From Psammoneis japonica (lineage: Eukaryota), in the NCBI GenBank assembly GCA_008632985.1, contig QPGO01000309.1, positions 1 to 63,044 of the forward strand: a stretch of 63,044 bases of DNA. Reading direction: 5' to 3'. The position numbers and the translations under genes are program-made. Of this stretch, positions 1 to 63,044 are shown one piece after another (the first letter of the stretch is position 1; each line of letters opens with the position of its first letter). The notes under the pieces are model-generated. The model was not told the origin of the DNA, made no database searches, and was given only the letters and a program-made list of their open reading frames with translations.

Positions 1-2064
1 CTTTGGTTGGTGCATCAGTGTGGCAAGTTTGTGCTTCTGTGTGATGCAGAAGTTTTTGTCACCACAGGTGGATTGAGTTTCTGTGGAGCTGTTTTGGTTC
101 CCATTGCAGTTGAAAATTTTCTGTCATGGATGGGCCTTTTGAAAGACTCCCTTTGGGTGCAGTTTGGGCACAACCCAGGAGTGCTTTTGGAGCATTCTGA
201 GAATGGCAAGAAAACAGGAATGATGAAATGTGTTTTTTGTTGAACAGCATCTCAGTTTTGGAGCTGTTGGAGAGTGTCATGGACCCCACTTGGTGTCAAT
301 CTGGCCTGGCAGTTGTGACACAACAGCATGACTCACAGCTGCCGCAGCTCAAAACTGTTGAGGCCATTGTTTTTCTTAGAAAAAAGGAAACCTGTTTTGG
401 CAGGTGTGCCTTTTGGCAATGTGTCCATCAAATCCACACAAGTTTTGCACTGCTGTGCCACACTTGGGCAGTTTCAACAGCAGCACGGTCACAGCGGCAC
501 ATCATCCACCCCAGCGGCTGATTGCATGGCTCCAAAGTTGACTCTCAGCATGAATCAGTGCATTTGAGAACATTCTTGGAATGCTGTTTGGAGCACTTTT
601 GGAGCAGCTTTGGTGCAATCTGCAAGAGAATCTTCAAAAAATTTGCTGCGCACAAACAGTCCCCCCAAAGGGGGCTTTTTTTGGTTTTGGCACTTGGAGT
701 CATTTGGCAGGGCTTGAATTTGAGATGGAGCATTCCTCAAAAAGTTGAGGGTGAGAGGGTCATGAATGACCCAACTCAAAGTTCTCATCACCAGGATTGA
801 AGCAAGCTTGGCACAGGTCCGCCAATTGCCACGTGAATGATCACGCAAAAGGCGCAAACCTTGAGGATGGATTTCTTTGAAACAGACACAAAAAACATCC
901 AGCACCATTCAAAATGAGATTTGTTGGGTTCTTCCTTGGCAAAAATGCAGAAAATTCAAACTTTTGCAAAATCAACAGAGGCTGAAGCTTTGGAAAGACC
1001 GCACTGTTTGAAAATGAGGGAGAAAACAAGTGAAAATTTGATTTTTCCTGCATCCCCCTGGGCTCCCCTGCTGGTCATTGTGTGGCATGGATTCAAAATG
1101 GTTTTGTGTGCTTGCGTGTGTGCATGCCACATTCCACCACATGATGCAGCAGTGGAGGCGCTGAAGAAAAGACTCAAGACTTTGACCATGGCAAGCAAAT
1201 CATTTGTGGCAGTGTCAATCTTGATGGTTGAGTGGCAACCACATCTGAACAGTCTTTTCAAACCCCATTGGAGGCATGTGGTGCAGTGCTTGCCGCTTGA
1301 ATTTTTCCTTCAGATGTGTTTTTCCCACCCACTGATTCTCATGCATTTTTGCTGTTGTTGCCTCCAAGTCAGCTGAAGGTTGTGAGTGCCTCTGTGACCA
1401 AAGCACATGAAAGGTTTGCACACTCATTGAATGATTGCTTCAATGAAAGCAGTGGTGTGGATGGAGTCACCTCCGGACATTTGTGCTGGTTGGTCATGTG
1501 CCGCCATGCTTTGTGCTTTTGTGTGGCAACAAAGTGCCACCAACTCTGGCAATTGCTCAGTTGCGACTTCATCAATGTTTTGATTTGAGAGGTGAGTGCA
1601 CATGAAATGTCTTGATTGATCCCATGGGAAGGATGTCAGTGGGTGATTGCCACTCAAGCTGTCAATTGTTGCACTTTTGCCAACCCTTTTTTTGCTCTCT
1701 GTCAAAGTTTCTGCCGCAGTTGCATCGACCGGCAATGCCATTTCCATGGCTCAAGTTGGAGTGCATCAGATGCAATTTTGCCTGTTCACTCTTGCACACA
1801 TGGAAGATGACAGGGTGAGGTGCTGTCTGGATTCTTGAGGTGGTCCCACATGAGCAGAAACAAACACAGATCCACCTGGAACTGGCTTGCCAGCTGCTCA
1901 ACTTGACAACCATGTCTGCTCAGGCTGCAAGAAGATTCATGACATGTTGTCATCAAACCAACAGTGCCTCATCATGAGTCCCCAAGTGCAGTGATTGTGG
2001 GTGATTGGAGCTGAAAGCAAAGTGCAACAAGTGTTTGAGATGCTGGAAGCTGTTGGGCTGGAGG

Positions 2065-2460
2065 ACTTTGCTTTGTTTTCACAAGGTGCTCTGGAGTCAG
2101 TCAACTCCACTTCAAGTTGGTCTGGAATCAGTTGACTCTGCTTTGCTTTGTTTTCACAAGGTGGTGGTCTGGAATTGGTTGTTTCCACTCCACTTCATTT
2201 CAGCAGGGTGGTCTGGAATCCATTGGTTGATGCATCACTTCACTTTGTTTTTGCAAAAGTTGGTCTGTGAATTGGTTGATTCTGCTTCACTTTTCATTTG
2301 TGTGAGGTGGTCTGGAATGTGTTGATTCCACTTCAGTTTGTTTTTGCAAAAGGTGGTCTGGAATGATTGGTTGATTCCTCCACTTTGTTTTTGCATGAAG
2401 TGGTCTGGAGTCTGTTGGTCAATGCTGCTTTGCTGCATTGGAAAACAACCAACTCTGCTT
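2065..2460. repeat. Degenerate tandem repeat, roughly 8 units of about 45-50 bp
   Basis: Recurring core (g/t)tggtctggaat..ggttgattc..cactt...tgtttt. Confidence 0.7.
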
Positions 2461-2819
2461 TGTCTCATGTTTGCAAGGTGGTTGGAAATCCATCGGTCCA
2501 TGCAGTGTCATTGCATTTTCATGAGTTGGGCCAAAAACAACCATGTCTGTTTTGCCTTGTGTTCAAAAGATTTTCATTTGCAAGTTGGGCTGAAAACAGC
2601 CATTTCCACCTTGCCTCATTTTTGCAAGTTGGGCTGAAAATGGCTGACTCTGGGTGTGATGTTCAGACACCTGGAGCTGGCATCACAAACAGCAAAATGG
2701 CACAACTGCAATTGATTGATTTTTGCAGCAAGCACCATGTTGGTCTCATGGCTGCTCCCGCAATTGCTGAGTTCTTTGTGTGTGTGTGTGTGTGTGTGTG
2801 GTTGGGTGGGTGGGTGGAT

Positions 2820-3225
2820 GATGGGTTCCAATTCTGGGTGGGACTCCGTGTGACATTGGGCACGCAGAATTCTGCGTGCAAGCTCCGCAGCAAATTTGTT
2901 GAGCAATGAAAATGTGAATGATCGCCAACAGAAAAAGAGGCAATTTCATGAACGTGTCTCCTCCTTCACACTTGCAGCACTTGCAGCACATCAATGACAG
3001 TTTGCATGGGTGGGTTCTGCAGACATTAAAGAACACACCCAGCACATTTTCATTGTCACAAATGTTGAAAATGGAAAGCCTTTGGCTTTGCAAGACAGGA
3101 AGTGTGAAACAATTTCATAGAATGTCACACGCAACCATCTGCGTGCACGACATGTGGCGCGATCCAAAAAACTGTTGATGTCACAGCTCAGCAGTGCGAG
3201 GTCCCACCTGGAGCTGGAATGCGTT
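2820..3225. mobile_element. MITE family copy A, inserted in a (TG)n/(TGGG)n tract
   Basis: Ends gatgggttccaattctgggtggga ... tcccacctggagctggaatgcgtt. Internal homology to copies at 19107, 19277, 46498 and 51324. Confidence 0.85.
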
Positions 3226-3329
3226 GGGTGTGGGTGTGCGTGTGGGTGTGTGGGTGTGGGTGTGCGCATGTGGGTGGGTGTGCGTGTGTGTTTGCAAACA
3301 TTGACCAGAGCAGCGGCCCATTGAAGACA

Positions 3330-3922
3330 AGTCATTGGACAATGCACATCTGATCACAGGGGTGCAACATGTTGGCTGAGCACACAGACATTCAAGCAAC
3401 GGCACAATGACAAACACAATTGGATGAATGACTTGTCACTCAGAGGTGACATGTGGAGGGGGTTCATGAAGGCAGCGAATCATGTCATTGACCCCCAAGC
3501 ATGCCTCCCACACCTGGCAAACCACAACAGGTTCAAGGCTCTGCAAGCGCAAGCATGGGCTGACTGCATGAGAGCCCACAACCAAGCACCTTCTGCGCCA
3601 GCTGCCTTCAATGGGGACATCATTGCCAAGTGGACAGCGTGCCTTGCAGAGTTGGAGCAGCTCAAGGCAGCAGATTCAGATGATGATGCCAATGCTGCCA
3701 CAGAGCTTGGGCACCCACATGATTGGCCAACCTTCCAGGAGCTGTTGGAGACCAAGCTTTGCCGCCGCCGCAATGCTGTTGCAGGTGCCCCACTTGTCTG
3801 CTTGACTGGGGAGCATGAAGCTGTCACCACGGACATGTTGACTGCCACCTGTGGCGCCATTGACAAGGACCTTGTTTACACCACCCAATTGGATAGAGCC
3901 CAGCACTTGCAGGACCACAAGC
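3330..3922 (+). pseudogene. Decayed gag-like fragment of an LTR retrotransposon (probably Copia/CoDi type)
   Basis: ORF 3424-4020 contains DWPTFQELLETKL..GAPLVCLT, resembling diatom Copia gag W..F.E.L....L...G.PL.Y with Y>C. Truncated by a MITE end at 3923. Confidence 0.45.
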
Positions 3923-3990
3923 AATGCGTTCCAGATGCAGGTGGGAATCCGTGTGACATTGGACTTGTTCCAGACTTAGGTGGCGCGCAC
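3923..3990. mobile_element. Truncated MITE end followed by a second related TIR-like end (gacttgttccagacttaggtgg at 3962)
   Basis: aatgcgttccagatgcaggtgggaatccgtgtgacattgg matches the MITE terminus. No partner end was found. Confidence 0.6.
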
Positions 3991-4953
3991 ATGTACATGC
4001 CCCTTTTCGCAGAAAAATAAATTTTTTATCCTTTATACAACAACGAATATATTTCATTAAATTGATCACATTAATGGCTTGGAAGTAAAACAAACAGAAT
4101 AAACTCGAACAAACAAACAGCCAAACCGGCCATGGCTTTCAGTGACCATGACGGCCCACTTTTTTCAGCCTTGTGGAAAATTGAATGTCATGACCAGGAT
4201 CTCCGTATTTGATATAGTCTGTGTCATCAACAACAATAGTGAAAATGCTTGTTGAAGGCTGCAGCGCGGCACAATAATGCTAAATCTGTCAACAACAACA
4301 ATTGAGCCTCAATTGTCTCACAATTTGCCTCTAAGGACCATTTCTTTTCAATTACCATGTATATTTCCTCAATATATTCGAATGATTCAAGTGTGTCAAT
4401 CGTTTATGCCTTTTAAACCGTGAAAAATGGTCCGAAGTCGACGCCATTGCGTGGGCTGAGCTACACTTCTTCTCACGTCGTCCTAAACTTATTAATCAAC
4501 GTATGCTTTATTCGATCCGTTGAGTGTAACTAGTATTTGCGTATTATAGCAAAATGTTAATTATGCTATGTTAAAGACTATATTTATATGTGTGAATAAT
4601 ATTTTACATGTTTCTTGCTACATGAAGGCACACATAAATCGCTCATCGGAAAAATTGAAAATTTGGGGAAAAAAAACGAACGACGACGACTCCTCGCATC
4701 AGCGCCTCGATCCTGCTATTTCACTTTATTCTTTTTGCAGCTCTTGTGCAATTACTCTCTCGATTCGTGTGCCATCTATCGTTGGCTTCCATTGCATTGG
4801 CGACTCATTCTTTTGTCACGTTTCAACGCAACCACACACTTGCACAAACAGCCCATTCTCTTCTTGCGCCTTTTGTGCTGCACCTCTTTGTTGTGCGTGT
4901 GTGCGTGGACGGGTTCGCACGTGATGCAATGCTCGGTGTACGTGATTGTATCA

Positions 4954-4962
4954 ACAGCAGCA

Positions 4963-4992
<30 letters not shown>
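4954..4992 (+). repeat. (CAG)n microsatellite immediately upstream of the LRR gene ATG
   Basis: cagcagcag... run ending at gcATG 4993. Confidence 0.9.
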
Positions 4993-4994
<2 letters not shown>

Positions 4995-7900
4995 GCAACT
5001 CGAAGATGCCTGCAGCCGTCTCCGGGAAAATGATCCCACATTGACAGTGCTCGATCTACGCCGCAACCAAATTGGTGACGCCGGTGCAATTGCGCTCGCA
5101 GCGGCACTCCAACACAACACTACATTGAGAAGGCTCTGTCTTGGCCTCAACCAAATTGGCAACGACGGTGTAAAAGCGCTCACAACAGCTCTCAAAACCA
5201 ACACGACATTGGAACAGCTGGAACTTCACGGCAACCAAATTGGCAACGACTGTGCAAGAGCGCTCGCCACGGCTCTCAAAACCAACACTACATTGAAAGT
5301 GCTCCATCTTGGGAACAACCAAGTTGGTGACGACGGTGCAAATGCGCTTGCAACGGCACTTGCAACCAACGCCACGTTCAAAGAGCTCCTTCTTTCCAAC
5401 AACCAAGTTGGTGACAACGGTGCAAGAGCGTTCGCAGTGGCACTCGAAACCAACACGGCATTGGAGTGTCTCGATCTTTGTTACAACCAAGTTGGTGACG
5501 ACGGTGCAAGAGCGTTCGCAGTGGCACTTGAAAACAACGCCACGTTCAAAGAGCTCCTTCTTTCCAACAACCAAGTTGGTGACGATGGTGCAAGAGCGTT
5601 CGCAGTGGCACTCGAAAACAACGCCACATTGAAAACGCTCGATCTTTCCAACAACCAAATTGGTGACAACGGTGCAAGAGCGTTCGCAACGGCACTCGAA
5701 ACCAACACGACATTGACACGGCTCAATCTTGGCTGCAACCAAGTTGGCAACGACGGTGCAAGAGCGATGCTGCAAATGCTGAAGCAACACAATCGGAGTT
5801 TGATGAGCTTGAACTTGCTTGGCGACATGTGCATTTCCGAAAATTTGAAAAACAAAATTGATGCGTTGGTGAAGCACAACATGAAAAAGACTCGAAATCC
5901 GACGCCTCGGCCATTGACTCGTACGTTGTTGCGCTTTTATGGTCTGAATGCTTTTATGGTGTGATTTTGTAAAGTACATGACAATGCAAAGAGTGTTTCT
6001 GACGCGACCTTTTCCCATTTTTATCTCTTTTTTTTTTAGGAGAAGAGTGCGCAGAGAAGAATTTGCCAATTTCAGCTCGCAACGGCGACTGGGAATGGCT
6101 GGCGGGACTCCTTGATGATGCTGTAAATGTGGGTGCAGTTGACAGTGACGGCTCGACTACACTTTACCATGCCAGTCAACAAGGAAAAGTGGAATCCGCA
6201 AAAATCTTAATGGACCGCGGAGCAAAAGTAAATGCCAGATGTAAAGGAGGAAAGACGCCTCTCATGGCTGCATCCAAGAATGGGCACGATGAGGTCGTCC
6301 AGCTGCTTTTGGATCATGGAGCTGATGCCGATCTTAAAGTCGGCCTGTTTCGCAAACAGAGTGCGCTCGACATGGCCGTACGAAAAGGCCATTCCCAAGT
6401 AGTTTCGATTCTGAAATAAGCGCGCAAGTCGACGCCAAAACCAGGAAAGACGAAAGGCAATGACACAGTGACTCGTACGTTGTTGTGTATTTTTTTTTTC
6501 GTTTTACCCCCGGAATGCCACTGTGGGGTTCTGTAAAGTGTAAAAATGCAAACGAGTGTTTCTCACACGACCTTTCCTTGATCCTCCTCATCTCTTGTTT
6601 GTAGGAGAAGCAGAAGAGCAACAACATTGTGAAGAAGAGGAACCACGACGACTTGCGCAGAAAGTCACAGAGCAACAACAGCGCCAAGAGGCGGCGGGAA
6701 AATTTCGGCTCAAGCAGGAAGCAGCTGAACAACTTCGCCGTAAACAAGAAGAGGAAGCGGGAAAATTGCAGCGTGAAAGCAAAGCGGCAGACAGTCACCT
6801 TGTCCAAGAATAGCAGCAGGAGCCAATAATTCGAAATCCATCGCCTCGGCCACAAATGACTCGTACGTCACTTTTTCGGTGTTGCTACCGGAATGCTGTG
6901 GTGTGACATTGCAAAGCATGAAATGCATGTGGTTTTTCTCATGCTGGCTTTCTATTTCTGTCGCTTTTTATAGGAGAACAAGTCGATGCGAGACGAGAAC
7001 AACTTGCACTCGACGAAGTCTACCGCCGTCTTCGGGAAAATGATCCCACATTGACAACGCTCGATCTTTCCAGGAGCGATATTGGCGACGCTGAAGCAGA
7101 AGCGCTCGCAGCGGCACTCAAGAACAACACCACATTAGAAGAGCTCATTCTTGAAGACAACCAAATTGGTGACGACGGCACAGCAGCACTCGCAGCGGTG
7201 CTCCAAACCAACTCCACATTGCAAGTGCTCTATCTTGGCAGCAACCAAATTGGTGACGAAGGTGCATGCGCGCTAGCAACGGCACTCGTAACCAACACCA
7301 CGCTGCGAGTGCTCCATCTTGGCGACAACCGAATTGGTGCCAACGGTGCAAAAGCGCTCGCAGAGGCACTCGAAACCAACTCCTCATTGCAAGATCTGTA
7401 TCTTCGGAACAACCGAGTTGGTGACAGTGGTGCGAAAGCGCTCGCAACGGCACTCAAGACCAACACCGCATTGCGAGAGCTCGATGTGTGGAGCAACCAA
7501 ATTGGTGACGATGGTGCCAAAGCATTGCTGCAGACGCTTCAACAGCACAATGGGACTTTGACTTACTTAGGATTGAATAGTGACGATGGCATTTCCGATG
7601 ATTTGAAAAGCGACATTTCGGAAGTAGTGAAACACAACGAGTACACAACTCGAAATCCGCCGCCTCGGCCAACGGTAACTCGTAAGTTGCTTTTTGGGTT
7701 TTCGGTTTGACAAGCAGACGAACGTAATGACTGATTCTTCTCATATCTATTTCATTGTCTTTTAAACTTGCATTTGTGCGATCGTTGAAGAGTCCCATCA
7801 TATCTTAGGCTTTCAGCCCAACACCACGTTGGATCGGAGCGGTTATCGGACAAGTTGGCTATCTCCGGGGAATGCTGAACTCGATGTCGGCGATTTGTTG

Positions 7901-9961
7901 GTGAGCTCCGCGACAGCGGAGTCCAGAGGGCCCTCTGGCTCTCCCTCGAAAGACCTCCCATTATTTTTTCTTTCTCACACTTCTGGGATAGACAGCGGCA
8001 AGGAGGAAATCATTCGTCCAACCTACTGGTTGCTGACGAAATATCTAGAGCTTCCGGTCTTTTTTGACGAAGCCATCCCTGTTGGGCAAGATGTGTTGTC
8101 ATACAGGAGGAAGGCGGCCAGCGAATGCACACATGCGATGGTCCTCCTGTCACCACGCTATCGGCAACGTAGGTGGTGTGTCAAAGAACTCAACACTTTC
8201 ATGAAACGACGGCAGAATGCTGAACGCCCGCTTTCGTTGGTGCCTGTTACATGGGGTTGGGAGACGGATACGGGTAGGCGAGACAGCTTGGAAGGTTACG
8301 CAAATCAGGTTCGGGACTTGGCTTGGATTCAGCCAGAAACCCCCGACGCTGCGCTCTTCCTTGTCAATACCCTTTGGCCCCTTCTAATCCAGCTTTTCAA
8401 TCTCTCCGTGGAAGCGTCGATTGAAGATTTACTTGTTCAGTACGCGGAAGAAAACAGAGGAATATCTTCCATCCCGCTCAGTCTAGAAAGTTTTGTTCAA
8501 GCCCGGTTCCGTTTCGCAAGAAAATGGACCAAGCTGCCATCTCCGGTTACCCCAAGAGTTGCATGTGGTGTGGCTCTTTGGGGGGATTTCAAAATCATTC
8601 TCGTGGGTGGTCAGAGGAGGAAGAAAGCAGCTGCTGTTACCGAGTCTTTGCAGGCACTCCGATCAGTCGAAGTGTTTGATGCGACCACGCAAGAGTGGTC
8701 TGAACTTCCGAGCCTCCAAACTTCTCGATATCACTGCTCCGCGGTAGTGGTGGGAGAGTTTTTGCATGTGTTCGGGGGCTACGATGGCTCGGTCACCCTC
8801 AATGATATGGAGGTTTTAAGCCTTCGAGGTATCGATAGCCAATTTGAGGTGGTCAACGGATATCTGCCGGAAGGACGGCGCCAAATGGGTGCTCTTGGAT
8901 TCGAGGAATCAGTTATGCTATTTGGCGGACGTTTGAACCCTTTCGGAACCAATGCATGGCTTGCGCAGGTTCGAGATCGAACTGTGGCGGCTCTAGACAG
9001 CTTGACCTTGGGGCGCGCTTGTCCCGTTGTTTTGCCACACAAAACCGATGTTTTCGTAATTGGAGGGCAAGGCGAAGACGGGACCTGGCTCAGCTCGGTT
9101 GAAGTCTATGATATTCTCACGAATAGTCGTAGTAGCAAGAAAATACCAAACATGCCAATAAGCGGAGAACGCGTTCTCAGTGCGTACGTTAAGGAGGAGG
9201 ATGGCAATAGTGCGCTTGTCATTCATTTCGAACGAGGTGTCTATACTTTTGACTTTCGGGAATCAACCTGGTCTTCAGAGGTAGAACAAAAATGGTGGGG
9301 CGGTGGAAGAAAAATTGACCAATGCGTTTATTCTGATGCACAAGCCTGTCTCGTTTGCGTGAATGCCGCTGCGAATCTTGAGTTGTTTAAGTTACCAGAA
9401 GAGATCCATCAAGATGACTTGTACTCAACGGCGCTCATCGGCGGTAGCCCCAAACCTGTTGGTGAGCTGAGCGTTGATTATGTCTCCGACCCAGGCAAGG
9501 CGTGGCCCATGAGGAAGAGCAACTGCCGCCCGTTGGTCTATCTTGCTCATCGTGGGCCGGATGCGAAGAAGGATATCGCTGGACCGATTTGCGATCATCT
9601 TGAAAAGATTCACGGCGTTGATGTCTTCTTTGACGAGAAGAAAATGCCAATCGGCGACGACAAAATGCACACGCTCGTTTCAAAAGCACATGAGTGCACT
9701 CACGCCTTAGTGATACTTTCTCCAACATTTCGTGAGAGTGAATACTGCGTCAAAGAGCTAAATACCTTTATGGCTCGCTGGGAGAAAGGTAACGGGTTCC
9801 GCCTCTTTTTGTCTCTGTGGAATGTTGACGATGTAGATGGATACGCCCCGGTGGTGAACGACGTGATCGGTCATAGAGTTGCGGGTGCAAACAAGGTCCA
9901 CTACATAGTGTCTTTGTACACCAAGCTCGAGGAGTTTCTGCCAGCTACCACCAACTGGTAA
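4993..9961 (+). CDS. Five-exon LRR(RI/NLRC3-like)-ankyrin-coiled coil-LRR-TIR-Kelch-TIR gene. Exons 4993-5920, 6040-6474, 6605-6862, 6974-7681, 7809-9961. In-frame stops in exon 2 (TAA 6417) and exon 3 (TAG 6811).
   Basis: GT..AG introns join all ORF-track pieces in frame (all phase 1). 28-aa LxxLxLxxNQIGDxGA repeats. Ankyrin GKTPLMAASKNGH. TIR motifs FFLSH..VFFDE..LSP..WCVKEL and YLAHRGPD..VFFDE..LSP..YCVKEL. Kelch GG/W repeats. Confidence 0.85.
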
Positions 9962-10624
9962 GCACAAACAACGCAGCAACTTCGATGTGTCCGTTCTGAA
10001 CAAAGAATTGAAAAAGCGAACCAATCGGGCCATCAGGTTCCTCTGTGGGAAGAAGAAGAGGGCAGCACCAGTCTTGATGTTCGCATTCACGGTATGGTAT
10101 GTTGTATCGTTTTCTGGTAAGTCACAGCAATCACTCCTTCTTAGCGTTTATCGATTCGGTTGCCGCTAATTCATCCTGCTACATGGCATTCTCAAAAGGT
10201 AGAGAAAGGCATTCCTGGTGGATATTGGTAATCCGGGAGATTCAATTTTCAATTTGCCAAAGGTAAAAATGTTCCTGGTTGATTTGTACACTGGGAGATT
10301 TTGAGAATGGAGTGGGACTTGTCCAAGAGATTGACAGAGGCGGATGCCGTTCTGACCACGGGAGAGTTGGATAATTGAGTGCCATTTGCGGTTCTAGTTC
10401 GCCACTCAGACCAAACTCGTGTCATCTGAGAGTTAAAGGGATGACGGTGTATTTCTAAACAGACAGGTCTGCTGTAGCTGCTGACAACGCTGTGTCCGTT
10501 TTCCATCTACCTTGTACGTAGTGGTGTGGCCTTGGTTTAGAGCAAGCTTTACGCTTTTCTACGTAAACACGAAATAGCTGTTTCCACGTGGAATTCTACT
10601 TGTCTTTTGGGCTGTAACAATGGC

Positions 10625-13600
10625 ATCACGGTGTGATGGTCCTCTCGAAGCCATCAGACAGCCGTCCAGCACTCTTCCGCCACATCACATGGCTAAACCT
10701 GAATCCATTCCTCAACTCCCTCCCAGAAACACATGAGCTGTGCTCCCCGTGCAACAAAAGGAGCATGGGCATCAAAGAGACTCCTCTCATCTTGGAGAAC
10801 TTGGCAACAACAGCAGTGAGCCTTGTGTCTCTCCAGCATGGGAGCAATGACCCTCTCCAATTCCCACTCATCATGCCACTCAGAGTTGTGCTGCACCCAG
10901 TTGCCATGGGCACATGTTGCTCCACTTCTTTGATTTTCACCACACCCCCGCACATCTGCAAGGTGTTGGCTTGCACGCAAAGCCAAGGATCCTGACACCA
11001 TTTTGTGGAGCAAAGCTGTGCACAATTTGATTGCGAAAAACAGCCAAAAGCAGCTGAGATCAAGATTTCCACCCTTTTCTGTTAAGAAATGAGGGCCAAA
11101 GTGTCCACATCCAATGCCCAAGCCAAGATGCTCCTGGGCATGACTTGGGTGTCTTGTTGCAGTCTCTCTTGACTGAGCTCCAAAGAAACATTTTGAGGGG
11201 TGGGAGGCTCCCTCTGAGGACTGGGTGGCGGATTTGATGTGGCAGCATCAGTGCTGCTCTCCCTCTGAGATGTGTTTGAGACTGTCCAGGGACTCAGTGG
11301 AAGACTCTGGTGGAAGTGGAGTCAAATTGTTGGGAGCCTGTGAGCCACAGGAGGGATCAAGGCATGCAAATGTGGTGACGATGTTGCTGGGGAGGCTGGA
11401 GGCATCAACTGGTGTCTCCCAAAAAGGCCAGTCAGCTCTGGGGACCCCAGCTAGAGTTGAAAAGTGATCCATTGACAAAAACCTGCTCTCTTCATGCTCT
11501 CTGTCCAGTCTGAATGATTTCATTTGCGTTGCCACCTCAGAAATTGCTGCTTGTCACAATGACCAAATCTCAACACACTTGGCTGCAGAAGAAGCAAGTG
11601 AGCTGTTTTGTGGTTTGGCACCAAATGGTTTGTTGCACAAGCCCAGCACAGAACTTCAAACCAGCAACAACCCCATTTGGATGAAAAAATGTTGCTTCAA
11701 CACGTGCAAGGAGCGGTGGAGAATTCTCTGCCAAGCATCCAAAGCTTTGACTGAGCAAAAAAATTCCTAAAAACACAAAAGATCTGAAGAAGCATGAAAT
11801 GAAACAAAAGCATCAGAGCCATTGAAAAGCAGCTGGAGGAGCACTCAGAGCAAAAGCCCAGCCACATGCTCCACGCTCCACTTTTCCTTGCCAACTGAGA
11901 GAAATCACAGTTGCTGCGCTGGAGATTGTTGAGCTGCAGCAACATGTTGATCCCAAGTGAGCAACAATGTGTTCTCTGCCACTTCAACATTTTCCCCCCT
12001 TGCACTCTTGGACCCCAGCACCTCAATTGTGTTTTTCCTCGAACACCTTTTATCCAGCAAATGAACACTTAAAAAAAAGGGGCATTTCAAGAATGATCAC
12101 AAAAATGCTGCTGTTCACTGCAGAAGCAAATCAAAAAGAAATCATGTGTGGTGTGAATTCCAGCTGCCTTCTGCTTGGTGGTTGAGAAGCTGATGACCAA
12201 AGCAATGGAAGCAGGAGATGTGGAAGACTTTGAGTCTTTCTCCACATTGAAAGTTGTGTGCCAGGGGGTTTGGTGCTGACAAAGGAGGTGATCTCATTTG
12301 GTTTTGTTGGCTCCAATTGCCCATTGTTGCAAGGATGGCAAAGCAGCCCATTTTGTCATGCTGCAGCACTTGCCATGGTGGAATGGGTTGCAGTGTCACA
12401 GCTTGCCAACTGGCAAACACTCTTCACAACTCTGGTTGGCTGCACCTCTCTTTGGGCCTTGTGACAGATGGCCTTTGCACACTGTCCCACACTTGTGTCA
12501 AAACCCTCAACATCTGCAAATTGCAGGTTTCACTCTGTGTCACACCGTGATCACATTGCTTGCCCCAGCAGATTGCCTTGTCCTTCTGAAGTGGTTGCTC
12601 CTGACAGATTCTTGAGCTCTTTTGGCTTGCACTCTTGACACCAGCACCCACACCTCCAGCCTGGACATTCTTCTGACATGCTTGCCAAATTTCCTTGTGG
12701 TTTCTGTGCATCCATCTGCCTGTCGACCCATCTGCAACATGCATTGTTGTGTGCATTGCATGTGTGCATCCTTGTGGGTTCATGCAAAGGACAGATCAGT
12801 CACACAGAATTGACCAGATGTCAAAAATTGCAGGTGTGGTTGTGTGATGTGATGTTGAAATCTTGTGTGTCAATGTCAATCGCACCTGGACATTCTGTTG
12901 TCACAATTGCATTTTCCGAAAGGCCTTTTGTCTGTGGAAGCAGTGCAAAAGCTTCAGGCCATTGAGAGCTCATTTGGAGAAACCCAAAATGATTGAGTGG
13001 AAATCAATCTCACAATTTTCACTTTTCACACTTCTTCTGCTTTTGTTTGTGCTCTTTCTTCAAGCACAGTGCACATCTCTTCAATGGCATCATGCACCCG
13101 CTCCTTTGAATCTTTTGTGCTTCTGTGCTCAGTTGCACACTTGCCCATTTTGTCCCAGCCATGCACAGCCTTGCTGTGACCTCTTTCAGCAGACCCCTGC
13201 AGCCACCAGACAGCATCAAGGCCCTCCAGAGACTCTTTCTTTTCCTTTGAACAGCGCCAGTCACTTTGAGCATGTGCCAACACTTTTTGGCTTTTGCGTT
13301 GGAGCATCATGGCTTGTCAGCTGGTGTGAACTCTGTCTTGCTGACCCTGAGCTCACCATGTGGCTTGCAGACACATCTCAAATGCTCTCAACCGCTGTTG
13401 TCATGTGAGCACAAGTTGCGCAACTCAACTTGAGTTGCAAACATGAGTTTGCCATGTTGTCAACAATCATCAACATTTTTTTCAATGTTGTCTGTCTGTC
13501 CTGCAAAAACCACCACTTGTCTCAACGTTCCAACAGAACAGGCCAGTTCTTGAAAAAATGGCACAAGCTGTGGAAGCTGTTGCAAAAAAATGGTGCACAC

Positions 13601-15340
13601 AGAAACTTGCACAAATGCCAAAAACCAGCCCACTCTGTCTGAAGCTGGAGCCTCACATGCCACAAAAAAACTCTGACCCACTTCTCTGTGCGGGCGTGGG
13701 CAAGCTTTGCACTGCAGAAACAAGAAAAACCAAAATCTAATTTTAAGTGCTGTTGCACCTTTGCCCAGCAACGCTGGCGCCGGCCAACCCACACTTCCAG
13801 TGCACCCCACAAAGGGTGTGGCAGAAGATCGTGCGATCAGTCGGTCAACACGCCGCTGTGCAGCGACGCGCACCAGAGATAAAAGGTCAAGGAAAAATTG
13901 CACCAGAATGAGATCATTGCTTTCTTTTGAAGAGGATTTAATGCACCCAAACTGCCACAGCAAAAGACAATCACGTCAAGTAGAGAATTCAAGTCAGCGC
14001 AAACTCTTGTCAACAAAGACTGACAGAATTTACAGCTGCATGGACCAGAACAACAGCACGCAGTTCACTGCGTGGAACAGTGATCTTGGCAGGCCAGCAA
14101 GTAGAAAAGGGGATGTTCAGGACTGGCAAGGATGAAACAGGAAGTCTTGCTGATGCAACGAGAAGGTCGTCAGAAGAAACATTGTTCTCGCGCACAATTG
14201 ACACTGAATCTTGCATGGAAAAGCCGATCTGCGCAGCAAATGGACGGTCGTCAGGTGATGCCGATGGTTTGTCCATGTGAACACTTGCAGGCGCCACAAC
14301 AGGGACAGTGCTTTCATGACAGAAATTGAAGGCAAATGGCAAGAATTCAAACAATGACTCCTCACTGCTGTCTAAACAGCAGATGAGTCTCCGCTCAGAG
14401 ACCGTCACAGGAGCCGAAAGACGTGCAAGTCGGCATGATTGGGCCACTGTTGTCATTCTTGTGAGCCGTGTGGCTCGAAAGCAAACTGCATCGCGCGTTG
14501 CGCGGGGAACTAAAAGCACACATGATTGTGTGTGATGAGCCAATTAAAGTCTTGTTCAAATCTTGTCATTTCACCACATGAGGTGAAGAACTTGAGCAGC
14601 CAGTGGAAGCAAAAAAGAAATTGTTGGGGGCTTTCGGGTGTGGTGGGAAGTTGATCGCATCAGAGACGCAATGACAGTTGGTGTGCAAAAAAATGCCAAA
14701 CAAGACAACAAGCATGCAAACCATGAGATGTCGACGCCAGTCGTTTGTGGAAGGGGCCAAAAGGTTGACGGGGGACCTGGTGAAACGCCATCTGAAAAGG
14801 GCGACATCAGTGCGAGAGCATGCGCAGAAACACATGCAGGGGCTGCCAGTGGGTGCTCACGTGAAAAAGTGCACTGCAGAAACAAGAGATGCCATGAGTG
14901 CAGCAAAAGCATGAGAAAACACTCCTCAGATTTGCTGGCATTTTCCTCAGAGCATTGAAAACATTGTGCGCTGGCAAGGCCCAGGTGATGCGTGGAAGGT
15001 GCAGCAACTCACATCTGGCCCTGGGCACTGAGCTGGCTCACACGGATTTGCAGAGGGGGTGAGAGCGCAAACCGACTGAGCTTGCACAGAGAGCACGTGC
15101 CACCTGGAAGCCAAGGAGAGCAGAGCTGCTGAAGTCAAAAGTGTGCAGAGGAAAACCTGCACAAAGTGTTTGCAGGGTTGGTTGATCTTGTCTCTGATGT
15201 GCCAACGCACACTTCCCTTGTCTTCAAAAGAAGAACGTCCCAGCCAACTGGCCAGAAAACCAACCGCAGCCAGTCAAAACAACTTCCACACACACGGTGG
15301 AAGCTCGCAACAACTCCGATCGCTGGAATGACCCGCCAAA
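10625..15340. other. TpA-depleted decayed domain 2; original content not identifiable (boundaries approximate)
   Basis: Sharp loss of TA after ~10620. The 13.8-15.3 kb part keeps many CpG yet is still TA-poor. Confidence 0.8.
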
Positions 15341-15577
15341 ATGTCGGATAATGACTCGGACATCCGACCGGACACATGACTCCTCCACCCAAAAACTAAT
15401 GTCACACCGTCAAATAACGTTCCCGAACACCTGCTTTCCGTTGTCGTAAATTTGTACCAAAACGACACCAACGCGCACCGCACCTCTCACGCCTTTCGAG
15501 CAGATTACCCGGAGGCCCCATGGCGAACGCTACCCGCCAAAAATACTAAGAGGTGGTTGCTGATCATCATCATCATC

Positions 15578-16772
15578 ATGGGATTGTTGGGGAAGCGATG
15601 CGTCCGGATCGCCGTCACGTTGATTTTAGTGCAGACAGCACATCTTGCTTCTATTCAGCTAGCATATCTTTTCCGCTTCAGTCTTTCGGACCTTCGTGAT
15701 GATGAGCAATACGACGTAGCTGCGATTGTGAATTCGAACGAGAAGGTTCAGAATTTAAACAATAAAGAAAACAGAACGTTGGTGATTTTAATGGGAAACT
15801 TGCGATGCGGTGAGCTTGCATGGGAAACCCTTTACAGAAATGTGTTGGATGTCAATTCAGCAGATCTGGCTCTCTTTACGCAAGAGCCCCCACCGCAATA
15901 TCAAAACGCATCCATCCTAACGAGAGCAAAGTATGTGTACAAATACCCCAAGTACGATGATTGGGCCGATGCTGTGGACTTGATAAATGGGACGGCATGG
16001 CGTGGACGTTTGTTCCCAATCTACAACAGGCAGAACATTGCGCTTGGAGGCATGGGAAACTTGAGAGGGAGCGGTACAATCATTTTCATGTATCGATGGT
16101 TCATCTCACAACGCATCCAAGAACTTGAATGGACGAACAAGTATGATCGCTTTGTCATTTCACGAACAGATCATTACTACACGGCCCCTCATGATTTGTC
16201 GGACCTTGATAATCATCACATGTGGGTGCCAGCAGGAGAAGACTGGCGAGGAATATGTGATCGGCACTTGGTAGTAAACTCAACCTCCGTCTTGAAAGCT
16301 CTTAATGTACTTCCACCCATTATTGAAAACCCCGAAAAGTTTAAAGCGCAACTCTCTGCGGAGTTGGCTACAACTCGGAACAGCTGCTCGAGGTACGCTG
16401 GGGACAAGAGGGGCTCATGGGTTCCGTGAAGCGTTTTCCACGAATGATGTTTATTTGTGGTGTTCCTGGAGACCAAGTCGGAATAAATCCCCTCCAAACC
16501 ATGACAGAAGAGGGAGTGCAACCCAAGTACAGGGGAGAATATGCCCTTGCCAAATCAATAAGTGAGAAGCAATTCGACTGTGGATGTCCTGGGAGTTGCA
16601 GTTTTCTTTCACTGAGCAAAGTCCACGGAAAATGCCGTTTTCGTGCCTAGAGAGGATAAAGTATATGATGAAACAGCACGAGATGAGTCAGAATGCATCT
16701 TGTACTCATGCGGCAGATTCAGGAGCTTGTGGACCCGAGTGCAATCCGAGAAATTGTGTCGCAGCAACGTAA
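15578..16772 (+). CDS. Putative glycosyltransferase-like type II membrane protein with C-terminal Cys-rich domain, copy 1. Two -1 frameshifts (~16360, ~16631): pseudogene or consensus errors.
   Basis: Colinear with the intact paralogue 23622-24809. N-terminal hydrophobic anchor, YDRFVISRTD motif, CGCP..C..C domain. Confidence 0.75.
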
Positions 16773-17099
16773 ATTTTGAATAGTGAAGAAATTAAAAATA
16801 TATCAAAATGGCGGCCGCAGCACTCTACACACTCGTGTCCAAGCAGAGACAATCTACAAATCGGCAGTCAGAACACTCGAAGAAAACCATGAATGTGACT
16901 GGCTTTAATATTGCTAGTATTGTTGGTTGGTTCTCTCGCTGAAGAACCTCTCAAACAGTGTTAGTTACAATGATTTCTCAATCTAACGGTTGGTGCGAAC
17001 GGCTACGGTACACCGCACTCACGCTGTATTTTAACTGTAGGCTCAGTCAAGGCAGCTCCTGTGCACGTAGCACTGTTATAGCAAATTGCCGAACAAGTA

Positions 17100-18335
17100 T
17101 TACATTTCTTGTTTGACTTTTGTGAGCAGGTCATTTTCATGATTCACCACCGTAACTGTCGTGTTTGCGTACATGTGGTAGTAACCAAAGTCACCAAACT
17201 GCAGTTCTTTGCCTCGCTTTGCCATGATAATGTTCTTTCCTCCAAAGAAGCTTGCTACTTGTGAATTTCCACCCTGGACACTGATAAAGCGCTTGCACAA
17301 AGCGCCCAACGAGAAAATCATAAGGTTGACCGCTTCCGGATCCAAATCATCCACTAGATCATCCAGGAGTACCACACTGCCATTCGGGACAAATTCGTTT
17401 CGAATCATTTCCTTGTCTCCAAAGGTAATGTTTTTATCATCAGCTTCCACGAGTTCCTTACGTTGCAGTCGATTGTATATTACATGATAGTTGGGTACCA
17501 GATAGTTTAGAATGTCGCGCAATACAGGAATCGGAATGAAATTCACCGTTCCACCCACATGCGTCTCGGGAGTATACTTGTTAAAAATCATAACCAGTGG
17601 TTTGTCAAGTTGAACGTCATCTCTGTGATAGAATGATTTGTAATCTGGCATGGTCCAGTTGGACTTTGGGAAATCTTTGAGTGGTCTATGAATGGTGAAA
17701 CCAAATGGATTTCCCGGGGGAGTGTCATGGCGTTGCGCTGACGACCTTTATAGATGGAATGGTTAATGAAAACCAATACAGATAGGTTGTGCCTTCAAGA
17801 CCCCATGTTTCCACCGGACAGTACAAGCTCGTGTCGTACACATGTTGCACCACTGCACCAATCTCATACCCGAATTCTATCATGACAAAATAGAAAATAT
17901 TCAAAAGGTGAGTGCCATATACTGCAGTGTGAGAAACACATCTTGTCGCAAACACGTTGAATATATGATAGTTACTCGGTCGACAACAACAGCATACGTA
18001 CCTCCTTTAAACATTCCAATTTTACACACCTTCTTAGTTCCGGTAATTATTCGTAGGGTATGTCTGTAGTCTTTGATTCGTTGGTCGATCCGAGCTTGGT
18101 AGGATTGGAACTCATCTCCAGCAAATGGAAGGATCCAGTCTGGTAATAACGGCTTGGCGGCAGTCTCATTACGAGGCAATTCCAATCGATGATTGTCTGA
18201 TGTGCTCATCATCATCAACGAGGGCTGGTATGACCACAGCCACGATAGCTCCAAACACAAAAAGGCGAGAAAAACGACTCGACAACAGAGACGCTTTCCT
18301 CCGCGTAATCGCACCTCATTCTCGTTTGCGGTCAT
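17100..18335 (-). CDS. Uncharacterised glycosyltransferase-like protein (GEFGYE family), copy 1. Intron 17877-18001; two -1 frameshifts (~17770, ~17718).
   Basis: Splicing gives KG|EFGYE. Colinear with paralogue 25113-26449. Motifs WTMPDYK, NKYTPE, FISVQGG. Confidence 0.75.
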
Positions 18336-19106
18336 GGCTGTTGTCCCGGGTCTCTAACACATGGCAAGCGAAATATGAGTGACCAGTGACACACGCGGGA
18401 AACAGAAGAGAGCTGGCGGTTGATACTCGGAGGCGTCTCTCAGTTTTTAATAGACTAATGCCGGCATGCAGCCACGCATGATGCAAATCGCTTTTGGGGG
18501 GTTGCGATTTATTGGGGTCGTCGGAATGGTTATTACACCCCACACCCCTGCGGTCACTTTGTCCATACAACAATGTCTTCATACATGCATTGGTTCATAA
18601 CAAAAATGAAATTGAACGGAAAAATGAATTCGCGCCATTTCCGTTGCTGCACGCTGGCGAGCCCATGACGCACGCAAGAACGAAACACGCGTACGCACTG
18701 TTTGTACCGGTGCGACGTACGTACGAGAGACGCTCAACATGCACCTTTTGAAAACAAATCGTCGAATTTACAAGTCGGAAAGACATGAACAGGAAGATGA
18801 ACACAAAACAGCATGCATGCATGGAGACTCAGAGATCAAGGAGACAAAGGAGAACTGCTGAGGAGCCTTTCTGACAGCAGCGTGCCCACACTGCATTTTG
18901 TGCTCACTCAAGTTGCTGGGTCATTGTCGCGGAGTGTGGTGGGCAGGAGAAGGAGGGGAGAAAAAGTTGATGAAAAAAATCCCACGCAGAAAACATGCCA
19001 GGCCTGTGCAGGCTCGCAAATTGCCCACATTTTGCCGGGTCATGCACTGGAGACAGAAGACGAGGGCAATCAGGCCACACTGCAACAATGTTGTGACCCC
19101 GCAAAC

Positions 19107-19903
19107 GACGCGCTCCAGCTCCAGGTGGGATCTCGCACTGCTGGGCTGTGACATCAATGGTTTTTTGGATTGCGTCGCATGTCACGCACGTGCATTTCCA
19201 TGTGTGACATTCTGCGAAATCGTCTCATGCTCCCTGTTTTGCGAAGCCAAAGGCTCTCCATTTTCAACGCTTGTGAGACGGGCTCCAGTCCCAGGTGGGA
19301 CTTTTTGTGACATTGGGCCCGCAGAATTCTACGTGCAAGCTCCGCAGTAAAATTGTCAAGCAATGGATGTGTGAATGATCACCAACAGAAAAAGAGGCAA
19401 TTTTGCGAACGCATCTCCTCCTCCACACTTGAAGCACATTCTTTGCAGCATGCCCAGGTGTGTTCTTTAGACACCAAAGAACATGCCCAGCGCATTTTTA
19501 TTGACACAAGTGCAGATGACAGAAAGCCTTTGGCTTCGCAAAACAGGCAGTGTGGAACAATTTTTTGTGGTGGAACATGTAGAAATGTGCGCGCAAAACA
19601 TGCGACGGATGACAAAAAATGATTGTGTCACAGTTCAGCAGTGCGAGGTCCCACCTGGAGCTGGAACACGTTGTGAGAATGAAAATGCGCTGGGTGTGTT
19701 CTTTGATGTCTGAAGAACACACCCGGGCAAACTGTCAGTGATGCGCTGCAATTGTGAAGGAGGAGATGCGTTCATGAAATTGCCTCTTTTTCTGTTGGCG
19801 ATCACACATGTTTTCATTGCAGTGTGAATTTGCTGCGGAGCTCGCACGCAGAATTCTGCGGGCCCAATGTCACACCGAGTCCCACCCAGGACTGGAACCC
19901 GTC
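19107..19903. mobile_element. MITE copy B (outer), interrupted by copy C
   Basis: TIRs gacgcgctccagctccaggtggga / tcccacccaggactggaacccgtc, flanked by direct repeat caaac. Confidence 0.9.
19277..19672. mobile_element. MITE copy C, nested in copy B in the opposite orientation
   Basis: TIRs gacgggctccagtcccaggtggga / tcccacctggagctggaacacgtt; TSD gtga. Confidence 0.9.
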
Positions 19904-22900
19904 CAAACATGCAAAGCGGACATTTTTTGCTTGACAACATTTTTGTGACATGCCATCAATTGTGCCATCAAGCTGGCTCGTGCAGGGGTCTGAATGGTCA
20001 GACACAATTTTGTGAGATGTGTCCCAAAACTTTTCCAATGGCTGCCCCCCTGGCCAAATCACGATTTTTTTCTTGTCCCCCCAGCCCCGCCAATGAGAAT
20101 GGTGGCACGCACATGATTTGCAAAGTAGCCGCCATGCTGACTCAACAAGCATGACTCAGTTTCAGTGTGAATTTGTCACAGGTGTGCCACAGCCAGAAAC
20201 AGTGGAAACCACCATGCCATGGCGACTCTGCAGTTGCCATTTTCTCAATGGCGGCATCATGACCTTCAACAGCGACAACTGTCAACAGCATGTTGTGCAT
20301 CACATGAACCCATGTGTGGGTGGGAAAATCAATGTGGGACAGTGCAGCGGGCTTGTTGTCGACTCATGCGGTTGAGAAGCAAAAGGGAAAAAATTGAAAA
20401 TTTCAGCTCCTTTCTCTGCAAGCATCAGATTTCAAACCACAGCGAGGCTCGCACATGTGACACGAATCATGATTCATCAGAACATGCAAGTGTCTTGCTG
20501 AGATTGTGGTTGTTGATGGAGCACATTGAGTTTGCTGCCACCGCTGTTGTTGTGTTTCGACAAGTCAAGAAAAAAATTAAAATGCCCAACATTCGTCATG
20601 CTTGAAGATGTGCAACTCACCACAGGTTCTTCACATTAAACAGCTCATCATGTGCAGAGCACACACACATTGTTTGCCTCACAAAATGTGGCAGACAGAC
20701 AGTGCACTTGTGTTTTTTGCTGTGCATGACGTGCATTGATGACTTGACACAAACATTGGGCTTGCCACCAGAAAAAAAGCAAATCAACATCCAGCCCAAA
20801 AAAAAACAGGTGGGCTCACAAAAAAAGCCCTGCACTTCCATTTTGATCTTTGGGCCATCTAACCCAATGATCTTGGGCTCAAATGACTTTGACACTTTTG
20901 GTGCAGCCATGCACAAGCTGGCCATGAGTCCCACATGGCAGCAGAGTTTCAGATGGGTCAAAGGACACCAGGGTGCAGGACCATTTCACACCCCAAATGT
21001 TGGTGGGTGGGCCTGGCTCCACAGTGTTTAGATGGAAAACTTGGCCAAAGCAAGGCAGCAAGGAAAAGCCAAAGGCCATGAAAATGACCACTGCTCCCGG
21101 TTGCCCTCAAGACAAAATGAAGCCAGTGGCTGCATGCGGCGTGCAACAGAAAGCATCAGAAAAAATTGCTGCACAAGTGGGGAACATGGCCCCAGCTGTG
21201 GGGGCTGAAAGAATCATGCTGCAAAGGCAGGAGATGCCACAACCTTGGCTTGGAGAAATTGGCATCAAGCAGAGCTGCAAGAATGCAGTGTGCCTCCCTC
21301 AAATTGTTCTGCATTGTTTGACACATGCTGCTTCAACCTGGTCATTTGTTTTGCGTGTGAATTCAGCCAAAGTGGATGGCAATTAAAAGTCATTGTGCAG
21401 TTGTTGTTTTTGCCAGCAATCACAGCATGTTCTCCACTGGCTGTCTGGAGCTGCAACTCAGAAATTGTGGCCCAGCATGCAGTCAAGAGCTGAGGAAAAA
21501 CAGAGGAGTCATGTCAGGCCAACACTTGGATGTGGCATTTTCCAGATGTCAGGAATGTTTCCTGGCACACCAGGTCTCAGCACACAACTGTCATTGTGGC
21601 ATTGTGTGCTGGCACCAGGTGCAGTCATTTCTGATGCCAGGGTGGATCCCCCAGTTGCTGACATTTCAAGTCATTTGTTGCCATGATTCGGTTCTTTGAG
21701 CAACAGTTGGTTGAGATGGATGATGATGTCACAATGGCTGCCAATGTCAGGAAGCACTGACAACATTCAAAAAGTTTCAGTCACAGAACAACAGCCACAA
21801 CACTCCATGAAAATGAGAGCACTCAAGTGTGTGAAGCGATTGGAGCACAGTCTGCAGCAGGTCAACATTTTGCAGCAATGCTGTGCTGCGGTGTGCTGTC
21901 AGAAGCAAGGGTCAGCCAGCACCAACGTTGCTGGGCAAAGGTGTTGACAGCACTCACAAACCAAATTTGTTTTGTTCTGCATTGGGTTGACAACCCACTT
22001 CCATGTGAACATGCAGATGATGTCAGAAACAAGCAGGCGTGGTGAAGGGCTGCAGCTCACTTAAATCTTGGCAAGTTGGGGCCACAAGAGACTGCCCCAT
22101 TTGACTTGAAAACAAGCTGGTTCCACCATGATCTCTCATCACATCAAAAAATTGTTGCCTGTTCTTTGCAGCGGCTGACACTTTCTTGTCATGAGGCTGG
22201 AAGTCTCACAAACTTTTTCAAGCTTCTTTTTGGCCAGAGTCAATGAAGAACAATTGCCCAATGTGGGCAAGATGTGCAAAAGACATTGTTTTTGAGACAT
22301 GGCTTGCTTCTTGAGACCATTTTGTTCCACTTCTTGTTGTGTCAGCAGCAACACAGCTGGCAGTGTGGTGCTGCAATGCTTGGTGTTGTGGCTGCAGTTG
22401 GTGTGCAGTCAAATTGCTCTCTTTGTGGTCTTCCATTCCTGGCATTGTTTGTCCCTGTTTCAACCCTTAAAAAGCATCAACAAGAAAGAAATGATGTGCT
22501 CTGCATCGTGGGAGAAGCTTGCAGCTCATCCTCGTCATGAAAATCATCTGGAGAGGTTGCTGAGCTCACATGTGTGCACTGCGTTGCAGTGCACTGTCTG
22601 CCCCACATTTGGAAGAGTGGTGGTGCCAAACAGAAAAGGATTGGCACCTTGTGTTGGCTTGCCTCCCTGGCCATGGCTGGCAAAATCCAACTGACCAAGC
22701 TTGGCAACCAAGCTTGCTGTGAAAAGCGAGTCAAAATGCGCCAGCACTTGCAGAACATGTGAGCGCAGCTCTTCTGGCCAACCAGCCATGTGTCCTGCAA
22801 GGGCTTGGTGAGCAGGTGCCCAAGAAGTTCCTTGCAGTGCTGGTTGGAAGCCAGTGTCATCAAACTCCATCAGGGCAAACTGGCCCTGGCGAGATTTTCA

Positions 22901-23621
22901 ACAACAGCGCAGCTGGTTGGGTGCATGAAAACCCAGCCCAGCAGCTGCATCTGATCTTTGCTGGTGGCGCAAGGTGCGCAACAGTGTGCGACAACTGTCA
23001 GCAGCCAGAAATGACAAGATGCTGCTGCAACCCAGCCATGCAATGTGGCTGGGCCATGCCTTGGCTGCCCTTGAAGGGGGGGGCATGAAGCTTTTGTTCA
23101 TTGCCTCGGCATGCTGATCTTGGTGTGGGGCCCTTGCTGCAGAGGTGTGCAGCGGCATTGGCAGCTCAGAGTGGCTGGCACTTCAAGCTGGAAGCGCTGG
23201 CACCTGCTGCGGCACAGGCACAATGTTGGTGTTGGGCGGGGCTGCTGCCTGGTCTGGATCATTGCTCTGCCCTCGTTGAGCTGCCGTGGTTGTTGTTGTG
23301 GCGGTGCACTGTTCACTGTCCTCGCCACAAGTCTTCTTCTTGGGAGCACGACACAGCAGCTCTTGGTTTGCTCTTCGAGAGAATGAGAGCGATGAAACTC
23401 CACAGAACAGCAGCCGTTGTTCCTGTGCTCGCGCAAGCTCGTTCAAATTGTTTGTTTGCGGTGACGATGACCCTGACAACGGCCGGAGGGTGGGTCATTT
23501 CGACTCGTGACTCGCTCGTCGAATCATTCCACGAGGTGGATGAGTGATGCGGTGATGGGTGATGGCGAATGGCAAAATGTGACCCTGCCAAAAAGAGGGG
23601 TGATTAGATTGGCCAATCATC

Positions 23622-24809
23622 ATGGGATCATTGGGGAAGCGCTGCGTCTGGATCACCATCACATTGATTTTAGTGCAGGCAGCATATCTTGCTTCTGTTC
23701 AGCTAGCTTGCCTTTTCCGATTCAGTCTTCCAAACATCCTTAATCTGCAGTGCGTCGCTGCGCTTGCGAATGCCACTGAGAAGGTTCAAAAAACGAACAA
23801 TGCAAACAGAACGTTGGTGATTCTAAGTGGAAACTTACGATGCGGTGAGCTAGCGTGGGAAACCCTGTACAAAAATGTTTTGGATGTAAATTCAGCTGAT
23901 CTGGCTTTGCTCACCCAAGAGCCCGCGCCGCAATATCAGAACGCATCCATCCTAAAGAGAGCAAAGTATGTTTACAAATACCCCAAGTATGATGATTGGG
24001 CCGATGCTGTTGACTTGATCAATGGGACCGCATGGCGAGGGCGTTTGTTTCCAATCTACAACAGGCACAACATTGCGCTTGGAGGCATGGGAAACATAAC
24101 GGGGAGTGGCGCAATCGTATTCATGTTTAGATGGTTTATCTCGCAACGCATCAAAGAACTCGGATGGACTAAGAAGTATGATCGCTTTGTCATTTCAAGA
24201 AATGATCATTATTACACGGCTCCTCATAACCTCTCGGACCTCGATAATCATCACATGTGGGTGCCAGCAGGACAAGACTTTAAGGGGATATGTGATCGTC
24301 ATTTGGTGGTTAACTCAACCTCGGTCTTGAAAGCTCTTGATGTACTTCCACCTATCATTGAAAACCCGGACAAGTTTGAAGCGCAACTGACTGCTGGAGC
24401 CGGCTTCAATGGAGAACAGCTTCTTGCGGTACGCTGGAGACAAGAGGGGCTCATGGGTTCCGTGAGACGTTTTCAACGAATGATGTTCATTTGCGGTTCT
24501 CCTGGAGACCAAGTTGGAACTCACCCCCTCCAAAATATGACGGAAGAGGGAGTGCAACCCAAGTACAGTGGAGAATACGCCCGTGCTAAATCGAGAGGTG
24601 AGAAACAAATCGACTGTGGATGTCCGGGACGTTGCAGCACTCTTTCACTGAGCAGAGTCCATGGTAGCATGCCGCATTCGTGCCTGGAGCGGGTACAGTT
24701 TATGATGAAAAAGCACGGGATGAGTCAGAATGCATCATGTGCTCATGCGGTAGATTCAGGAGCTTGTGGATCCGATTGCAACCCGAATAATTGTGTCGCG
24801 GCATCGTAA
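23622..24809 (+). CDS. Putative glycosyltransferase-like type II membrane protein with C-terminal Cys-rich domain, copy 2 (intact, 395 aa)
   Basis: Uninterrupted ORF, N-terminal TM segment, paralogue of 15578-16772. Confidence 0.85.
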   Translation: MGSLGKRCVWITITLILVQAAYLASVQLACLFRFSLPNILNLQCVAALANATEKVQKTNNANRTLVILSGNLRCGELAWETLYKNVLDVNSADLALLTQEPAPQYQNASILKRAKYVYKYPKYDDWADAVDLINGTAWRGRLFPIYNRHNIALGGMGNITGSGAIVFMFRWFISQRIKELGWTKKYDRFVISRNDHYYTAPHNLSDLDNHHMWVPAGQDFKGICDRHLVVNSTSVLKALDVLPPIIENPDKFEAQLTAGAGFNGEQLLAVRWRQEGLMGSVRRFQRMMFICGSPGDQVGTHPLQNMTEEGVQPKYSGEYARAKSRGEKQIDCGCPGRCSTLSLSRVHGSMPHSCLERVQFMMKKHGMSQNASCAHAVDSGACGSDCNPNNCVAAS

Positions 24810-25112
24810 ATTAACATGAGGTAAAATTATTGAATATTGCAAATTGCGCCACCACAGCACTCCGCACACTCGTCCAGGCAGAGGCAATCTACAATCTTTA
24901 GTCACAACACACGAACAAGACCACGACCGTGACTGGCTTAAATTTTGCTAGTACTGATGGTTGGTCCGCTCACCGAAGAACCTCTCCAACAGGGTTAGTC
25001 GCAACGATTTCTCAATCCGAAGATTGGTGCGGACGGCTACCTCACGCGCTCACGCTGTATTTTACCTTTAGGATACCTTTCTGCAGCTCCGGTGCCTTCA
25101 GCACTGTTACGA

Positions 25113-26449
25113 TTACATTTCTTGCTTTATTCTAGTGAGCAGGTCATTTTCATTCTTCACCACCATAACTGTCGTGTTTGCGTACATGTGGTAGTATCCA
25201 AAGTCACCAAACTGAAGTTCTTTGCCTCGCTTTGCCATGATAATGTTCGTTCCTCCAAAGAAGCTTGCCACTTGTGAATTTCCTCCCTGGACACTGATAA
25301 AACGCTTGCACAGTGCGCCCAACGAAAAAATCATAAGGTTGACCGCTTCTGGATCCAGATCATCCACCAGGTCATCCAGCAGTACGACATTGCCATCCGG
25401 GACAAATTCGTTCCGAATCATTTCCTTGTCTCCAAACGTCATATTCTTGTCATCAGCTTCGTCGAGTTCCTTACGCTGCAGTCGATTGTATATTACAAAA
25501 TAGTTGGGTACCAGATAATTCAGAATATCTCGCAATACATGAATCGGGATAAAATTCACCGTTCCTCCCACATGCGTCTCGGGGGTGTACTTGTTGAAAA
25601 CCATTACCAGTGGTTTGTCAAGTTTGACGTCATCTCGCTGATAGTATGATTTGTAATCTGGCATGGTCCAGTTGGATTTCGGGAAATCTTTGAGTGATCG
25701 ATGAATGGTGGGACCAAATGGATTTCCTGGGGGGAGATTCATGGCGTTGCGCTGACGGCCTTTGTAGATGGAATGGTTCATTGAGAACCAATACAGATAC
25801 GTTGTTCCTTCTAAACCCCAGGTTTCTACCGGACAGTACAAGCTCGTGTCGTAAACGTGTTGAACCACTGCACCAATCTCATAGCCGAATTCTACGTTTG
25901 TTAAGAGAGAACGTTCAGTAGGTGAGTGTGATTTAGTAAGAGACCACTTCTGGGGTCTGAAACACGCTCTACAATAGCGCTCTCGTCCTGGCTACACGTA
26001 CCTCCTTTGAAGATGTCGATGCTGCACGACTGTTTTTCTCCAGAAATTATTCGTAGGGTATGTCGGTAGTCTTTGATTCGTTGGTCAATCCGGGCTCGGT
26101 ATGCTCGAAAGTCATCTCCAACAAATGGAAGGACCCAGTCGGGAAATGAGGAGGATGTATTGCTTGTTTTTGTTGCATTGCTTATGCTGGAACCGTTGCC
26201 AATTATCTGTCTTGGACGATGATCAGTTCCGCCATCTAGATTGTACAGCGTGGACCTGGTTTGCTCTAGCAGCAAGTGTCTGTCTTGCTCAAGCTTTGAT
26301 ATCGTATGTCTGAGGTGTTGGACGAGCTGCTCGGATTCATTGGGTTCAATCGCCTGCAATTGATTTCCTGTCAGACACTGCATGCTAAACATGTTAAATA
26401 GTACGACAAATACGCACACCGCAACAGTGGCTGCAGATTTGGAGATCAT
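25113..26449 (-). CDS. Uncharacterised glycosyltransferase-like protein (GEFGYE family), copy 2, intact. Intron 25892-26001.
   Basis: Two ORF-track pieces join in frame through a GT..AG intron at the same position as in copy 1. N-terminal signal anchor. Confidence 0.85.
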
Positions 26450-26699
26450 TTTCCCTCGAAGCGAAGGTTTGTTTCTCTTACAGCAATGGGTCCTTTCAAT
26501 TAGACCGCTCTCATTTCAATTACAGTAATGGGAAGTATCGCGTGAGGAAAGCAACAAGTGCTTCGGCAATGATCGAAAAAGTGACCTGCGAAATGCCGTT
26601 GAACGCGCGGTGATGGAACAGAATACCGTTGAAACGCTTGGTCGCGGATCGTGTCCCGCGCGTGCGTTGAACGAAACCGCGCGCACAACATCACAATGA

Positions 26700-28840
26700 G
26701 ATGATGCTCCTCACCGTCGGTTGAAGGATGAAAAATTCAATTGCTGCACTTGCAGGGCCCCACAAGCATTGAAGAAAGATTTGTGCCACTGAAGAGATGA
26801 CATGTTGTCGTGCATGCTAATCCTGCAGCTGCAGCAGAACATTGTGGGCACAGCCTGCTGCTCTCTTCACAAAATGTGCACTGTCCTTTTCGGGAGGCTT
26901 TTGTTGGCCGGGACCAACAGCACCTGCCACACCCAAAACATCAGCATTTGCTTGGTTTGCCAAGTTTCAAAAAATGGAAATGTGAGCTGTGTGGCAACTC
27001 TGTGTTTGGAGTCACACCCAAATCTGCTGCTGCTGCCATGCACAGAAGATTTGGAGCTTGTGGCCAATGTGACGTTGAAATGACAGCATGCTCTCACACC
27101 CTGTGCAGGGCTGTGCACAAACTTGGGCTTGCAAAACTTTGTACACAAGCTCAGCACCAAATGAACAAGGTGACGAATGTGCTGGCAATTGTCAACAGAA
27201 CAAGAGGAATTTTTTGTGAGCGTGCGCACACCCCCCACAACATCTTTGGCTTGCCTGGGTGGGCTCATCAAACATCAAAGAATGAACGTGGCCCATTTTA
27301 ATTCTCATGGGTGTGCACAATGAAAAGCCTTTGACTTCACAAAAGAGGGGGCATGAAACAATTTTGTGGAAGGTCACACCCAGAAATGTGCACACATGGC
27401 GTGCACGGCACATGGCACAAAAAAACTTTGTCGCAGCTCAGCAGCAAGCACAAGCCCCCACCCAGATCTGGAGCACATTCTCAAAAGACCATGTCAGTGC
27501 TGGGTTGCAGCTTCCAGTTTCAGCTTCCAGTTTCAGCCAGTGGGTCAGTTGCCCCCCCCTCCACTGCCATCACCCTCTTGGAAAGACGAAGGTCTCTGGC
27601 TGCTGCTGGTCTGTCAAGCGGCGCTGTTCCAGAGCCTGATGACAAGAAAGCACAACTGCAAGGTCTCCAGAATGCTGCGCAAAGGGGAAATCACAAGGCA
27701 GCTGTGAGAAACTCTTCAGCTCCATGCCAGAAATTGTGCGGCGAGGTCTGTGGGGGCTGGGAGCTTCTCTCGCACCTGCCAAAGGCACCATGGGCCCGGT
27801 TCGCCCTGCACTCTGGTGGCTCTGCTTGGAGCAGCTGCTGAACACACCGATCTTGCCCCTTGCTTGTTTGGAAATGTGCTTCATTGTCTGATCCGCTGTG
27901 CCGCCTGCTCTGCCGGCGGGGCTTGATGCCCCCAGATGTGTGCCCCCACCCCAGCAGCAAGTGCCAGCAGCTCAAGAATGCTCAATGCCAACAGGAGCTA
28001 GCTCACAAGGCATCCTGTTGGGAGTGCCTGAGAGTGGGTGCCCAAGCCACCTCCCCTTGTCTCGAAAGACAAGCCCCTGCAGGCCTGGAGGGCGCGGGAA
28101 CCACCCAGCCCCCTTGTGCAGAGCAGAGTCTTGAGCCTTGACCGACGGCTCCAATCCACAAGACTTCCAATTGTGAAAAACATGATTTTCTTTTCAGTGG
28201 TCCGTGGCCAAGGTCATTGGAGTTGTCATGGCTGGTGGCGGGTGGCTTTTGCAGCAATTTTGATCCTCACCCCCAATGCTGTCCCCGCCGCACACTCGCA
28301 AAATCTGGGAAATGCGCGCGCGCTGCACGACCAAATTGTGTCGCGGATTGCTGCAATCCGCGACACAATTTGGTCGTGCAGCGTGCAGATTTCTTCTGAC
28401 CAAGCAAGGAACTGTGATGGATCATTCTTCTTTTCTGTTGGAGATTGCATGCCCACAAGAAACCACAACAAAATTTTGCGGTTTCCACTTTGCCTTTCTT
28501 CATTGTCATCATCTCTAAAATGCCAGCAGCCATGATGAACCACTCCATGCTGGTTCTTTGCATTCAGATCGTCTTCCTTGACAGGTCCGTGCAAGGCCGA
28601 ATCAAGTTTGACGCCTTTGGACAAGCCCCGACGGATGCATGTGATGAAGACGACTGCTCCGATGTGTCTTCTGCAGATGATGCTCTTGTGGTTGGTGCTG
28701 GGTTTTGCCTCTTCTGCGCATTCATGACATTTCTATGCTGCATTTGCGACAGGACACAAAGCGAACAGGACGAGCTTCAACGCAGGAGAGGCATTTTTTT
28801 CTGCATTGCTCTTGCTGTGGTGCTCATTGTCATTGCCGTT
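26700..28840. other. TpA-depleted domain 4, including a strongly degenerate MITE copy (~27100-27480)
   Basis: TA loss. aagcctttgacttcacaaaa..cccacccagatctggagcac resembles the MITE interior and end. Confidence 0.75.
28321..28383. repeat. Perfect inverted repeat, 31-bp arms with a 1-nt spacer
   Basis: cgctgcacgaccaaattgtgtcgcggattgc-t-gcaatccgcgacacaatttggtcgtgcagcg. Confidence 0.95.
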
Positions 28841-28852
28841 TTCTTAGGATAG
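28520..28852 (+). pseudogene. Small membrane-protein-like ORF (110 aa), apparently TpA-mutated
   Basis: Hydrophobic helices plus an acidic loop. No Tyr, with Cys at positions where Tyr would be natural (DACDEDDCSD, FCLFCAF). Confidence 0.4.
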
Positions 28853-29489
28853 AGCCAAGCTGTGGCCATGGAGTAAAAAGTGACTCTCACAACTGTTGTG
28901 GGCCCCGAATCGTGCGAGTAACAAGTGATCTATGTAGCAACAACGATTCAATGTGTGTGACATCTACAGACTTTCATCCGAGGTAGAAAATGAGGTGCCT
29001 AGATTGTTGATAAAAAAATCATTTCATTTTTCTTGGCGACTGTCCTCATAAATGAGTTATTAACTGCCATAGGTATGAACGAAATAAAGTGAAACGGAGT
29101 TCTACCAATGTTGTCACTCTCGAACAACCCACGTCCAAGCTTGACGTACACAGCTCGAAAAAAAATCAACCCATGGTTGCTATTGCGTGGTCTACTGCTG
29201 ATCTGGTGGATGTTGCTGAACAACAGTGCACCTGAGCTCCACAAAAAACATGCAAATAGAATGACGCCGACTCGGCCATTGACTGTCATGACTGCTGCAA
29301 TTGCCAATGTTGCCGAGGGGGGAGGGATCTGACTCTGCGTATATCGCTGTGGGTTTTCCACAAGCTCCATCTTATTCTTTTCAGCACTCGCGCGTATGTT
29401 GACGTCTTTTGCACAAGGAAGCGTCGTACAAAATTTGACAATTACAACCTCCCCGCAAGGCAATTCAAAACGAAAAATCCTCATATATT

Positions 29490-31120
29490 GTAGGAGCTTC
29501 TGGAACAAGCATTCATAGTACAGGACCTTCTTGTGCCAATGCTATCCTTTGTCTTATTGATGAGAACATTATTGAAAAGTCCAGTGTGTCAAGGGGTTTA
29601 TTGTTGGCATCATGACGGATCCCCAGCCGGACAAACGGATTCTCTGTTGGCGCGAGCGCATCCGGGGCGGCTTCCTGTAGGACACCATGGTTAGCTCGAG
29701 AATTATTGCGGCTTGGTGGTGGTTGCCCGAGCATCTTGAGCTAGGTCGAAGTGCCGGATCCTTCTACCAATACTATCCTTTGTCTTATTAATGAGAATAT
29801 AACAAAGCCCAAGGGGTTTATTGTTGGCATCATGACAAATCCCCAGCCGGACAACCAGATTCTCTGTTGGCGCGAGCACATTCAGGGTGGATTCTTGTAC
29901 ACCACGGTTTTCGCTCGTGCATTATTGCGGCTTGGTGGTTGCCCAAGTATCTTGAGCTAGGGCTTAGCGGCAGCCAACTACGGTTGGTTTCCTTTCAACG
30001 AGCACATAAAAAGGAGTATCCTGGTAGTCTCGAGGAGCGTCTGGAACAAGCATTCGTAGTACCGGACCTTTCTACCAATACTATCCTTAACCGCGGTTCT
30101 CGCTCGTCGTGTATTATATTGCGGCTTGGTGGTGGTTTTGCCAGAATATTTATTTGAGCGTGGGCTTAGCGGTAGCGACAACTGTTGGTAAATCCCTTTC
30201 ATGAGCACGCGTGGAACCATGTCGTTTGGCTTTTATTTCAGAGGATATCCTAGGCGCTTTCATTACAATACGACTTTTTACATTGAGTTGTGCGGCTGCG
30301 TAGGATGGATCCATCATTTTACAAGTACAAGTTTGAAGTCATCATTGTCCGTCAAGAACATGTTCATCAAAGGCTTTGTACAAGCACTACTTTGGGATCA
30401 AGCCCGCACATGTGAGAGATCCGAAATGACCAAGATTGATGGCGGCGTGCATTATATTTTGGCTTGGTGGATGCCCGAGCACCTCGAACTTGGGCTCAGT
30501 GGTAGCCACTGTTGGTTTCCCTTCAATGAGCCCGCGTGGAATCGTTTCGTTGGGATTTCGGAGGATCGATCCCCGGCGCTTTTGTTGCGACTTTACATTG
30601 AGTTGAGCTTCCTGCGATGGGTCCATCAAACCATTGGGGGTTCAAATCATTGTTCCCTATGACGAGCGCTCGGTATCCTTCAAAGACATGTTCCTCGAGG
30701 CATACGACGACTACTTTGGGATCAAGCCGAACGAGAAACCCGCAATGACCAAGGTGGATGGCGGCAAGAGCATCACCACGTTAACTGTTTACCGCAAACA
30801 AGAGCAGCGTATCCTTGATCAGGCCCTTCTCCCAACGGTTGGTGAACCAATCTTGCTCTCGGCTGACGGAACGTCGCTACGTGAATCTTCAGCGGATGGA
30901 GGATCTCCAGTTGATGGCGGCGATTCAAGACGATGCGTCCTTCTTGGATGATTCGTCTGCCGACAAGGAGAATGTTGTGCCGCACGAGCTAGAGGGCGAT
31001 AACGTACACGAGCCTGCTGTGAGAGGGAAGCAACAAGGGATTGGGGTTTTAGAGATCGAAAAGAAATTAATATGGAACGAAAAGAAAAGGCTACATGGAG
31101 ATTGTATCCAGTGACGGGTA
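29490..31120 (+). pseudogene. Series of degenerate partial tandem copies of the 3' half of the gene at 31248-33569
   Basis: Repeated GFIVGIMT..ILCWRE, AAWWLP.YLELGLSGS, TKVDGG and DDSSADKENVVP segments, with indels. Confidence 0.85.
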
Positions 31121-31247
31121 ACTTACCGACAGTATTGTAGGGCTCTCTCTAGAGTTGTGTAAACTTAGCCCAACGGATGCATCCCATAATTGAGTACGAG
31201 ACAAGCTGAAAGCCAGTAGTCTACAGTGGTCATCGAGGCTTCTTAGC

Positions 31248-33569
31248 ATGAAACAAAGAGAATACACGCACCAGCTGGTTCCGCACCCCCTGGTAGTAAA
31301 GCTGCATCTTGTACAAATGAAAGGAACTGTACTTATGATATCTGTGTAGCAATATTCCGGCTCAAAAGGTTGGTTTATGCAGTAAAAAGTCCCTGCAAAG
31401 GATGTATTCGCTACTTTGGTAAATCGGTAGAGCAGTCGAACCGTACCAAGGGTGCAAATGTTCTCTGCATACAATGCAAGCCCTTCATGGAGCAATCGTT
31501 GAAAGACGGTATCTTTGAAGACGATTCGACGGAGGGTTTTTTTCAAGATCTCCTTATCAAGCACTACGAGCAAAAGAAGCACATGTCAAAGTTGCCGTGG
31601 ATCGTGAAGAGTAGGAAGAATCTAGAGGACAAAAAGGAGTAAGTAAGCGCGGTCGGTTGATTGCTGTTGTTGCATCGTTTCGTACCTGAACTCATGATGA
31701 GTATGTTTCCTATCGTCTTTCATCAGGGAGTATCGTGCCAACTCGAGCCTCAAAAAGAAACAGGATCGAGAGCAAGTCAACGAGCTCAAGCGTACTGGAG
31801 ACCTCAAGGGCCTTGTGGAGATGGCGCAAGCAAAAGTGCTCCAGCAAGACGCGCGCAACAGCTGCGCAATAAGACGCTCGAGATAGCCGGGCAATCGTCG
31901 GAGCACCTTGACGGTATGAAACTTCTTGCGACAAAATACACCAAGCTAGCAGCATGCGCTGCTACTGATGGAAGTTTGAATGTGTGCGAAGGCCAATTCA
32001 TCATAGGCATGAAGGGAGCATCAGCCGACAGTTGCAGGGCCGCCGCAATGGACGCACACGAACTACCGAACGTCGTGTACAAGTACTCCCACAAGCAAGG
32101 GTTTGACCCCGACAAACTTGGAGTAAGTAAGCGCGGTCGGTTGATTGCTGTTGTTGCATCGTTTCGTACCTGAACTCATGATGAGTATGTTTCCTATCGT
32201 CTTTCATCAGGGAGTATCGTGCCAACTCGAGCCTCAAAAAGAAACAGGATCGAGAGCAAGTCAACGAGCTCAAGCGTACTGGAGACCTCAAGGGCCTTGT
32301 GGAGATGGCGCAAGCAAAAGTGCTCCAGCAAGACGCGCGCAACAGCTGCGCAATAAGACGCTCGAGATAGCCGGGCAATCGTCGGAGCACCTTGACGGTA
32401 TGAAACTTCTTGCGACAAAATACACCAAGCTAGCAGCATGCGCTGCTACTGATGGAAGTTTGAATGTGTGCGAAGGCCAATTCATCATAGGCATGAAGGG
32501 AGCATCAGCCGACAGTTGCAGGGCCGCCGCAATGGACGCACACGAACTACCGAACGTCGTGTACAAGTACTCCCACAAGCAAGGGTTTGACCCCGACAAA
32601 CTTCCTACCTTTTCCTATCGCATTCAATTTGGCTCGTATGAGTGTGCTGCTGACTTGTACGAAGACCAATATGATGATGAAGACGAGAACGCCCTCAAAA
32701 AGACCAAGACGATCAAGAGTTGCTTCAGCGCTGATGATACTGACTCTTTCAACCAGGTTATCGAGACCTCCATCGAGATTGACAACCTCCGCAAGGCAAT
32801 TCTAAAGGAGTATCCTGGTACTCTCAAGGAGCGTCTGGAACAACAATTTGTACCGGACCTTCCTACCGATACCATCCTTCGTCTTGTTGATGAGAATATC
32901 ACCAAGCCCTCTATGAAGGCGTTTATTGTTGGCATCATGACGGACCCTCATCCGAACGACCAGACCATTTGTTGGCGCGAGCGTATCCGTGGCGGATTCT
33001 TGTACACTGCGGTAAAATCGTGTGTTGCGGCTTGGTGGTTGCCCGAGTATCTTGAGCTCGGGCTTAGCGGTAGTCACTACTGGTTTCCCTTCAACGAGCT
33101 TGCGTGGAACCGCTTCGTTGGGCTTTCGGAAGACCCTCGTCGCTTTTACTACGACTTTACCTTGGGTTGGGCGGCGTATGATGGGTCCATCATTTACAAG
33201 AACAAGTTTGAAATCATTGTCCCTTACGATGAGAATCGGGTATCCGTCAAGAACATGTTCCTCAAGGCTTACCAGGACTACTTTGGGATCAAGCCGAAAC
33301 AATACAACCAAATGACCAAGGTGGATGGCGGTAAGAGTATCACCACGTTGACTGTTCATAGCAAACAGGAAATGCGAATCTTTGGTCAGGCTCTTCTCCC
33401 CATGGTTGGAGACCCGATTTTATTCTCGGCGGACGGAACCTACCCCGAGCGCAAGCGCTACGTGAATCGCCAGCGGATGGAGAGTCTTCAGTTGATGGCG
33501 GCGATTGAAGACGACGGGTCTTTCTTGGATGATTCGTCTGCAGATAAGGAGAACGTTGTGCCGTACTAG
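31248..33569 (+). CDS. Multi-exon uncharacterised gene: N-terminal CxxC pairs and a possible C-terminal LAGLIDADG-like domain. Disrupted by an internal duplication and an apparent frameshift; true start not located.
   Basis: ORFs 31370-31642 and 32145-33569. Intron gtaagt(31639)..catcag(31726). Motifs AFIVGIMTD and FTLGWAAYDGSI. Confidence 0.55.
31636..32603. repeat. Apparently exact tandem duplication, 484-bp period (31636-32119, 32120-32603)
   Basis: Identical translated ORFs offset by 484 nt; gacaaa microhomology near the junction. Confidence 0.95.
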
Positions 33570-35079
33570 GGAGATACTTGTATAGGCGAGTTTGTCCGAC
33601 GAGACTTGGGAATTGGCTTCGTGAGATTGTCTGTAGAACACGATTAGAGTTGTGAGAAACACAAGAGTGCAACGAGAATGATGGTGCAATTGCGCAATGT
33701 GCGTTGGACTTACGCATTCTTGTTTTTACCACCAATATATGTTATGCCAAGAGTCTATTCGGTCTACTCTTGGCGATGATTGTTTGCTGTAGCTTGTGTA
33801 AACTAATCATTTAGGAATGGCCGTAGAGAAACATCTATTCGTTGCTAGCCATGGCCGTTCAGTCCGCGCACAGTGCATGGTGCATGACGTTAGGACATGC
33901 CCACGATGTGAGGTTGATAAGGATAACGTTGTACCGTACCAGAGTGAAACAACGAGTCCTGGGGGTGACGTACAGTATCAAGCGCCTGCTGAAATGAGAG
34001 GGGAAGCAACAAGCAATTTCAAATTGGGGTGTTGGAAAACGAAAAGAAAATACTAGAGTAGGTGTTGCATCAAGTGACGGGCGACTTACCGACGTTGTGG
34101 GTACCACTGGTAGAGCAATACAGTACTTTGTGGTGTGACCGTGTGTGGGTTTTATTTAGTTTTGTAAACTTCTACAGCACAACAGATGAAATGTCGAGAT
34201 ACCTGTAGCTCAATACCGTCTGAATCCCATTTACTTTTTCGGCAAACTCGTGCGCAAAGGCAGATGATGTATGGTTTATTCCAATGAATCGATGGGATCA
34301 CGATGCAGAGCCACCAGTAGCAAAAATGCTTTCTTTGTCACTCATAATCTCCTGTTTTTAAACTTATCGAGCATTCGAATCAAAGCTTCTCGGTACGTAG
34401 TAGTCCTCTGGTAATTATTTATTGCCATTAGTGACAATGTGTGCATGGACACACAAGGAGGAAGTGGTGACTTTCTCCTTTCTCCGTGCTGTAAGGATTT
34501 CTCAAAGCAACAAGAATTATGCTGTAACAAAGGACACGGCCATAAAAAGAGAGAAGCATACAAACAGTATCAGACGTTAGGAACGGGGATTGTGAAAGAC
34601 GTGCCAGGATCATGTGCAGCGCGGCAGGATCACGCATTGTGGCAGTGCGATTTGAAAAAATCAAGTGCATTGGAAAACGCCATGATGATAAAAAGAAAAT
34701 ACATACCTTCATACCTCAATCCAGTTGCAAGGCTCTAAGTTGTGCTTCACCATCTTTGCAACAACCACATCATCAACTGACTGTGCAGCGATCAGCGATG
34801 CACACCTGCACATCTTCAACCTGCCGAGTTAAAAAATGAGCGGAGTTTGCACGACGGGTCGCCAGTTGGCGATCGGCATGTTGTGTCGTCACGCGCGACG
34901 AAAATCAACGGTTTGCAAAGTTTCCGATGACGTAGGCAGGTACAGCTGCTAAGCGCTAAACGCGCGACATATCAGGGATACGTAGAATTGTACGTGGAAA
35001 ATTACAGAAGCCATTTTAAAACACCACAAAACAACTCCATATAATCAAAATTTCTCCTTATTGTCTGTTGTCTCGGCAA

Positions 35080-37630
35080 AGGCTCGCCCAAGATGACCCG
35101 CTATGGCGCAGTGGTAACGCATTTCACTTGTAATGAAAAGATCCCCAGTTCAATCCTGGGTGGCGGCTTCCTTTTTCTCTTTTTCTCATTTTTCGCTGCA
35201 ATGAAAAGATCCACAGTTCAATCCTGGGTGGCGGCTTCTTTTTTCCTTTTTCACACACATCCTGATGGCCTGCTTCTGTGTGAAAATTGTGAGCACAGGG
35301 TGGCTGTGCACACAAGAGCCTTGACAAAGGTTCTTTCTGGCAGCTGTTCAACAAGAGCGACACATGTGAACCTGCCTTTCCTCACAGCCCCACTTCAGTT
35401 TTGGCTCTCTTTTTTTGCTGCACTCCCAGTTCAACCCTGGTTGGCTGCTCTTTTTTTTCACAAGCTTTGCCCTTTGTTCCCAAAGTGTTTCGGCTTGTTG
35501 CCATTGTCCCCCGGCTTGGCGCAGCGGCAACGCGTTTCACTTGCAATGAAAAGATCCCCAGTTCAATCCTGGGAGTCGGCTCTCTTTTTGAATTTTTTTG
35601 ATCTTGCACGAGCTTTGTTTCACATGCAATGAAAAGGTCCCCAGTCCAATCCTGAATGGCGGCTTGTTTTGGCTGTTTGTTTTCTGCAGTGGTGGTGCAC
35701 TTCACTTGTGATGAAAAGATCCCCAGCTCAACACTGGGTGTCAGATTTTTTTGTTGCTGCTTTGCCCTTTTTCTTCCCTGAAGTGCTGCTGCTCTTTGTT
35801 GTTGTCTTGTGCTGGGATTTCCCCCTCTCTCTCAAAGTGTGCTTTGCTTGCAATGAAAAGATCACTGGCAGCTCAGCCCTGAAAAGTGCTTTCCTTGCAG
35901 TGAAAAAAGAGAGAGCTCAGAGCTCCACATCCTCACCATGCAACAAAAAACACTTGGCTGTGCCGCCTCTTTGCCCGCACCTCTGTTTTTTTGGTTCAGC
36001 CCTGGAAAGTGCACCCTGTTGGCTTCTTCTTGCAGAGAGCCAAGAGAACTCAGCTCCATCAAAAGTGAGCCAGAAGGCTTGCTGAGATGACACCCGCCAC
36101 ACGGCGCAGTGGTGACGCGCTTCACTTGTGATGAAAAGATCCCCAGTTCAATCCTGGGTGGCGGCTTCCTTTTTCCCTTTTTCTCATTTTTCGCTGCAAT
36201 GAAAAGATCCCCAGTTCAGTCCTGGGAGTCGGCTCTTTTTTTTGGTTTTTGCAACTTCACTTGCAATGAAAAGTGCACAGCTCAACCCTGGGTGAGGGCT
36301 TTTCTTTTAGCCTTTTTCACCCCCATCCCCAGTTCAAACCTGGGTGGCGGCTTCTTTTTTCTTTTTTCAAACACGTTCTTGTGGCACCTGCTGCCATTTG
36401 AAACTTCTGAGCACAGGCTTGCTGTGCACACAAGAGCCTTTTGAAAAAGTTCTTCCGCGCAGCTCTCTGCAACAAGAAAAAACATGTGAGCCTGCCTTTC
36501 CTCAAAGCCCTGTCTCAGTTTTGACTTGGTGTTGGCTCTCTTTTTTTGCTGCACCCCCAGTTCAATCGTGGTTGGCTGCTCTTTGTTTTTTACAAGCTCC
36601 GCACTTTGCTCCCAAAGCACTTGCAATGAAAAGATCCCCAGTTCAATCCTGGGAGTCGGCTGTCTTTTTTGGTTTTTGCAACTTCACTTGCAATGAAAAG
36701 TGCACAGTTCAACCCTGGGTGAGGGCTTTTCTTTTAGCCTTTTTCACCCACATCCTCATCATGCAACAAAAAACACATGGGCATGTCGCCTCTCTGCCCG
36801 CACCTCTGTTTTTTTTTCTCAGCCCTGGAAAGTGCATTCTCCTGTTGGCTGCTTCTTGCACACAGCCAAGAGAACTCAGCTTCATCAGAAGTGGGCCAGA
36901 AGGCTCACCAAGATGACCCCCATTGTGGCGCAGTGACAACGCATTTCACTGGCAATGAAAAGATCCCCAGTTCAATCCTGGGCGACGGCTTCCTTTTTCT
37001 CTTTTTCTCTTTCAGCCGTTTTCTCACACATTCTCATCATGCAACAAAGCCGCACCTCTGTCTTTTTGGCTCAGCCCTGGAAAGTGCACCCTGTTGGCTT
37101 CTTGCAAAGAGCCAAGAGAACTCAGCTCCATCAGAAGTGGGCCAGAAGGCTTGCCAAGATGTCCCCAGTTATGGCGCAGTGGTGGCGCATTTCACTTGCA
37201 ATGAAAAGATCCCCAGTTCAATCCTGGGAGTCGGCTCTCTTTTTTTGGTTTTTGCAACTTCACTTGCAATGAAAAGTGCACAGTTCAACCCTGGGTGAGG
37301 GCTTTTCTTTCAGCCTTTTTCACACACATCCTCATCATGCAACAAAAAACACATGGGTGTGCCACCTCTCTGCCCTTGCCTCTGTTTTTTTTTTGCTCAG
37401 CCCTGGAAAGCGCACCCTGCTGGCTTCTTGCAAAGAGCCAAGAGAACTCAGCTCCATCAGAAGTGGGCTTGAAGGCTTGCCAAGATGACCCCCATCATGG
37501 CGCAGTGGCAACGCATTTCACTTGCGACAAAAAGATCCTCAGTTCAATCCTGGGCGACGGCTTCCTTTTTCTGTTGTTCTCATTTTTTTGCTGTGTTGAA
37601 AAGATTCCCAGCTCAACAGGTGTTGGCTTC
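35080..37630 (+). repeat. Tandem array of decayed tRNA-Thr(UGU) copies and 3'-half copies
   Basis: Near-full copies at ~35510, 35686, 36093, 36916, 37161 and 37488. Many halves start at the anticodon arm. Shared leader aaggct..ccaagatgaccc. Confidence 0.9.
35097..35168 (+). tRNA. tRNA-Thr(UGU), best-preserved copy; C1:C72 mismatch, so possibly non-functional
   Basis: Cloverleaf: D arm gcgc-agtggta-acgc, anticodon arm tttca-cttgtaa-tgaaa (TGT 35129-35131), T arm cccag-ttcaatc-ctggg, followed by a T-run. Confidence 0.8.
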
Positions 37631-40600
37631 TTTTGTTTGTTTTGCTTTTTTGCACAAGCTCTGTTCAAAGCAGCACTGCTGGCGGCACTTTTGGAAAGGT
37701 CTTCATCATGGAGAATGCCTTTGTTGTGCATGCAGTGTTTTTCTCTTCTTGAAAAGCTCTTGCGGTGACAGCGGGGGACTTTCCCTCTTTGACACAACTT
37801 GCTGGGGGCAGTCTCTTTGCAACAAAATGGCCACCCTGCTTGTGGCAGGCTGAGAAATGAGAGCTTGCCTGGGTGAAAACCTTGGCTGACAACAAAAGTG
37901 CTTTGAGCTGCCGGGTGGCTCAACCACAAAAAGGGTGTTTTTGATTTTTTTCTTTTGTTGCTTTTTGCACAAGTTTTGCCTCTTTGTTCAAAGTGGCTCT
38001 TCCCCCTCTCACTCAATGTGCTCTGCTGCTGTGCCCAAAACTTGAGATGTTGTCAGGAAGCACGAGTCTGTCAAGGATTTGAAAAACAACAAACTTTGTT
38101 GCTTTGCTGGGTTTGGAAGCTGCTGCTCCCCAGACTTCTCCCCAACAACAGCTCAGCTTGCTTTTTGTTTGATGTTGGTGGTGCAGCTGCAGTGCCCCCA
38201 GCATCACACCTTGTTGTTCATTGTGAAATGACTTGGCACATCTGCTGAACACCAGCAGCAGCAAGCCTGGCTTGTTGCTTGTCAGCCACCAGCTCTTTTG
38301 CTGGTCATGAAAAAATTTGATGCACCAACTGAGCTGCCAAGGGGCGGCCACCACCACACACTCAGCCCAAATGCTGTGTGCAAGCAGGGCATCAAGCCGC
38401 CACTGGCAAAACACAATTGCTGGGCACCAGGGGTGTGTGACACAAATCATTGGGGACAGACAGGCCATGCACCTTTGGCTCTGTGCAAGGGCTGAGTTTT
38501 TACAGGTGCTCTTCTGAAGCAAAATGTTGCTGTTGAAGGAACCTTTGGAAACCTTGCATGCGCAGAGCTGGCTGCAGGAATGAGACAAAAACATGGTGCA
38601 CTTTTTTGTTGTCCAGGCTGGGGGGGGGGGGGCAACAGCTGCACATGTCCACAAAGATGCCACACCAAAAGATCTGCCAAGTGAAGCAGCACAAAGCAAA
38701 GGAAGAACAAACTTTGTCATTGAGTCAGCCATGTCAACATTGCCCATGTTGTGTGGCTCTGGTTTTGCCCTGCGCATGAGCCCTTGCAGCTCACATTTGT
38801 GACCACACCACACCACACCACAAAAAGAAAAACATGTTGATTCACTGTGCTCTGCACACAAGGCAGGTCACAGAAAAGAGTGGCAAACATTGTCACTGCT
38901 TTTGCCTTTGCCATTGCTCTGGGTGGCGCTCATTGTTTTCAAGTTTGTGGCTCCAGACAACCTGCTTCATTCATGCACACATGAGGTGTGTTGAATGGAA
39001 GAAAAAGCATGACTTTTCAATCTGCCACATTTTTGTCAGCCTTGTGTGGCTGTGCTTTTGCCCCTTGGATTTGGCTGCTGCAGACACTGCACAGCTTGCA
39101 TTTGTGTGACTGCACAATGCATGACAAAAGAACAAGTGCAACAATCTGCACACCTGGTTTTCTGTGCACAACCTGTCACACTCTTTTGTTTCATTTTGTC
39201 TTTGCACACTGCAGATCAAAGTGTTGCTCACCACATTGACAGGTGCTGTCATTGTTTGACTGAAGCCATCACAAAAGCTGATTTTCACATTTGGCATGTG
39301 TGGCTCTGCATGTCCTGGCACAATGCTGAAGGTGTGGAGGTGTGTGAGAGGAAAGGTGCGGGGAATTGACAATGCATGATTTGGCTTGGACAGGGCCAGC
39401 TCTGGTTGAGTTTGGGTTTGACATGATGCATGGCCAGCAACATGACCCTCTTGAAGACAGGAAAAGCAGGTGGTGGCTCAGTGGGGTCACAACATTGCAA
39501 AATGTCACAACAACGAGCAATGAGAAGAAAGCCAACTTGACCCAGAAATGAAGTGCGCAGGATGTCATCCAATTGCTTTGATCTCATCATCTCACATTCT
39601 GGCCAGCAGGTCAACTGGCGCCACTTGCATTGCTTGCCATGGTGTGCTGTTGGACTGTCATGCTGTTGTTTCTGCATGACAAAGATGGGATCCATTTTCC
39701 TGACAGTGGCTCTGTTTTGTGACAGCAGTTGTTTTGCTGCATTCAATCTGAAGACATTTTGAGAAGCACTTTGGGGCAACCCTGTTTGGACCATTGAACA
39801 AAAGTTTTTTGAACACAGACTCACTCCATCTTAAGTTCTTTTGGGTGTTCTGCAACATTTGAGAGCAGATGTGTGCAGTTGTCAGAAGCATGAGAGAAAG
39901 TTGAGTGACACTTGGAAGCCTGAGGAACAGACATGAGTTTGCGTGTTCCCTGTGGAGCCTGCAGATCTCCATGCACACTCTGCTTGTTGTGCCTCACACA
40001 TGCACTCAGGAGCTCATGCTTCCCACTGAAGAGCACAGCAAAAGGCAGCAATCCTGGGGAATTTTGGGGAATCCCATGGCAAAACCAAACTGAGCTGCTG
40101 TGGTGATCATGAGCTGGAGCAGGGTGCCAAAACACTCTGGGCTGAGAGCGGTCATGCACCATTGGGGGCATGCCATGGTGACCTTTGTTGCTGCTGAGAT
40201 TGGCGGGAGGTGCTCTGACACACAAACATCATTTTGGAAGGAAGTTTTGGAAACCTTGCATGGGCAGCTGGGGGATGAGAAAAAACAAGGCATGCCATGA
40301 TGCTGGCCAGGTGCAGAGGATGAGTGCAGTGGCCACGGAGAGGACATGCCAAATGCACAAAACCAGATCCACACATGGCAGCACTGCTGCAGTTGCAGGC
40401 AACAATTTGCCCTTGGAAGCAAAAAAAAAAAGGACAGGGTCAGACTTGACAGACAACAGCAGCTTTGTGAGTGACTTGTGGCAAAGAGAAGGGGGACATG
40501 ACAAACCAAGATGATGACAAAAAAAAAACACCCAGAGCAGCAAAACAATGGCAGCCACTGGAGTTGACTCTGTCAAGGTGATTTTTTTCTTTTTCATCTG

Positions 40601-42320
40601 TTTTGTGCAAGTTGCAACACAACAGCATGCTGGCCACATTGTCCCCACACAACCTCTCTGCTTGTGCTGCCTGGCATGAAAATCTCTGGAGATCATGTGA
40701 GCTGGTGGCACAACAGGCCCGCCCCATGTGCCATCATGGCTGCCTTGTTCTTTGCATCTTTTCCCACACCAACACACTGCCTGCTGCCCAGAGATTGAAG
40801 TTCATTTTTTGCAGAATTAAAACCAGTGTCAGCGCAGGAGAAAAGCCCACTGCAGGTGAAGAAATTGAGCTGTTTTTTTCTGATTTTGGCTGTGAAAAGA
40901 GCTTGAATGTTGACTGCAGTCAATTGCAACAGTCAATTGTGATTGTGACCTCAGCTCTTTCCTGACAATCAGGTGATTGCAATCAAGTTTGCAACAGCGT
41001 GATTGCAGTCAAAGTGAGGTTGATTGCAGTCAATCCTGGCAATTGGTTGACACTGATTGAAGCTCACTTGGTGCAGATGGACAGACAGATTGTCATTTCT
41101 CTTGGCACTGGACAGCACAATTTCTCTGCGCATTTTTTTGCAATGACTCCACAGCACAAAAGTCAGCTGTTGTCATGACAATCATGACTGCATGTGAGCG
41201 CGCGAGCACTGAGCTTTGCACTCTCTCGTGCCACAGCAAGTCTGCGACCATGATGGCCAGAACAGACACATTCCAAACCGTCAAAACAAGCACAATGTGA
41301 AACAAACATCATGCAATTGTTGCTTCTTTCTCCTTTGTGTGGGCCAACCAACCAAGACCACTCAACTCTCAAAAAAGAAAATGGTGGTGGGCACTGGAGA
41401 GGAGCCTCTCTTGAAAAGACAATCCATGAAGTCACGGCAGACATGCAAACAACAACAACAACAACAATGCCCGTGGAACAGCCAGCATCACAATGATGGG
41501 CCTTCTTTCACATCATGTTGTTGTTTTGCAATCAGTTGCCCCAGCAAGTGAGAATGTGGAACAAATGGGTTCTGCTTTGGTCAAAAACTGAAATGACAAA
41601 AGGTGGCTGCCAACAGAGCACGCCCAAGAAAACAAAGCATGAATTGCATCTGTTGTTGTTTGCATCCTCTTGCAATCAAAAAAGAGAGAGAGAATGCACC
41701 ACCACACGCAACTGCACAATCATGTCTGTCTTGTTTCAAAGTCAATTGTCGCCACCACGGAGACGACTCCCAACAAATGATGACGACGTGTGGACAGCAA
41801 GGTTGTCACTGTGCGTGCATTTTGTGGATGTGCAACATTGTTTCCAGGCTGTGTTTTCCATCACTTGCAAAAAAAGGCAATTGTCATGGTGTCATGACCA
41901 CAACAACAATGGCAACAAAAGATGGGGCATGTCCTGTCTGTGTTGCACCATGACATGCTGCCAAGAAAATGAGGCATTTGTTGATGGTTTTCTCTGGTGT
42001 TGTGGGTTGGCATCTTGGCCATTTTTGTAGGATTTGACATGCTCTGCCCAACAAACAAGAGCAGTTTGGGGAATGTGTTGTCCAAGATTTTTGGATGTCC
42101 CCAATGCTGGGACGCGACGACCGTCATTGTGCTCCAGATTGTGCACTTTGTCTGTGCCAAAGAAAACACAGTGCTGCATGGTGACAGATGGGACCTGGCT
42201 GGTTGTGGACAATGTGAAGGAGAAACATTTGAAGAAGCAAGAGCAGGCTCAAGCTGCCATCATGGTCCGTCAAAAGGAATGGAACAGCAAAACCGAACAC
42301 ACTGTTGAGCTAGAGAGTGA
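35140..42320. other. TpA-depleted domain 5 (tRNA array plus unidentifiable decayed sequence)
   Basis: TA loss; internal paralogy between ~38530-38600 and ~40230-40300. Confidence 0.8.
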
Positions 42321-42862
42321 ACATGCGACATGCGAGTTACAAGCATTGTACAGTGCAGCCACATTGTCACAATCTCTTTTCTCTACTCTTCTATTGTCAC
42401 GCTTGAACCATCTCGAGCGGCTCATGTCGTGGTAACAGTTTTCATTCCAAATGTCTCTTGAAGGAATCTATTGCTTCACCACGGCGTTGGATGGATTTAA
42501 ATCGTCCAAAACGAAGTGCCGCTGTGGTCAGCTCCCGACTTGTGTTAAAACACAGGTTGCGGAGCCTCAAGAGCTCAATAAGGTTTCTCCAGAGGAAGGG
42601 TTTCCAGCGCTAGAATCAAAGAAAAACTCCAATGGCTTGAAGTTACTTTTCTTTTTCGCAAAGTCGATCATCTAATGAAAATGGGCGTGCGTGACATTGA
42701 CTTAATATTTCGGTACGTCTTTGAGAATTACATGTAAATTCAATAATTGAAAACGAACTGTCTCAGCTTCACAAATCACTTGTCTGTGTGACTAACTGAG
42801 CAGTATAGTCTAAACGTGATCTCCCAAGTTCGCACTCAAACACTGATTGGAACCTCGAAACT

Positions 42863-45370
42863 TTAAGAGCAGCTCAAGGTTTTACTCGATTGTACCAGGT
42901 CATTGGTGATATGCATCAAATCAAGGAATTCTTGTTTCCCGTAGGCACACAGCTCCACCTTCTTGAGTTCATCGTATCCGGGAAACGCGGAAATTGTTTC
43001 AAGCGCAATGCGCAAGATCTTGGACAAATTCCCGCCAGAACGGTTTCCAGCGCTAATCAAGGATATTCCAATAGCTTCAAGTTTCTTTTCTTTGGCACAC
43101 TCGAGACTAGACTTGTATGCTTCTCGAAGCAACTTGTCCTTACGTTCCAAAGATTCGTGATTGTCGTCCGTCGCATAGGTTGGTCCCACGGCAAAGATTA
43201 CGAATGCCACATTTAAATCCCCAAACGTCGTACCTGATTCTCTTGTGGGAGGGCCAATGACTTTTGCTTCACCGGTAGGGCATCGGACGTCGCCCCAGTT
43301 GTTCCTTTCCACTGGCTCGAGATGCTGGACTTTTTGCCGAAAGTCCGACCCACCCTTGTCTTCCACAGCCCTTGCAACAGATTCCTCGCACGTGCGACGG
43401 CAGGATTCATTGGTGGCGCAGACAATGGCCGCCGTGCGGTCCTTGTCGGACTTGAAATCCAAGACCGAAGAATGGCTCACCGACAATGTAAAGGGTCTAC
43501 TACCACTGCCCGTAGGAGTAACAATAAATTCTCGTGGAGGCAGTGGACAATCACCTGGTGAATTATGCAAGCGAGTGACTTGTTCTTCCTCGCGTCTTTT
43601 CTCGTCCTCTCGATTCTCATATCTCTGTAGCTCTGCCTCCTCTTCTTTCTTGATTTTTTTAGTCAGATTGTCAACCTGAGTTTGAAGGCTTATCGCTTCA
43701 TGGGGATTTTCGGAGGAAGCCATTTCTCTCTGCAGCTCGCGCTTCTTTGCCTTTAGGTCGTCCCGGTGAGGCAGCACCTCCCGGAGCTTTTCCAATTCTG
43801 CTCTTCTCGTCCTGTGCATTGCAGCTTGTCCCGGATCTTGATGGCGATTTGCACATTGGAACTCTTTTTCTGCTCGGTCAATGTCCAATTCTAACTGGTA
43901 TCGAGATTCGTAACCGCCGTTGATGAGCTTGTCAAAATCCTCTTCTGTAATATCGGCTTTATTGCGAATGTCGACTGGATTTCCGGCTCCAATACTTGCG
44001 AAAATATCGGACGAGCGTTTAGTCATGAGATCATTGGCCCTTGTTGCAGCTGCATATTCTGGAAGGACGAGAAAGTCGGCGAGTCGTCGTGGCGTAAAAA
44101 GCGAACGGCCCAATCCTTCGTTTACCCAACGGCACTCGACACCAAATAATTTGACAGAGGCTTCCATATCCAAGGGTTTTACATCCAGGCGGTCAAAGCG
44201 GGGTTTCTCACAATCCATTCCTTGCCCTTGGCCTGAATGATTAATGAGAACGATATGGGCATTTTGGGATTCAACAAGGTCCAGCGTCTTGAGAAAGTAA
44301 AACAACTTGTCAATGGATTTGGTATCAACGAGGCTTTTCTTGGGACAGGAACAATCAATGAAAATGAGTGATGAAACGCCATGAAGGCTCTCAGCCGTCC
44401 GCTCGCAGAGCGACACAAACTCATTGGAGTTTAAAGTGGTTTCACCAGAAAGAACGGCTTCCATAACTTGATGGAGACCACCCATGACTTGATCGCCATC
44501 ATGATTGTGGCCACGCGATGGCAGCCAAAAGACTTCTTCGAATTGTGGGAAATCATCACGTCGCTTCTTGATATATGCACACACAGCTTCTGCCAAGGTT
44601 GTCTTCCCGACACCCGGCCTTCCAGTAATCTGAACAAAGTGATATTTCAGAAGTCTGTATATGACTTGGTACATACTTTGTTCCCGACCGAAGAATTCTC
44701 TCGGATAGGAGGGCAGTATCCTCGCGGCTGGTTTGTCACAAAACTTAAACACACTGTCATGACGGTCACTTTGTTCCGGCAGAAGAACAAAGTTGGAGTT
44801 CTCGATGCCATGCTTGGCTACGTTGAAGGCTTCAATCACAGTCGACGTGCCGGTTGCAAGCATGGCGTAGAATACCCGAGTAAATTCGAGAGCGTCATCT
44901 GCCCAAAGCTTTCCTTTGCAGCAAATAACATGAGGAATCTTGACATTTTCAAATGCCTTTCCGGCTTCTAGAGAAGAACACGCCGACAGGAAAACTAGTT
45001 TTAAGCCACCAACTCCGTACATTTCGAGCATATCCTTTAGCTGAGGAATGTACAACGGATCCATGGCCCCACGACTTTCCAATGCAAGGTAATAGTCACA
45101 AGCATGACCAGAGAAATGTAAGATTCCGCTATCGTCCGCCTTGAGGATTTCTTCAAGTCGATTCTTCGTGGCCGTTTCATACACCACATTGTTAAAGGGT
45201 TTGCTCCCCTGGAACAAGTCCAGAAAAAGTGCTCTTTCTCGTTCATGATCCGGTGGCAAACCAAATTTCTCAAATATCTGACCTCGCATCTGGACTAGCG
45301 GTTGTGATTGTGAGACCACCATTCGGTTGATGGTAGTCTCCTCTCCGCCCATGCTCGACTGCGTAGCCAT
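42863..45370 (-). CDS. CHAT (caspase-like) protease - STAND/NB-ARC-like P-loop NTPase - coiled coil - Macro domain protein, 835 aa
   Basis: ILHFSGH and LVFLSAC (His/Cys dyad). FFGRE..ITGRPGVGKTTLA Walker A. Macro motifs AIVCATNE, TGEAKVI, VIFAVGP, AYKSSLECAKE, ISLISAG. Confidence 0.9.
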   Translation of the reverse strand: MATQSSMGGEETTINRMVVSQSQPLVQMRGQIFEKFGLPPDHERERALFLDLFQGSKPFNNVVYETATKNRLEEILKADDSGILHFSGHACDYYLALESRGAMDPLYIPQLKDMLEMYGVGGLKLVFLSACSSLEAGKAFENVKIPHVICCKGKLWADDALEFTRVFYAMLATGTSTVIEAFNVAKHGIENSNFVLLPEQSDRHDSVFKFCDKPAARILPSYPREFFGREQSMYQVIYRLLKYHFVQITGRPGVGKTTLAEAVCAYIKKRRDDFPQFEEVFWLPSRGHNHDGDQVMGGLHQVMEAVLSGETTLNSNEFVSLCERTAESLHGVSSLIFIDCSCPKKSLVDTKSIDKLFYFLKTLDLVESQNAHIVLINHSGQGQGMDCEKPRFDRLDVKPLDMEASVKLFGVECRWVNEGLGRSLFTPRRLADFLVLPEYAAATRANDLMTKRSSDIFASIGAGNPVDIRNKADITEEDFDKLINGGYESRYQLELDIDRAEKEFQCANRHQDPGQAAMHRTRRAELEKLREVLPHRDDLKAKKRELQREMASSENPHEAISLQTQVDNLTKKIKKEEEAELQRYENREDEKRREEEQVTRLHNSPGDCPLPPREFIVTPTGSGSRPFTLSVSHSSVLDFKSDKDRTAAIVCATNESCRRTCEESVARAVEDKGGSDFRQKVQHLEPVERNNWGDVRCPTGEAKVIGPPTRESGTTFGDLNVAFVIFAVGPTYATDDNHESLERKDKLLREAYKSSLECAKEKKLEAIGISLISAGNRSGGNLSKILRIALETISAFPGYDELKKVELCAYGKQEFLDLMHITNDLVQSSKTLSCS

Positions 45371-45889
45371 TTTCTGAGACGTGAATTGGCTTATTTTGTC
45401 CGCCTGCTTAAAAAAAGAAATGGTCTAGGTTTTGATTAATACCGATTGATCTTTACGTCATTCAAGGCAGAGTCAACGTTGTCTCACCGTTTATTGTGCC
45501 AGGTTCAGCCAGATGGAGTTCCGCCTGAAGCTTCCGGTTTCGTGCTTGAAGTTGTTCCTGCGGAGAAATCCGTATCGTTTCTACGAGTACTCTTGCGTGC
45601 GGAGTTAGATCAGGTCGCCCGAATAAGCAGGGAACGCAGAAAATGCAGATCGGAAGTATTGTGGAATTATGCCACCCCATGTGGCGTGGGCGATGTTGTT
45701 CAGATACGCCCGACTAGAATTTCAATCGAGGCATGACTGACGCAATAGTCTCAGACATACAAATTCTACATACGATTGAAACATGTATAAAGATACCACG
45801 TTGAACTCAATACGTGTCTAACATACAACGGCCATGCGTATGGTTTCATATGTTGACGCACTCCAGCCAATCAGCACGCTGTCTGTAGA

Positions 45890-48800
45890 GCAGAATGCAC
45901 TGCCTTTCCCAGCTGTCGCGCGTTTCGCACCTTAACTCATTCGTGCGTCGTCAATGGAGCAATTGTCTCTCCAGCAGAGAGCACGCCGACTGCCACAGCG
46001 TCTGCACATTTTCACACATTGATGCACTGAGCCCCTCCAACCAATCAGAGTGTTGTCAGCAGAGAAGAGCCAAAAACTCCCTTTTGGATGCAGAGAAGAA
46101 GAGGCTCCTCGGTGTTTTTTGTTCTCTCACAAAAGCGAGGCCCCCTTTCCCAGTTTGTGTCGCCGTGTGTTTGTTGGCACATGCCTTTTCTGTCATTCAA
46201 GCATCTTGATGATGGAGCAACAGAGCAGCTGTCTCTTGAGCAGAGAGTGCAACTCACCAGAGAAGAGAGCTGGTGTGCCGCCAATCTGACAACACTCTGC
46301 TGCTGTGGAGAGATGGCTTGGTTGACAGCATTTCAGTGCACTCCCACTCTTCATCAACTGGCACATTGTTTTGAGCAGGGTGTGGTGAGAGCCCTCGCCA
46401 GTGCATCTGCTGTGTTGTGTTGATTTGAGCCTGGCACAAACAAGAGCCACACATGAGGATGTTTGCATCGACGTGGCATGTGAAGATCAACTGCAGTGAC
46501 GCGTTCCAGCCCTGGGTGGGAGCTCGCAGCACTGACGTGTGACACAAACAATTTTTGTCATCCGTTGCATGTTTCGCACATAGATTTCTACGTGTGACAT
46601 TAAAAAAAAATTGTCCAGACTCGCTGTTTTGCGCAGCCCCAGATGTTTTGTTTGACGAATTTGCAGAAACGACAATGCACCAGTTGCATTCTTCAATGTC
46701 TGAAGAATGTAGATGGCCAAGTAAAAAATGGTGCACTTCAATCATGGGCGAGTTTGTGCATTCGCAAAATTGCCTCATTTTCTGTTGGCAATCATTGACA
46801 TTTAAATTGCCCGACAATTTCAATGCAGAGCTCGCACGAAGAAGTCTGCGGGCCCAATGTCACACGGATTCCCACCTGCGTCTGGAACGCGTCCAGTGGT
46901 GTCTTTTTATCCCAGGGTGAGAAATAATTTGTGGACAAATTGCTCAGTTTTCTGCATGTTTCTGCACCTGACACACACTCAGCATCAAACCCACAGTGCA
47001 AAAAATTGAGATCTGACAAGAAACAGCCCTGACGCATGCTTGGAGAATGTGGAACTTCCAATCAGCAAAACACTGACCAAGAAAGCAGCTGACAACGAGG
47101 GTGTTGAGGCAAAGGGCAAGGAAGATTCCAAGTCAAACGCAGTCTGTTTCACTTGGAATCAACCAGCACCAGGTCGGCCATTTGGTTTGCAAAAAGAGGC
47201 CAAAACCACAAAGAACAAGAGATGCAAAGAGGAGCTTTTGGCTGCTCTTGTTGCAAGTTTTCTTGCTTGGTGTTTTCATGGCAATGCTCTTGGGATGGCC
47301 ACGTCCAACCTCCTTTGAAATTTTGTGTCAATTGTTGGGGGATGACAAACATGTGGACAGACACCAACATTTTGGCAGATGTCATCTTTGAGCTGCCTCT
47401 GGCTGGAGACAGCTGTCAACAACAATGACATCCAGAATTTCAGTCACACTGCAGTGCACATGCAGACATGATTGTGGCATTGGCGTTTGTGCTCCAAAGA
47501 GAGGCACCGCCCAACAACATGTTGTCATGGCAGACCCAACAATTTGGGCTGGAGTGAGTGATTTCAAGATGCACCTGATTCCACTCATTTGTCTTGGGCT
47601 GTTGTCTTTGAAAAAAACAATGGCAACACTGAAAAACTTTTTGCTGGCAACAATGAGGACAGCAGTGCCAAACTGCTGCTGATTTGCCAAAAGCCAAAGA
47701 CAAAACTTCTTCAAAACCACTGCTGCTCAAATGGTGTGGCCATGACCAGCACCATCTTCATGAAATGCAGAGCAAAAAAATCTTTCCCATTCATTGTTGC
47801 ATCGCGCAATGAGTCTTTGTGAAAGTGCTCTGGACTGCACCAAGCAAACAAAGGTGTGGAGAGTTTGTCAGCTGTTGAGATCAAATCCACTTGCTTTGCA
47901 ATTGTGCTGCATTGTGAAGCTGTTGCATCAAGCCATCCATGCAAGCATGATGAAGAAGAAACAGAAGACACAGGTGTGTTTTTGTTTTTCAAGAATGCCA
48001 AGCTTGCAAGGAGAGAATTCAAAGGAGCCAATGTGAGAGCGAAATGCACGACAGCAGGGAGCCATTGATTCTGCCAGAGGAGCACTTGAGGAATGACATG
48101 GCAGGGCCCTTTGTGGCTTCAGTGCAACAAAAAAAATGACTCCACAGCCTGCCTGCATGCCGGCATGTTGCATTCTTGTTGCTCTCTCCCAAGTGAGTGT
48201 CACTGTGTGACTTGGTTGGCTCTTGTTGTCGGGCTCCTTGTGGCATGCCCATGTGTGTCTACACACAGCCCATTTGAGGAATTGCTGCCACCAACAAATG
48301 GGATTTCCAAAAAGGCAACTGTTGTGGAAAATGGCCCCAGAGTGAAGAAACAACCCAAAGGATTGCCTGCTGCCATTGTCTCATTTTGCTCACACACAAG
48401 ACAATGGCGCCATCATTTGATGCAGCGCCAAGACATGAAAAAGCCAAGATGCTGCGCACAAACTGCTGGGTCCTGGCTGTTGTTGCTGTCATTTTCCTGA
48501 CTGTTTTTTCCTGACCATTTGATTGGATGTTGCAAAAAGGGGAAATGCCTGACATGCTTGAGCAGCAAAACAGAGGCCACCCTCCAAAATCTGCTGTGCT
48601 GCACTTGAGGGCACGCCACACCAGCACCACATGTCGTTGCTCTTCTAAATCTGTGATGCTGTTCTTTGATGAGTCCCTTGTGGCACTCCCACGTGTCTGC
48701 ACTCAAATGTGATGGCATTTGAGGTGGCACTGACACATGCCAATGACTCCCACAAAAAAAGGCCCGCCATGACACGCGCCAATGACTCCCACAAAAAGGC

Positions 48801-49430
48801 CCGCCGTTGTCAATGCTGGACAAGGCAAACAGAGAGTTGTCAAGGCCTCTTCTTTGTGTTGCTGCTCACCCACAAGAAATGCACATGGGACAATGGCAAT
48901 GCCACTCTGCACTTGTTGGGCACAAGAATGGATGTGTGCTGCAACACAACAAGCGGCGCAACCCACAAGAGATGAGCAAGCCCAGCTTGTGGACTCTCAA
49001 ATGTGGAGCTCACACATGAGGAGATGAAACCATTCCAACAACAAGGACACACCATCACACACAAAAATGACCACTGCAGGACTTGCTCAAGCCAATTGCA
49101 GCTGCAGTGCTTGGCACTTTTTGGGGTGGATGCACAAGCACAAGCCACACAGCTTGCCCTTTTGCGCAGAGCAGGGAGACGGCACTGCTTCTTGAGAGAG
49201 CTGGAGCACAAAAACAGCAGCTGCTGCTGCTGGACAATGGTCCCCATGATGTGTTGCTGCCACAAGCAGCTGTTGCAGAAGCAGTCCTCTAGAGAGAGTG
49301 AGCCTTTTCCCATCAACTCTAGCCAGGTAGAGTTTCTTGGCTTTGTCGCCATGATGTCGCTGCTGGTCAGCTTTTTGCACCTCCTCATTTCACGAGTTGT
49401 CTGTGTTTGCATCCATGACTGGGTACAAAT
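45890..49430. other. TpA-depleted decayed domain 6 (boundaries approximate)
   Basis: TA loss except inside the MITE. Confidence 0.8.
46498..46893. mobile_element. MITE copy D
   Basis: TIRs gacgcgttccagcctgggtggga / tcccacctgcgtctggaacgcgtc; TSD cagt on both sides. Confidence 0.9.
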
Positions 49431-49903
49431 TGGCTGTAGACTTCTACACAAATTTGAAATCTTTTGGTTGGTTGAACTCTGTCGAGAAAATCAGACACTT
49501 CTCTATGTAACTCTTCGGTGATGAATGTGTCATGTGACACTTGTATGATTTCACGTCTTTTGATTGGTTCGTCGTGACGTCAGATGGGCTTCGTTGCGGA
49601 AGAGCCCGCCCAAAAAAGAACGACATCCATCTGGCAATGTCGTCGTCGTCTCTTGCAATATCCAGCTGCCTTGTTGTTTGTTGCGACAACTCAAATACAC
49701 ACAACACATGAAGGACACAGGAGACGGTAACCAAAAGAGAGTATATTCACAATCATCGCAACAGCCAAACACTCTGTTTTTGTGTGTAGTAGTCTACATG
49801 GATTGAGAGAAAGTTGCGATTCTATAAAAAGCCTACCGTAACAACGAGCGCAAGAGCCAACAACAACAAGTGCAAACCGCTACATTTTTGTTTTGGATTC
49901 ATC

Positions 49904-50497
49904 ATGAGACGAAACAACTCCAACGCATGTCTCTTGTTATTGTTATTCTTGTGGCATACCATGCCTCGGACAGTCATGGCGTACGGTCGATATCATCCCA
50001 TTTGTTTCATTCGCTTCTACGAGAACGACAGTCGTCAATGCATGGACGAATCCAAAGCTCTTGGTGAGCACAGTACACGTGTCTATGGAGAGCATTATGC
50101 ACACATGTGTTTTCATGATGATAAAAAGTGCATTTCGCAACAACACGTGGAATGTTGTGTCGATACGGACGTGATTCAAAATTCCAATGATATTTCGGGT
50201 GAATTCTTGTATCTACCCCACAATGCCCAACGAGTACACATCAAGTGTGACATGGGACAACATTATCTCAAAAAGTGTCGTCAAGAATCCAAAAACAATA
50301 CATCATCAAAAACAAGATTACAACAAACGATTCCCATCTTTTTACCAATTACCGTGGCGATTGTAGCCTTTGTGAGTTTTATTCTCGTATCATGGATGAG
50401 AAACAACCAACGAGTCAATAACGAGGATGGTAGTGGTGATACGGTCAAAATGAATGACGAAGATGATTTGTCCACCTTTGAAGAGACAGCAGTTTAA
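49904..50497 (+). CDS. Small single-pass membrane protein with signal peptide and Cys-rich ectodomain, paralogue 1
   Basis: Signal-like N-terminus, C-terminal TM. VECCV and GDTVKMND..DLS are shared with 53139-53744. Confidence 0.8.
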   Translation: MRRNNSNACLLLLLFLWHTMPRTVMAYGRYHPICFIRFYENDSRQCMDESKALGEHSTRVYGEHYAHMCFHDDKKCISQQHVECCVDTDVIQNSNDISGEFLYLPHNAQRVHIKCDMGQHYLKKCRQESKNNTSSKTRLQQTIPIFLPITVAIVAFVSFILVSWMRNNQRVNNEDGSGDTVKMNDEDDLSTFEETAV

Positions 50498-50739
50498 TGT
50501 ATGTATTATATACTGGACGACGATCATTTCGGATCAATACACGTGCACATGTTTTCACCAACAATTACACAGAGTGAATGCTACTTTAATCTAACAATAC
50601 ACACCATGTTTCAAAAAAGCAACGTCTATCGTAACGTGTGCTCGTACACTGTAGAAACACAGACAAGTGTTCCTCATGATTCCTGATTCTACGCATTCGA
50701 ACGATGCAATCACTGAGCCCCGACACACACGCATGCACT

Positions 50740-52650
50740 GGAAGAATCTAGAACACAACAAGCATGGGATTCTTGTTTTGCTGCTTGGTGAACAGTTGAT
50801 GAAAAGGTGATGATGTGCATCATTGCTGCTGTTTTGGAGAGAGGATGGTGGTGGCAAAAATGTGTCTCTTGACCAGCTAACTTGTTGGTGGTGGTGTGAG
50901 AGCATCATGCAATCACTGCACCTCTTGGTGGCAGCAGTGTCCACTCAATCTTTAACCAGGTCTCATCTTGTTCCACACCCAGTCTGATGTGCTGGAGAAA
51001 GTGGCGGCGAATGCTGGCATGGCTCTTGGCACAATGTGTGTGCCAGTGCTCACCACCAGAGGTGACACGCCATTTTGTCTTTTTCAAAGCACAGTGCAGC
51101 AGGAGCACAAAGTCATCTTGCCAGGATGAGGTTGGCACTGTGGGTTGCATGCCAGCTTTGCATGGATGCAATGACAAAGGCAGTGGTGCTGACATGCAAA
51201 GAAACTCACAACAAAATTGAGGTGGCGCCATTGTGGTGTGTGCATGTCCAGCAATTTTGGTGGATGATTTTTCAGCCTGTGGAGACAAAGAGGTGTGCTC
51301 AATCATGGGGCGCTGCTGTTGGGGACGCGTTCCAGGTCTAGGTGGGACCTCGTACTACTGAACTGTGACATCGATAGTTTTTTGAGTCTCGTCGTATGTC
51401 GCGCACGTAGATTTCTACGTGATTTTTTCGATATTTTGTGTCATTTTACGGTACACTTATTGAGCGATCCGTCGAACAACTTTTGACATTTTTTGTTACA
51501 GCGCGATTCTACAATGTCTTAAGAATCGCGTAGGGCAGGCGAAGTTGCAAAAACGTCGAGTGGTAAGAGGCATAATTGTACCACAAACTTGGCCGTTTAT
51601 TTGATGTTGAAGATAAACATATCCATTAATTAAATTCTCGTACTACGGAGCTCGCACGTAGAATTCTACGGGCCCAATGTCACACGGAGTCCCACCTAGG
51701 GCTGGAACGCGTCTGGGAGAGGCAGCAGAGCACAAGGGGAAATGCAGCACCGCCAGGAGTGACCCAACAATGGTGTGCATGAATTCTCTTGCTCTGATGG
51801 CCACAACTTGCGTGCTGCTGACTTTGGTGCTCTTTTGTTCACACTCAAGCAAGCACAGTGAGGGCATTTGAGAAATCACTTGCTCAAAACCATGTTGTTG
51901 CAGGCTGTGTTTTTTGAAAAACAAAAGTGGCACAAAATGCAGAAAAGCAGCCATGCTTTGCTGCTCCAAGAGCCAGCTTGGTTGGTGGCAAAGATGAAAA
52001 AAGAACAACTGGGTGTTGTTGCCAGCCACTTGTCAGCCATCAGACCAATGGTGCCTTGTTGTGTGCCTTGCCACCAGAATGATGCTCTCATCCAAGTCCA
52101 ACAGCAACCTTTTTGGAAAAAGTTTGGGCACTTTCAAGCCAACAATGAGCTCTGCTGCCCTCCAGCTCAATTGTGTCATTGTTGGATGGGAACACGGGAG
52201 GAGACAATCATGCACATGATGCGTGTGCATGACTCCTCCTCTCCATTGCTGCAAAACACATGGAGAAAATAATGTGCAAATTTGTTGCAGAGCAGTGGTG
52301 CACAACAAATCATGTGGGAGTGTCTTTTGGAAGTTTCCTTGGTTCACACAAGAGTGCCAAGAAAGAGGCAAGTGGGAGCCCTCCAAGGTGCTCCAGCAGA
52401 GAGAGGAGAGGTGCTTGTTTTGGGCTCCCCCTCTTTGCCCTGAGGTGTGAAAAAGACAGTGACAACCTTGCAATCTCAAGTTTGCCATGATTTGACCAAG
52501 TTGGACGGGAGGGTCCGTGTCACTGCTCCATTGTCACTGGGGATCCTTGACGTTTTCGTTCCATGTTGTGCACCTCCGCTGCTCGACACGAAACTGAGGG
52601 ATCCATTCGATTCGAATCATCGTGTCCTGCGCGTTGAAAAAATCTCAAAC
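50740..52650. other. TpA-depleted decayed domain 7, interrupted by a TA-intact MITE
   Basis: TA essentially absent on both sides of 51324-51713. Confidence 0.8.
51324..51713. mobile_element. MITE copy E (youngest-looking, TpA intact), 390 bp
   Basis: 24-bp TIRs gacgcgttccag(gt/cc)ctaggtggga, 22/24 match; TSD tggg. Confidence 0.92.
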
Positions 52651-53138
52651 GGCAGAATTCGTACTGTACCACAAACTAGCTGTAGATTTCTACAGGAATT
52701 CTTTCCATGTTGAACTTGAACTTGACTTGTCGTAGAATCTTGTCGTACGTACAGCTTCTGTGAAGACATACTAGGTTTTACGGATGATGGACAGAACAAT
52801 GTTCTCATTGCACTTATTGAACTGGTCATCATGACGTCATTACTGACAATTGTTCCATGATTTTCACACGTTTTGATTGGTTGGTTGCTCAGAGGTGATG
52901 TTCTACTCGCCTGTGCAGAATTCATCCACACATACTCCGTACAAAGAATGTCCATCGATCGGCGCACGTTGTCGACGCTCTCTTGTCACAAACTCAACGC
53001 TCACAGTGCGCTGTCACGCAATTCTCTCTACTAGTCGGATGCTTTTCCGCCACCCTCTAGTAGACAAAAGCTTGTGATTTTGAAACGATCCAAGCTATCC
53101 CCAATTATTTGTGAAGGATCTTTAGCCGCAGCATCATC

Positions 53139-53744
53139 ATGTTGTTGTTGAGAACGTTCAACTTGTTCTTGGCATTGTGCTGCTGCCATTGTTGGATCAT
53201 GATGATTCCATTATCGGTGGTCATGGCCCATGCGCATACTACTAGTACGAGTCAGTCTTTTTGCAATCTTGCCATGTACGAGGAAAACCAAGAATGTAAC
53301 ATCCAAGAATCATCCAATACCATTGTACAGAAAAGTCGAGTGCAGGGAGATCATTGTGCCTCCTTGTGTGGAATCGAATTGTGTCTTGCCGGTGACCATG
53401 ATGTAGTGGAATGTTGTGTCCATGCCGACGTACTTCGTGATTCCCAGGATATTTCTCGAGTATTGACATTGCCCGACCATGTCCAACAAGTACGTGTCGT
53501 GTGTGAAATGGGATTTGAGTACAGTACTACTACTTCAAGTCAAGAAACAAACTACGAAGATGACGAACTCTCCAACAAGAGTCATCTTTTACAAACGGTC
53601 CCTTGCATTTTTTTCGCCCTTGTCATTTTTGTGGGTGGTTTTTCGTTTGTCAGAAAACTACAACAACGAGTTCTTGATCATGACGGTGGAGACACGGTCA
53701 AAATGAATGACGATCAAGATTTGTCGGGAACCTTTGGTCTTTGA
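53139..53744 (+). CDS. Small single-pass membrane protein with Cys-rich ectodomain, paralogue 2 (201 aa)
   Basis: Homologous to 49904-50497. Confidence 0.8.
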   Translation: MLLLRTFNLFLALCCCHCWIMMIPLSVVMAHAHTTSTSQSFCNLAMYEENQECNIQESSNTIVQKSRVQGDHCASLCGIELCLAGDHDVVECCVHADVLRDSQDISRVLTLPDHVQQVRVVCEMGFEYSTTTSSQETNYEDDELSNKSHLLQTVPCIFFALVIFVGGFSFVRKLQQRVLDHDGGDTVKMNDDQDLSGTFGL

Positions 53745-54465
53745 GATGCAGCAGCAGCGCTCGTCCTCGAGACGAACTTTTTTTGTAAACAAAATTGTAT
53801 AAAAGAGCAATACACCCATCATTCTTTATAGAGTTCATGGTGATTTTGTTGTGACTCTAGAGGAGTGTTATATCAAGTCAGTGCTTCCTATAAACTATAC
53901 ACCATAGCGCATGGAAACTAGAATTGTTGTTGTTTGAGTCGTCTAGACTGGGTATAGAGATCCGTTCCAGAGAAAAACCAATGAATCAAACCGTGGCGAT
54001 TGTGTAAAAACATGCTCTGCCAAACCAACATTTTGTATAAACTTAACGGTATACTACACACACACACACACAGTTCCAAAAATAGCTTGGTATATGCACG
54101 AGACGAGACAATATGGATCCTTTTTTCGAGAGAGAGTTCTAGCTCGATACACACACAAGATTGTGCAAAATGGTACGATAGTATAGAGTCCAAGCGGCGA
54201 GACCCCCCCCCGCAAAAGCATTTATAGCCAGTATATTCTTTTTTGCTCCATAGCGTATCTATTCCACATGTGTTTTCGGGGTGACACTTGTTTTGCCTAC
54301 TGGATAATGATGCGATAACCGCGCACCTTTCTTTCTTGTCAAAGAATACGCTGTAGCAACAAACGGCAACGCTTCGAACGATAATATGCCCACTCGCAAT
54401 TCGTAACGAAATAGGACACTTCTTTTTTAAATTAGCATTCCGCACTATACTTGGTATTTTTAATA

Positions 54466-56340
54466 TTATTGCTGTTCCTTTTCACTCTTGTCGGCGGATA
54501 ATTTCCGTACAGCAACATTTTGGTCGTCGTCCTTGGAAGCATGATGTGGTTTGAGAATGCTTCGACTAAACAAATCGTATTGATCATGAGTCGCCGCATG
54601 ATGGAGTAACGTTTTCTTTTCCACATGATAGTCTCCCTTGACAATACCCACGGTATTGTCCATGACGTCGGTAGGGATCGTACTTTGCAACAAGGCACTC
54701 ACAAAGGTTGTCTTTGTAGTAGTAGCATGGAGTTCATCTTGTGCTGTCGTAGTAGTTGCATCACACGGAGCTGCCGTTTCCAAATCACCACCGCCACTCA
54801 TGTTGCTGCATTTACTCACATCGTCACCATTGTTTCGATAATGTTTTCGTCCGAGTCTCTTTTTAAATTGCGGTTTCTTCATTAACGCATTTCGTGCCGC
54901 CACGGCTTCGGCCGAATAATCGGAATGCGGAAAGACAAAAATATGAACAATGGCACCGACAAACATTTCGATACAAATCAAATAATCCTGAAGTCCCTTG
55001 GCAACGTCTTCGGACGTCCATTCATTGTTGTAATGTGGAATCATGCCCGCTTGATAGAGCATGGATATTCCCACACTTTGCCACCATGTAAAGAATACCA
55101 ACGCCTTGACCGATAAGAATTTACCGACGGGTCGAATGGGAGACAGCTCATTCTTGGTCGCATAATAAAAGAAAATCAAACAATACAGAGCCCAACATTG
55201 CGATGTATTGGTCAAGATACAGATATACAGATATCCCGACGTGAATCCAAAATCCCCCTCCTTGTAGAGTCCATGCAATTCCAAAATCATGACAAAGACA
55301 CTCGAGACCGCTTTGAGCAAGACGTATTGCAAGACACCAAATTTGCACTTTACAAAAAAGGGACTCGTCCATTCGACTGTACCACTCTTGTTGGTTTTGG
55401 GTTGTCCCATGAGCCACGGTTTGACACACCATTGCAATCCCCACATGTGTACACCACGGGTCGGTGACTTGTCTTTTAATAGCAAAATCAAGGCCTCTTG
55501 TCCACCCAAAACTTCAATTAGAAACTGCAAAAAGTTGTAAAGCACATAGGCTTCATAACAATCTCTTAATGTCTCAATATAGATTGCAAATTCGTGAAAT
55601 CGCAAACACAACCACGATTCCAAACTGTAAATGGGAACCATCCATAATATGCGAACAATGTAGCATTGAATCTGAGCTTGATTGTAATTGGCCAAATGCA
55701 TGACGATGCCATACATGCTGATTGGAAATCCCAACAACACAAAGGCACCCGCAGAAAACCAGGCAATCAAGTGTGGGTCCGTGCTATAGTAGACATAATA
55801 TAGTTTTTGAATAGCAGCAGAATTGAGTTATAAAAGTAAGTAAAACATTACAAGTACGCATACAAACCATCCTATACCATATATACACACATCATGTCAT
55901 TACTCAGCCACTTACCCGTTGTTTTTTAGTTCATACGAATACCACACTACACACAGTACCATGCCCACGAGCGAAAACCAAAACGTGAGTTTCGCTAGTA
56001 TATTCATGAGTTGTGACATACTTTGATAACAGGAATCGGTGGGTGTAGGACATTTTCGAAATATAAACCGGACCGTATTTTTCAGAGCTGCCAGTGGTCC
56101 ATTTCGTTTTTTCAAAGGAAGAATCGATTGTTGAGCATCATCGTCTTCGTCTTGTAGCGAACGCGTGCGGCGCAATCGTGGTTCTGTTTCTAACGTTACC
56201 ATGAGCGGTGTCATGAGCAAGTGTTCTTGTTCTTCATCATCATTAGCATTGTTGTTGTTGTGAAGGGGTTGTGTTGTTGTTGTGGATGGTAATGAGGTAG
56301 TCATGCTGTTGTTTTTAGGATGACTAGAGGATAACGCCAT
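54466..56340 (-). CDS. TMEM184 / organic solute transporter alpha family protein. Intron 55784-55915.
   Basis: IVRILWMVPIYS, RDCYEAYVLYNF, GVLQYV, KFLSVKALVFFTWWQ and QDYLICIEMF are family motifs. Splicing gives NNG|TDPHLIAW. Confidence 0.92.
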
Positions 56341-56746
56341 GGTGTTTTGTTTTGCGTTTGTTCGTGCTGGACGAAAATGACGCGTGTTGTGAAGCAAACA
56401 TACTGGGGAGAGCGTAGAATCTACGGCGAGTGTGGTGTGTGGACCTGAAAGCGACGGACGGACGGACGGTCATTTGTGTGAAACCATCATATCAAAGGAA
56501 CAGGCACCTAAATATGATGACTGGAAAATGATACAAAGCAGCTCGTCCGCGTCCGATCGATTCGGGATGATTCTATTCGCCATTTCAAACTCTTGTCTCT
56601 AGCGGGAAAAATTGCATTACAAATGTAATTGACAATTAAAACAGTCATGGAGAGTAAATAGTGTAGTTATAATGTAAGTCACGGATGATGTTTAAAAATG
56701 CACGCTTCCAAACAAAAGGCTGTTTCTGGGACGTCAAACGGTGGCC

Positions 56747-58865
56747 TCATTCCTGCGCCATTACAGCCATCACGTTTGCAATGCTGCGACGAACGGTTGC
56801 CGTGAGATGATGGTTGTTGCCCAAGACGGCTTCCCAAATCTCAAGAGCCTTGCGATATTCCACCAAGGCTTCTTCAAACTTGCCCAGGTTTTCAAGAGTC
56901 GTGCCAATGTTGTTGTAACTTGATGCCGTGTTTGGATGCTTCTCGCCCAAGACGGTTTTACGAATGGCAAGAGCCTTGCGAAGTTCCACCAAGGCTTCTT
57001 CAAACTTGTCCTGATTGTTTAGAATTGATCCAATGTTGTTGTAACTTGTTGCCGAGTCGGCATGATTCTCGCCCAAGACGGCTTCTCGAATGGCAAGAGC
57101 CTTGCGACATTCCACCAAGGCCTCTTCAAACTTGCCCTGATTTGCAAGAGTCGTGCCAATGTTGTTGTAACGTGTTGCCGTGTCGGGATGATTCTCGCCC
57201 GAGACGGCTTTGTCAATTGGAAGAGCCTTGCGATATTCCACCAAGGCTTCTTCAAACTTGCCCTGATTTTCTAGAATCGATCCAATGTTGTTGTAACTTG
57301 TTGCCGCGTGCGGATGATTTGGGCCCAAGACGGCTTCTCGAATGGCAAGAGCCTTGCGATATTCCACCAGGGCTTCTTCAAACTTGCCCTGCTTGTTTAG
57401 AATTGATCCAATGTTGTTGTAACTTGTTGCCGTTTCGCATGATTCTCGCCCAAGACGGCTTCTCGAATGGCAAGAGCCTTGCGATGTTCCACCAAGGCTT
57501 CTTCAAACTTGCCCTGATTGTTTAGAACCGATCCAATGTTGTTGTAACTGTGGGCCGTGTCGGGATGATTCGGGCCCAAGACGGCTTGATAAATGGTAAG
57601 AGCCTTGCGATGTTCCACCAAGGCTTCTTCAAACTTGCCCTGTTTGTTTAGAATCAATCCAATGTTGTTGTAACTTGTTGCCGTGGAGGATGATTCTCGC
57701 CCAAGACGGCTTGACAAATGGCAAGAGCCTTGCGACATTCCACCAAGGCGGCATCGTGTTCTCCATTTCCATCATAAATTACCCAATGTTGTTGGCAATG
57801 AGCAAACTCGAGTCGTTCTTCATTTGTGGAACCACTCCCGTCAAGTACTTTTGCTTGGTCCGTCACAAACCCATGCAACACGTCTCGTACCCATTTCCGC
57901 AAATAAACATTTACACGGTGGTTGGTGGCATTACATCCTCCCTCTTGATCTTCAAGAAGACCAATTATGAATTTGCGATCCGCCTCCTCGCTCGCCTCTC
58001 CATTTTCAACTCTTGTGTTGGATAGTGTTTCGTAGAGAGAATCAATGCGCCTTGCACCTTCCTTTTTCCTATCAATAATAAGAACGTTCACGAGACTCTC
58101 CTTTTGATGCGGTGGCATGGCTATAGTCACGTTGCAGTCCTCACCCTTTTCGATAGCAGTAACTATTTCAAAGATGCACCATACTCGAGAAAGGTATGCT
58201 GGCTTTTCCCACGGCGACATCATGCAGACGATTCGCCCAATACCCGTCACGCTGGTATAAAACTCCTCGACAAGGTCTTGAGTTGTTACTCCTCTTGCTA
58301 CATTGTGTTGGTTGACACAAAAGCAACAAATCCAAAAATAGGTTCGTTTGGGATCGAGTTGATTCGTTTCACAGAACCCAACGAGTGTATCGATAATGTC
58401 CCCAACCGTGTATCTAAAGAAAAAGTGACGGAACTCACTAGTCATTCACATATGCACAGAAATGGCGCTTGTCTCAGACAACAAATACACAAACAGATGT
58501 ACTTACTCCCATGTATAGCTCAGCATATGAGTAGCATCTCCGACATTATCCTCACCCTCCAACGCGTGCACAAACGCCGCTCCTTTTCTGCCAGTAATGG
58601 GACACGTCACGTTGGCACTACTTTTACGAAGAAAGCCTTTCTTTCGTCCACGCACATTTTCTAAATCGTGTATAGTAGAATGGCGACCGAGTTTCCGTTT
58701 GTACGAACGAATTTCCTTCAACAATCGATTCTGTAGGTAATCCACACTGACACCGCGGTACTTTGGATTGCCCTTGAGCTTTGGGTCCTTAATTTCCAGC
58801 GCTTTTAATGGAGTCGGCTCTCTTTTAGTGGTGGGTTGCGTGGTGGTGGATGCTGTACATCCCAT
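56747..58865 (-). CDS. HET/TIR-like N-terminal domain plus about 7-8 42-aa TPRs (kinesin-light-chain type). Intron 58414-58506; about three frameshifts between 57430 and 57800.
   Basis: MGCTAS N-terminus; LSYTW|EY, YFWICCFCVNQH, YLSRVWCIFE; 126-bp repeats HPxTAxSYNNIG..QGKFEEALVE.RKAL. Confidence 0.8.
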
Positions 58866-59149
58866 TATGACAAAAGGAGCAGCGCAGTTCCGTCACTTCA
58901 GCAAACGCAACACACAACTTCTTCTTTTTGTGTTTTCTCTTTTCTTGTGTTTGGTGTTGCCTGCGAGATGCACGGATCGAATTTTTGATGTGTGAGTAGA
59001 CTTCTACGGCAGAAATGTACCAGAGTGAGTCGAGTCACGGGGTACCTTTCTCCTGTCCGCGACTGACGGTCTTGCCTCTCGTTTGACACCACAAGCTTAG
59101 CTTGGAGCGGAAGCAACAGCAACAGTAGAGACTTTAACAACACCGCGAT

Positions 59150-62100
59150 GCCATCATTCTCCTTGTGTGAGAAATGAGACTGCATTGGAATTGTTGGTGC
59201 CACTTGGTGAAAAATGATTTGAAAATTCGGCATTCATCGGGAAACCAATCTCGGCACTGTTGTTTTCTCTCTGCTGGCAGCATCAGCACACAATGCGGAT
59301 GTGATGAATTTCAACCAACTGTGCAAAGAACACATGCAATTGCACATGTGCATGGCTTGCTGTTTTGCAGCATTGATGAACAGAGCAAGCGGCAACAAAC
59401 TGCAATGCCAAAAACAATTTTGGGCAAAATCTCACTCGTCACAAAAACATCCATCAGCAAGTCACCACATCGCAGCAGATGTGAGAGCTGACCAATCAGT
59501 TTCATTTCTTTTTCCGCAACTGATCAATTGCATTCATGACAAAAATGCCCATCAGAAAATCAGTTCCTTGCAGCTGTGAGAGCTGTCATCACCAATCAGC
59601 TTCGTCTCTTTTTCCGCAGCTGATCAACCGCGTTCTTCGTGATTGGGGTGCTGCAAAGCAGATCTGCCGGCACTGCAGTGTGGTGGCTGCTGGCACTCTT
59701 GGCTCTCTGCTGCACTGCTCTCTGGCAGAGCTGGCTCTCTGGTGGCTGGCAGAGAGCAGTGAAACAGACTCCACTGTGTCAGCTGCTCCAAGAAGTGTCC
59801 ATCTGCCTCTGCAGGAGCTGCGACCAGCCAGCCGGTTTGGCAACAAAAAGATGTGCAAGCCAGAATGAGCAACCCACTGCCGCAGTGTTGGCAACACCTC
59901 ATCAACTCCAACAGGAATTCTGTTGTGGTCTCTCTGCAGAAGATGTCCTCTGTCAATCCAATGGCAAATTCTTTGCCACACTGATGGACTTCATTGTCAA
60001 CAGTGCCTTCTGTTGAGCTGCAATCCTCTCACTTGCAGGTGCCATCTTTGGAGCATCCTTCAAAATGCCTTGATGCAACAATTCTTGAGTGTGCCATTGC
60101 CACAAATCTTGGAGTCATTTGTTTGCAACTTGTGCGGTTGACTCGAGATGCTTGTCAAGAGGTCATGGAAGCTGCAAATGCTGGTGTTTTTGAGCACGGC
60201 AGATTCAGTGGCAATTCATGCACAGTGTGGGTGCTGGACTTGGGTCGCCATTCTCTGTCAAACTCTGCTGCATGGTGTGACAGGCTTTGATGGCTGCTCT
60301 GCATTGACATGCCACCCAAACACTCTTTTGTTGAGTGTGTGGGTTGACTGCATGATGAGGAGAGAACAAGGAGAAGCAGGCACTGCTCTCGCTGCTTGTT
60401 GTTGATGTGCCTTGAGCCTGTTGCATTGCGCGCCATGGCACTCTCATTTTCGCACAAAAAAATGCATGTCCTTGTCCATGTGTGCTCTTGGGGTCAGGGT
60501 TGGCTCATGGTGCAGGGCACGGCCATCAAGCATGCTTGCATGCTTGCGGTGTTCAAATGTTGGCTTCCATGCACTTGACAACCTCAGCTGAGCTGGGGTG
60601 TGCAGCTGGGACATGTGGAGACAGCTCTGCTGGCAAGGAAGATGCCCTCTCCCAGTGCTCACCAAGCTGGGAAGCTGGGCCAGAGGGTGGGGACAATCAA
60701 GCTGTCAACATCATCTCTTTTTTCTTCTTTTTTTCTCTTTGGAGCAATTGCCGAAGAGAGTGGAACAGAGCGGACACACGAGCTTGGTTTGGCTTTGCCA
60801 GTGTTTGAGAAATCCTGAAACAAATGGCCAGAGTGAGAGACAGTTGCCTCTGCCTTCTGGGGAACACCCTGGAAATGAGGCCAATTTTGTGGGAGGGAAC
60901 ACCTGAAAGGGCCAAGGGGAGGGGAAAACAAAAAGGAGAAGATTGCGACAATGTGCGGCAATGACATTCGGGTGGGTGTGCTGTTGGTCCCATGCATGCT
61001 CCAGGCCAGCTGGCCATCCATCCCACATGACGGCTTGGAAGTGAACGCACAGTGTGGCTGGCAGTTGGATGGGCAACAGCTGCAAGATGCAGGGTGTGTG
61101 TGGCTGTGCCAAGTGTTGACAAGACAACAAGTGACAGTCACCTCTTCCAGCTCCTGCAGAATGGTGAGAGAGGTGCCTGGAGTTGCCAGCAGATCTCCCC
61201 TCATTTTTTAAGCAGCCCCTGATTTTGCCGGAGCACTGCTCATTGCACAACCTTTTGAAGAGAGTGCCCCAGCCTTGTCATTGACAACAGGGCCTTTGAA
61301 GGCTGGCTTGGCCTCCCCACATGTGACCTCGTCAACAACTTTGTGCCAAGTGCCGAGCACTTTGCAGAGCTTTCTCAATGATGGTGGGTCTCAAACTGCC
61401 CAGCTCTCCAAGAAGCAAGCCACACCCTTCACACCACCTCATGTTGCTTTGGCTTTTCAACACACACAACACAAACAGTGTGTTTGACAAGTTGGCTGTG
61501 GTCGTCACCCAAGCTGTGCAAGCATCTTGCCTCCTTGTGCACAAGCGCCGCACTGTCGCCCTGCTTTGTTGTTTCTGTTTGCCTGCATCCTGGAACTTTG
61601 ACCCCAGTGTTTTTGCCAAGTCAAGTGTGCACATGGCTCTTCAAACCAAATGGTTGGTGCCAGGATTTGGCAGGCTTTCAGCTGGGAAATGCTCCAGTGC
61701 CCTGCAGCAGCTTGGTCATTGTGCACAGCTCTGCACCGTCAACTCTGCTCACATGTTTGCATGATGCATTTTTGCTCTCACACCACACAGCTCACAAGAA
61801 CAGCAGCACTCATTTTGGCACTTGCAATGGCCCCTGGGTGCGGCAACTCATTTGCTGTGTGGGCAGAGAGGAGGGCACAAAGCAGTTGTTTTGTCTGCCA
61901 CATGTGTTCTCCCTGCAGCGTCATCTCACAACAAACCACACATGATGACAGGTGGTGCCGGATGTGCTGTGTGGTGCTTGACCAATGTTGCTCTTGTTCT
62001 TGAGCCTTTTTTGCTGCAACATTTTTCCACACAGATGACAAGGCCAAAAAATCATCTTTGTTCTTGGCAGAGAGAGCAGGCTGGTTCTGTCCCCCCCAGC

Positions 62101-63044
62101 AAAAATGAAGCCTGTCAAGCATGATTTGCCACCTCTTCACAGACTCCTCCTTTGGCTTTGGTTGTTCAAAAATTGCAGCACAAGTGCATGCAAAAAATGT
62201 GGTTTCTTGCAGGTGCCCACCTTGCAGCTTTGGAAAAGCCAAAGTTGCCTGGAGAGGCGCAGCTTTGTTGGCTGGGCAAAAAGGCCAGCACTTTTGAACT
62301 TCTGGCGCCTGTCGTGGCTGCTGGGGCTCTTTCTTTCAGCTTTGTTGCTCTTGGAGCGGCTGTCACTGTGACTTGGTGAAGACTCTTGAAGGATGTTTTC
62401 TTGCTCTTTTGTGTGTGGGAGCGAGCCACTTTTCAAACCCTGCAAAGATCTGGCGCTTGTTCTGTGTCTGCCTTTGTCATGAGACAATGGACACCCAGGT
62501 TGGGCCCATCTTTGGAGCTGCTCTTGGCTGTCTTGACAGCATCAACGAAGCCCATGATGGCACATGGGGTTCAAAGCTGAGCAGCGACGGCCCAACAAGC
62601 CAAAAGTGATTTTCCAGAGCCTTGGCTCAGTTGTTGAGTGCCCTGATGTTCTGGCTGTCAATGCGCATTCGCCACACAAGAATCTGGGCTGCTTGTCTGA
62701 CCATGGGGAGCGTGGGCACAGCGGCACTTCCTTCCATTGCCAAAATGTCCTTGGAAGACTTGCCCACAGAATGATCTGAAGACAATCATGAGGAGTTGGC
62801 AGCTGTTCTTGGCACTCTGTTCTTCTTGAAATCGAACATTGATGAGTGCACGGTGGCGGGCGTCATGAGACAAAAATGCAGTCACAACAACTCATCAGTG
62901 TGCAGCACTCAACAGCATTGACACATCTCCACAATTGCATCAAATCTGTTGACATGCAAGTCTTGCAGTGGCAACACTTTCGACAAATGAGCCTCTACAA
63001 AGGTTGCCGTGTGTCTTCTGGGCGGCTGCTTTCTTGCACGCGGC
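59150..63044. other. TpA-depleted decayed domain 8, running off the window end
   Basis: TA loss; short imperfect repeats accaatcag..ttttccgca.ctgatcaa at ~59490-59630. Confidence 0.8.

Follow-up and report, generated by a model that had tools for sequence, protein, structure and literature searches.

What removed nearly every TA dinucleotide from about half of this stretch of diatom DNA, in blocks that alternate with gene islands? Two-state segmentation of the window (i.e., the whole stretch of DNA that was analyzed, 63,044 nt, with a total of 1390 TA) separated 31.7 kb in nine blocks, carrying only 61 TA (observed/expected ratio, o/e, 0.03), from 30.6 kb of gene islands carrying 1318 TA (o/e 0.60), which corresponds to 0.0019 versus 0.0430 TA per base. 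The TA-poor blocks, which have no strand assigned, are as follows, with block 7 given as two pieces:

1-3876, TA-poor block 1: 3 TA; o/e TA 0.01, CpG 0.22, TG 1.75, CA 2.02
10695-15348, TA-poor block 2: 15 TA; o/e TA 0.05, CpG 0.32
18770-23604, TA-poor block 3: 13 TA; o/e TA 0.04, CpG 0.38
26537-28844, TA-poor block 4: 7 TA; o/e TA 0.05, CpG 0.54
35132-42310, TA-poor block 5: 8 TA; o/e TA 0.02, CpG 0.22
45934-49289, TA-poor block 6: 10 TA; o/e TA 0.04, CpG 0.32
50750-51338 and 51698-52661, TA-poor block 7: 3 TA in all, with an intact transposon between the two pieces
59136-63044, TA-poor block 8: 2 TA in 3909 bp; o/e TA 0.01, CpG 0.28; continues past the window end

Per block, TA o/e ranged from 0.01 to 0.05, as compared with 0.49 to 0.92 for the islands between blocks, and 500-bp windows held 0-2 TA inside the domains versus 11-42 TA in the islands. 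The longest TA-free run measured 2650 bp (377-3027), a gap whose probability is ~exp(-114) given the 0.043 TA per base of the islands, and the next ones measured 2074, 1787, 1668, 1335, 1331, 1331, 1210, 1177, and 1137 bp. Domains almost lacking TA, with sharp transitions, had been described in the initial annotation, and our segmentation edges fell within ~170 bp of the limits proposed there. The domain given as 50740-52650 is indeed TA-poor, but an intact transposon, visible as 359 bp of TA-normal sequence, divides it in two. One other TA-poor piece, at 5172-5921, encodes a tandem array of LRRs and has normal CpG; it was excluded from the phenomenon. Counted on both strands, stop triplets amounted to 62 TAA, 31 TAG, and 1459 TGA in blocks versus 587 TAA, 498 TAG, and 1153 TGA in islands; TA-free blocks thus keep TGA as their sole stop codon, resulting in many long false open reading frames (ORFs).

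CpG was likewise depleted in these blocks (o/e 0.33 versus 0.99 in islands, i.e., 0.0196 versus 0.0527 CG per base). The initial annotation was silent on this second depletion. Between islands and blocks, the combined loss of TA and CG (0.0742 per base) was close to the gain of TG and CA (0.0687 per base; 0.2207 in blocks versus 0.1520 in islands), so that CA and TG reached block o/e values of 1.75 and 1.78, respectively, and GC content was 0.491 in blocks versus 0.462 in islands. We then employed forward simulation, in which island DNA was mutated under different models and scored on the 16 dinucleotides observed in blocks. The best model combined TA transitions with CpG decay (RMSD 0.0082, r 0.956), and poorer fits were obtained for TA transitions only (0.0126), TA transversions plus CpG decay (0.0132), CpG decay only (0.0167), and no change (0.0205). 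For the contexts ATAA, ATAT, TTAA, and TTAT, the gain of TG/CA did not match the loss of TA, indicating that islands reflect the ancestral sequence imperfectly or that later changes occurred. In high-copy repeats, TA o/e is already 0.03-0.19 and CpG is still 0.45-0.78, and these repeats are presumably younger; the left part of block 3, for instance, consists of high-copy transposon copies with CpG still at 0.45-0.70.

The direction of change can be read from two repeat families with members in the blocks. The first is a transposon family with one intact copy and five old ones:

51324-51713, no strand assigned: intact, non-autonomous 390-bp transposon bearing terminal inverted repeats, inside TA-poor DNA
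2820-3225, + strand: old TA-purged copy (DNA-run depth ~30,570 in bin 2669-3335, versus ~100 for single-copy DNA)
19277-19673, + strand, and 19671-19903, - strand: two old copies, inverted
46499-46893, - strand: old copy, partly purged, with few TA left
26990-27550, + strand: oldest and most diverged copy

A target duplication of 4 bp (TGGG, located at 51320-51323 and 51714-51717) flanks the intact transposon, and its piece 51339-51697, with 27 TA in 359 bp and a CpG o/e of 1.69, represents the family in its unmutated state and served as reference. That an intact insertion lies within a block indicates that the process is not instantaneous. Polarized cells were defined as the TA sites of the intact copy in each of the 5 old copies, restricted to well-aligned parts. 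The 57 TA cells of the old copies comprised 23 TG, 18 CA, 5 TA, 6 AA, and 5 other outcomes, i.e., TG or CA at 41/57, and in the same alignment CG was kept in 32/70, CA in 38/47, and TG in 36/49 cells. Upon strand folding, A>G changes affected 48/117 cells in which A follows T (T[A]) versus 49/293 in other contexts. One "TA" site of the intact copy reads AA in 5/5 old copies, and reference copies may carry private changes. As a control, a 2.5-kb duplicate pair located in an island kept TA in 138/221 cells (0.62) and CG at 0.61, with 193 transitions versus 187 transversions.

The second family is a tRNA-like repeat:

35097-37600, + strand: array of 8 tRNA-like units

Its first unit (35097-35168) lies on the block edge and retains 3 TA, and inner units carry TG or CA where the first unit has TA; the "tRNA-Ala TGC" calls in this array represent TGT-A changed to TGC-A. 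A:T transitions in this family (strand-folded) affected 17/34 cells in TA versus 20/297 elsewhere. Across both families, A>G at A[A], C[A], and G[A] amounted to 0.04-0.21 versus 0.41-0.50 at T[A], where the ceiling is 0.5 because one hit destroys a TA; for A[A] alone, the values were 0.18 (transposon) and 0.04 (tRNA-like) as compared with 0.41 and 0.50 for T[A], respectively. As the in-window copies of the transposon (6) and the tRNA-like repeat (8) share ancestry, these polarized cells are not independent. The TA>TG and TA>CA differences between homologous copies noted in the initial annotation therefore recur in two families, and the excess of changes in TA over other A/T contexts, which it had named as a test, is borne out by the counts above. 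Its view that the transitions are TpA-specific and distinct from both ascomycete RIP and CpG decay alone is supported by composition, modeling, and polarized counts. Apart from the tRNA-like units, an Rfam search returned nothing above threshold, and a permissive Rfam scan of 12500-15400 gave one match at chance level.

We also considered the sequence context of the changed sites. At 5 asymmetric transposon sites, TG/CA outcomes lay on the TAC side in 20/20 cases, and at GTAG/CTAC sites the TAC side rather than the TAG side had changed in 16/16 outcomes; symmetric CTAG/GTAC/ATAT sites gave mixed outcomes at 4/5. In the tRNA-like family, 8/13 outcomes were on the TAC side. Over whole blocks, TGC/GCA rose from 17.8 (islands) to 34.0 per 1000, the TAC>TGC ratio was 1.05 versus 0.47 for TAG, 0.18 for TAT, and below 0 for TAA, and surviving TA were richest in TTAA (18/61). 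A trinucleotide fit gave RMSD3 values of 0.00327 for a C-favored, 0.00342 for a uniform, and 0.00390 for a G-favored model. Thus, a preference for the A of TAC is a tendency that is weak at block scale and, as TA is its own reverse complement, is equally a preference for GTA. ADAR-type editing, for which the favored neighbors are 5'-U and 3'-G (5'UAG, as given in PMC10661471), was rejected, because the G-favored model fitted worst of the three and changes lay on the TAC rather than the TAG side. When the order of TG and CA was examined with a runs test, mean z was -1.1 in blocks and -1.2 in islands, i.e., no strand clustering, and strand-coordinated mutation was rejected on the basis of this similarity.

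The blocks had been described as repeat domains, and this holds for part of them. With island DNA at a depth of ~95-115 in a public DNA run (X1), some TA-poor bins are very high-copy (~3,200-118,700) and other TA-poor bins are at single-copy-like depth (76-356); within block 2, 10673-12673 shows single-copy-like depth and 12674-14674 very high depth. A "repeat-induced" origin is therefore conjectural. Repeats that are old and diverged would appear single-copy by depth. Apart from the two repeat families, blastn and purine/pyrimidine-collapsed word matching with BLAST, the latter being noisy, detected no homology between blocks, and no further homology emerged when the DNA on either side of the 8-kb duplicate was aligned globally with tolerance for transitions. 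The idea that 10695-15348 and 18770-23604 are diverged duplicates was dropped. The initial annotation had also spoken of transposon ORFs, for which we found no backing: 178 stop-to-stop ORFs in blocks (90 aa or longer) gave 0 convincing Pfam matches and hence no transposon or viral domain, the only match being Med27 (E 0.008), and the longest ORF (284 aa, 38016-38867) looks non-coding (Atlas recognition 895). No deaminase domain was present among the window ORFs scanned with Pfam. A second run (X2, labeled "DNA?") behaves as cDNA, given that one of its contigs skips four GT..AG stretches; its depth was 6-1332 over island bins 4670-10672 and 15342-18676 and 0-15 in bins inside TA-poor DNA, such low cover not being evidence of silence. 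A third run (X3) was restricted to 14376-14498, in contigs of 31-81 nt from both strands. In metagenomes, 15 related diatom loci around the Ostalpha gene (109 kb) contained no TA-free run >219 bp; being short gene-rich contigs, these loci are uninformative on how widespread TA-free blocks are. A degenerate pattern for the terminal region of the transposon had 0 matches in the metagenome contigs.

The direction of change from TA to TG or CA, its restriction to blocks, its excess over other contexts, the lack of strand clustering, and one young insertion that is still intact are all shown by the data above. We consider it probable that these non-genic blocks of diatom nuclear DNA, which are partly high-copy, were hit by TpA-specific transition hypermutation that is likely enzymatic and directed at silenced targets. 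One base of nearly every TpA in the blocks would have been altered by a transition to give TpG or CpA, through a process that would work in place, over whole blocks, and on either strand at random; it would have run ~3-4 times faster than the decay of CpG to TpG/CpA in the same blocks and would by now be saturated. We infer that the blocks represent silenced chromatin and that the agent is an enzyme serving in defense, i.e., one that would disable foreign or mobile DNA. Most likely, this enzyme would be an ADAT2/TadA-type adenine deaminase acting on DNA (A to inosine, read as G) and preferring the A of T-A-C; a TadA/ADAT-like deaminase, already proposed in the initial annotation, stays the leading candidate, with the TAC preference as a weak hint. 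A more specific scenario, which we put forward only tentatively and regard as rather doubtful in its entirety, is that diatoms possess a chromatin-directed, TAC-preferring DNA deaminase derived from ADAT2/TadA, shared with chlorarachniophytes and acting in bursts alongside CpG methylation. Such an enzyme, being common to both groups, would be old within the SAR supergroup; action in bursts would allow a recent transposon to sit untouched in a purged block; and the deaminase together with CpG methylation would drive silenced mobile or foreign DNA to a fully TA-free state.

An ADAT2/TadA-like DNA adenine deaminase is favored over thymine oxidation at TpA, which is the main rival and which we judge unlikely. 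In that case, a TET/JBP-type dioxygenase would oxidize the T of TpA in silenced DNA (to 5-hydroxymethyluracil, 5hmU, and onward), and the modified base or its repair would yield T>C, giving the same TG and CA products. A>G after T and T>C before A result in identical sequence, and the attacked base (A or T) is inseparable from sequence because TA is palindromic. In kinetoplastid telomere repeats, base J is found on the T that precedes A, and 5-formyluracil mispairs with G, both in keeping with attack on thymine; against it, 5hmU pairs with A and is not known as a strong T>C mutagen. In dinoflagellates, 5hmU made by TET/JBP homologues is described as silencing transposable elements and favoring TA and TC (PMC11572971), whereas TC is spared in the blocks (o/e 0.89 versus 0.03 for TA). 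In addition, adenine deamination is favored by Mettrop et al. (bioRxiv 10.64898/2026.01.13.699255, 2026), whose preprint on Bigelowiella natans, a chlorarachniophyte, presents the sole case in which the process was measured.

We regard as very unlikely that no dedicated enzyme was involved and that a regional bias of repair or polymerases in heterochromatin raised A:T>G:C changes, e.g., through error-prone WA>WG synthesis of the Pol eta type, a bias in mismatch repair, or GC-biased gene conversion. Some features point this way, namely, a block GC content of 0.491 versus 0.471 in the best model, an AT step below and a GC step above that model, and a transition/transversion ratio in the old transposon copies above the 1:1 of the island duplicate. 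The specificity is nevertheless too sharp. TA and AA are both hotspots of Pol eta WA>WG synthesis, which should erode AA, and AA/TT are not depleted (o/e 1.34/1.29 in blocks versus 1.14/1.16 in islands); the Pol eta candidate of the initial annotation is thus a misfit. The A>G values in other contexts reported above stand against those at T[A], a TA o/e of 0.03 requires TA to be lost tens of times faster than it is created, and no dinucleotide specificity is known for GC-biased conversion.

It is highly improbable that mutation in place played no part and that the elements or foreign DNA were TA-free on arrival, as master copies or through selection against TA. At 6/10 informative transposon sites, all old copies share one same product, as expected for descent from a mutated master, and non-autonomous elements can spread without coding capacity. 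At the other 4/10 sites, however, both TG and CA occur among copies, as they do at sites of the tRNA-like repeat, and the same transposon family has the intact TA-rich and CpG-rich member described above. Moreover, the TA-free state crosses element ends and extends over single-copy-like DNA and several unrelated repeat types, which makes it a property of the block rather than of one element, and the TA-keeping tRNA-like unit sits exactly on a block edge.

Contigs of run X1 (31-mer-based, depth ~33-78 per contig) reproduce the TA-free sequence with 0, 0, and 2 differences over lengths of 994, 915, and 2565 nt, respectively: they are identical to the window at 1-994 and 1852-2766, and a single contig (10237-12801) crosses the edge of block 2 with 2 differences. 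At the sites inspected, none of the differences between X1 and the window fell on a window TA, and one was an adjacent CA-versus-TG pair at 15039-15040. X1 excludes an assembly error; it excludes a shared platform bias less certainly, as X1 may be the assembly's own sample. On some long-read platforms, base calling can err systematically when DNA is heavily modified. The chance of a sequencing or assembly artefact, e.g., modified bases in heterochromatin miscalled as G or C, is nonetheless practically negligible, as X1 repeats the TA-free sequence exactly or nearly so, block edge included, as the mass balance, context dependence, TTAA survival, and intact insertion are evolutionary features, and as the B. 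natans preprint (bioRxiv 10.64898/2026.01.13.699255) describes the same signature from Illumina data.

If confirmed genome-wide, TpA-only hypermutation of silent DNA would be known from a second organism, this diatom, and for the first time from a stramenopile, in a form far more extreme than in B. natans, ~half of the 63-kb stretch having been purged. With two distant hosts, the enzyme should be findable by comparative genomics, among genes that the two share and that relatives devoid of TA-free blocks lack. A natural A:T to G:C editor of chromosomal DNA would be directly relevant to base editing and would add a mutational arm to genome defense outside fungi and animals. Furthermore, repeat annotation, transposon dating, and neutral models in diatoms would have to allow for a context-specific rate exceeding CpG decay.

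Among known systems, ascomycete RIP is similar in that mobile or duplicated DNA is disabled by dinucleotide-specific transitions, leaving sharp blocks of odd composition between gene islands. RIP changes C to T mainly at CpA and so creates TpA, whereas in the blocks TpA is destroyed, CpA/TpG are created, and GC is raised (0.491 versus 0.462); a further difference is that the TG and CA products in the blocks show no clustering by strand. In addition, RIP is triggered by duplication, and the TA-poor DNA here is both very high-copy and single-copy-like. The decay of 5-methylcytosine at CpG gives the same TpG/CpA products and affects the same blocks; unlike that decay, the present process removes TA and is faster (5/57 TA versus 32/70 CG cells kept), and CpG decay alone is insufficient because it cannot remove TA.

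Deamination by TadA, ADAT2-ADAT3, or TadA-derived editors, i.e., A to inosine read as G, would fit the changes observed, and the modest T-A-C(-G) tendency agrees. The natural ADAT target, A34, follows U33, and early adenine base editors prefer "YAC"; no natural enzyme of the TadA/ADAT family is known to act on protist chromosomal DNA. For TadA/ADAT2, PMC10661471 gives a 5'-ACG motif and the substrate entry "RNA, DNA?", and one TadA variant is described as editing A within "YAC" (PMC13109818). Dinoflagellate 5hmU, from another SAR lineage, resembles the present case in its preference for the T in TA and its link to transposable elements; as described in PMC11572971, it is a marking and silencing modification, not a mutation.

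The closest likeness is that to B. natans. The initial annotation knew of no described system with this signature; in the literature that we searched, it is described only in the B. natans preprint, and we found no description for diatoms. Having been reported in 2026, the signature is thus not undescribed. According to that text (bioRxiv 10.64898/2026.01.13.699255), silent integrated viral DNA undergoes A:T>G:C hypermutation at TpA only, measured as episodic and at an ~1000-fold raised mutation rate; one target is silent and single-copy, low-TpA genes are enriched in reverse transcriptase and DDE domains, and an ADAT2-type adenine deaminase encoded by the host is proposed as candidate. Its long-term footprint is given there as clusters of 1-kb windows in which TpA is scarce and CpA+TpG abundant (Rho_TpA <=0.43, Rho_CpA+TpG >=1.52), and by these cut-offs 27/63 1-kb windows qualify here, forming six four-window runs, one two-window run, and one single window. 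Both cases show TpA>TpG/CpA transitions in discrete regions, with ordinary sequence outside them, as fixed differences here rather than as de novo events. The main text of the preprint mentions neither CpG nor trinucleotides, nor "diatom" or "stramenopile", and its supplementary mutation table may hold trinucleotide contexts; in the window, the signature comes with CpG decay and a TAC-side tendency. Relative to that main text, the link with CpG decay, the TAC-side tendency, and the lack of strand clustering are new. The targets differ as well, being small transposons, tRNA-like repeats, and unannotatable DNA here versus integrated viruses in the B. natans text, and so do the hosts, a diatom (stramenopile) versus a chlorarachniophyte (Rhizaria). 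With a TA o/e of 0.03 over 31.7 kb, as compared with the Rho of 0.45 given for the B. natans NCLDV region, the diatom blocks appear to be a second instance, from a different lineage and much closer to saturation.

Two-state segmentation of the window, which holds 1390 TA dinucleotides and ten TA-free runs of more than 1.1 kb, separated nine TA-poor blocks (31,670 bp in total, 61 TA, observed/expected ratio [o/e] 0.03) from TA-normal DNA, hereafter islands (30,624 bp, 1318 TA, o/e 0.60). With 0.043 TA per base, as in islands, a run as long as the longest TA-free one (2650 bp) has a probability of ~exp(-114). Blocks also differ from islands in CpG (o/e 0.33 versus 0.99, respectively), and their TG and CA o/e values reach 1.78 and 1.75. 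The initial annotation had described TA-depleted domains with sharp edges; our segmentation edges fall at most about 170 bp from those it drew, and the depletion is far beyond chance. Its domain at 50740-52650 is indeed TA-poor, but a 359-bp TA-normal piece lies within it. An extra TA-poor piece at 5172-5921 (2 TA in 750 bp) is a coding LRR_6 tandem array of 84-bp units, in which CpG is normal (o/e 1.11) and coverage by X2, a run behaving as cDNA, is strong; this array is TA-poor for a separate reason, i.e., a TA-free unit copied in tandem. Among 15 related diatom loci from metagenomes, which serve as a control for composition only, the longest TA-free run was 219 bp. No transposon or viral protein domain was recognizable in the blocks, and their many long open reading frames (ORFs) are a by-product of TAA and TAG loss.

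The largest conserved ORF of the window belongs to the Ostalpha family. We read the window as nuclear DNA of a diatom, because the best named relatives of this ORF are diatoms (Thalassiosira, Skeletonema, Cylindrotheca, Epithemia, and Striatella; mostly 50-75% identity). The islands carry the following genes:

about 4600-9958, plus strand: spliced LRR-ankyrin-LRR-Kelch-TIR gene (four GT..AG segments absent from an X2 contig)
42863-45370, minus strand: CHAT-STAND NTPase-Macro ORF, 835 aa (Pfam scan)
54466-55770, minus strand: Ostalpha family ORF
56750-58445, minus strand: TPR_10/TPR_12 gene, built of 126-bp repeats
gene islands: two DUF7796-like ORFs

With their TIR, CHAT-STAND NTPase-Macro, and TPR genes, the islands resemble an innate-immunity-type gene cluster. 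The DUF7796-like ORFs lie in a duplicate pair of ~2.6 kb (15548-18237 and 23595-26235, ~8 kb apart, 85% identical); TA-poor blocks flank both copies, and these flanking blocks do not align with each other. An unannotated 474-aa ORF contains a 484-bp tandem duplication (31636-32119 and 32120-32603, 100% identical), which either arose very recently or is an artefact of the assembly.

The TA-free DNA was recovered in X1, a public DNA run containing 0.89 of the sampled words of the window. More specifically, X1 contigs matched 1-994, 1852-2766, and 10237-12801 with 0, 0, and 2 differences, and the third match spans a block edge. The window may have been assembled from the X1 sample itself, the platform of X1 being unrecorded, and hence this run is not fully independent. 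These matches exclude an assembly error and make a base-calling artefact unlikely. Summed X1 depth was 76-356 at 1-2668 and 10673-12673, near the island baseline of about 95-115, and far higher in the high-copy block parts (about 30,570 at 2669-3335, 118,725 at 14008-14674, and 24,758-66,694 at 18677-20000). The high-copy part around the deepest of these bins extends over 12674-14674. The bin at 14008-14674 is the deepest (single-copy DNA, about 100), and the small run X3 is confined to 14376-14498 inside it, with contigs of 31-81 nt on both strands. This bin matched no Rfam family, and it may be a small-RNA source or an extremely abundant repeat. The X1 contigs at 1-2766 have a depth of 33-36, about half of the 60-78 found elsewhere; this may be a single-haplotype stretch, or the haplotypes may differ there.

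Two repeat families revealed the direction of change:

51324-51713: intact transposon copy, 390 bp, with terminal inverted repeats and a 4-bp target duplication
35097-37600: array of eight tRNA-like units

The intact transposon copy retains 27 TA and a CpG o/e of 1.69 despite its location inside a TA-poor block. Judged by depth, this family has hundreds of copies. Taking it as the reference, and using well-aligned parts only, we followed 57 TA cells through the five older copies, which lie in other blocks: 23 had become TG, 18 CA, 6 AA, and 5 other dinucleotides, and 5 were still TA. Retention in the same copies was 32/70 for CG, 38/47 for CA, and 36/49 for TG. Likewise, the tRNA-like unit at the block edge retains three TA where the inner units have TG or CA; finder calls of "tRNA-Ala (TGC)" correspond to a Thr anticodon TGT followed by A, mutated to TGC-A. 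With the spectrum folded onto the A-carrying strand (saturation is then 0.5, since a single hit destroys TA), transitions at T[A] affected 48/117 cells versus 49/293 in other contexts for the transposon (Fisher, 6e-7) and 17/34 versus 20/297 for the tRNA-like family (Fisher, 1e-9), both P values overstating independence because cells share ancestry. As a control, the 85%-identical duplicate pair of the islands, compared over 2.5 kb, kept TA in 138/221 cells, similar to CG (142/233), with 187 transversions versus 193 transitions. On this small scale, TA is mutated above other A/T contexts in both families; the absence of such an excess, which the initial annotation had named as evidence against its own reading, is contradicted. 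The edge unit that retains its TA (35097-35168, Thr TGT) is also the best-scoring tRNA-like unit (56.5 bits), and its position coincides exactly with the left border of a TA-poor block 7.2 kb long. tRNA genes are chromatin barriers in other eukaryotes, and by analogy this unit may mark the block boundary.

The fate of the lost TA was also assessed by mass balance. Relative to islands, blocks have 0.0411 fewer TA and 0.0331 fewer CG per base, and 0.0687 more TG+CA. When explicit mutation models were run on island DNA and scored against block dinucleotide frequencies, TA transitions plus CpG decay performed best (RMSD 0.0082, r 0.956), followed by TA transitions alone (0.0126), TA transversions plus CpG decay (0.0132), CpG decay alone (0.0167), and no change (0.0205). 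As a residual of the best model, GC steps in the blocks lie above prediction and AT steps below it. TGTG/CACA, the expected fate of former (TA)n tracts, is enriched in blocks (12.9 versus 5.5 per 1000), and (TG)n and GGGTG-type simple repeats at 2780-2830 and 3230-3300 flank an old transposon copy.

At 4 of the 10 informative transposon TA sites, both TG and CA occur among copies, and tRNA-like sites behave likewise; such mixed sites indicate independent hits after the copies had separated. The other six sites are uniform, which could reflect shared descent from an already mutated master. Five of these six are asymmetrically flanked (CTAC/GTAG, ATAC), and there all TG/CA outcomes (20/20) altered the A preceding C, whereas 4 of 5 symmetrically flanked sites (CTAG, GTAC, ATAT) are mixed (Fisher, 0.048, two-sided). 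Across the blocks, TGC/GCA doubled from 17.8 to 34.0 per 1000, and TGN gained per TAN lost, with the CpG share subtracted, amounted to 1.05 (TAC), 0.47 (TAG), 0.18 (TAT), and a value below 0 (TAA). Survival of TA is highest for TAA (0.10 versus 0.02 for TAC), and TTAA is the richest context of surviving TA (18/61). A C-favoured trinucleotide model fitted slightly better (0.00327) than a uniform one (0.00342), with A/T-favoured (0.00379) and G-favoured (0.00390) models behind; the tRNA-like family obeyed the TAC rule in only 8/13 outcomes. Together, these data are no more than suggestive of a T-A-C tendency. TG and CA products showed no strand clustering (mean z, -1.1 in blocks and -1.2 in islands), unlike RIP or APOBEC mutation clusters, which are strand-clustered.

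In the transposon family, TA was lost faster than CG (survival 0.09 versus 0.46; rate ratio about 3). The high-copy stretches 13501-15348 and 19001-20500, presumably younger, already have a TA o/e of 0.03-0.19 while CpG is still at 0.45-0.78; in single-copy-like stretches CpG o/e is 0.04-0.26. The intact insertion inside a block indicates that the process is not immediate, and it is either episodic or has stopped.

Polarised families, mass balance, and model fit support the core of the initial interpretation, a TpA-specific mutator targeted to blocks; the repeat dependence, action on transposon ORFs, and silencing that it also proposed stay putative. The sequence does show conversion of TA to TG or CA within blocks; as TA is palindromic, A or T could be the base attacked. 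In tRNA, the U preceding the edited A is described as universal. We favour adenine deamination by a putative ADAT2/TadA-type enzyme acting on DNA, because of this preceding U, the 5'-ACG motif given for TadA/ADAT2 in a review (PMC10661471), the YAC motif of a TadA variant (PMC13109818), and the TAC tendency of the present blocks. A TET/JBP enzyme oxidising the T of TpA is the main rival: dinoflagellate 5hmU silences transposable elements and reportedly prefers TA and TC (PMC11572971), but the blocks show no TC depletion (o/e 0.89). A Pfam scan of the window ORFs returned no deaminase or dioxygenase domain. ADAR-like (UAG) specificity does not fit, as the G-favoured model is worse and the TAC side is altered, nor does Pol eta-like (WA) specificity, given the A>G excess at T[A] over other contexts.

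Among known systems, RIP has the opposite effect on TA. The initial annotation knew of no described system with this signature, a statement overtaken by a 2026 preprint on mutation-accumulation lines of Bigelowiella natans (bioRxiv 10.64898/2026.01.13.699255); our literature and full-text searches found the signature described in that preprint alone, with no description found in diatoms. There, 231/302 nuclear point mutations lie in two integrated viral regions (~6e-7 per site and generation); of these 231, 230 are A>G or T>C changes, every one located on TpA, and the hypermutation is present in only 11/15 lines (bioRxiv 10.64898/2026.01.13.699255). The large viral region, present as a single copy, is transcriptionally silent, the genome contains 124 clusters of TpA-poor, CpA+TpG-rich 1-kb windows, reverse transcriptase and DDE domains are over-represented among low-TpA genes, and the candidate enzyme proposed is an ADAT2 homologue; the preprint's main text nowhere mentions diatoms, stramenopiles, CpG, or trinucleotides (bioRxiv 10.64898/2026.01.13.699255). 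With the preprint's cut-offs, 27/63 1-kb windows pass here, including six runs of four each. We file the diatom case as a second eukaryotic lineage with B. natans-type TpA hypermutation, in a much more advanced state.

Follow-up and report, generated by a model that had tools for sequence, protein, structure and literature searches.

How does an exon encoding a complete new domain come to lie within an intron of an existing gene? Exon shuffling is usually inferred long afterwards, from intron phases alone. In one predicted gene of the window (the whole stretch of 63,044 nucleotides analysed here), introns flanking the inserted domain exons can still be aligned with each other; the locus could thus show how a domain exon enters an intron, be it by duplication of a junction, by recombination between paralogues, or by means of a mobile intron. 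Judged from its sequence, the gene seems to have preserved a trace of exon shuffling. In the explanation that we hold with about even confidence, it is a single spliced gene of the LRR-TIR type from a diatom-like alga, which grew through successive copying of a junction around new domain exons; its parts are listed in Table 1.

Table 1. Predicted exons and introns of the LRR-TIR gene (positions in the window; the slash in ACTC/GT marks the exon-intron boundary).
Feature	Position	Strand	Length	Character
Exon 1	4993..5920	+	928 nt	ATG, RNI-type LRR_6 array and cap, linker TRNPTPRPLT; phase-1 end ACTC/GT
Intron 1	5921..6039	+	119 nt	GTACGT...TAG; belongs to the homologous intron set
Exon 2	6040..6474	+	435 nt	Phase 1-1; GAGAA start, ankyrin repeats; TAA at 6417-6419, then degenerate linker, ACTC/GT
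Intron 2	6475..6604	+	130 nt	Homologue of introns 1 and 3
Exon 3	6605..6862	+	258 nt	Phase 1-1; GAGAA start, charged Q/E/R-rich single long helix
Exon 3, 3' part				TAG at 6811-6813 in the context GAA TAG CAG CAG, then intact linker IRNPSPRPQMT
Intron 3	6863..6973	+	111 nt	Homologue of introns 1 and 2
Exon 4	6974..7681	+	708 nt	Phase 1-1; GAGAA start, second LRR_6 array, linker TRNPPPRPTVT; no Met codon
Intron 4	7682..7808	+	127 nt	GTAAGT...TAG; resembles the other junctions in linker and first bases only
Exon 5	7809..9961	+	717 codons	TIR, Kelch propeller, second TIR; TAA end

A re-check of the coordinates places all four predicted junctions in phase 1 and gives the internal exons lengths (435, 258 and 708 nt) that are all multiples of three, so that they have the symmetry associated with exon shuffling, namely flanks of the same phase and lengths of 3n. 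Exons 1 to 4 close with ACTC/GT, and exons 2 to 4 open with GAGAA. Each domain is moreover complete within its exon: all Pfam matches fall inside single exons, and exon 3 is one predicted helix. Joining exon 1 to exon 4 to exon 5, with exons 2 and 3 left out, yields an open frame of 1262 aa, of which the part in exons 4 and 5 is intact over 952 codons and lacks a Met in exon 4. An earlier sequence-only reading of this DNA had arrived at the same anatomy: its exon and intron coordinates, lengths, phases and counts are all exact on re-checking, its internal exons are indeed symmetric, all 1-1, and the frame of about 1262 aa that it obtained by skipping the two stop-containing exons is reproduced by recomputation.

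The exons differ in what they carry. Pfam assigns LRR_6 to exon 1 (E 6e-55, 8 stretches) and to exon 4 (E 1.1e-38), Ank_2 to exon 2 (E 2.8e-28), and TIR_2 twice, together with Kelch, to exon 5; exon 3 matches no Pfam family and is predicted to fold as one helix (residues 2-67, pLDDT 89.8). Exons 1 and 4 are true paralogues (59% amino-acid and 74% nucleotide identity, dS 0.40, dN/dS 0.73), and at least one step in the history of the gene was thus a segmental duplication. The interiors of exons 2 and 3, compared with exons 1, 4 and 5 and with each other, show no similarity above shuffle levels. Their codon usage, read in the frame that the junctions set, is nevertheless the local one, and they are coding in character, their coding scores being highest of six frames in that frame (27.2 bits for exon 2, 32.2 bits for exon 3), as against at most 3.5 bits in the introns. 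Both parts of the earlier proposal thus hold, that the cargo is LRR, ankyrin, coiled coil (by prediction a long helix) and LRR, and that these different domains sit in a homologous junction frame.

The homology of the junctions is clearest in the introns. With the splice consensus trimmed, the bodies of introns 1 to 3 align with z scores, against 500 shuffles, of 14.4 (introns 1 and 2), 9.4 (introns 1 and 3) and 3.6 (introns 2 and 3), and blastn gives E values of 1e-7 to 9e-9, in line with the mutual similarity already noticed by eye. The body of intron 4 scores z -1.3 to 1.4 against the other three (500 shuffles) and is therefore not demonstrably related to them; its standing as a full homologue was dropped, and what it has in common with the other junctions is a set of 42-56 nt blastn matches spanning linker and donor, with about the first 17 nt of the intron. 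In the upstream exons, the 22-nt linker core TCGAAATCCNNCGCCTCGGCCA has three matches in the window, all within the gene (expected 0.01; none of 100 shuffles reaches three). The exon 3 linker is identical to that of exon 1 at 20 of 22 positions, whereas the exon 2 linker is degenerate, its donor site being perfectly kept; of the linker frame read from the letters, ACTC/GT at exons 1-4 and GAGAA at exons 2-4 stand, and the linker of exon 2 has to be corrected. Local scores had suggested a nested order of duplication with introns 1 and 2 closest; it was abandoned, the global intron and junction identities being about equal across all pairs (57-62%). Homology between the introns and the region upstream of the exon 1 ATG was likewise rejected, 149 to 430 of 500 shuffles scoring equally. 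No intron-borne RNA is found in Rfam at E values up to 1, and the three junctions give only a weak consensus fold (-10.2 kcal/mol over 188 columns).

These observations suggest the following course of events. In the core protein, an RNI-type LRR sensor at the N-terminus would be connected by a short, proline-rich linker to an output module of the form TIR-Kelch-TIR. The junction, about 160 nt long and made up of about 31-35 nt of linker, the phase-1 intron and GAGAA, would have been copied to give three full instances and one partial one, which now enclose another LRR exon and two exons for unrelated domains (ankyrin and long helix); this would be exon shuffling via a symmetric 1-1 intron, recent enough for the flanking introns to be still recognisably alike. 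Several points weigh against it. The junction unit occurs nowhere else in the 63 kb of the window, by blastn and by counts of the linker core, and the linker motif is found in none of 282 fetched related proteins, so that the locus may be a one-off; 61 metagenome loci containing the linker core were set aside as chance, being single matches of 22-33 nt whose proteins lack similarity to the gene. The wider proposal of the sequence-only reading, a diversifying family in which the intron and linker recur with other domains, thus gains no support from the window or from these proteins. Exchange of cargo with retention of the junction is not explained by any simple single mechanism, the body of intron 4 is not demonstrably related, and identities of 57-62% cannot resolve the order of duplication.

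An introner, that is a mobile intron-generating element, would explain the common introns differently: inserted three times in a continuous ORF, it would have produced introns 1-3 and added 33-36 nt of exonised linker. The near-identical splice contexts and common intron sequence point this way, as does the length of linker plus GAGAA, which by the junction listing is 33 or 36 nt and thus a multiple of three. A relative with an LRR_6 cap followed by a TIR, P0068, reads K-T-R-E at the site where the gene reads KTR-NPTPRPLTR-E, and diatom-type genes in the window are otherwise intron-poor, ORFs of 853 aa and 453 aa being unbroken. Introners are reported in diatom-lineage algae, namely Thalassiosira oceanica and a Parmales species, in the available text of PMC12130899. 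Yet several genes within 63 kb hold no other copy, and the intron ends bear no terminal inverted repeats (the four inverted pairs detected are all within exon 4) and, by eye in the junction listing, no consistent target-site duplication. The copies are merely 57-62% identical, the paralogy of exons 1 and 4 calls for a different process, and the stops shortly before the linkers are left unexplained; an origin from introners appears very improbable.

These stops are one in-frame TAA at 6417, in exon 2, and one in-frame TAG at 6811, in exon 3, and the frame is open again behind both. They fall late in their exons, at codon 126 of 144 and codon 69 of 85, thus in the last fifth and shortly before the linker; by simple arithmetic, uniformly placed nonsense mutations would both hit this late in about 3 in 100 cases. 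TAA and TAG act as true stop codons here, in line with the standard code: seven Pfam-backed ORFs contain no TAA, TAG or TGA in frame in 3,080 codons, against 90 TAA or TAG out of frame, so that a variant code with TAA and TAG as sense codons is not what is observed. The final codon is TAA in the transporter ORF and the CHAT-STAND-Macro ORF as well as in exon 5, whose homologue P0011 finishes where this last TAA lies. Alternative in-frame donors by which the stops might be bypassed amount to weak chance GT sites only.

In the surroundings of the gene, about half of the window is nearly devoid of TA dinucleotides, a hypermutation-like signature, and an ORF-based scan of these blocks finds no Pfam match at E < 0.001 in 64 ORFs. 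The CHAT-STAND-Macro ORF is separate from the gene, 33 kb away. A TPR array in the window is frameshifted by a break of 1 nt, and a perfect tandem duplicate of 484 bp occupies 31636-32603.

Were the two stops absent from the organism, whether by errors of assembly or base calling, as alleles of one haplotype, by read-through or by reassignment, the gene would have five constitutive exons and encode a protein of about 1,493 aa. Each stop can be removed by a single base change, with an open frame behind it; the break in the TPR array may be an indel error, and the perfect duplicate hints at imperfections of the assembly. Against this, reassignment is very unlikely given the 3,080 codons free of in-frame stops and the terminal TAA of three ORFs, substitution errors are improbable as a source of exactly two stops, both late, and the degenerate linker behind the TAA of exon 2 fits a real stop of some age. 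We consider this explanation quite improbable.

A decaying gene is a stronger competitor, though still rather unlikely. A once constitutive LRR-Ank-helix-LRR-TIR-Kelch-TIR gene would have been hit by two nonsense mutations, making it a young pseudogene in a receptor family evolving by birth and death, or exons 2 and 3 would be relics that are always skipped; either way there would be no regulated isoforms. Each of the two exons has a single stop, the frame reopening after both, and lengths of 3n would be of consequence only in exons that were translated through. The TAG of exon 3 lies within a run of CAG, from which it is one transition away, and the linker behind it is intact, still matching that of exon 1 at all but two positions; this points to a recent point mutation and not to a stop by design. 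The presence of two stops within 229 codons, and of a frameshifted TPR array in the window, can be explained equally well by a decaying locus or by errors of assembly, and the pair of LRR exons has a dN/dS of 0.73. On the other hand, exons 4 and 5 run for 952 codons without stop or frameshift, P0011 being matched over residues 22-710, and both stops lie in the last fifth of their exons, shortly before the linker. The ankyrin ORF is uninterrupted and strongly matching although the junction copies are 57-62% identical, which argues for past purifying selection. In exon 2, finally, the linker has drifted behind the TAA while the donor is perfectly kept, which suggests an old stop and maintained splicing.

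If the gene was extended by junction copying and is still spliced, its symmetric exons and identical splice-site contexts predict that any subset of exons can be joined in frame. As exons 2 and 3 each contain a stop and exon 4 has no Met, the full protein of 1262 aa would need the joining of exon 1 to exon 4. Inclusion of exon 2 would give an LRR-ankyrin product of 435 aa, and inclusion of exon 3 without exon 2 an LRR-helix product of 378 aa; either may instead be a transcript targeted for decay.

The output module of the predicted protein has relatives elsewhere. The TIR part of exon 5 matches TIR_2 (E 5e-22, two stretches) and TIR (E 2e-14) in Pfam, and the second TIR domain (TIR2) matches the PDB sequences of AbTIR (E 1.4e-7) and Roq1 (E 1.8e-3), as well as L6 and RPS4, its nearest neighbours being bacterial TIR NAD hydrolases and plant TIR receptors. 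The glutamate of CVKEL in TIR2, the putative catalytic residue, aligns with that of NYEL in AbTIR. An exhaustive search identifies P0011 (743 aa), which shares 45% identity with exon 5 across residues 22-710 and stops near the same position; word-based searches with the same query, among proteins of near and longer length, return distant matches of at most 31% identity. Among relatives, the TIR module is combined with Kelch, TPR, WD40, an NPHP3_N NTPase or LRR_6; these varied partners, and the LRR_6 cap followed by a TIR in P0068, are in keeping with the shuffling explanation. The five exon translations contain no match to a STAND NTPase (NACHT, NB-ARC or other), and the protein does not qualify as an NLR or STAND protein; it is a candidate for a signalling protein of immune type that cleaves NAD and has no STAND NTPase.

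The immunity of diatom-lineage algae is, to our knowledge, almost uncharacterised, and the literature searched contains no published description of exon shuffling in diatoms or of diatom receptors combining TIR and LRR in such a manner. If the shuffling explanation is true, the gene would be the first structural hint that these algae assemble TIR-based receptors of immune type, and perhaps diversify them, by choice of exons; a lone, decaying gene would be a neat curiosity only. A bolder scenario, which as a whole we regard as a long shot, is that the junction of about 160 nt is a standard socket used genome-wide in many genes of the LRR/TIR family, that domain exons move by recombination inside it, and that the cell chooses between alternative heads (ankyrin, helix or LRR-TIR) on one LRR sensor; this would be a somatic-free, splicing-based diversification of receptors in a unicellular phototroph, operating alongside a TpA-directed hypermutation defence that erases TA between gene islands.

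Among known systems, modular exon shuffling in animal multidomain proteins, as reportedly described by Patthy, places complete domains as symmetric 1-1 exons in phase-1 introns. The same arrangement is found here, in this case in a unicellular alga, with domains of cytoplasmic type (RNI-LRR, ankyrin, TIR), and whereas intron homology has long vanished in the animal cases, it is still visible in the diatom-like gene. In plants, TIR-NLR genes including N of tobacco and RPS4 of Arabidopsis have a cassette or poison exon that leads to a premature stop and to a truncated receptor beside the full-length TIR protein. Inclusion of an internal exon would have the same effect in the present gene; in the plants it is established by cDNA, the exons encode no separate folded domain, and NB-ARC is present, unlike here. 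To AbTIR, Roq1, L6 and RPS4 the gene is similar in the sequence of TIR2, in which the glutamate of the EL motif aligns with that of AbTIR; it differs from these proteins in its tandem TIR-Kelch-TIR behind LRRs, without an NTPase, and its enzymatic activity is putative. Introners, as the accessible portion of PMC12130899 presents them, are similar in that several introns have one sequence and one splice context; here there are three copies only, in one gene within the window, the inverted ends are absent, and the homology reaches about 31-35 nt into the upstream exon. Closest by lineage are the LRR-ROCO and NB-ARC-TPR candidate receptors of brown algae, in which exons are shuffled among like LRR or TPR repeats, as far as the available text of PMC3341825 and PMC11378527 goes. 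The likeness to them that the sequence-only reading pointed out is a loose one: it extends to a stramenopile alga with symmetric in-frame exons and candidate immune receptors that sense through LRRs, and to alternative exon combinations, proposed for the brown algae, annotated in Ectocarpus and predicted for the diatom-like gene, and not to the units that are moved. In the portion of PMC11378527 available, the exons shuffled in ROCO genes are of 72 bp and phase 2, each encoding one LRR repeat, whereas the diatom-like gene has whole domains of different families (258-928 nt) in phase 1, two stop-bearing exons, flanking introns that are still homologous, and neither ROC-COR nor NB-ARC.

The gene studied comprises five exons, whose coordinates, like those of the introns, were given exactly by the sequence-only reading (see table); Pfam agrees with the cargo it had read, that is, the domains encoded by the exons (LRR, ankyrin, LRR, then TIR-Kelch-TIR). 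At all four junctions an Arg codon is split after its first base, so that the claimed phase-1 introns and internal exons of 435, 258 and 708 nt are reproduced; same-phase introns, internal exons of 3n length and whole domains within single exons fit symmetric-intron exon shuffling. Exons 1-4 all end in ACTC before the donor GT, and exons 2-4 all begin with GAGAA. The 'coiled coil' read in exon 3 survives as one long helix, predicted to run continuously over residues 2-67 of the 68 that precede the stop (mean pLDDT 89.8, fold prediction); with no Pfam family matched, 'coiled coil' is reasonable and 'single long charged helix' safer. No STAND-type NTPase domain is found among the Pfam matches to the exon translations; the gene is therefore not an NLR. 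The in-frame ATG ahead of exon 1 would extend the protein by MQCSVYVIVSTAAGSSSSSSSSS.

Positions of the gene's parts and of other features of the window
Feature	Position	Strand	Description
Exon 1	4993-5920	+	LRR_6, RNI-type, E 6e-55 (Pfam)
Intron 1	5921-6039	+	119 nt
Exon 2	6040-6474	+	435 nt; ankyrin repeats, Ank_2 E 3e-28 (Pfam)
Intron 2	6475-6604	+	130 nt
Exon 3	6605-6862	+	258 nt; without Pfam family
Intron 3	6863-6973	+	111 nt
Exon 4	6974-7681	+	708 nt; LRR_6 E 1e-38 (Pfam)
Intron 4		+	127 nt
Exon 5	7809-9961	+	TIR, Kelch and second TIR in one exon (Pfam)
Linker core	5892, 6831, 7650		22 nt
Exon 2 stop	6417		single in-frame TAA, codon 126/144
Exon 3 stop	6811		single in-frame TAG, codon 69/85
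Upstream ATG	4924		in frame, 23 codons above exon 1 ATG
(CAG)n run	4956-4992		immediately 5' of exon 1 ATG
Exon 3 ATG	6854-6856		in frame, behind the TAG, two codons ahead of the donor
CHAT-STAND-Macro ORF	42863-45424	-	unbroken, 853 codons; CHAT, STAND-type P-loop NTPase, Macro domain
TPR array	56747-58445	-	TPR_10/TPR_12, split over two ORFs
Break in TPR array	~57650-57690
Tandem duplication	31636-32119, 32120-32603		484 bp, head to tail, 100% identical
Dispersed duplicate	15572-18147, 23616-26147		2.6 kb, 82.7% identity
Normal island with gene studied	3894-10615
TA-free blocks	1-3893, 10616-13743, 14032-15396, 19500-23670, 26625-28844, 35116-42337, 46909-49319, 59127-63043		plus smaller blocks

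The mutual similarity of introns 1-3, which had been noticed by eye, is real: local alignment of the intron bodies, trimmed of splice consensus, yields z scores against 500 shuffles of 14.4 (introns 1 and 2), 9.4 (1 and 3) and 3.6 (2 and 3), and blastn inside the window matches the intron junctions at E 1e-7 to 9e-9. The proposed common frame around differing cargo holds for these introns, the linkers (short proline-rich stretches of RNPxPRP type at the exon 3' ends) and GAGAA, but not for the body of intron 4, which has no detectable relationship to introns 1-3 in the same shuffle test (z -1.3 to 1.4) and whose likeness to the other junctions is confined to the linker and the bases just past the donor. 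As had been read, three of exons 1-4 carry the linker: its core occurs three times in the window and nowhere else in it (0.01 expected; three matches reached by 0 of 100 shuffles), exon 2 having a degenerate copy. Homology in the downstream exons extends over GAGAA and one or two further bases, and internally exons 2 and 3 resemble neither each other nor exons 1, 4 and 5 above shuffle levels; what is repeated is accordingly a ~160-nt junction (a linker of ~31-35 nt, the intron and GAGAA), not an exon-plus-intron block. In a three-way alignment each pair of introns is 57-62% identical, so that the order of copying is unreadable from them; a nested order suggested by the local scores was dropped on these identities. 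Exons 1 and 4, which over an alignment of 225 codons agree in 59% of amino acids and 74% of nucleotides (dS 0.40, dN/dS 0.73), are true paralogues. A structured or selector RNA at the junctions gains no support, since no known RNA family was found within the gene and the consensus fold over the three junctions is weak.

At about even confidence, we favor exon shuffling by way of a single symmetric phase-1 intron: the junction would have been copied repeatedly around new cargo exons, giving a gene whose internal exons are open to free combination. That the introns arose as introners, which the available text of one study reports from the diatom lineage (PMC12130899), is very improbable: they have no inverted ends, the pair of LRR exons is paralogous by segmental duplication, and blastn finds no further copy of the junction unit in the rest of the 63-kb window.

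An alternative genetic code with TAA and TAG as sense fails as an explanation of the stops in exons 2 and 3: seven Pfam-backed ORFs of the window (exons 1, 4 and 5, the CHAT-STAND-Macro ORF, the transporter ORF and two of TPR type) are free of in-frame TAA, TAG and TGA over 3,080 codons, against 90 TAA/TAG in the other two frames. Exon 5 ends in TAA, as do the CHAT and transporter ORFs, and P0011, the best homologue of exon 5, terminates at about the same point as exon 5 does. A codon-usage model, trained on three of the window's other ORFs, gives its top score among six frames in exons 2 and 3 to the one set by the phase-1 junction (27.2 and 32.2 bits); none of the four introns exceeds 3.5 bits in any frame. 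Past purifying selection on exon 2 is suggested because its ankyrin ORF, a strong family match, is unbroken although the surrounding junction copies have diverged to ~60% identity. Both stops fall late, just before the linker; by simple arithmetic, two random nonsense placements would be equally late in ~3 of 100 cases. Past the stop of exon 2, a drifted linker is followed by a perfectly kept donor, ACTC followed by GTACGTTGTTG, consistent with an old stop at which splicing persisted; past that of exon 3 the linker is intact and the TAG (GAA TAG CAG CAG) is one transition from CAG, which fits a younger change. The two stops, this CAG context and a frameshifted TPR array nearby speak for a decaying locus or dead pseudo-exons, an explanation we consider rather unlikely; that the stops are errors or alleles of a single haplotype is improbable.

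Joined directly, exons 1, 4 and 5 form an open frame of 1262 codons, the length that had been proposed for the protein without the two stop-bearing exons. Since exon 4 lacks a Met codon and exons 4-5 form an intact stretch of 952 codons, the full LRR-LRR-TIR-Kelch-TIR protein would have to begin in exon 1, with exons 2 and 3 skipped. With exon 2 included, translation would stop behind the ankyrin repeats (435 aa), and with exon 3 alone included a 378-aa product would result; as their stops lie far upstream of the last junction, both could equally be decay targets. The search for frame-keeping alternative donors that avoid the stops found just weak chance GT sites, and a metagenome scan with the linker core chance matches only. 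In principle, the ATG behind the TAG could also open the frame of exons 4-5, if transcription began within exon 3 or close to it.

At an E cutoff of 0.001, an exhaustive protein search with exon 5 retrieves 7,944 proteins. Among the matches listed, many share just one TIR, and P0011 is a full-length relative (45% identical over residues 22-710), its N-terminus hydrophobic where the gene studied has LRRs. In 45 of the 150 matches listed from the 7,944, chosen for their best match in the TIR region, a domain scan places TIR with Kelch (P0011, P0014), TPR_10/12 (P0057), WD40 (P0060), an NPHP3_N NTPase with WD40 (P0065) and LRR_6 (P0068); the TIR module thus appears promiscuous in the lineage, which fits a shuffling family and is silent on the junction unit. 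P0068 has the same LRR cap, then K-T-R-E and the TIR, at the point where the gene studied has KTR-NPTPRPLTR-E; the linker motif is found in 0 of 282 related proteins fetched. In sequence, TIR2 has its nearest matches in AbTIR, a bacterial NAD hydrolase (E 1.4e-7), and in plant TIR receptors; its ...EL motif aligns with AbTIR at the Glu, presumably the catalytic residue. The TMEM184/Ostalpha-type transporter of the window has its best named relatives all among diatoms (Thalassiosira, Cylindrotheca, Skeletonema, Nitzschia, Epithemia, Striatella; 53-65% identity), which, on protein similarity, makes the source a diatom or close relative, with no near neighbor in the protein collection.

Blocks nearly free of TA make up about half of the window (31.4 of 63.0 kb); they hold TA-free runs of up to 2,650 bp and alternate sharply with gene islands of normal composition; a 17.8-kb block sample has rho values of 0.01 for TA, 0.22 for CG, 1.86 for CA and 1.78 for TG. 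An ORF-based Pfam scan found no recognisable protein family in the blocks. Among dinucleotide differences between copies of block repeats, CA vs TG is the most common (38 over 2,330 aligned bases; in normal repeats, 4 over 3,318), as though TA or CG dinucleotides of the ancestor had been resolved independently in each copy. This signature, TpA to TpG/CpA, matches the hypermutation that a recent study has shown, in the available text, by mutation accumulation for integrated viral DNA of Bigelowiella natans (bioRxiv 10.64898/2026.01.13.699255); that of the window appears saturated and stands in a stramenopile. The blocks may also be a base-calling artefact at modified bases. Elsewhere in the window, the CHAT-STAND-Macro ORF, whose NTPase matches (nSTAND3/NACHT/NB-ARC) are weak, is by its domains another immune-type gene. 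The break in the TPR array, read by eye, looks like a 1-nt deletion relative to the neighboring repeat unit rather than an intron, and marks either a pseudogene or an assembly indel. The tandem duplication arose very recently or else stems from the assembly, and both copies of the dispersed duplicate are overlapped by an ORF that matches DUF7796 weakly, below threshold.

The parallel drawn earlier with brown algae extends to exon shuffling as such: in the available text of the two accounts (PMC3341825, PMC11378527), arrays of single-repeat exons of 72 bp and phase 2 are shuffled among like repeats, with alternative splicing annotated, whereas the gene studied uses whole phase-1 domains of different families, and its stop-bearing cassettes and still visibly homologous introns are features of its own. 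In the literature searched on diatoms with exon shuffling, and with TIR and LRR, no such gene is described.

Follow-up and report, generated by a model that had tools for sequence, protein, structure and literature searches.

In SAVED-CHAT of type III-B CRISPR (8tl0), the closest solved CHAT, a nucleotide sensor is fused to a CHAT protease that is activated by clustering, and the catalytic residues are H375 and C422 (bioRxiv 10.1101/2023.06.23.546230). In type II Thoeris, a Macro domain binds TIR-made His-ADPR (bioRxiv 10.64898/2025.12.03.692087), and in type IV Thoeris a caspase-like protease is activated by N7-cADPR (bioRxiv 10.1101/2024.10.24.620036). Fungal NLRs with an N-terminal CHAT control gasdermins, carry repeat sensors and are clustered with gasdermin genes (PMC12881547). 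The bacterial EACC2-caspase proteins join a constant caspase module to a variable C-terminal Macro, kinase or STAND (PMC8195603). A STAND NOD is defined as an AAA+ nucleotide-binding domain (NBD), a helical domain with GxP and then a winged-helix domain (PMC6468293), and some Macro domains serve as sensors (PMC9503650).

The window analysed here is the whole 63,044-nt stretch of contig QPGO01000309.1 from Psammoneis japonica (assembly GCA_008632985.1). Its minus strand carries a gene in which a CHAT domain, a STAND-like NTPase, UVR-like hairpins and a Macro domain are predicted to follow one another in a single chain.

Gene structure and the CHAT domain

The coding sequence, the element upstream of it and the parts of the CHAT domain are as follows.

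42863..45370, minus strand: single-exon CDS of 835 aa, in the order CHAT, truncated STAND (NBD and helical domain), two UVR-like hairpins, Macro
45404..45487, minus strand: candidate 84-nt GT-AG intron upstream of the ATG (sequence)
44744..45343, minus strand: CHAT caspase-like domain, residues 10-209 (Pfam, fold match, paralogue profile)
45104..45106, minus strand: His89, predicted catalytic His, the second His of HFSGH
44978..44980, minus strand: Cys131, predicted catalytic Cys

The 835-aa ORF (45370-42863) has no internal stop. Its stop-free frame extends over 853 codons, about twice the longest frame (417) among 100 order-2 Markov copies of the window. The gene lies inside an island of normal composition of about 4 kb, flanked by blocks depleted in CpG and TpA; an ORF arising as an artefact of TpA erosion is rejected (gene CpG o/e 0.96, TpA o/e 0.39-0.65 in 1-kb bins). 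The assembly is eukaryotic and measures 91 Mb, and its silicon-transporter genes reach scores of 697 bits. Bacterial contamination is rejected by these diatom transporters together with the organism-named relatives, which are diatoms.

The gene had been read as intronless, and for the coding frame this is the case; the candidate intron (45487-45404) sits upstream of the ATG, probably in the 5′ UTR, since a TAA directly precedes the donor in the frame that would splice in phase. An upstream coding exon is rejected: the phases of the sole strong donor (45487, phase 1) and of the strong acceptors (phase 0) do not agree, and a tblastn search with the N-termini of relatives gives zero matches upstream. 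In the ORF list of the window, with 12 longer ORFs scanned by Pfam, no candidate substrate gene is recognised beside the gene. The closest TIR gene lies about 33 kb away, and gene linkage to a TIR carries little meaning in a eukaryote.

Three Pfam domains exceed their cut-offs on the 835-aa protein: CHAT, nSTAND3 and Macro. The whole-protein AlphaFold model, built on 45 sequences, has a pLDDT of 85.4 and a pTM of 0.68. The motifs HFSGH (85-89), LSAC (128-131), GRPGVGKT (250-257), DPGQA (512), NPHEA (555) and CATNESC (651) are all present. The sequence-only reading had called a CHAT domain with an HFSGH/LSAC dyad, a STAND-like NTPase with a Walker A, UVR-like motifs and a C-terminal Macro. The CHAT, NTPase and Macro calls survive the Pfam profile search and the monomer AlphaFold model, two checks set beforehand, and the NTPase is refined to a truncated STAND.

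The Pfam match of CHAT (PF12770) covers residues 40-173 with 25.4 bits against a cut-off of 24. In the model, residues 10-209 superimpose on SAVED-CHAT (8tl0) with a Z of 23.6 and an rmsd of 2.2 over 189 aligned positions, and a profile of seven CHAT domains from paralogues matches the same structure at E 3e-14. In this profile, His89 falls on the second His of HFIGHG in SAVED-CHAT, and Cys131 on the Cys of the same protein; the aligned 8tl0 positions and the published H375 and C422 differ by the same offset of 20 for both residues. His89 is followed by Ala90 at a position occupied by Gly in 121 of 127 aligned rows, and in three further rows that have the complete dyad the His is likewise followed by Ala. 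With its aligned dyad, the protein is quite likely to be an active protease.

The NTPase and the helical stalk

Downstream of CHAT, the central half of the protein contains the following elements.

43907..44725, minus strand: AAA+/STAND NBD and helical domain, residues 216-488 (domain model, structural alignment)
44600..44623, minus strand: Walker A, GRPGVGKT (250-257)
44354..44368, minus strand: Walker B, LIFID, with Asp339
43976..43984, minus strand: STAND GxP motif, Gly463-Pro465
43565..43903, minus strand: helical stalk, residues 490-602, with two UVR/ClpC-M-like hairpins (model, family profile)

The nSTAND3 match spans residues 231-271, the Walker A region only, with 28.5 bits against a cut-off of 27.2. 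Modelled separately, residues 216-488 reach a pLDDT of 88.8 and a pTM of 0.87 and align to Apaf-1 116-347, ZAR1 150-388 and PH0952 105-307, and also to the NBD and helical domain of Avs5. In the fold comparison, STAND, ClpC and Orc1/Cdc6 tie at Z 10-11.6, so the fold by itself does not select STAND. The NTPase is assigned to STAND by the GxP motif, whose Gly463 and Pro465 are each kept in 112 of 113 aligned rows, and by its similarity to a Holophagales CHAT-STAND-TPR protein, which amounts to 31% identity across 281 aa with a pairwise E of 2e-32. The Walker B Asp339 position is Asp in 109 of 138 aligned rows.

Neither a winged-helix domain nor an arm domain is present after the NTPase in the model. 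The helical domain leads directly to a set of four long helices; residues 397 to 613 contain no strand, the pLDDT over residues 481-600 is 71-97, and the PH0952 alignment stops at 307, short of the winged-helix domain of that protein (317-393). Pfam finds no repeat-sensor family on the 835-aa protein. As modelled, the NTPase is a truncated STAND without winged-helix or arm, and because a NOD of this predicted form lacks both, canonical NLR autoinhibition could not apply to it.

The stalk is modelled with two hairpins at the site of the UVR-like motifs. UVR (PF02151) gives zero Pfam matches on the 835-aa protein, and 2 of the 60 relatives scanned pass its cut-off; the family profile matches residues 408-473 of the ClpC M-domain, with 16.2 bits for the stretch and a whole-chain E of 2.8e-5. 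The conserved tip aromatic of the family, found in 81 of 93 rows at hairpin 1 and 79 of 88 at hairpin 2, aligns with ClpC F436, which is required for the repressed, head-to-head state (PMC5699869). In the P. japonica copy, Pro513 and Pro556 replace the family aromatic at the two tips.

The Macro domain and its family

The chain ends in a domain with altered ligand loops.

42884..43549, minus strand: Macro domain of MacroD ancestry, residues 608-829 (Pfam, fold match, loop comparison)

Pfam places Macro at residues 651-776 with 48.9 bits against a cut-off of 22. Residues 608-829 of the model match MacroD 5l9k with a Z of 23.9 and an rmsd of 2.2 over 188 aligned positions, and the family Macro profile matches YmdB at E 2e-24, the nearest among solved structures. 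MacroD hydrolases carry the signatures Nx(6)GG[VLI]D and G[VIA][YF]G (PMC6500376). Loop 1 of the diatom domain reads NESCRRTCEESVA and loop 2 reads SAGNRS, and neither conforms to its signature. The Gly-Gly of loop 1 is replaced by bulky residues together with a two-residue insertion, and the Asp of loop 1 and the aromatic of loop 2 are lost. Ser635 occupies the adenine-binding Asp position, a Ser shared with the stand-alone relatives. Asn654 is retained; it is the equivalent of MacroD2 N92, a catalytic and ribose-contacting residue, and the position is Asn in 37 of 37 NTPase-fused Macro domains. The loop-2 motif G[VIA][YF] occurs in none of these 37 fused domains, compared with 12 of 17 stand-alone ones. 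The earlier suggestion of an altered loop and a non-hydrolytic Macro is borne out to this extent, and a Macro domain that does not hydrolyse is supported by the loop comparison. Binding of an ADP-ribose-type ligand appears slightly the better expectation; the pocket may fail to bind ADP-ribose, because the loop-1 glycines are replaced, residues are inserted and the adenine Asp has become Ser.

In the Macro tree, which includes 59 of 61 domains after two partial rows are dropped, 36 fused and 15 hydrolase-type domains are split by one branch with support 100/99, and 8 rows belong to neither group. This single split fits one fusion followed by the loss of catalysis. A stand-alone member of the MacroD subfamily is also present in the P. 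japonica genome (C24), and by sequence descent the fused Macro goes back to this stand-alone subfamily of the diatoms themselves. Compared with two paralogues, identity amounts to 53% in Macro, 38-41% in CHAT, 40-41% in the NTPase and 27-31% in the hairpins; the same comparisons give a pS of 0.74, with synonymous sites near saturation, and a pN of 0.40-0.42. With 53% identity kept while synonymous sites are near saturation, the Macro domain is not decaying.

An exhaustive profile search returns 1462 clusters at E<=0.001, of which the best 150 were analysed. CHAT and the NTPase occur together in 121 of these best 150 of 1462 clusters; 25 of the 121 also carry Macro, which is absent from the other 96. 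In the same best 150, 89 of 93 scorable Macro-less relatives retain the dyad, against 7 of 24 Macro-bearing ones, so that Macro and predicted protease activity show a negative association within the family; the CHAT-NTPase core evidently works without Macro. The organisms named in the records of 30 clusters are Nitzschia sp., Stauroneis constricta, Pseudo-nitzschia pungens, Pseudictyota dubia and Cylindrotheca fusiformis, with a distant Gefionella protein as a further named relative. Several of the named diatom relatives stem from transcriptome sets, and the Macro fusion thus occurs as a single transcript in relatives. A word-index homologue search with the single protein gives 0 matches, and with alignments 21 and 15, mostly driven by LRRs or to distant CHAT. 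The Atlas matches all lie below 0.9 and serve as leads only.

The tails of the relatives consist of one to three Macro domains (two or three copies in P0007 and P0005), WWE (P0076), LanC-like, DUF6824, an unstructured stretch or none, and their heads include LRR, kinase and IQ domains, with LRRs at the N-terminus in many. In the core tree (52 rows chosen from 126), the gene groups with C67, C32, a kinase-tailed C169 copy and P0002 at an SH-aLRT of 100, and the presence of Macro needs 3 changes. All 5 members of this clade retain both the dyad and the Walker A K[ST]. In the neighbouring LRR-Macro clade each of the two is kept in 3 of 22 members, so that Macro is retained there where probably no protease is left to gate. 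A search of the genome for an orthologue of this dyad-less clade finds none; its best hits are the known paralogues, at 26-30% identity (a lower bound). The placement of Macro where NLR-like proteins carry sensor repeats, as the sequence-only reading had it, is weakened by these comparisons: LRRs are N-terminal in relatives, most relatives in the best 150 of 1462 clusters (96 of 121) are without Macro, the NOD is without winged-helix and arm, and the dyad is rarely kept in the LRR-Macro clade.

The P. japonica copy is divergent in its sequence, with Ala90, Pro at both hairpin tips and the longest branch of its clade (1.05). Of the seven loci with a Macro-type tail in the genome, C310 and C67 alone are intact. 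A single stop interrupts C32, frame changes affect C19 and two C169 copies, and only fragments of C42 are present; the breaks in C32, C169, C19 and C42 may be assembly errors. In the sister paralogue C169, a kinase-like tail with GLG in place of DFG occupies the Macro slot.

Proposed mechanism, alternatives and known systems

The protein is likely to serve immune or stress signalling as a protease under the control of a trigger. The preferred reading, tentative and given somewhat less than an even chance, is a clustering-activated caspase-like protease whose Macro domain reads an ADP-ribose-type mark without cutting it. In the resting state, CHAT would be inactive since it is unclustered. The Macro domain, carried on the helical stalk, would bind an ADP-ribosylated protein, poly-ADP-ribose or a TIR-made derivative, and this binding would cluster the NBD-helical modules, which would oligomerise without the usual winged-helix latch. 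The UVR hairpins could provide a tunable contact in the clustering, as in ClpC. The CHAT domains, brought together, would cleave a target in immune or stress-death signalling. The step by which ligand binding to Macro controls the protease is the more doubtful part.

The dyad and Walker A kept in the gene's own clade, Macro as the best-conserved domain and the invariant Asn654 support this mechanism, and the turnover of the loci (5 of 7 Macro-type loci broken) is counted in its favour. Precedents are the ligand-clustered SAVED-CHAT, the Macro of type II Thoeris and the caspase of type IV Thoeris. Counted against it are the anti-correlation of Macro and dyad, the altered pocket loops, the divergent copy, the lack of a recognised neighbouring substrate and the tie of the NTPase fold between STAND, ClpC and Orc1/Cdc6. 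Possible signal sources in the genome are TIR_2 (31 of 32 matches over the cut-off) and PARP (5 of 5 over the cut-off), which are circumstantial.

The Macro domain might instead be an integrated bait or interaction tail, in which a disarmed host-enzyme Macro binds a pathogen or partner protein, with no nucleotide, and trips the protease; the concept is that of integrated domains in plant NLRs (PMC12915092). The exchange of tails among relatives is in keeping with it, with the kinase-like domain of C169 in the Macro slot and LanC-like, WWE or DUF6824 at the end of others, as are the diatoms' own MacroD origin of the domain and its heavily changed ligand loops. The retention of Asn654 in every fused copy argues the other way, the tails with tandem Macro or with WWE domains suggest a common link to ADP-ribose, and no diatom pathogen effector is identified. 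This explanation is judged unlikely.

Less probable again is a non-proteolytic scaffold or regulator, or a paralogue drifting in that direction, which keeps its folds and modulates active family members. The dyad-less clade, by its motif losses, probably acts as such a modulator: LRR-Macro proteins have lost the dyad in 19 of 22 members and the Walker A K[ST] in 19 of 22. The P. japonica copy itself shows Ala90, the two tip prolines and a long branch, and 5 of the 7 Macro-type loci in its genome are broken. Against this, His89, Cys131, Lys256-Thr257, Asp339 and GxP are all retained despite about 60% divergence from the paralogues, the three other aligned rows pair Ala after the His with a full dyad, and the gene lies in the island of normal composition, outside the CpG/TpA-eroded blocks.

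A housekeeping or developmental protease for the cell cycle, the wall or the sexual stage, with no immune link, is improbable. A long ARM/LRR-CHAT-NTPase branch with short terminal branches suggests a conserved role, but the clade of the gene is fast-evolving, tandemly duplicated, tail-swapping and often broken. Fast evolution, tandem duplication, tail swapping and breakage are typical of conflict genes. A Macro that is still a hydrolase with an altered mechanism, removing the signal as feedback rather than reading it, is the most improbable of all, for although Asn654 is retained and the domain is strongly conserved, both MacroD signature motifs are lost, and the loop-2 motif, carried by 12 of 17 stand-alone domains, is present in none of the 37 fused ones.

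If Macro gates the protease as in the preferred reading, NAD-derived signalling would be linked to caspase-like proteolysis in a major phytoplankton group. A STAND without the winged-helix latch but with ClpC-type arms would represent a new regulation of such switches, and the active and dyad-less members of the family would be natural controls. Only with little probability is the protein a one-protein diatom receptor in which a disarmed Macro senses an ADP-ribose signal made by a TIR or a PARP and sets off a caspase-like protease by way of a STAND that has ClpC-type arms but no winged-helix. Were this true, a eukaryote would combine the principles of the type II and type IV Thoeris systems, and the family would comprise active members, pseudo-protease members and swappable bait tails.

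In the literature searched, the CHAT-STAND-UVR-Macro architecture was not found described, though supplementary tables such as the source data of PMC8195603 might list it; nor was a description found of a large diatom CHAT-NTPase family or of an NLR-type receptor with a protease in diatoms. A term search of the brown-algal NB-ARC paper (PMC3341825) finds neither caspase nor Macro. The PADLOC Thoeris models give zero matches to the diatom protein.

Among the known systems, the Holophagales protein (P0134, locus L039) likewise begins with a CHAT that carries the dyad, followed by a P-loop STAND with GxP. It extends about 430 aa beyond GxP and ends in TPRs, whereas the diatom protein passes from the helical domain to the UVR-like hairpins and Macro. 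SAVED-CHAT differs in its N-terminal SAVED, which binds cA3, in having no NTPase and in its operon-linked substrate PCaspase. The two Thoeris types are separate bacterial systems without STAND and without a Macro-caspase fusion, and the fungal proteins share a eukaryotic CHAT with an NLR-type NTPase, whereas the diatom copy has no winged-helix, no repeats and no adjacent substrate recognised. ClpC (PMC5699869) resembles the diatom protein in an AAA+ module (D1) followed by a UVR-type coiled coil (M-domain), but is a two-ring unfoldase; in the diatom protein the NTPase resembles STAND in sequence, and each hairpin tip carries Pro. The EACC2-caspase proteins are distinguished by the EACC2 domain, and Macro and STAND are listed for them as alternatives at the tail rather than in a row with UVR arms. 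MacroD and YmdB hydrolases share fold and ancestry with the diatom Macro, which is fused and without the Gly-Gly and Asp of loop 1 and the aromatic of loop 2.

In conclusion, the protein is neither a canonical NLR/STAND, having no winged-helix, arm or C-terminal repeats, nor a MacroD hydrolase. By analogy, it resembles the bacterial and fungal CHAT-STAND conflict proteins in its working. CHAT-STAND conflict proteins are known; what is new is a truncated STAND, UVR-like hairpins and a Macro domain in series.

Relatives with degenerate domains and other genes in the genome

Neighbouring the clade of the main gene in the core tree, the conserved diatom clade P0009-P0081 comprises 22 library proteins with the architecture LRR-CHAT-NTPase-UVR-Macro. 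For the most part, its protease dyad, Walker A motif and Macro loops have all degenerated, and the clade is present in transcriptome records. Judged from these motifs, it is an apparent triple pseudoenzyme. A Macro domain belonging to the disarmed type seen in the fusions is also present in P0060, P0107, P0070 and P0113, none of which has the NTPase; one of the four joins the Macro to an HSF-type DNA-binding domain.

The following loci lie elsewhere in the same assembly (G000):

C169:111000-125500, three paralogues in tandem (loci L027-L029)
C102:141799-142500 and C40:3213-3872, long ORFs matching the UVR-hairpin region only, twice each

In the tandem array, the single intact copy has a kinase-like tail from which the DFG Asp is missing, and both Macro-tailed copies contain frame changes. 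The ORFs on C102 and C40 are predicted to be other UVR-repeat proteins. At C38:226311-230342, one open frame of 1511 codons holds three silicon-transporter matches.

Upstream sequence and composition of the window

A non-coding segment upstream of the main gene (45722-45959) shares 80% identity with C17:484057-484294, where a related ORF was sought and none was found. Dinucleotide observed/expected (o/e) ratios delineate a series of depleted blocks:

1-3500, 11000-13500, 19500-23000, 35000-42000, 46500-49000 and 59500-63000, CpG/TpA-depleted

Inside these blocks, most CpG o/e values fall between 0.1 and 0.4; for TpA the ratio is 0.00-0.1, and for TpG and CpA it is ~1.9. The loss of TpA reduces the number of TAA and TAG stops, and the long ORFs within the TpA-depleted blocks are therefore probably artefacts.

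TIR and LRR genes in the window

4615-5964 and about 6990-7700, plus strand, LRR_6-rich ORFs
7829-9961, plus strand, TIR-Kelch-TIR ORF of 710 aa

The LRR_6-rich ORFs lie directly upstream of the TIR-Kelch gene, in a genome with 31 TIR_2 matches over the cut-off. Both TIR domains keep the Glu of the CVKEL motif, which we take to be the NADase catalytic position. The TIR-Kelch-TIR protein is a possible source of NAD-derived signals.

Follow-up and report, generated by a model that had tools for sequence, protein, structure and literature searches.

The non-genic DNA of this diatom-like genome appears to have been rewritten in place, with TpA converted to TpG or CpA and CpG following more slowly, and the MITE at 51324-51713 is best read as a recent insertion that has not yet been hit; we put the probability of this reading at about 0.85. 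Because this copy would still be unhit, a comparison of the older copies of its family with it reveals the direction of change, which runs from TA to TG or CA. The change is restricted to TA and CG contexts, with one hit per site and without strand runs, and it is laid out across the 63-kb window (the whole stretch of DNA analysed, 63,044 nt) in blocks whose edges span at most 100 bp.

Eight TA-free, CG-poor blocks cover 30,908 nt (49% of the window) and hold 57 TA between them. They lie at 1-3960 (block 1; 5 TA), 10695-15348 (block 2; 15 TA), 18770-23604 (block 3; 13 TA, five of them in a nested MITE copy), 26819-28515 (block 4; 3 TA), 35132-42310 (block 5; 8 TA in 7.2 kb), 45934-49289 (block 6; 10 TA, six of which fall by position in the MITE at 46498-46893), 50954-52661 (block 7, the host of the TA-intact MITE; 1 TA outside it) and 59136-63044 (block 8; 2 TA in 3.9 kb). 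Within the blocks the TA o/e is 0.03 and the CG o/e 0.29, with CA and TG at 1.77-1.78; outside them the corresponding values are 0.57, 0.99 and 1.23-1.24. Genes have a TA o/e of 0.48-0.54 at all three codon junctions, an 84-nt intron holds five TA, and 7-19 are present in the flanks that lie beyond the spliced contigs of read run X2. Selection on protein sequence therefore fails to explain why genes are spared, since the intron and the gene flanks are also TA-normal.

The targets within the blocks include MITE copies, tRNA pseudogenes and DNA at single-copy depth. With TGA as its only stop, TA-free DNA yields long false open frames. The 50 longest stop-to-stop frames in the blocks matched no Pfam family, and the frames at 3325-4017 and 38016-38867 have no homologue at E <= 0.001. 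A gene duplicate in normal DNA (15572-18147 and 23616-26147) conserves TA at 0.62 and CG at 0.61, compared with 0.72-0.76, a mildly raised turnover. Its TA-free flanks do not align with one another and thus provide no substitution spectrum. A search of the blocks for strand-coordinated conversion tracts found none, the runs of CA versus TG (z of -0.02 to -1.85) being no stronger than those of normal DNA. The survival of TA in the blocks depends on context (0.25 in relative terms for TTAA, 0/106 for ATAT and 0/203 for ATAC), as does that of CG, which is lowest in TCGA (0.12) and stands at 0.20 in ACGT. The low values for TCGA and ACGT may reflect their A/T flanks only. A single deaminase favouring a T on the 5' side of its target is a conceivable cause of both the TA and the CG changes, and the poor survival of TCG would suit it, but ACGT is about equally low.

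The MITE in block 7 (51324-51713, forward strand, 390 nt) carries 28 TA (o/e 0.94) and 31 CG (o/e 1.62), while its flanks (50954-51323 and 51714-52269) contain no TA at all. These counts bear out the first-pass annotation, which had noticed a TA-rich copy inside a TA-free host. The element ends in 25-nt terminal inverted repeats (51324-51348 on the forward strand, paired with 51689-51713 on the reverse strand), whose sequences agree at 23 of 25 positions once one end is reverse-complemented, and a perfect TGGG target-site duplication can be read in the sequence on the left (51320-51323) and on the right (51714-51717). The family as a whole is short, non-coding and multi-copy (355-405 nt; six copies and one fragment in the window), with termini conserved in five full copies. 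Perfect 4-bp duplications also flank the copy at 46498 (CAGT) and the nested copy at 19277 (GTGA); that of the copy at 2820 reads GGAT on one side and GGGT on the other, and that of the copy at 19107 is ambiguous. The basis for a family consensus is these six copies and the fragment, together with indirect evidence from reads.

The read evidence identifies the 51324 copy as a member of an abundant subfamily. In run X1, whose contigs match the copy, the summed word depth at 51009-51675 is 108,420, compared with 55-90 in the adjoining bins, although this sum is not a copy number. In X3, a tiny public run, 13 contigs compared within 20 kb all fall on 51324-51662 with 0-4 differences each, and they match the TA-intact copy in its subfamily-specific interior as well. 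This cover could mean that the element is abundant in DNA or that it is expressed. When metagenomes were scanned with a conserved 14-nt motif of the MITE, 119 loci came back, among which an nhmmer family profile recognized no family member; the motif is evidently too short to be specific, as none of the loci is related. The copy is read as a recent insertion, from a family that is still abundant, into a block already free of TA.

The direction of change was counted in five siblings, in the alignable termini only, at 12 terminal TA sites. Two alignments with the copy at 19107-19903, on which the earlier argument had been built, hold on recounting. Over 51641-51713 against 19831-19903 (73 nt, ungapped) all five TA are changed, to TG, TG, CA, TG and CA, with three further differences and most CpG kept (CG 5/7). 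Over the first ~100 nt (51324-51421 against 19107-19204) all seven TA are changed, to CA, CA, TG, TG, CA, TG and CA, alongside 13 other substitutions, and seven of the ten CG are kept. Across the five siblings, the 59 ancestral-TA cells now read TG (26), CA (25), TA (5) or something else (3); 51 of the 54 lost TA cells are thus CA or TG, in a CA:TG ratio of 25:26, and none of the 59 has turned into CG. Background divergence in the same termini is 17.1% (93 of 545 positions), or ~31% per dinucleotide, against which the binomial probability of at least 54 changed cells out of 59 is 4e-22 (Fisher P = 2e-31, though here dinucleotide cells are set against single positions). CG has become TG or CA in 27 of 87 sibling cells, and the same decay, slower than the loss of TA, is present in the blocks.

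Several observations polarize these differences. The siblings are divided between CA and TG at eight of the 12 terminal sites, where a TA ancestor is needed because passing from CA to TG would take two changes, and one or two siblings retain TA at four of the 12. The exchange is one-way, as none of the 78 CA or TG cells of the 51324 copy reads TA in a sibling. The sites at 51395, 51644 and 51667 are uniform across all siblings and are not polarizable from the window alone; they could be subfamily differences. With a nested copy and a tRNA family, described below, in agreement, the direction from TA to TG or CA stands as first proposed. A family consensus carrying TG or CA, which would have made TA the derived state, is not what the testable sites show, and the X3 contigs match the TA-intact form.

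The sibling copies differ in how much they have lost. An old copy has been split by a nested insertion into a 5' part (19107-19276) and a 3' part (19673-19903), both on the forward strand and both with no TA; the first four nucleotides of the 3' part are the GTGA duplication made by the insertion. The inserted copy (19277-19672, reverse strand, GTGA on both sides) must be the younger as it lies inside the other, and it keeps five TA, compared with none in the copy that it interrupts. Two TA are left in the copy at 2820-3224 (reverse strand) and six in that at 46498-46893 (forward strand). The oldest copy (27123-27477, reverse strand), with 34% background divergence, has kept TA at none of 11 sites and CG at none of 15. 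Siblings with 12-17% background divergence have kept 0-3 of 12 TA per copy and 9-12 of 18 CG. A terminal fragment of the family (3924-3967, reverse strand) sits at the edge of block 1.

A second family, unrelated in kind, undergoes the same TA-to-CA or TA-to-TG changes. Block 5 has at its edge an intact tRNA-Thr(TGT) (35097-35168, forward strand; found by ARAGORN and scoring 56.5 bits with Rfam RF00005), which carries the TA states and serves as the reference. In seven decayed copies inside the block (35510-37587, forward strand) the D-loop and anticodon loop have lost TA to CA or TG: GGTAAC is now GGCAAC or GGTGAC, and TGTAA is now TGCAA or TGTGA. Four of the seven still score, from 50.4 down to 31.9 bits, and three go undetected. 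After the loss of TA these pseudogenes are read by ARAGORN as apparent tRNA-Ala.

Contigs assembled from X1 (~55-65x word depth with 31-letter words) reproduce the TA-free blocks, blocks 5 and 6 among them, with 0-9 differences per 0.8-5.5 kb. The window may have been assembled from this same sample; X1 therefore excludes a consensus artefact and yet is no independent strain. Its depth over most of the blocks at 35-53 kb is ~55-90, which is gene-like, with bins at 38336-41670 reaching 134-479; earlier repetition of this DNA is possible. Among the differences listed between the window and the contigs, exchanges of CG, TG and CA account for 13 of 26 inside blocks and one of 14 outside. X2 behaves like RNA, since one of its contigs skips 84 nt at 45402-45487, the ends reading GT..AG on the strand of the gene. 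Its cover over the blocks is next to none, a blank that is not evidence of silence.

The process that we propose would act by context-specific transitions at every TpA in non-genic DNA, giving TpG or CpA, and would convert CpG to the same products more slowly. It would spare transcription units together with ~300-450 bp on either side. By analogy with Bigelowiella natans, it is probably enzymatic and aimed at silent chromatin. For the TpA step we tentatively favour, as the most likely chemistry, an adenine deamination that yields hypoxanthine and can strike either strand. The CpG part would be ordinary decay of 5-methylcytosine in methylated silent DNA, and may then be a second, independent process. 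A broader and distinctly speculative possibility is that diatoms and chlorarachniophytes share a chromatin-guided DNA-editing defence that acts on TpA and CpG, the two pyrimidine-purine steps that are self-complementary. Such a defence would drive all silent DNA to a state with TG and CA only, with 100-bp precision around genes, and one deaminase family coupled to a silencing mark might carry out both conversions. Freedom from TA could bring benefits of its own, as such DNA is without TAA and TAG stops, TATA boxes, AATAAA signals and TA or TTAA transposon targets.

Other explanations of the same pattern were weighed. The TA states could be derived, the 51324 copy having been hit by a RIP-like C-to-T process (CA or TG to TA) while its siblings kept the original sequence. 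The three uniform sites would suit this, and diatoms do have DNMT4 enzymes related to fungal RID (PMC9998398). It would leave the CA/TG split among the siblings and the TA that some of them retain unaccounted for, and the 51324 copy keeps its 31 CG and has CA and TG near expectation; the TA states also recur in the intact tRNA-Thr, and the X3 contigs fit the TA form. We regard this as the least credible of the alternatives. It is also most improbable that modified bases in the TA and CG of silent DNA were misread during sequencing or assembly. The near-completeness of the loss, as in block 8, and the sharp edges of the blocks might suggest such an artefact, but the X1 contigs show identical TA-free sequence at a depth equal to that of genes, CA and TG outcomes are interleaved without strand runs, siblings differ at fixed positions with graded decay, and genes keep long intact frames. 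Selection instead of mutation bias, with TA purged from non-genic DNA as harmful (through cryptic TATA or poly(A) signals, TA or TTAA transposon targets, or nuclease sites), would fit the context bias of the leftover TA, in which TTAA survives far better than ATAT. However, ~1,000 sites would have to be purged singly across ~31 kb made up of non-coding DNA, MITE remains and tRNA pseudogenes, almost all of the changes are single transitions, and B. natans lines propagated with minimal selection acquire the same signature de novo (bioRxiv 10.64898/2026.01.13.699255); we consider selection very unlikely.

The main alternative concerns the chemistry. A modified thymine of TpA (for example 5-hydroxymethyluracil or 5-formyluracil) could mispair with G and give T-to-C changes with no adenine deaminase involved, and in the sequence an A-to-G change on one strand looks the same as a T-to-C change on its complement. 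In dinoflagellates, TpA and TpC are the steps at which hydroxymethyluracil is enriched, and 5-formyluracil is known to cause mutations. Against this, judged by their titles, the hydroxymethyluracil papers among the literature matches listed deal with dinoflagellates and never with diatoms, and an ADAT2-like deaminase is the enzyme preferred in the B. natans preprint (bioRxiv 10.64898/2026.01.13.699255). A thymine route is thus a serious candidate but a less probable one than the adenine deamination preferred here. A separate question is whether the 51324 copy is young. It may instead be protected, by being transcribed or bound, or the process may have ended before it was inserted. If X3 were an RNA-type library, the MITE would be expressed, and the tRNA-Thr at the block edge is likewise intact. 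The 4-bp duplication of the element is perfect, however, each X3 contig is nearly identical to it, and older family copies in similar blocks show graded mutation. Insertion after mutation of the host, which the first-pass annotation had thought plausible, and protection fit the data alike; overall, we judge it unlikely that the copy is not young.

Among the literature matches listed, none was seen to describe TA-free blocks or TpA hypermutation for a diatom. As far as this literature shows, targeted A:T-to-G:C hypermutation of nuclear DNA has been reported once, for one chlorarachniophyte in a recent preprint. The case described here differs in that the signature is saturated, lies in a diatom-like genome, affects non-genic DNA generally and is accompanied by CpG decay. 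If the window is typical of the genome, a diatom would bear the end state of the process over about half of its DNA, and the phenomenon would take in a major group of primary producers. Transposons and non-genic DNA at single-copy depth, and not viral inserts only, are within its reach, and the MITE and tRNA copies of graded age provide natural clocks for its kinetics. In practical terms, TA-free DNA inverts the indices used to detect RIP and makes tRNA-Thr pseudogenes look like tRNA-Ala.

Among known systems, RIP of ascomycete fungi changes C to T mainly at CpA, giving TpA, and so raises TpA, in strand-coordinated runs. The likeness is that of a defence-like hypermutation with transitions in a dinucleotide context and a sharp-edged mosaic of mutated and normal gene blocks. 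The direction is opposite, TpA to CpA or TpG here compared with CpA to TpA there, and the RIP indices are for this reason inverted in the blocks (TpA/ApT = 57/1537): TpA is erased and CpA and TpG are raised. Strand-coordinated runs are likewise not found in the blocks. RIP acts on duplicated sequence; most of the block DNA at 35-53 kb reads at gene depth in X1, though it may have been repeated in the past. Very-short-patch repair in E. coli depletes CTAG to CCAG or CTGG, which is also TA to CA or TG. That depletion concerns one tetranucleotide, genome-wide and slowly, whereas here all NTAN contexts are lost and only inside blocks. In methylated transposons, 5-methylcytosine at CpG decays by deamination. 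Such decay matches the CG-to-TG or CA changes and the contrast in CG o/e between the blocks and their surroundings; it accounts for the CG half only, and the evidence for it here is the signature left in the sequence.

The natural tRNA substrate of the tRNA adenosine deaminases ADAT2/3 has a U before the edited A. One deaminase family is able to turn A into I as well as C into U within DNA, as described for amphioxus BjADAT2 (PMC10354150) and Trypanosoma TbADAT2 (cited in bioRxiv 10.64898/2026.01.13.699255). The DNA contexts reported in these sources are TCG, GAA and hairpin loops, in contrast to every TpA in duplex DNA here.

The closest known case is the TpA hypermutation of B. natans, in which two viral insert regions, the larger of them NCLDV-derived and transcriptionally silent, received 231 of the 302 de novo single-nucleotide mutations, and 230 of these 231 were A>G or T>C, all 230 at TpA (Mettrop et al., April 2026 preprint; bioRxiv 10.64898/2026.01.13.699255). 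The host there is a chlorarachniophyte and here a diatom-like stramenopile. The TA o/e is 0.45 in the NCLDV region, compared with 0.03 over 49% of the window, and the targets there are viral whereas here they are MITEs, tRNA pseudogenes and single-copy-depth DNA with no recognizable viral or TE protein remnant. Almost no G/C-to-A/T change is seen in the target regions of B. natans, and the preprint makes no mention of CpG decay; here such decay is coupled to the loss of TA (27 of 87 CG cells changed to TG or CA, with the block CG o/e of 0.29). The de novo rate was measured there, and here the process is read from its sequence signature. The two systems nevertheless have in common the change of TpA to TpG or CpA on both strands, with T/A-to-C/G transitions at TpA making up 51 of the 54 losses in the MITE and the tRNA family behaving alike. 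They also share a confinement to defined regions, eight blocks in the present case, that spares normal genes, and a long-term signature of low TpA with high CpA and TpG in clustered 1-kb windows.

The element at 51324–51713 is a MITE. It is 390 nt long, its ends are 25-nt inverted repeats (23 of 25 positions matching) and a perfect 4-bp duplication, TGGG, lies on both sides. It carries 28 TA (observed/expected ratio, o/e, of 0.94) and 31 CG (o/e 1.62), whereas its flanks (50954–51323 and 51714–52269) have no TA at all. A profile search of the window returned six copies of the family and one fragment. In addition to the TA-intact copy, these copies lie at 2820–3224, 46498–46893, 27123–27477 (the most diverged, with 34% background divergence) and 19107–19903, the last being interrupted by a nested copy at 19277–19672 with GTGA on both sides. 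The interior of the subfamily to which the TA-intact copy belongs is diverged and clean alignment with the other copies is restricted to the termini, some 98 nt on the left and 78 nt on the right; changes of TA and CG were therefore counted only there. The copy at 2820–3224 is flanked on both sides by (TG)n and (GGGT)n-like microsatellites (2760–2820 and 3225–3290).

The first-pass annotation had noted that TA is replaced by TG or CA in the sibling at 19107–19903, and had suggested that the TA-intact copy was inserted after its host had been mutated. The observation is confirmed. Between 51641–51713 and 19831–19903 (73 nt) all five TA are changed (to TG, TG, CA, TG and CA) with three other differences, and CpG is mostly retained (five of seven); between 51324–51421 and 19107–19204 all seven TA are changed, with 13 other substitutions and seven of ten CG kept.

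The 12 terminal TA sites provide 59 comparable cells (one cell being the dinucleotide of one sibling at one aligned site) across the five siblings: TG in 26, CA in 25, TA retained in five and another dinucleotide in three. At eight of the sites CA and TG are each represented among the siblings; as these dinucleotides differ at both positions, only a TA ancestor explains each by a single change. TA persists in one or two siblings at four sites. Sites 51395, 51644 and 51667 are uniform across all five siblings, and hence unpolarised, and could represent subfamily differences. Where the TA-intact copy itself has CA or TG (78 cells), 73 cells are unchanged and none has become TA in any sibling; the exchange is one-way. 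Ancestral TA never became CG (0 of 59 cells), which indicates that a site is not hit on its two strands at once. The other terminal positions show a background divergence of 93 of 545 (45 transitions and 48 transversions), and the chance of at least 54 of 59 dinucleotides changing at this rate is 4 × 10−22. Individual copies with a background divergence of 12–17% retain 0 to 3 of 12 TA sites and 9 to 12 of 18 CG sites; the most diverged copy retains neither (0 of 11 and 0 of 15). The nested copy, which is necessarily younger, has five TA and the host copy that it interrupts has none.

A tRNA-Thr family is a second and independent case in which TA is ancestral, the ancestral state here being fixed by the functional molecule. 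The intact tRNA-Thr(TGT) gene (35097–35168; ARAGORN, and Rfam at 56.5 bits) sits at a block edge and heads a row (35097–37587) with seven further copies inside the block. In the decayed copies the D-loop GGTAAC has become GGCAAC, GGTGAC, GGTGGT or GACAAC; the anticodon-loop TGTAA now reads TGCAA or TGTGA, with a single TGCGA. Four of them score 50.4, 44.6, 42 and 31.9 bits with Rfam and the remaining three are undetected. Because TA in their anticodons has changed to CA, three are labelled tRNA-Ala by ARAGORN, a pitfall when tRNAs of this genome are annotated. The CA/TG splits, the absence of the reverse change and the tRNA-Thr ancestor all support the direction that the first-pass annotation had proposed.

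The TA-intact MITE is a probe of a larger pattern. Binned at 1 kb, the window switches back and forth between normal DNA and stretches with 0–6 TA per kb, the latter forming eight blocks that total 30,908 nt (49% of the window). The blocks contain 57 TA (o/e 0.03), with an o/e of 0.29 for CG and 1.77–1.78 for CA and TG, compared with 0.57, 0.99 and 1.23–1.24, respectively, in the rest of the window; by arithmetic on the dinucleotide counts, the surplus of CA and TG is about as large as the deficit of TA and CG. Within the blocks CA and TG are intermixed, and strand runs are no stronger than in normal DNA. Residual TA is biased by context: TTAA survives best (relative survival 0.25; 16–17 of the 52–57 surviving TA counted), while none remains of 106 ATAT or 203 ATAC/GTAT. 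The rare survivors lie mostly at junctions of T-runs and A-runs (for example 3027, 12070, 20578, 22468 and 40818), and TA between a purine and a pyrimidine is almost wholly lost. CG survival is highest between G/C (GCGC, 0.68) and lowest between A/T (TCGA, 0.12). A comparison of the 50 longest open frames of the blocks with Pfam, and a homologue search with two frames (3325–4017 and 38016–38867; E ≤ 0.001), found no recognisable viral or transposon protein. Block edges are at most 100 bp wide and lie approximately 280–450 bp beyond the ends of spliced contigs from sequencing run X2. At 3919–3985 two MITE termini meet precisely at the first block's edge, the inner without TA and the outer retaining one, so that at least this edge coincides with a transposon junction.

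The long open frames of the window encode eukaryotic proteins: an LRR protein (LRR_6; 4615–5964), a TIR-Kelch protein (7829–9961), a CHAT-STAND NTPase-Macro protein (42863–45370, minus strand) and an Ostalpha transporter (54466–55770, minus strand). The named best relatives of the last are all from diatoms (Thalassiosira, Cylindrotheca, Skeletonema, Epithemia and Striatella), identity over the ten best-scoring matches being 53–75%, and we therefore term the source diatom-like. The genes at 4615–9961 and 42863–45370, with TPR repeats at 56.8–58.4 kb, form an immune-like neighbourhood. The genes have a TA o/e of 0.48–0.54 at each of the three codon junctions, an 84-nt intron with GT..AG ends (45402–45487, minus strand), just upstream of the CHAT-STAND NTPase-Macro ATG, has five TA, and the untranscribed gene flanks have 7–19 each; the sparing of genes thus does not stem from selection on protein. 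A gene-bearing duplicate in normal DNA (15572–18147 and 23616–26147; 85% identity) has TA-free flanks that are no longer alignable, and within it conservation is lower for TA and CG (0.62 and 0.61) than for the other dinucleotides (0.72–0.76). A perfect (100%) 484-bp tandem duplication at 31636–32603 overlaps the start of a 474-residue open frame (32145–33569) that has no Pfam match.

Contigs from the sequencing runs were aligned to 35001–55000 at 80% likeness, and one sample covers the stretch. Contigs of run X1 (about 55–65× word depth) reproduce the TA-free DNA, with 41033–46523 in a single 5,491-nt contig (three differences) and 37543–41031 across three contigs (0–2 differences each). Accurate reads thus carry the TA-free state, at a depth equal to that of the genes, which excludes a consensus artefact, although X1 may be the sample behind the assembly rather than an independent isolate. 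Run X2 behaves like RNA, since one of its contigs joins across the 84-nt intron on the gene's strand. In X3, a tiny run of 1,439 contigs, all 13 contigs on these 20 kb fall on 51324–51662 with 0–4 differences each and include the subfamily-specific interior; that sample therefore contains the TA-intact form in abundance or expresses it. Over the two MITE positions the summed word depth is 108,420 and 47,509, against 55–90 in neighbouring bins, which is not a copy number and only points to a very abundant family. There are 342 differences between the window and the contigs, and among the 40 listed 26 are inside blocks. Of these, 13 are CG/TG/CA exchanges, compared with one of 14 outside, indicating that CpG remains the site class that varies most within blocks; three of the 26 are TA in the contig but TG or CA in the window.

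The pattern most likely reflects a region-targeted mutational process in which TpA is converted to TpG or CpA by hits on a single strand, while CpG in these regions decays more slowly. The CpG component is consistent with ordinary 5-methylcytosine decay. For the TpA half, a mutagenic modification of thymine rather than a change of adenine is a live rival, as A-to-G on one strand and T-to-C on the other are inseparable by sequence. On the adenine side, a report on the chlorarachniophyte Bigelowiella natans proposes an ADAT2-like adenine deaminase (bioRxiv 10.64898/2026.01.13.699255), and amphioxus ADAT2 is described as a DNA deaminase that acts on A as well as C (PMC10354150). Many diatoms are described as having a RID-related DNMT4 of unknown function (PMC9998398). 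Our literature search found no report of TA-free blocks or TpA hypermutation in diatoms. The window is a clean demonstration, polarised by its own copies, that TpA-erasing hypermutation has occurred in a diatom-like genome; hypermutation of this kind has been described once before, very recently.

In that earlier case, B. natans, the same TpA-only change was measured directly: of 302 de novo single-nucleotide mutations, 231 lay in two integrated viral regions, of which the larger is NCLDV-derived and transcriptionally silent. A>G or T>C changes accounted for 230 of these, every one at TpA, and the rate was approximately 6 × 10−7 per site per generation, about 1000 times that of the rest of the genome (bioRxiv 10.64898/2026.01.13.699255). 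From the published 211 mutations, 6,169 TpA and 3,132 generations we calculate approximately 1 × 10−5 per TpA per generation and a TpA half-life near 6 × 10^4 generations. By extrapolation, a TA-intact insertion in a block would be very young if a similar rate holds here. The window differs in lineage, in being saturated (TA o/e of 0.03 in the blocks versus 0.45 in the NCLDV-derived region of B. natans) and in its targets, which are MITEs, tRNA pseudogenes and non-genic DNA at single-copy read depth. It also loses CpG, of which the report on B. natans makes no mention.

Compared with RIP, the dinucleotide change in the window is exactly reversed, repetition is not evident in the blocks and strand runs are absent. 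Both RIP and APOBEC-type clusters leave strand-coordinated mutation tracts, unlike the interleaved CA and TG of the blocks.
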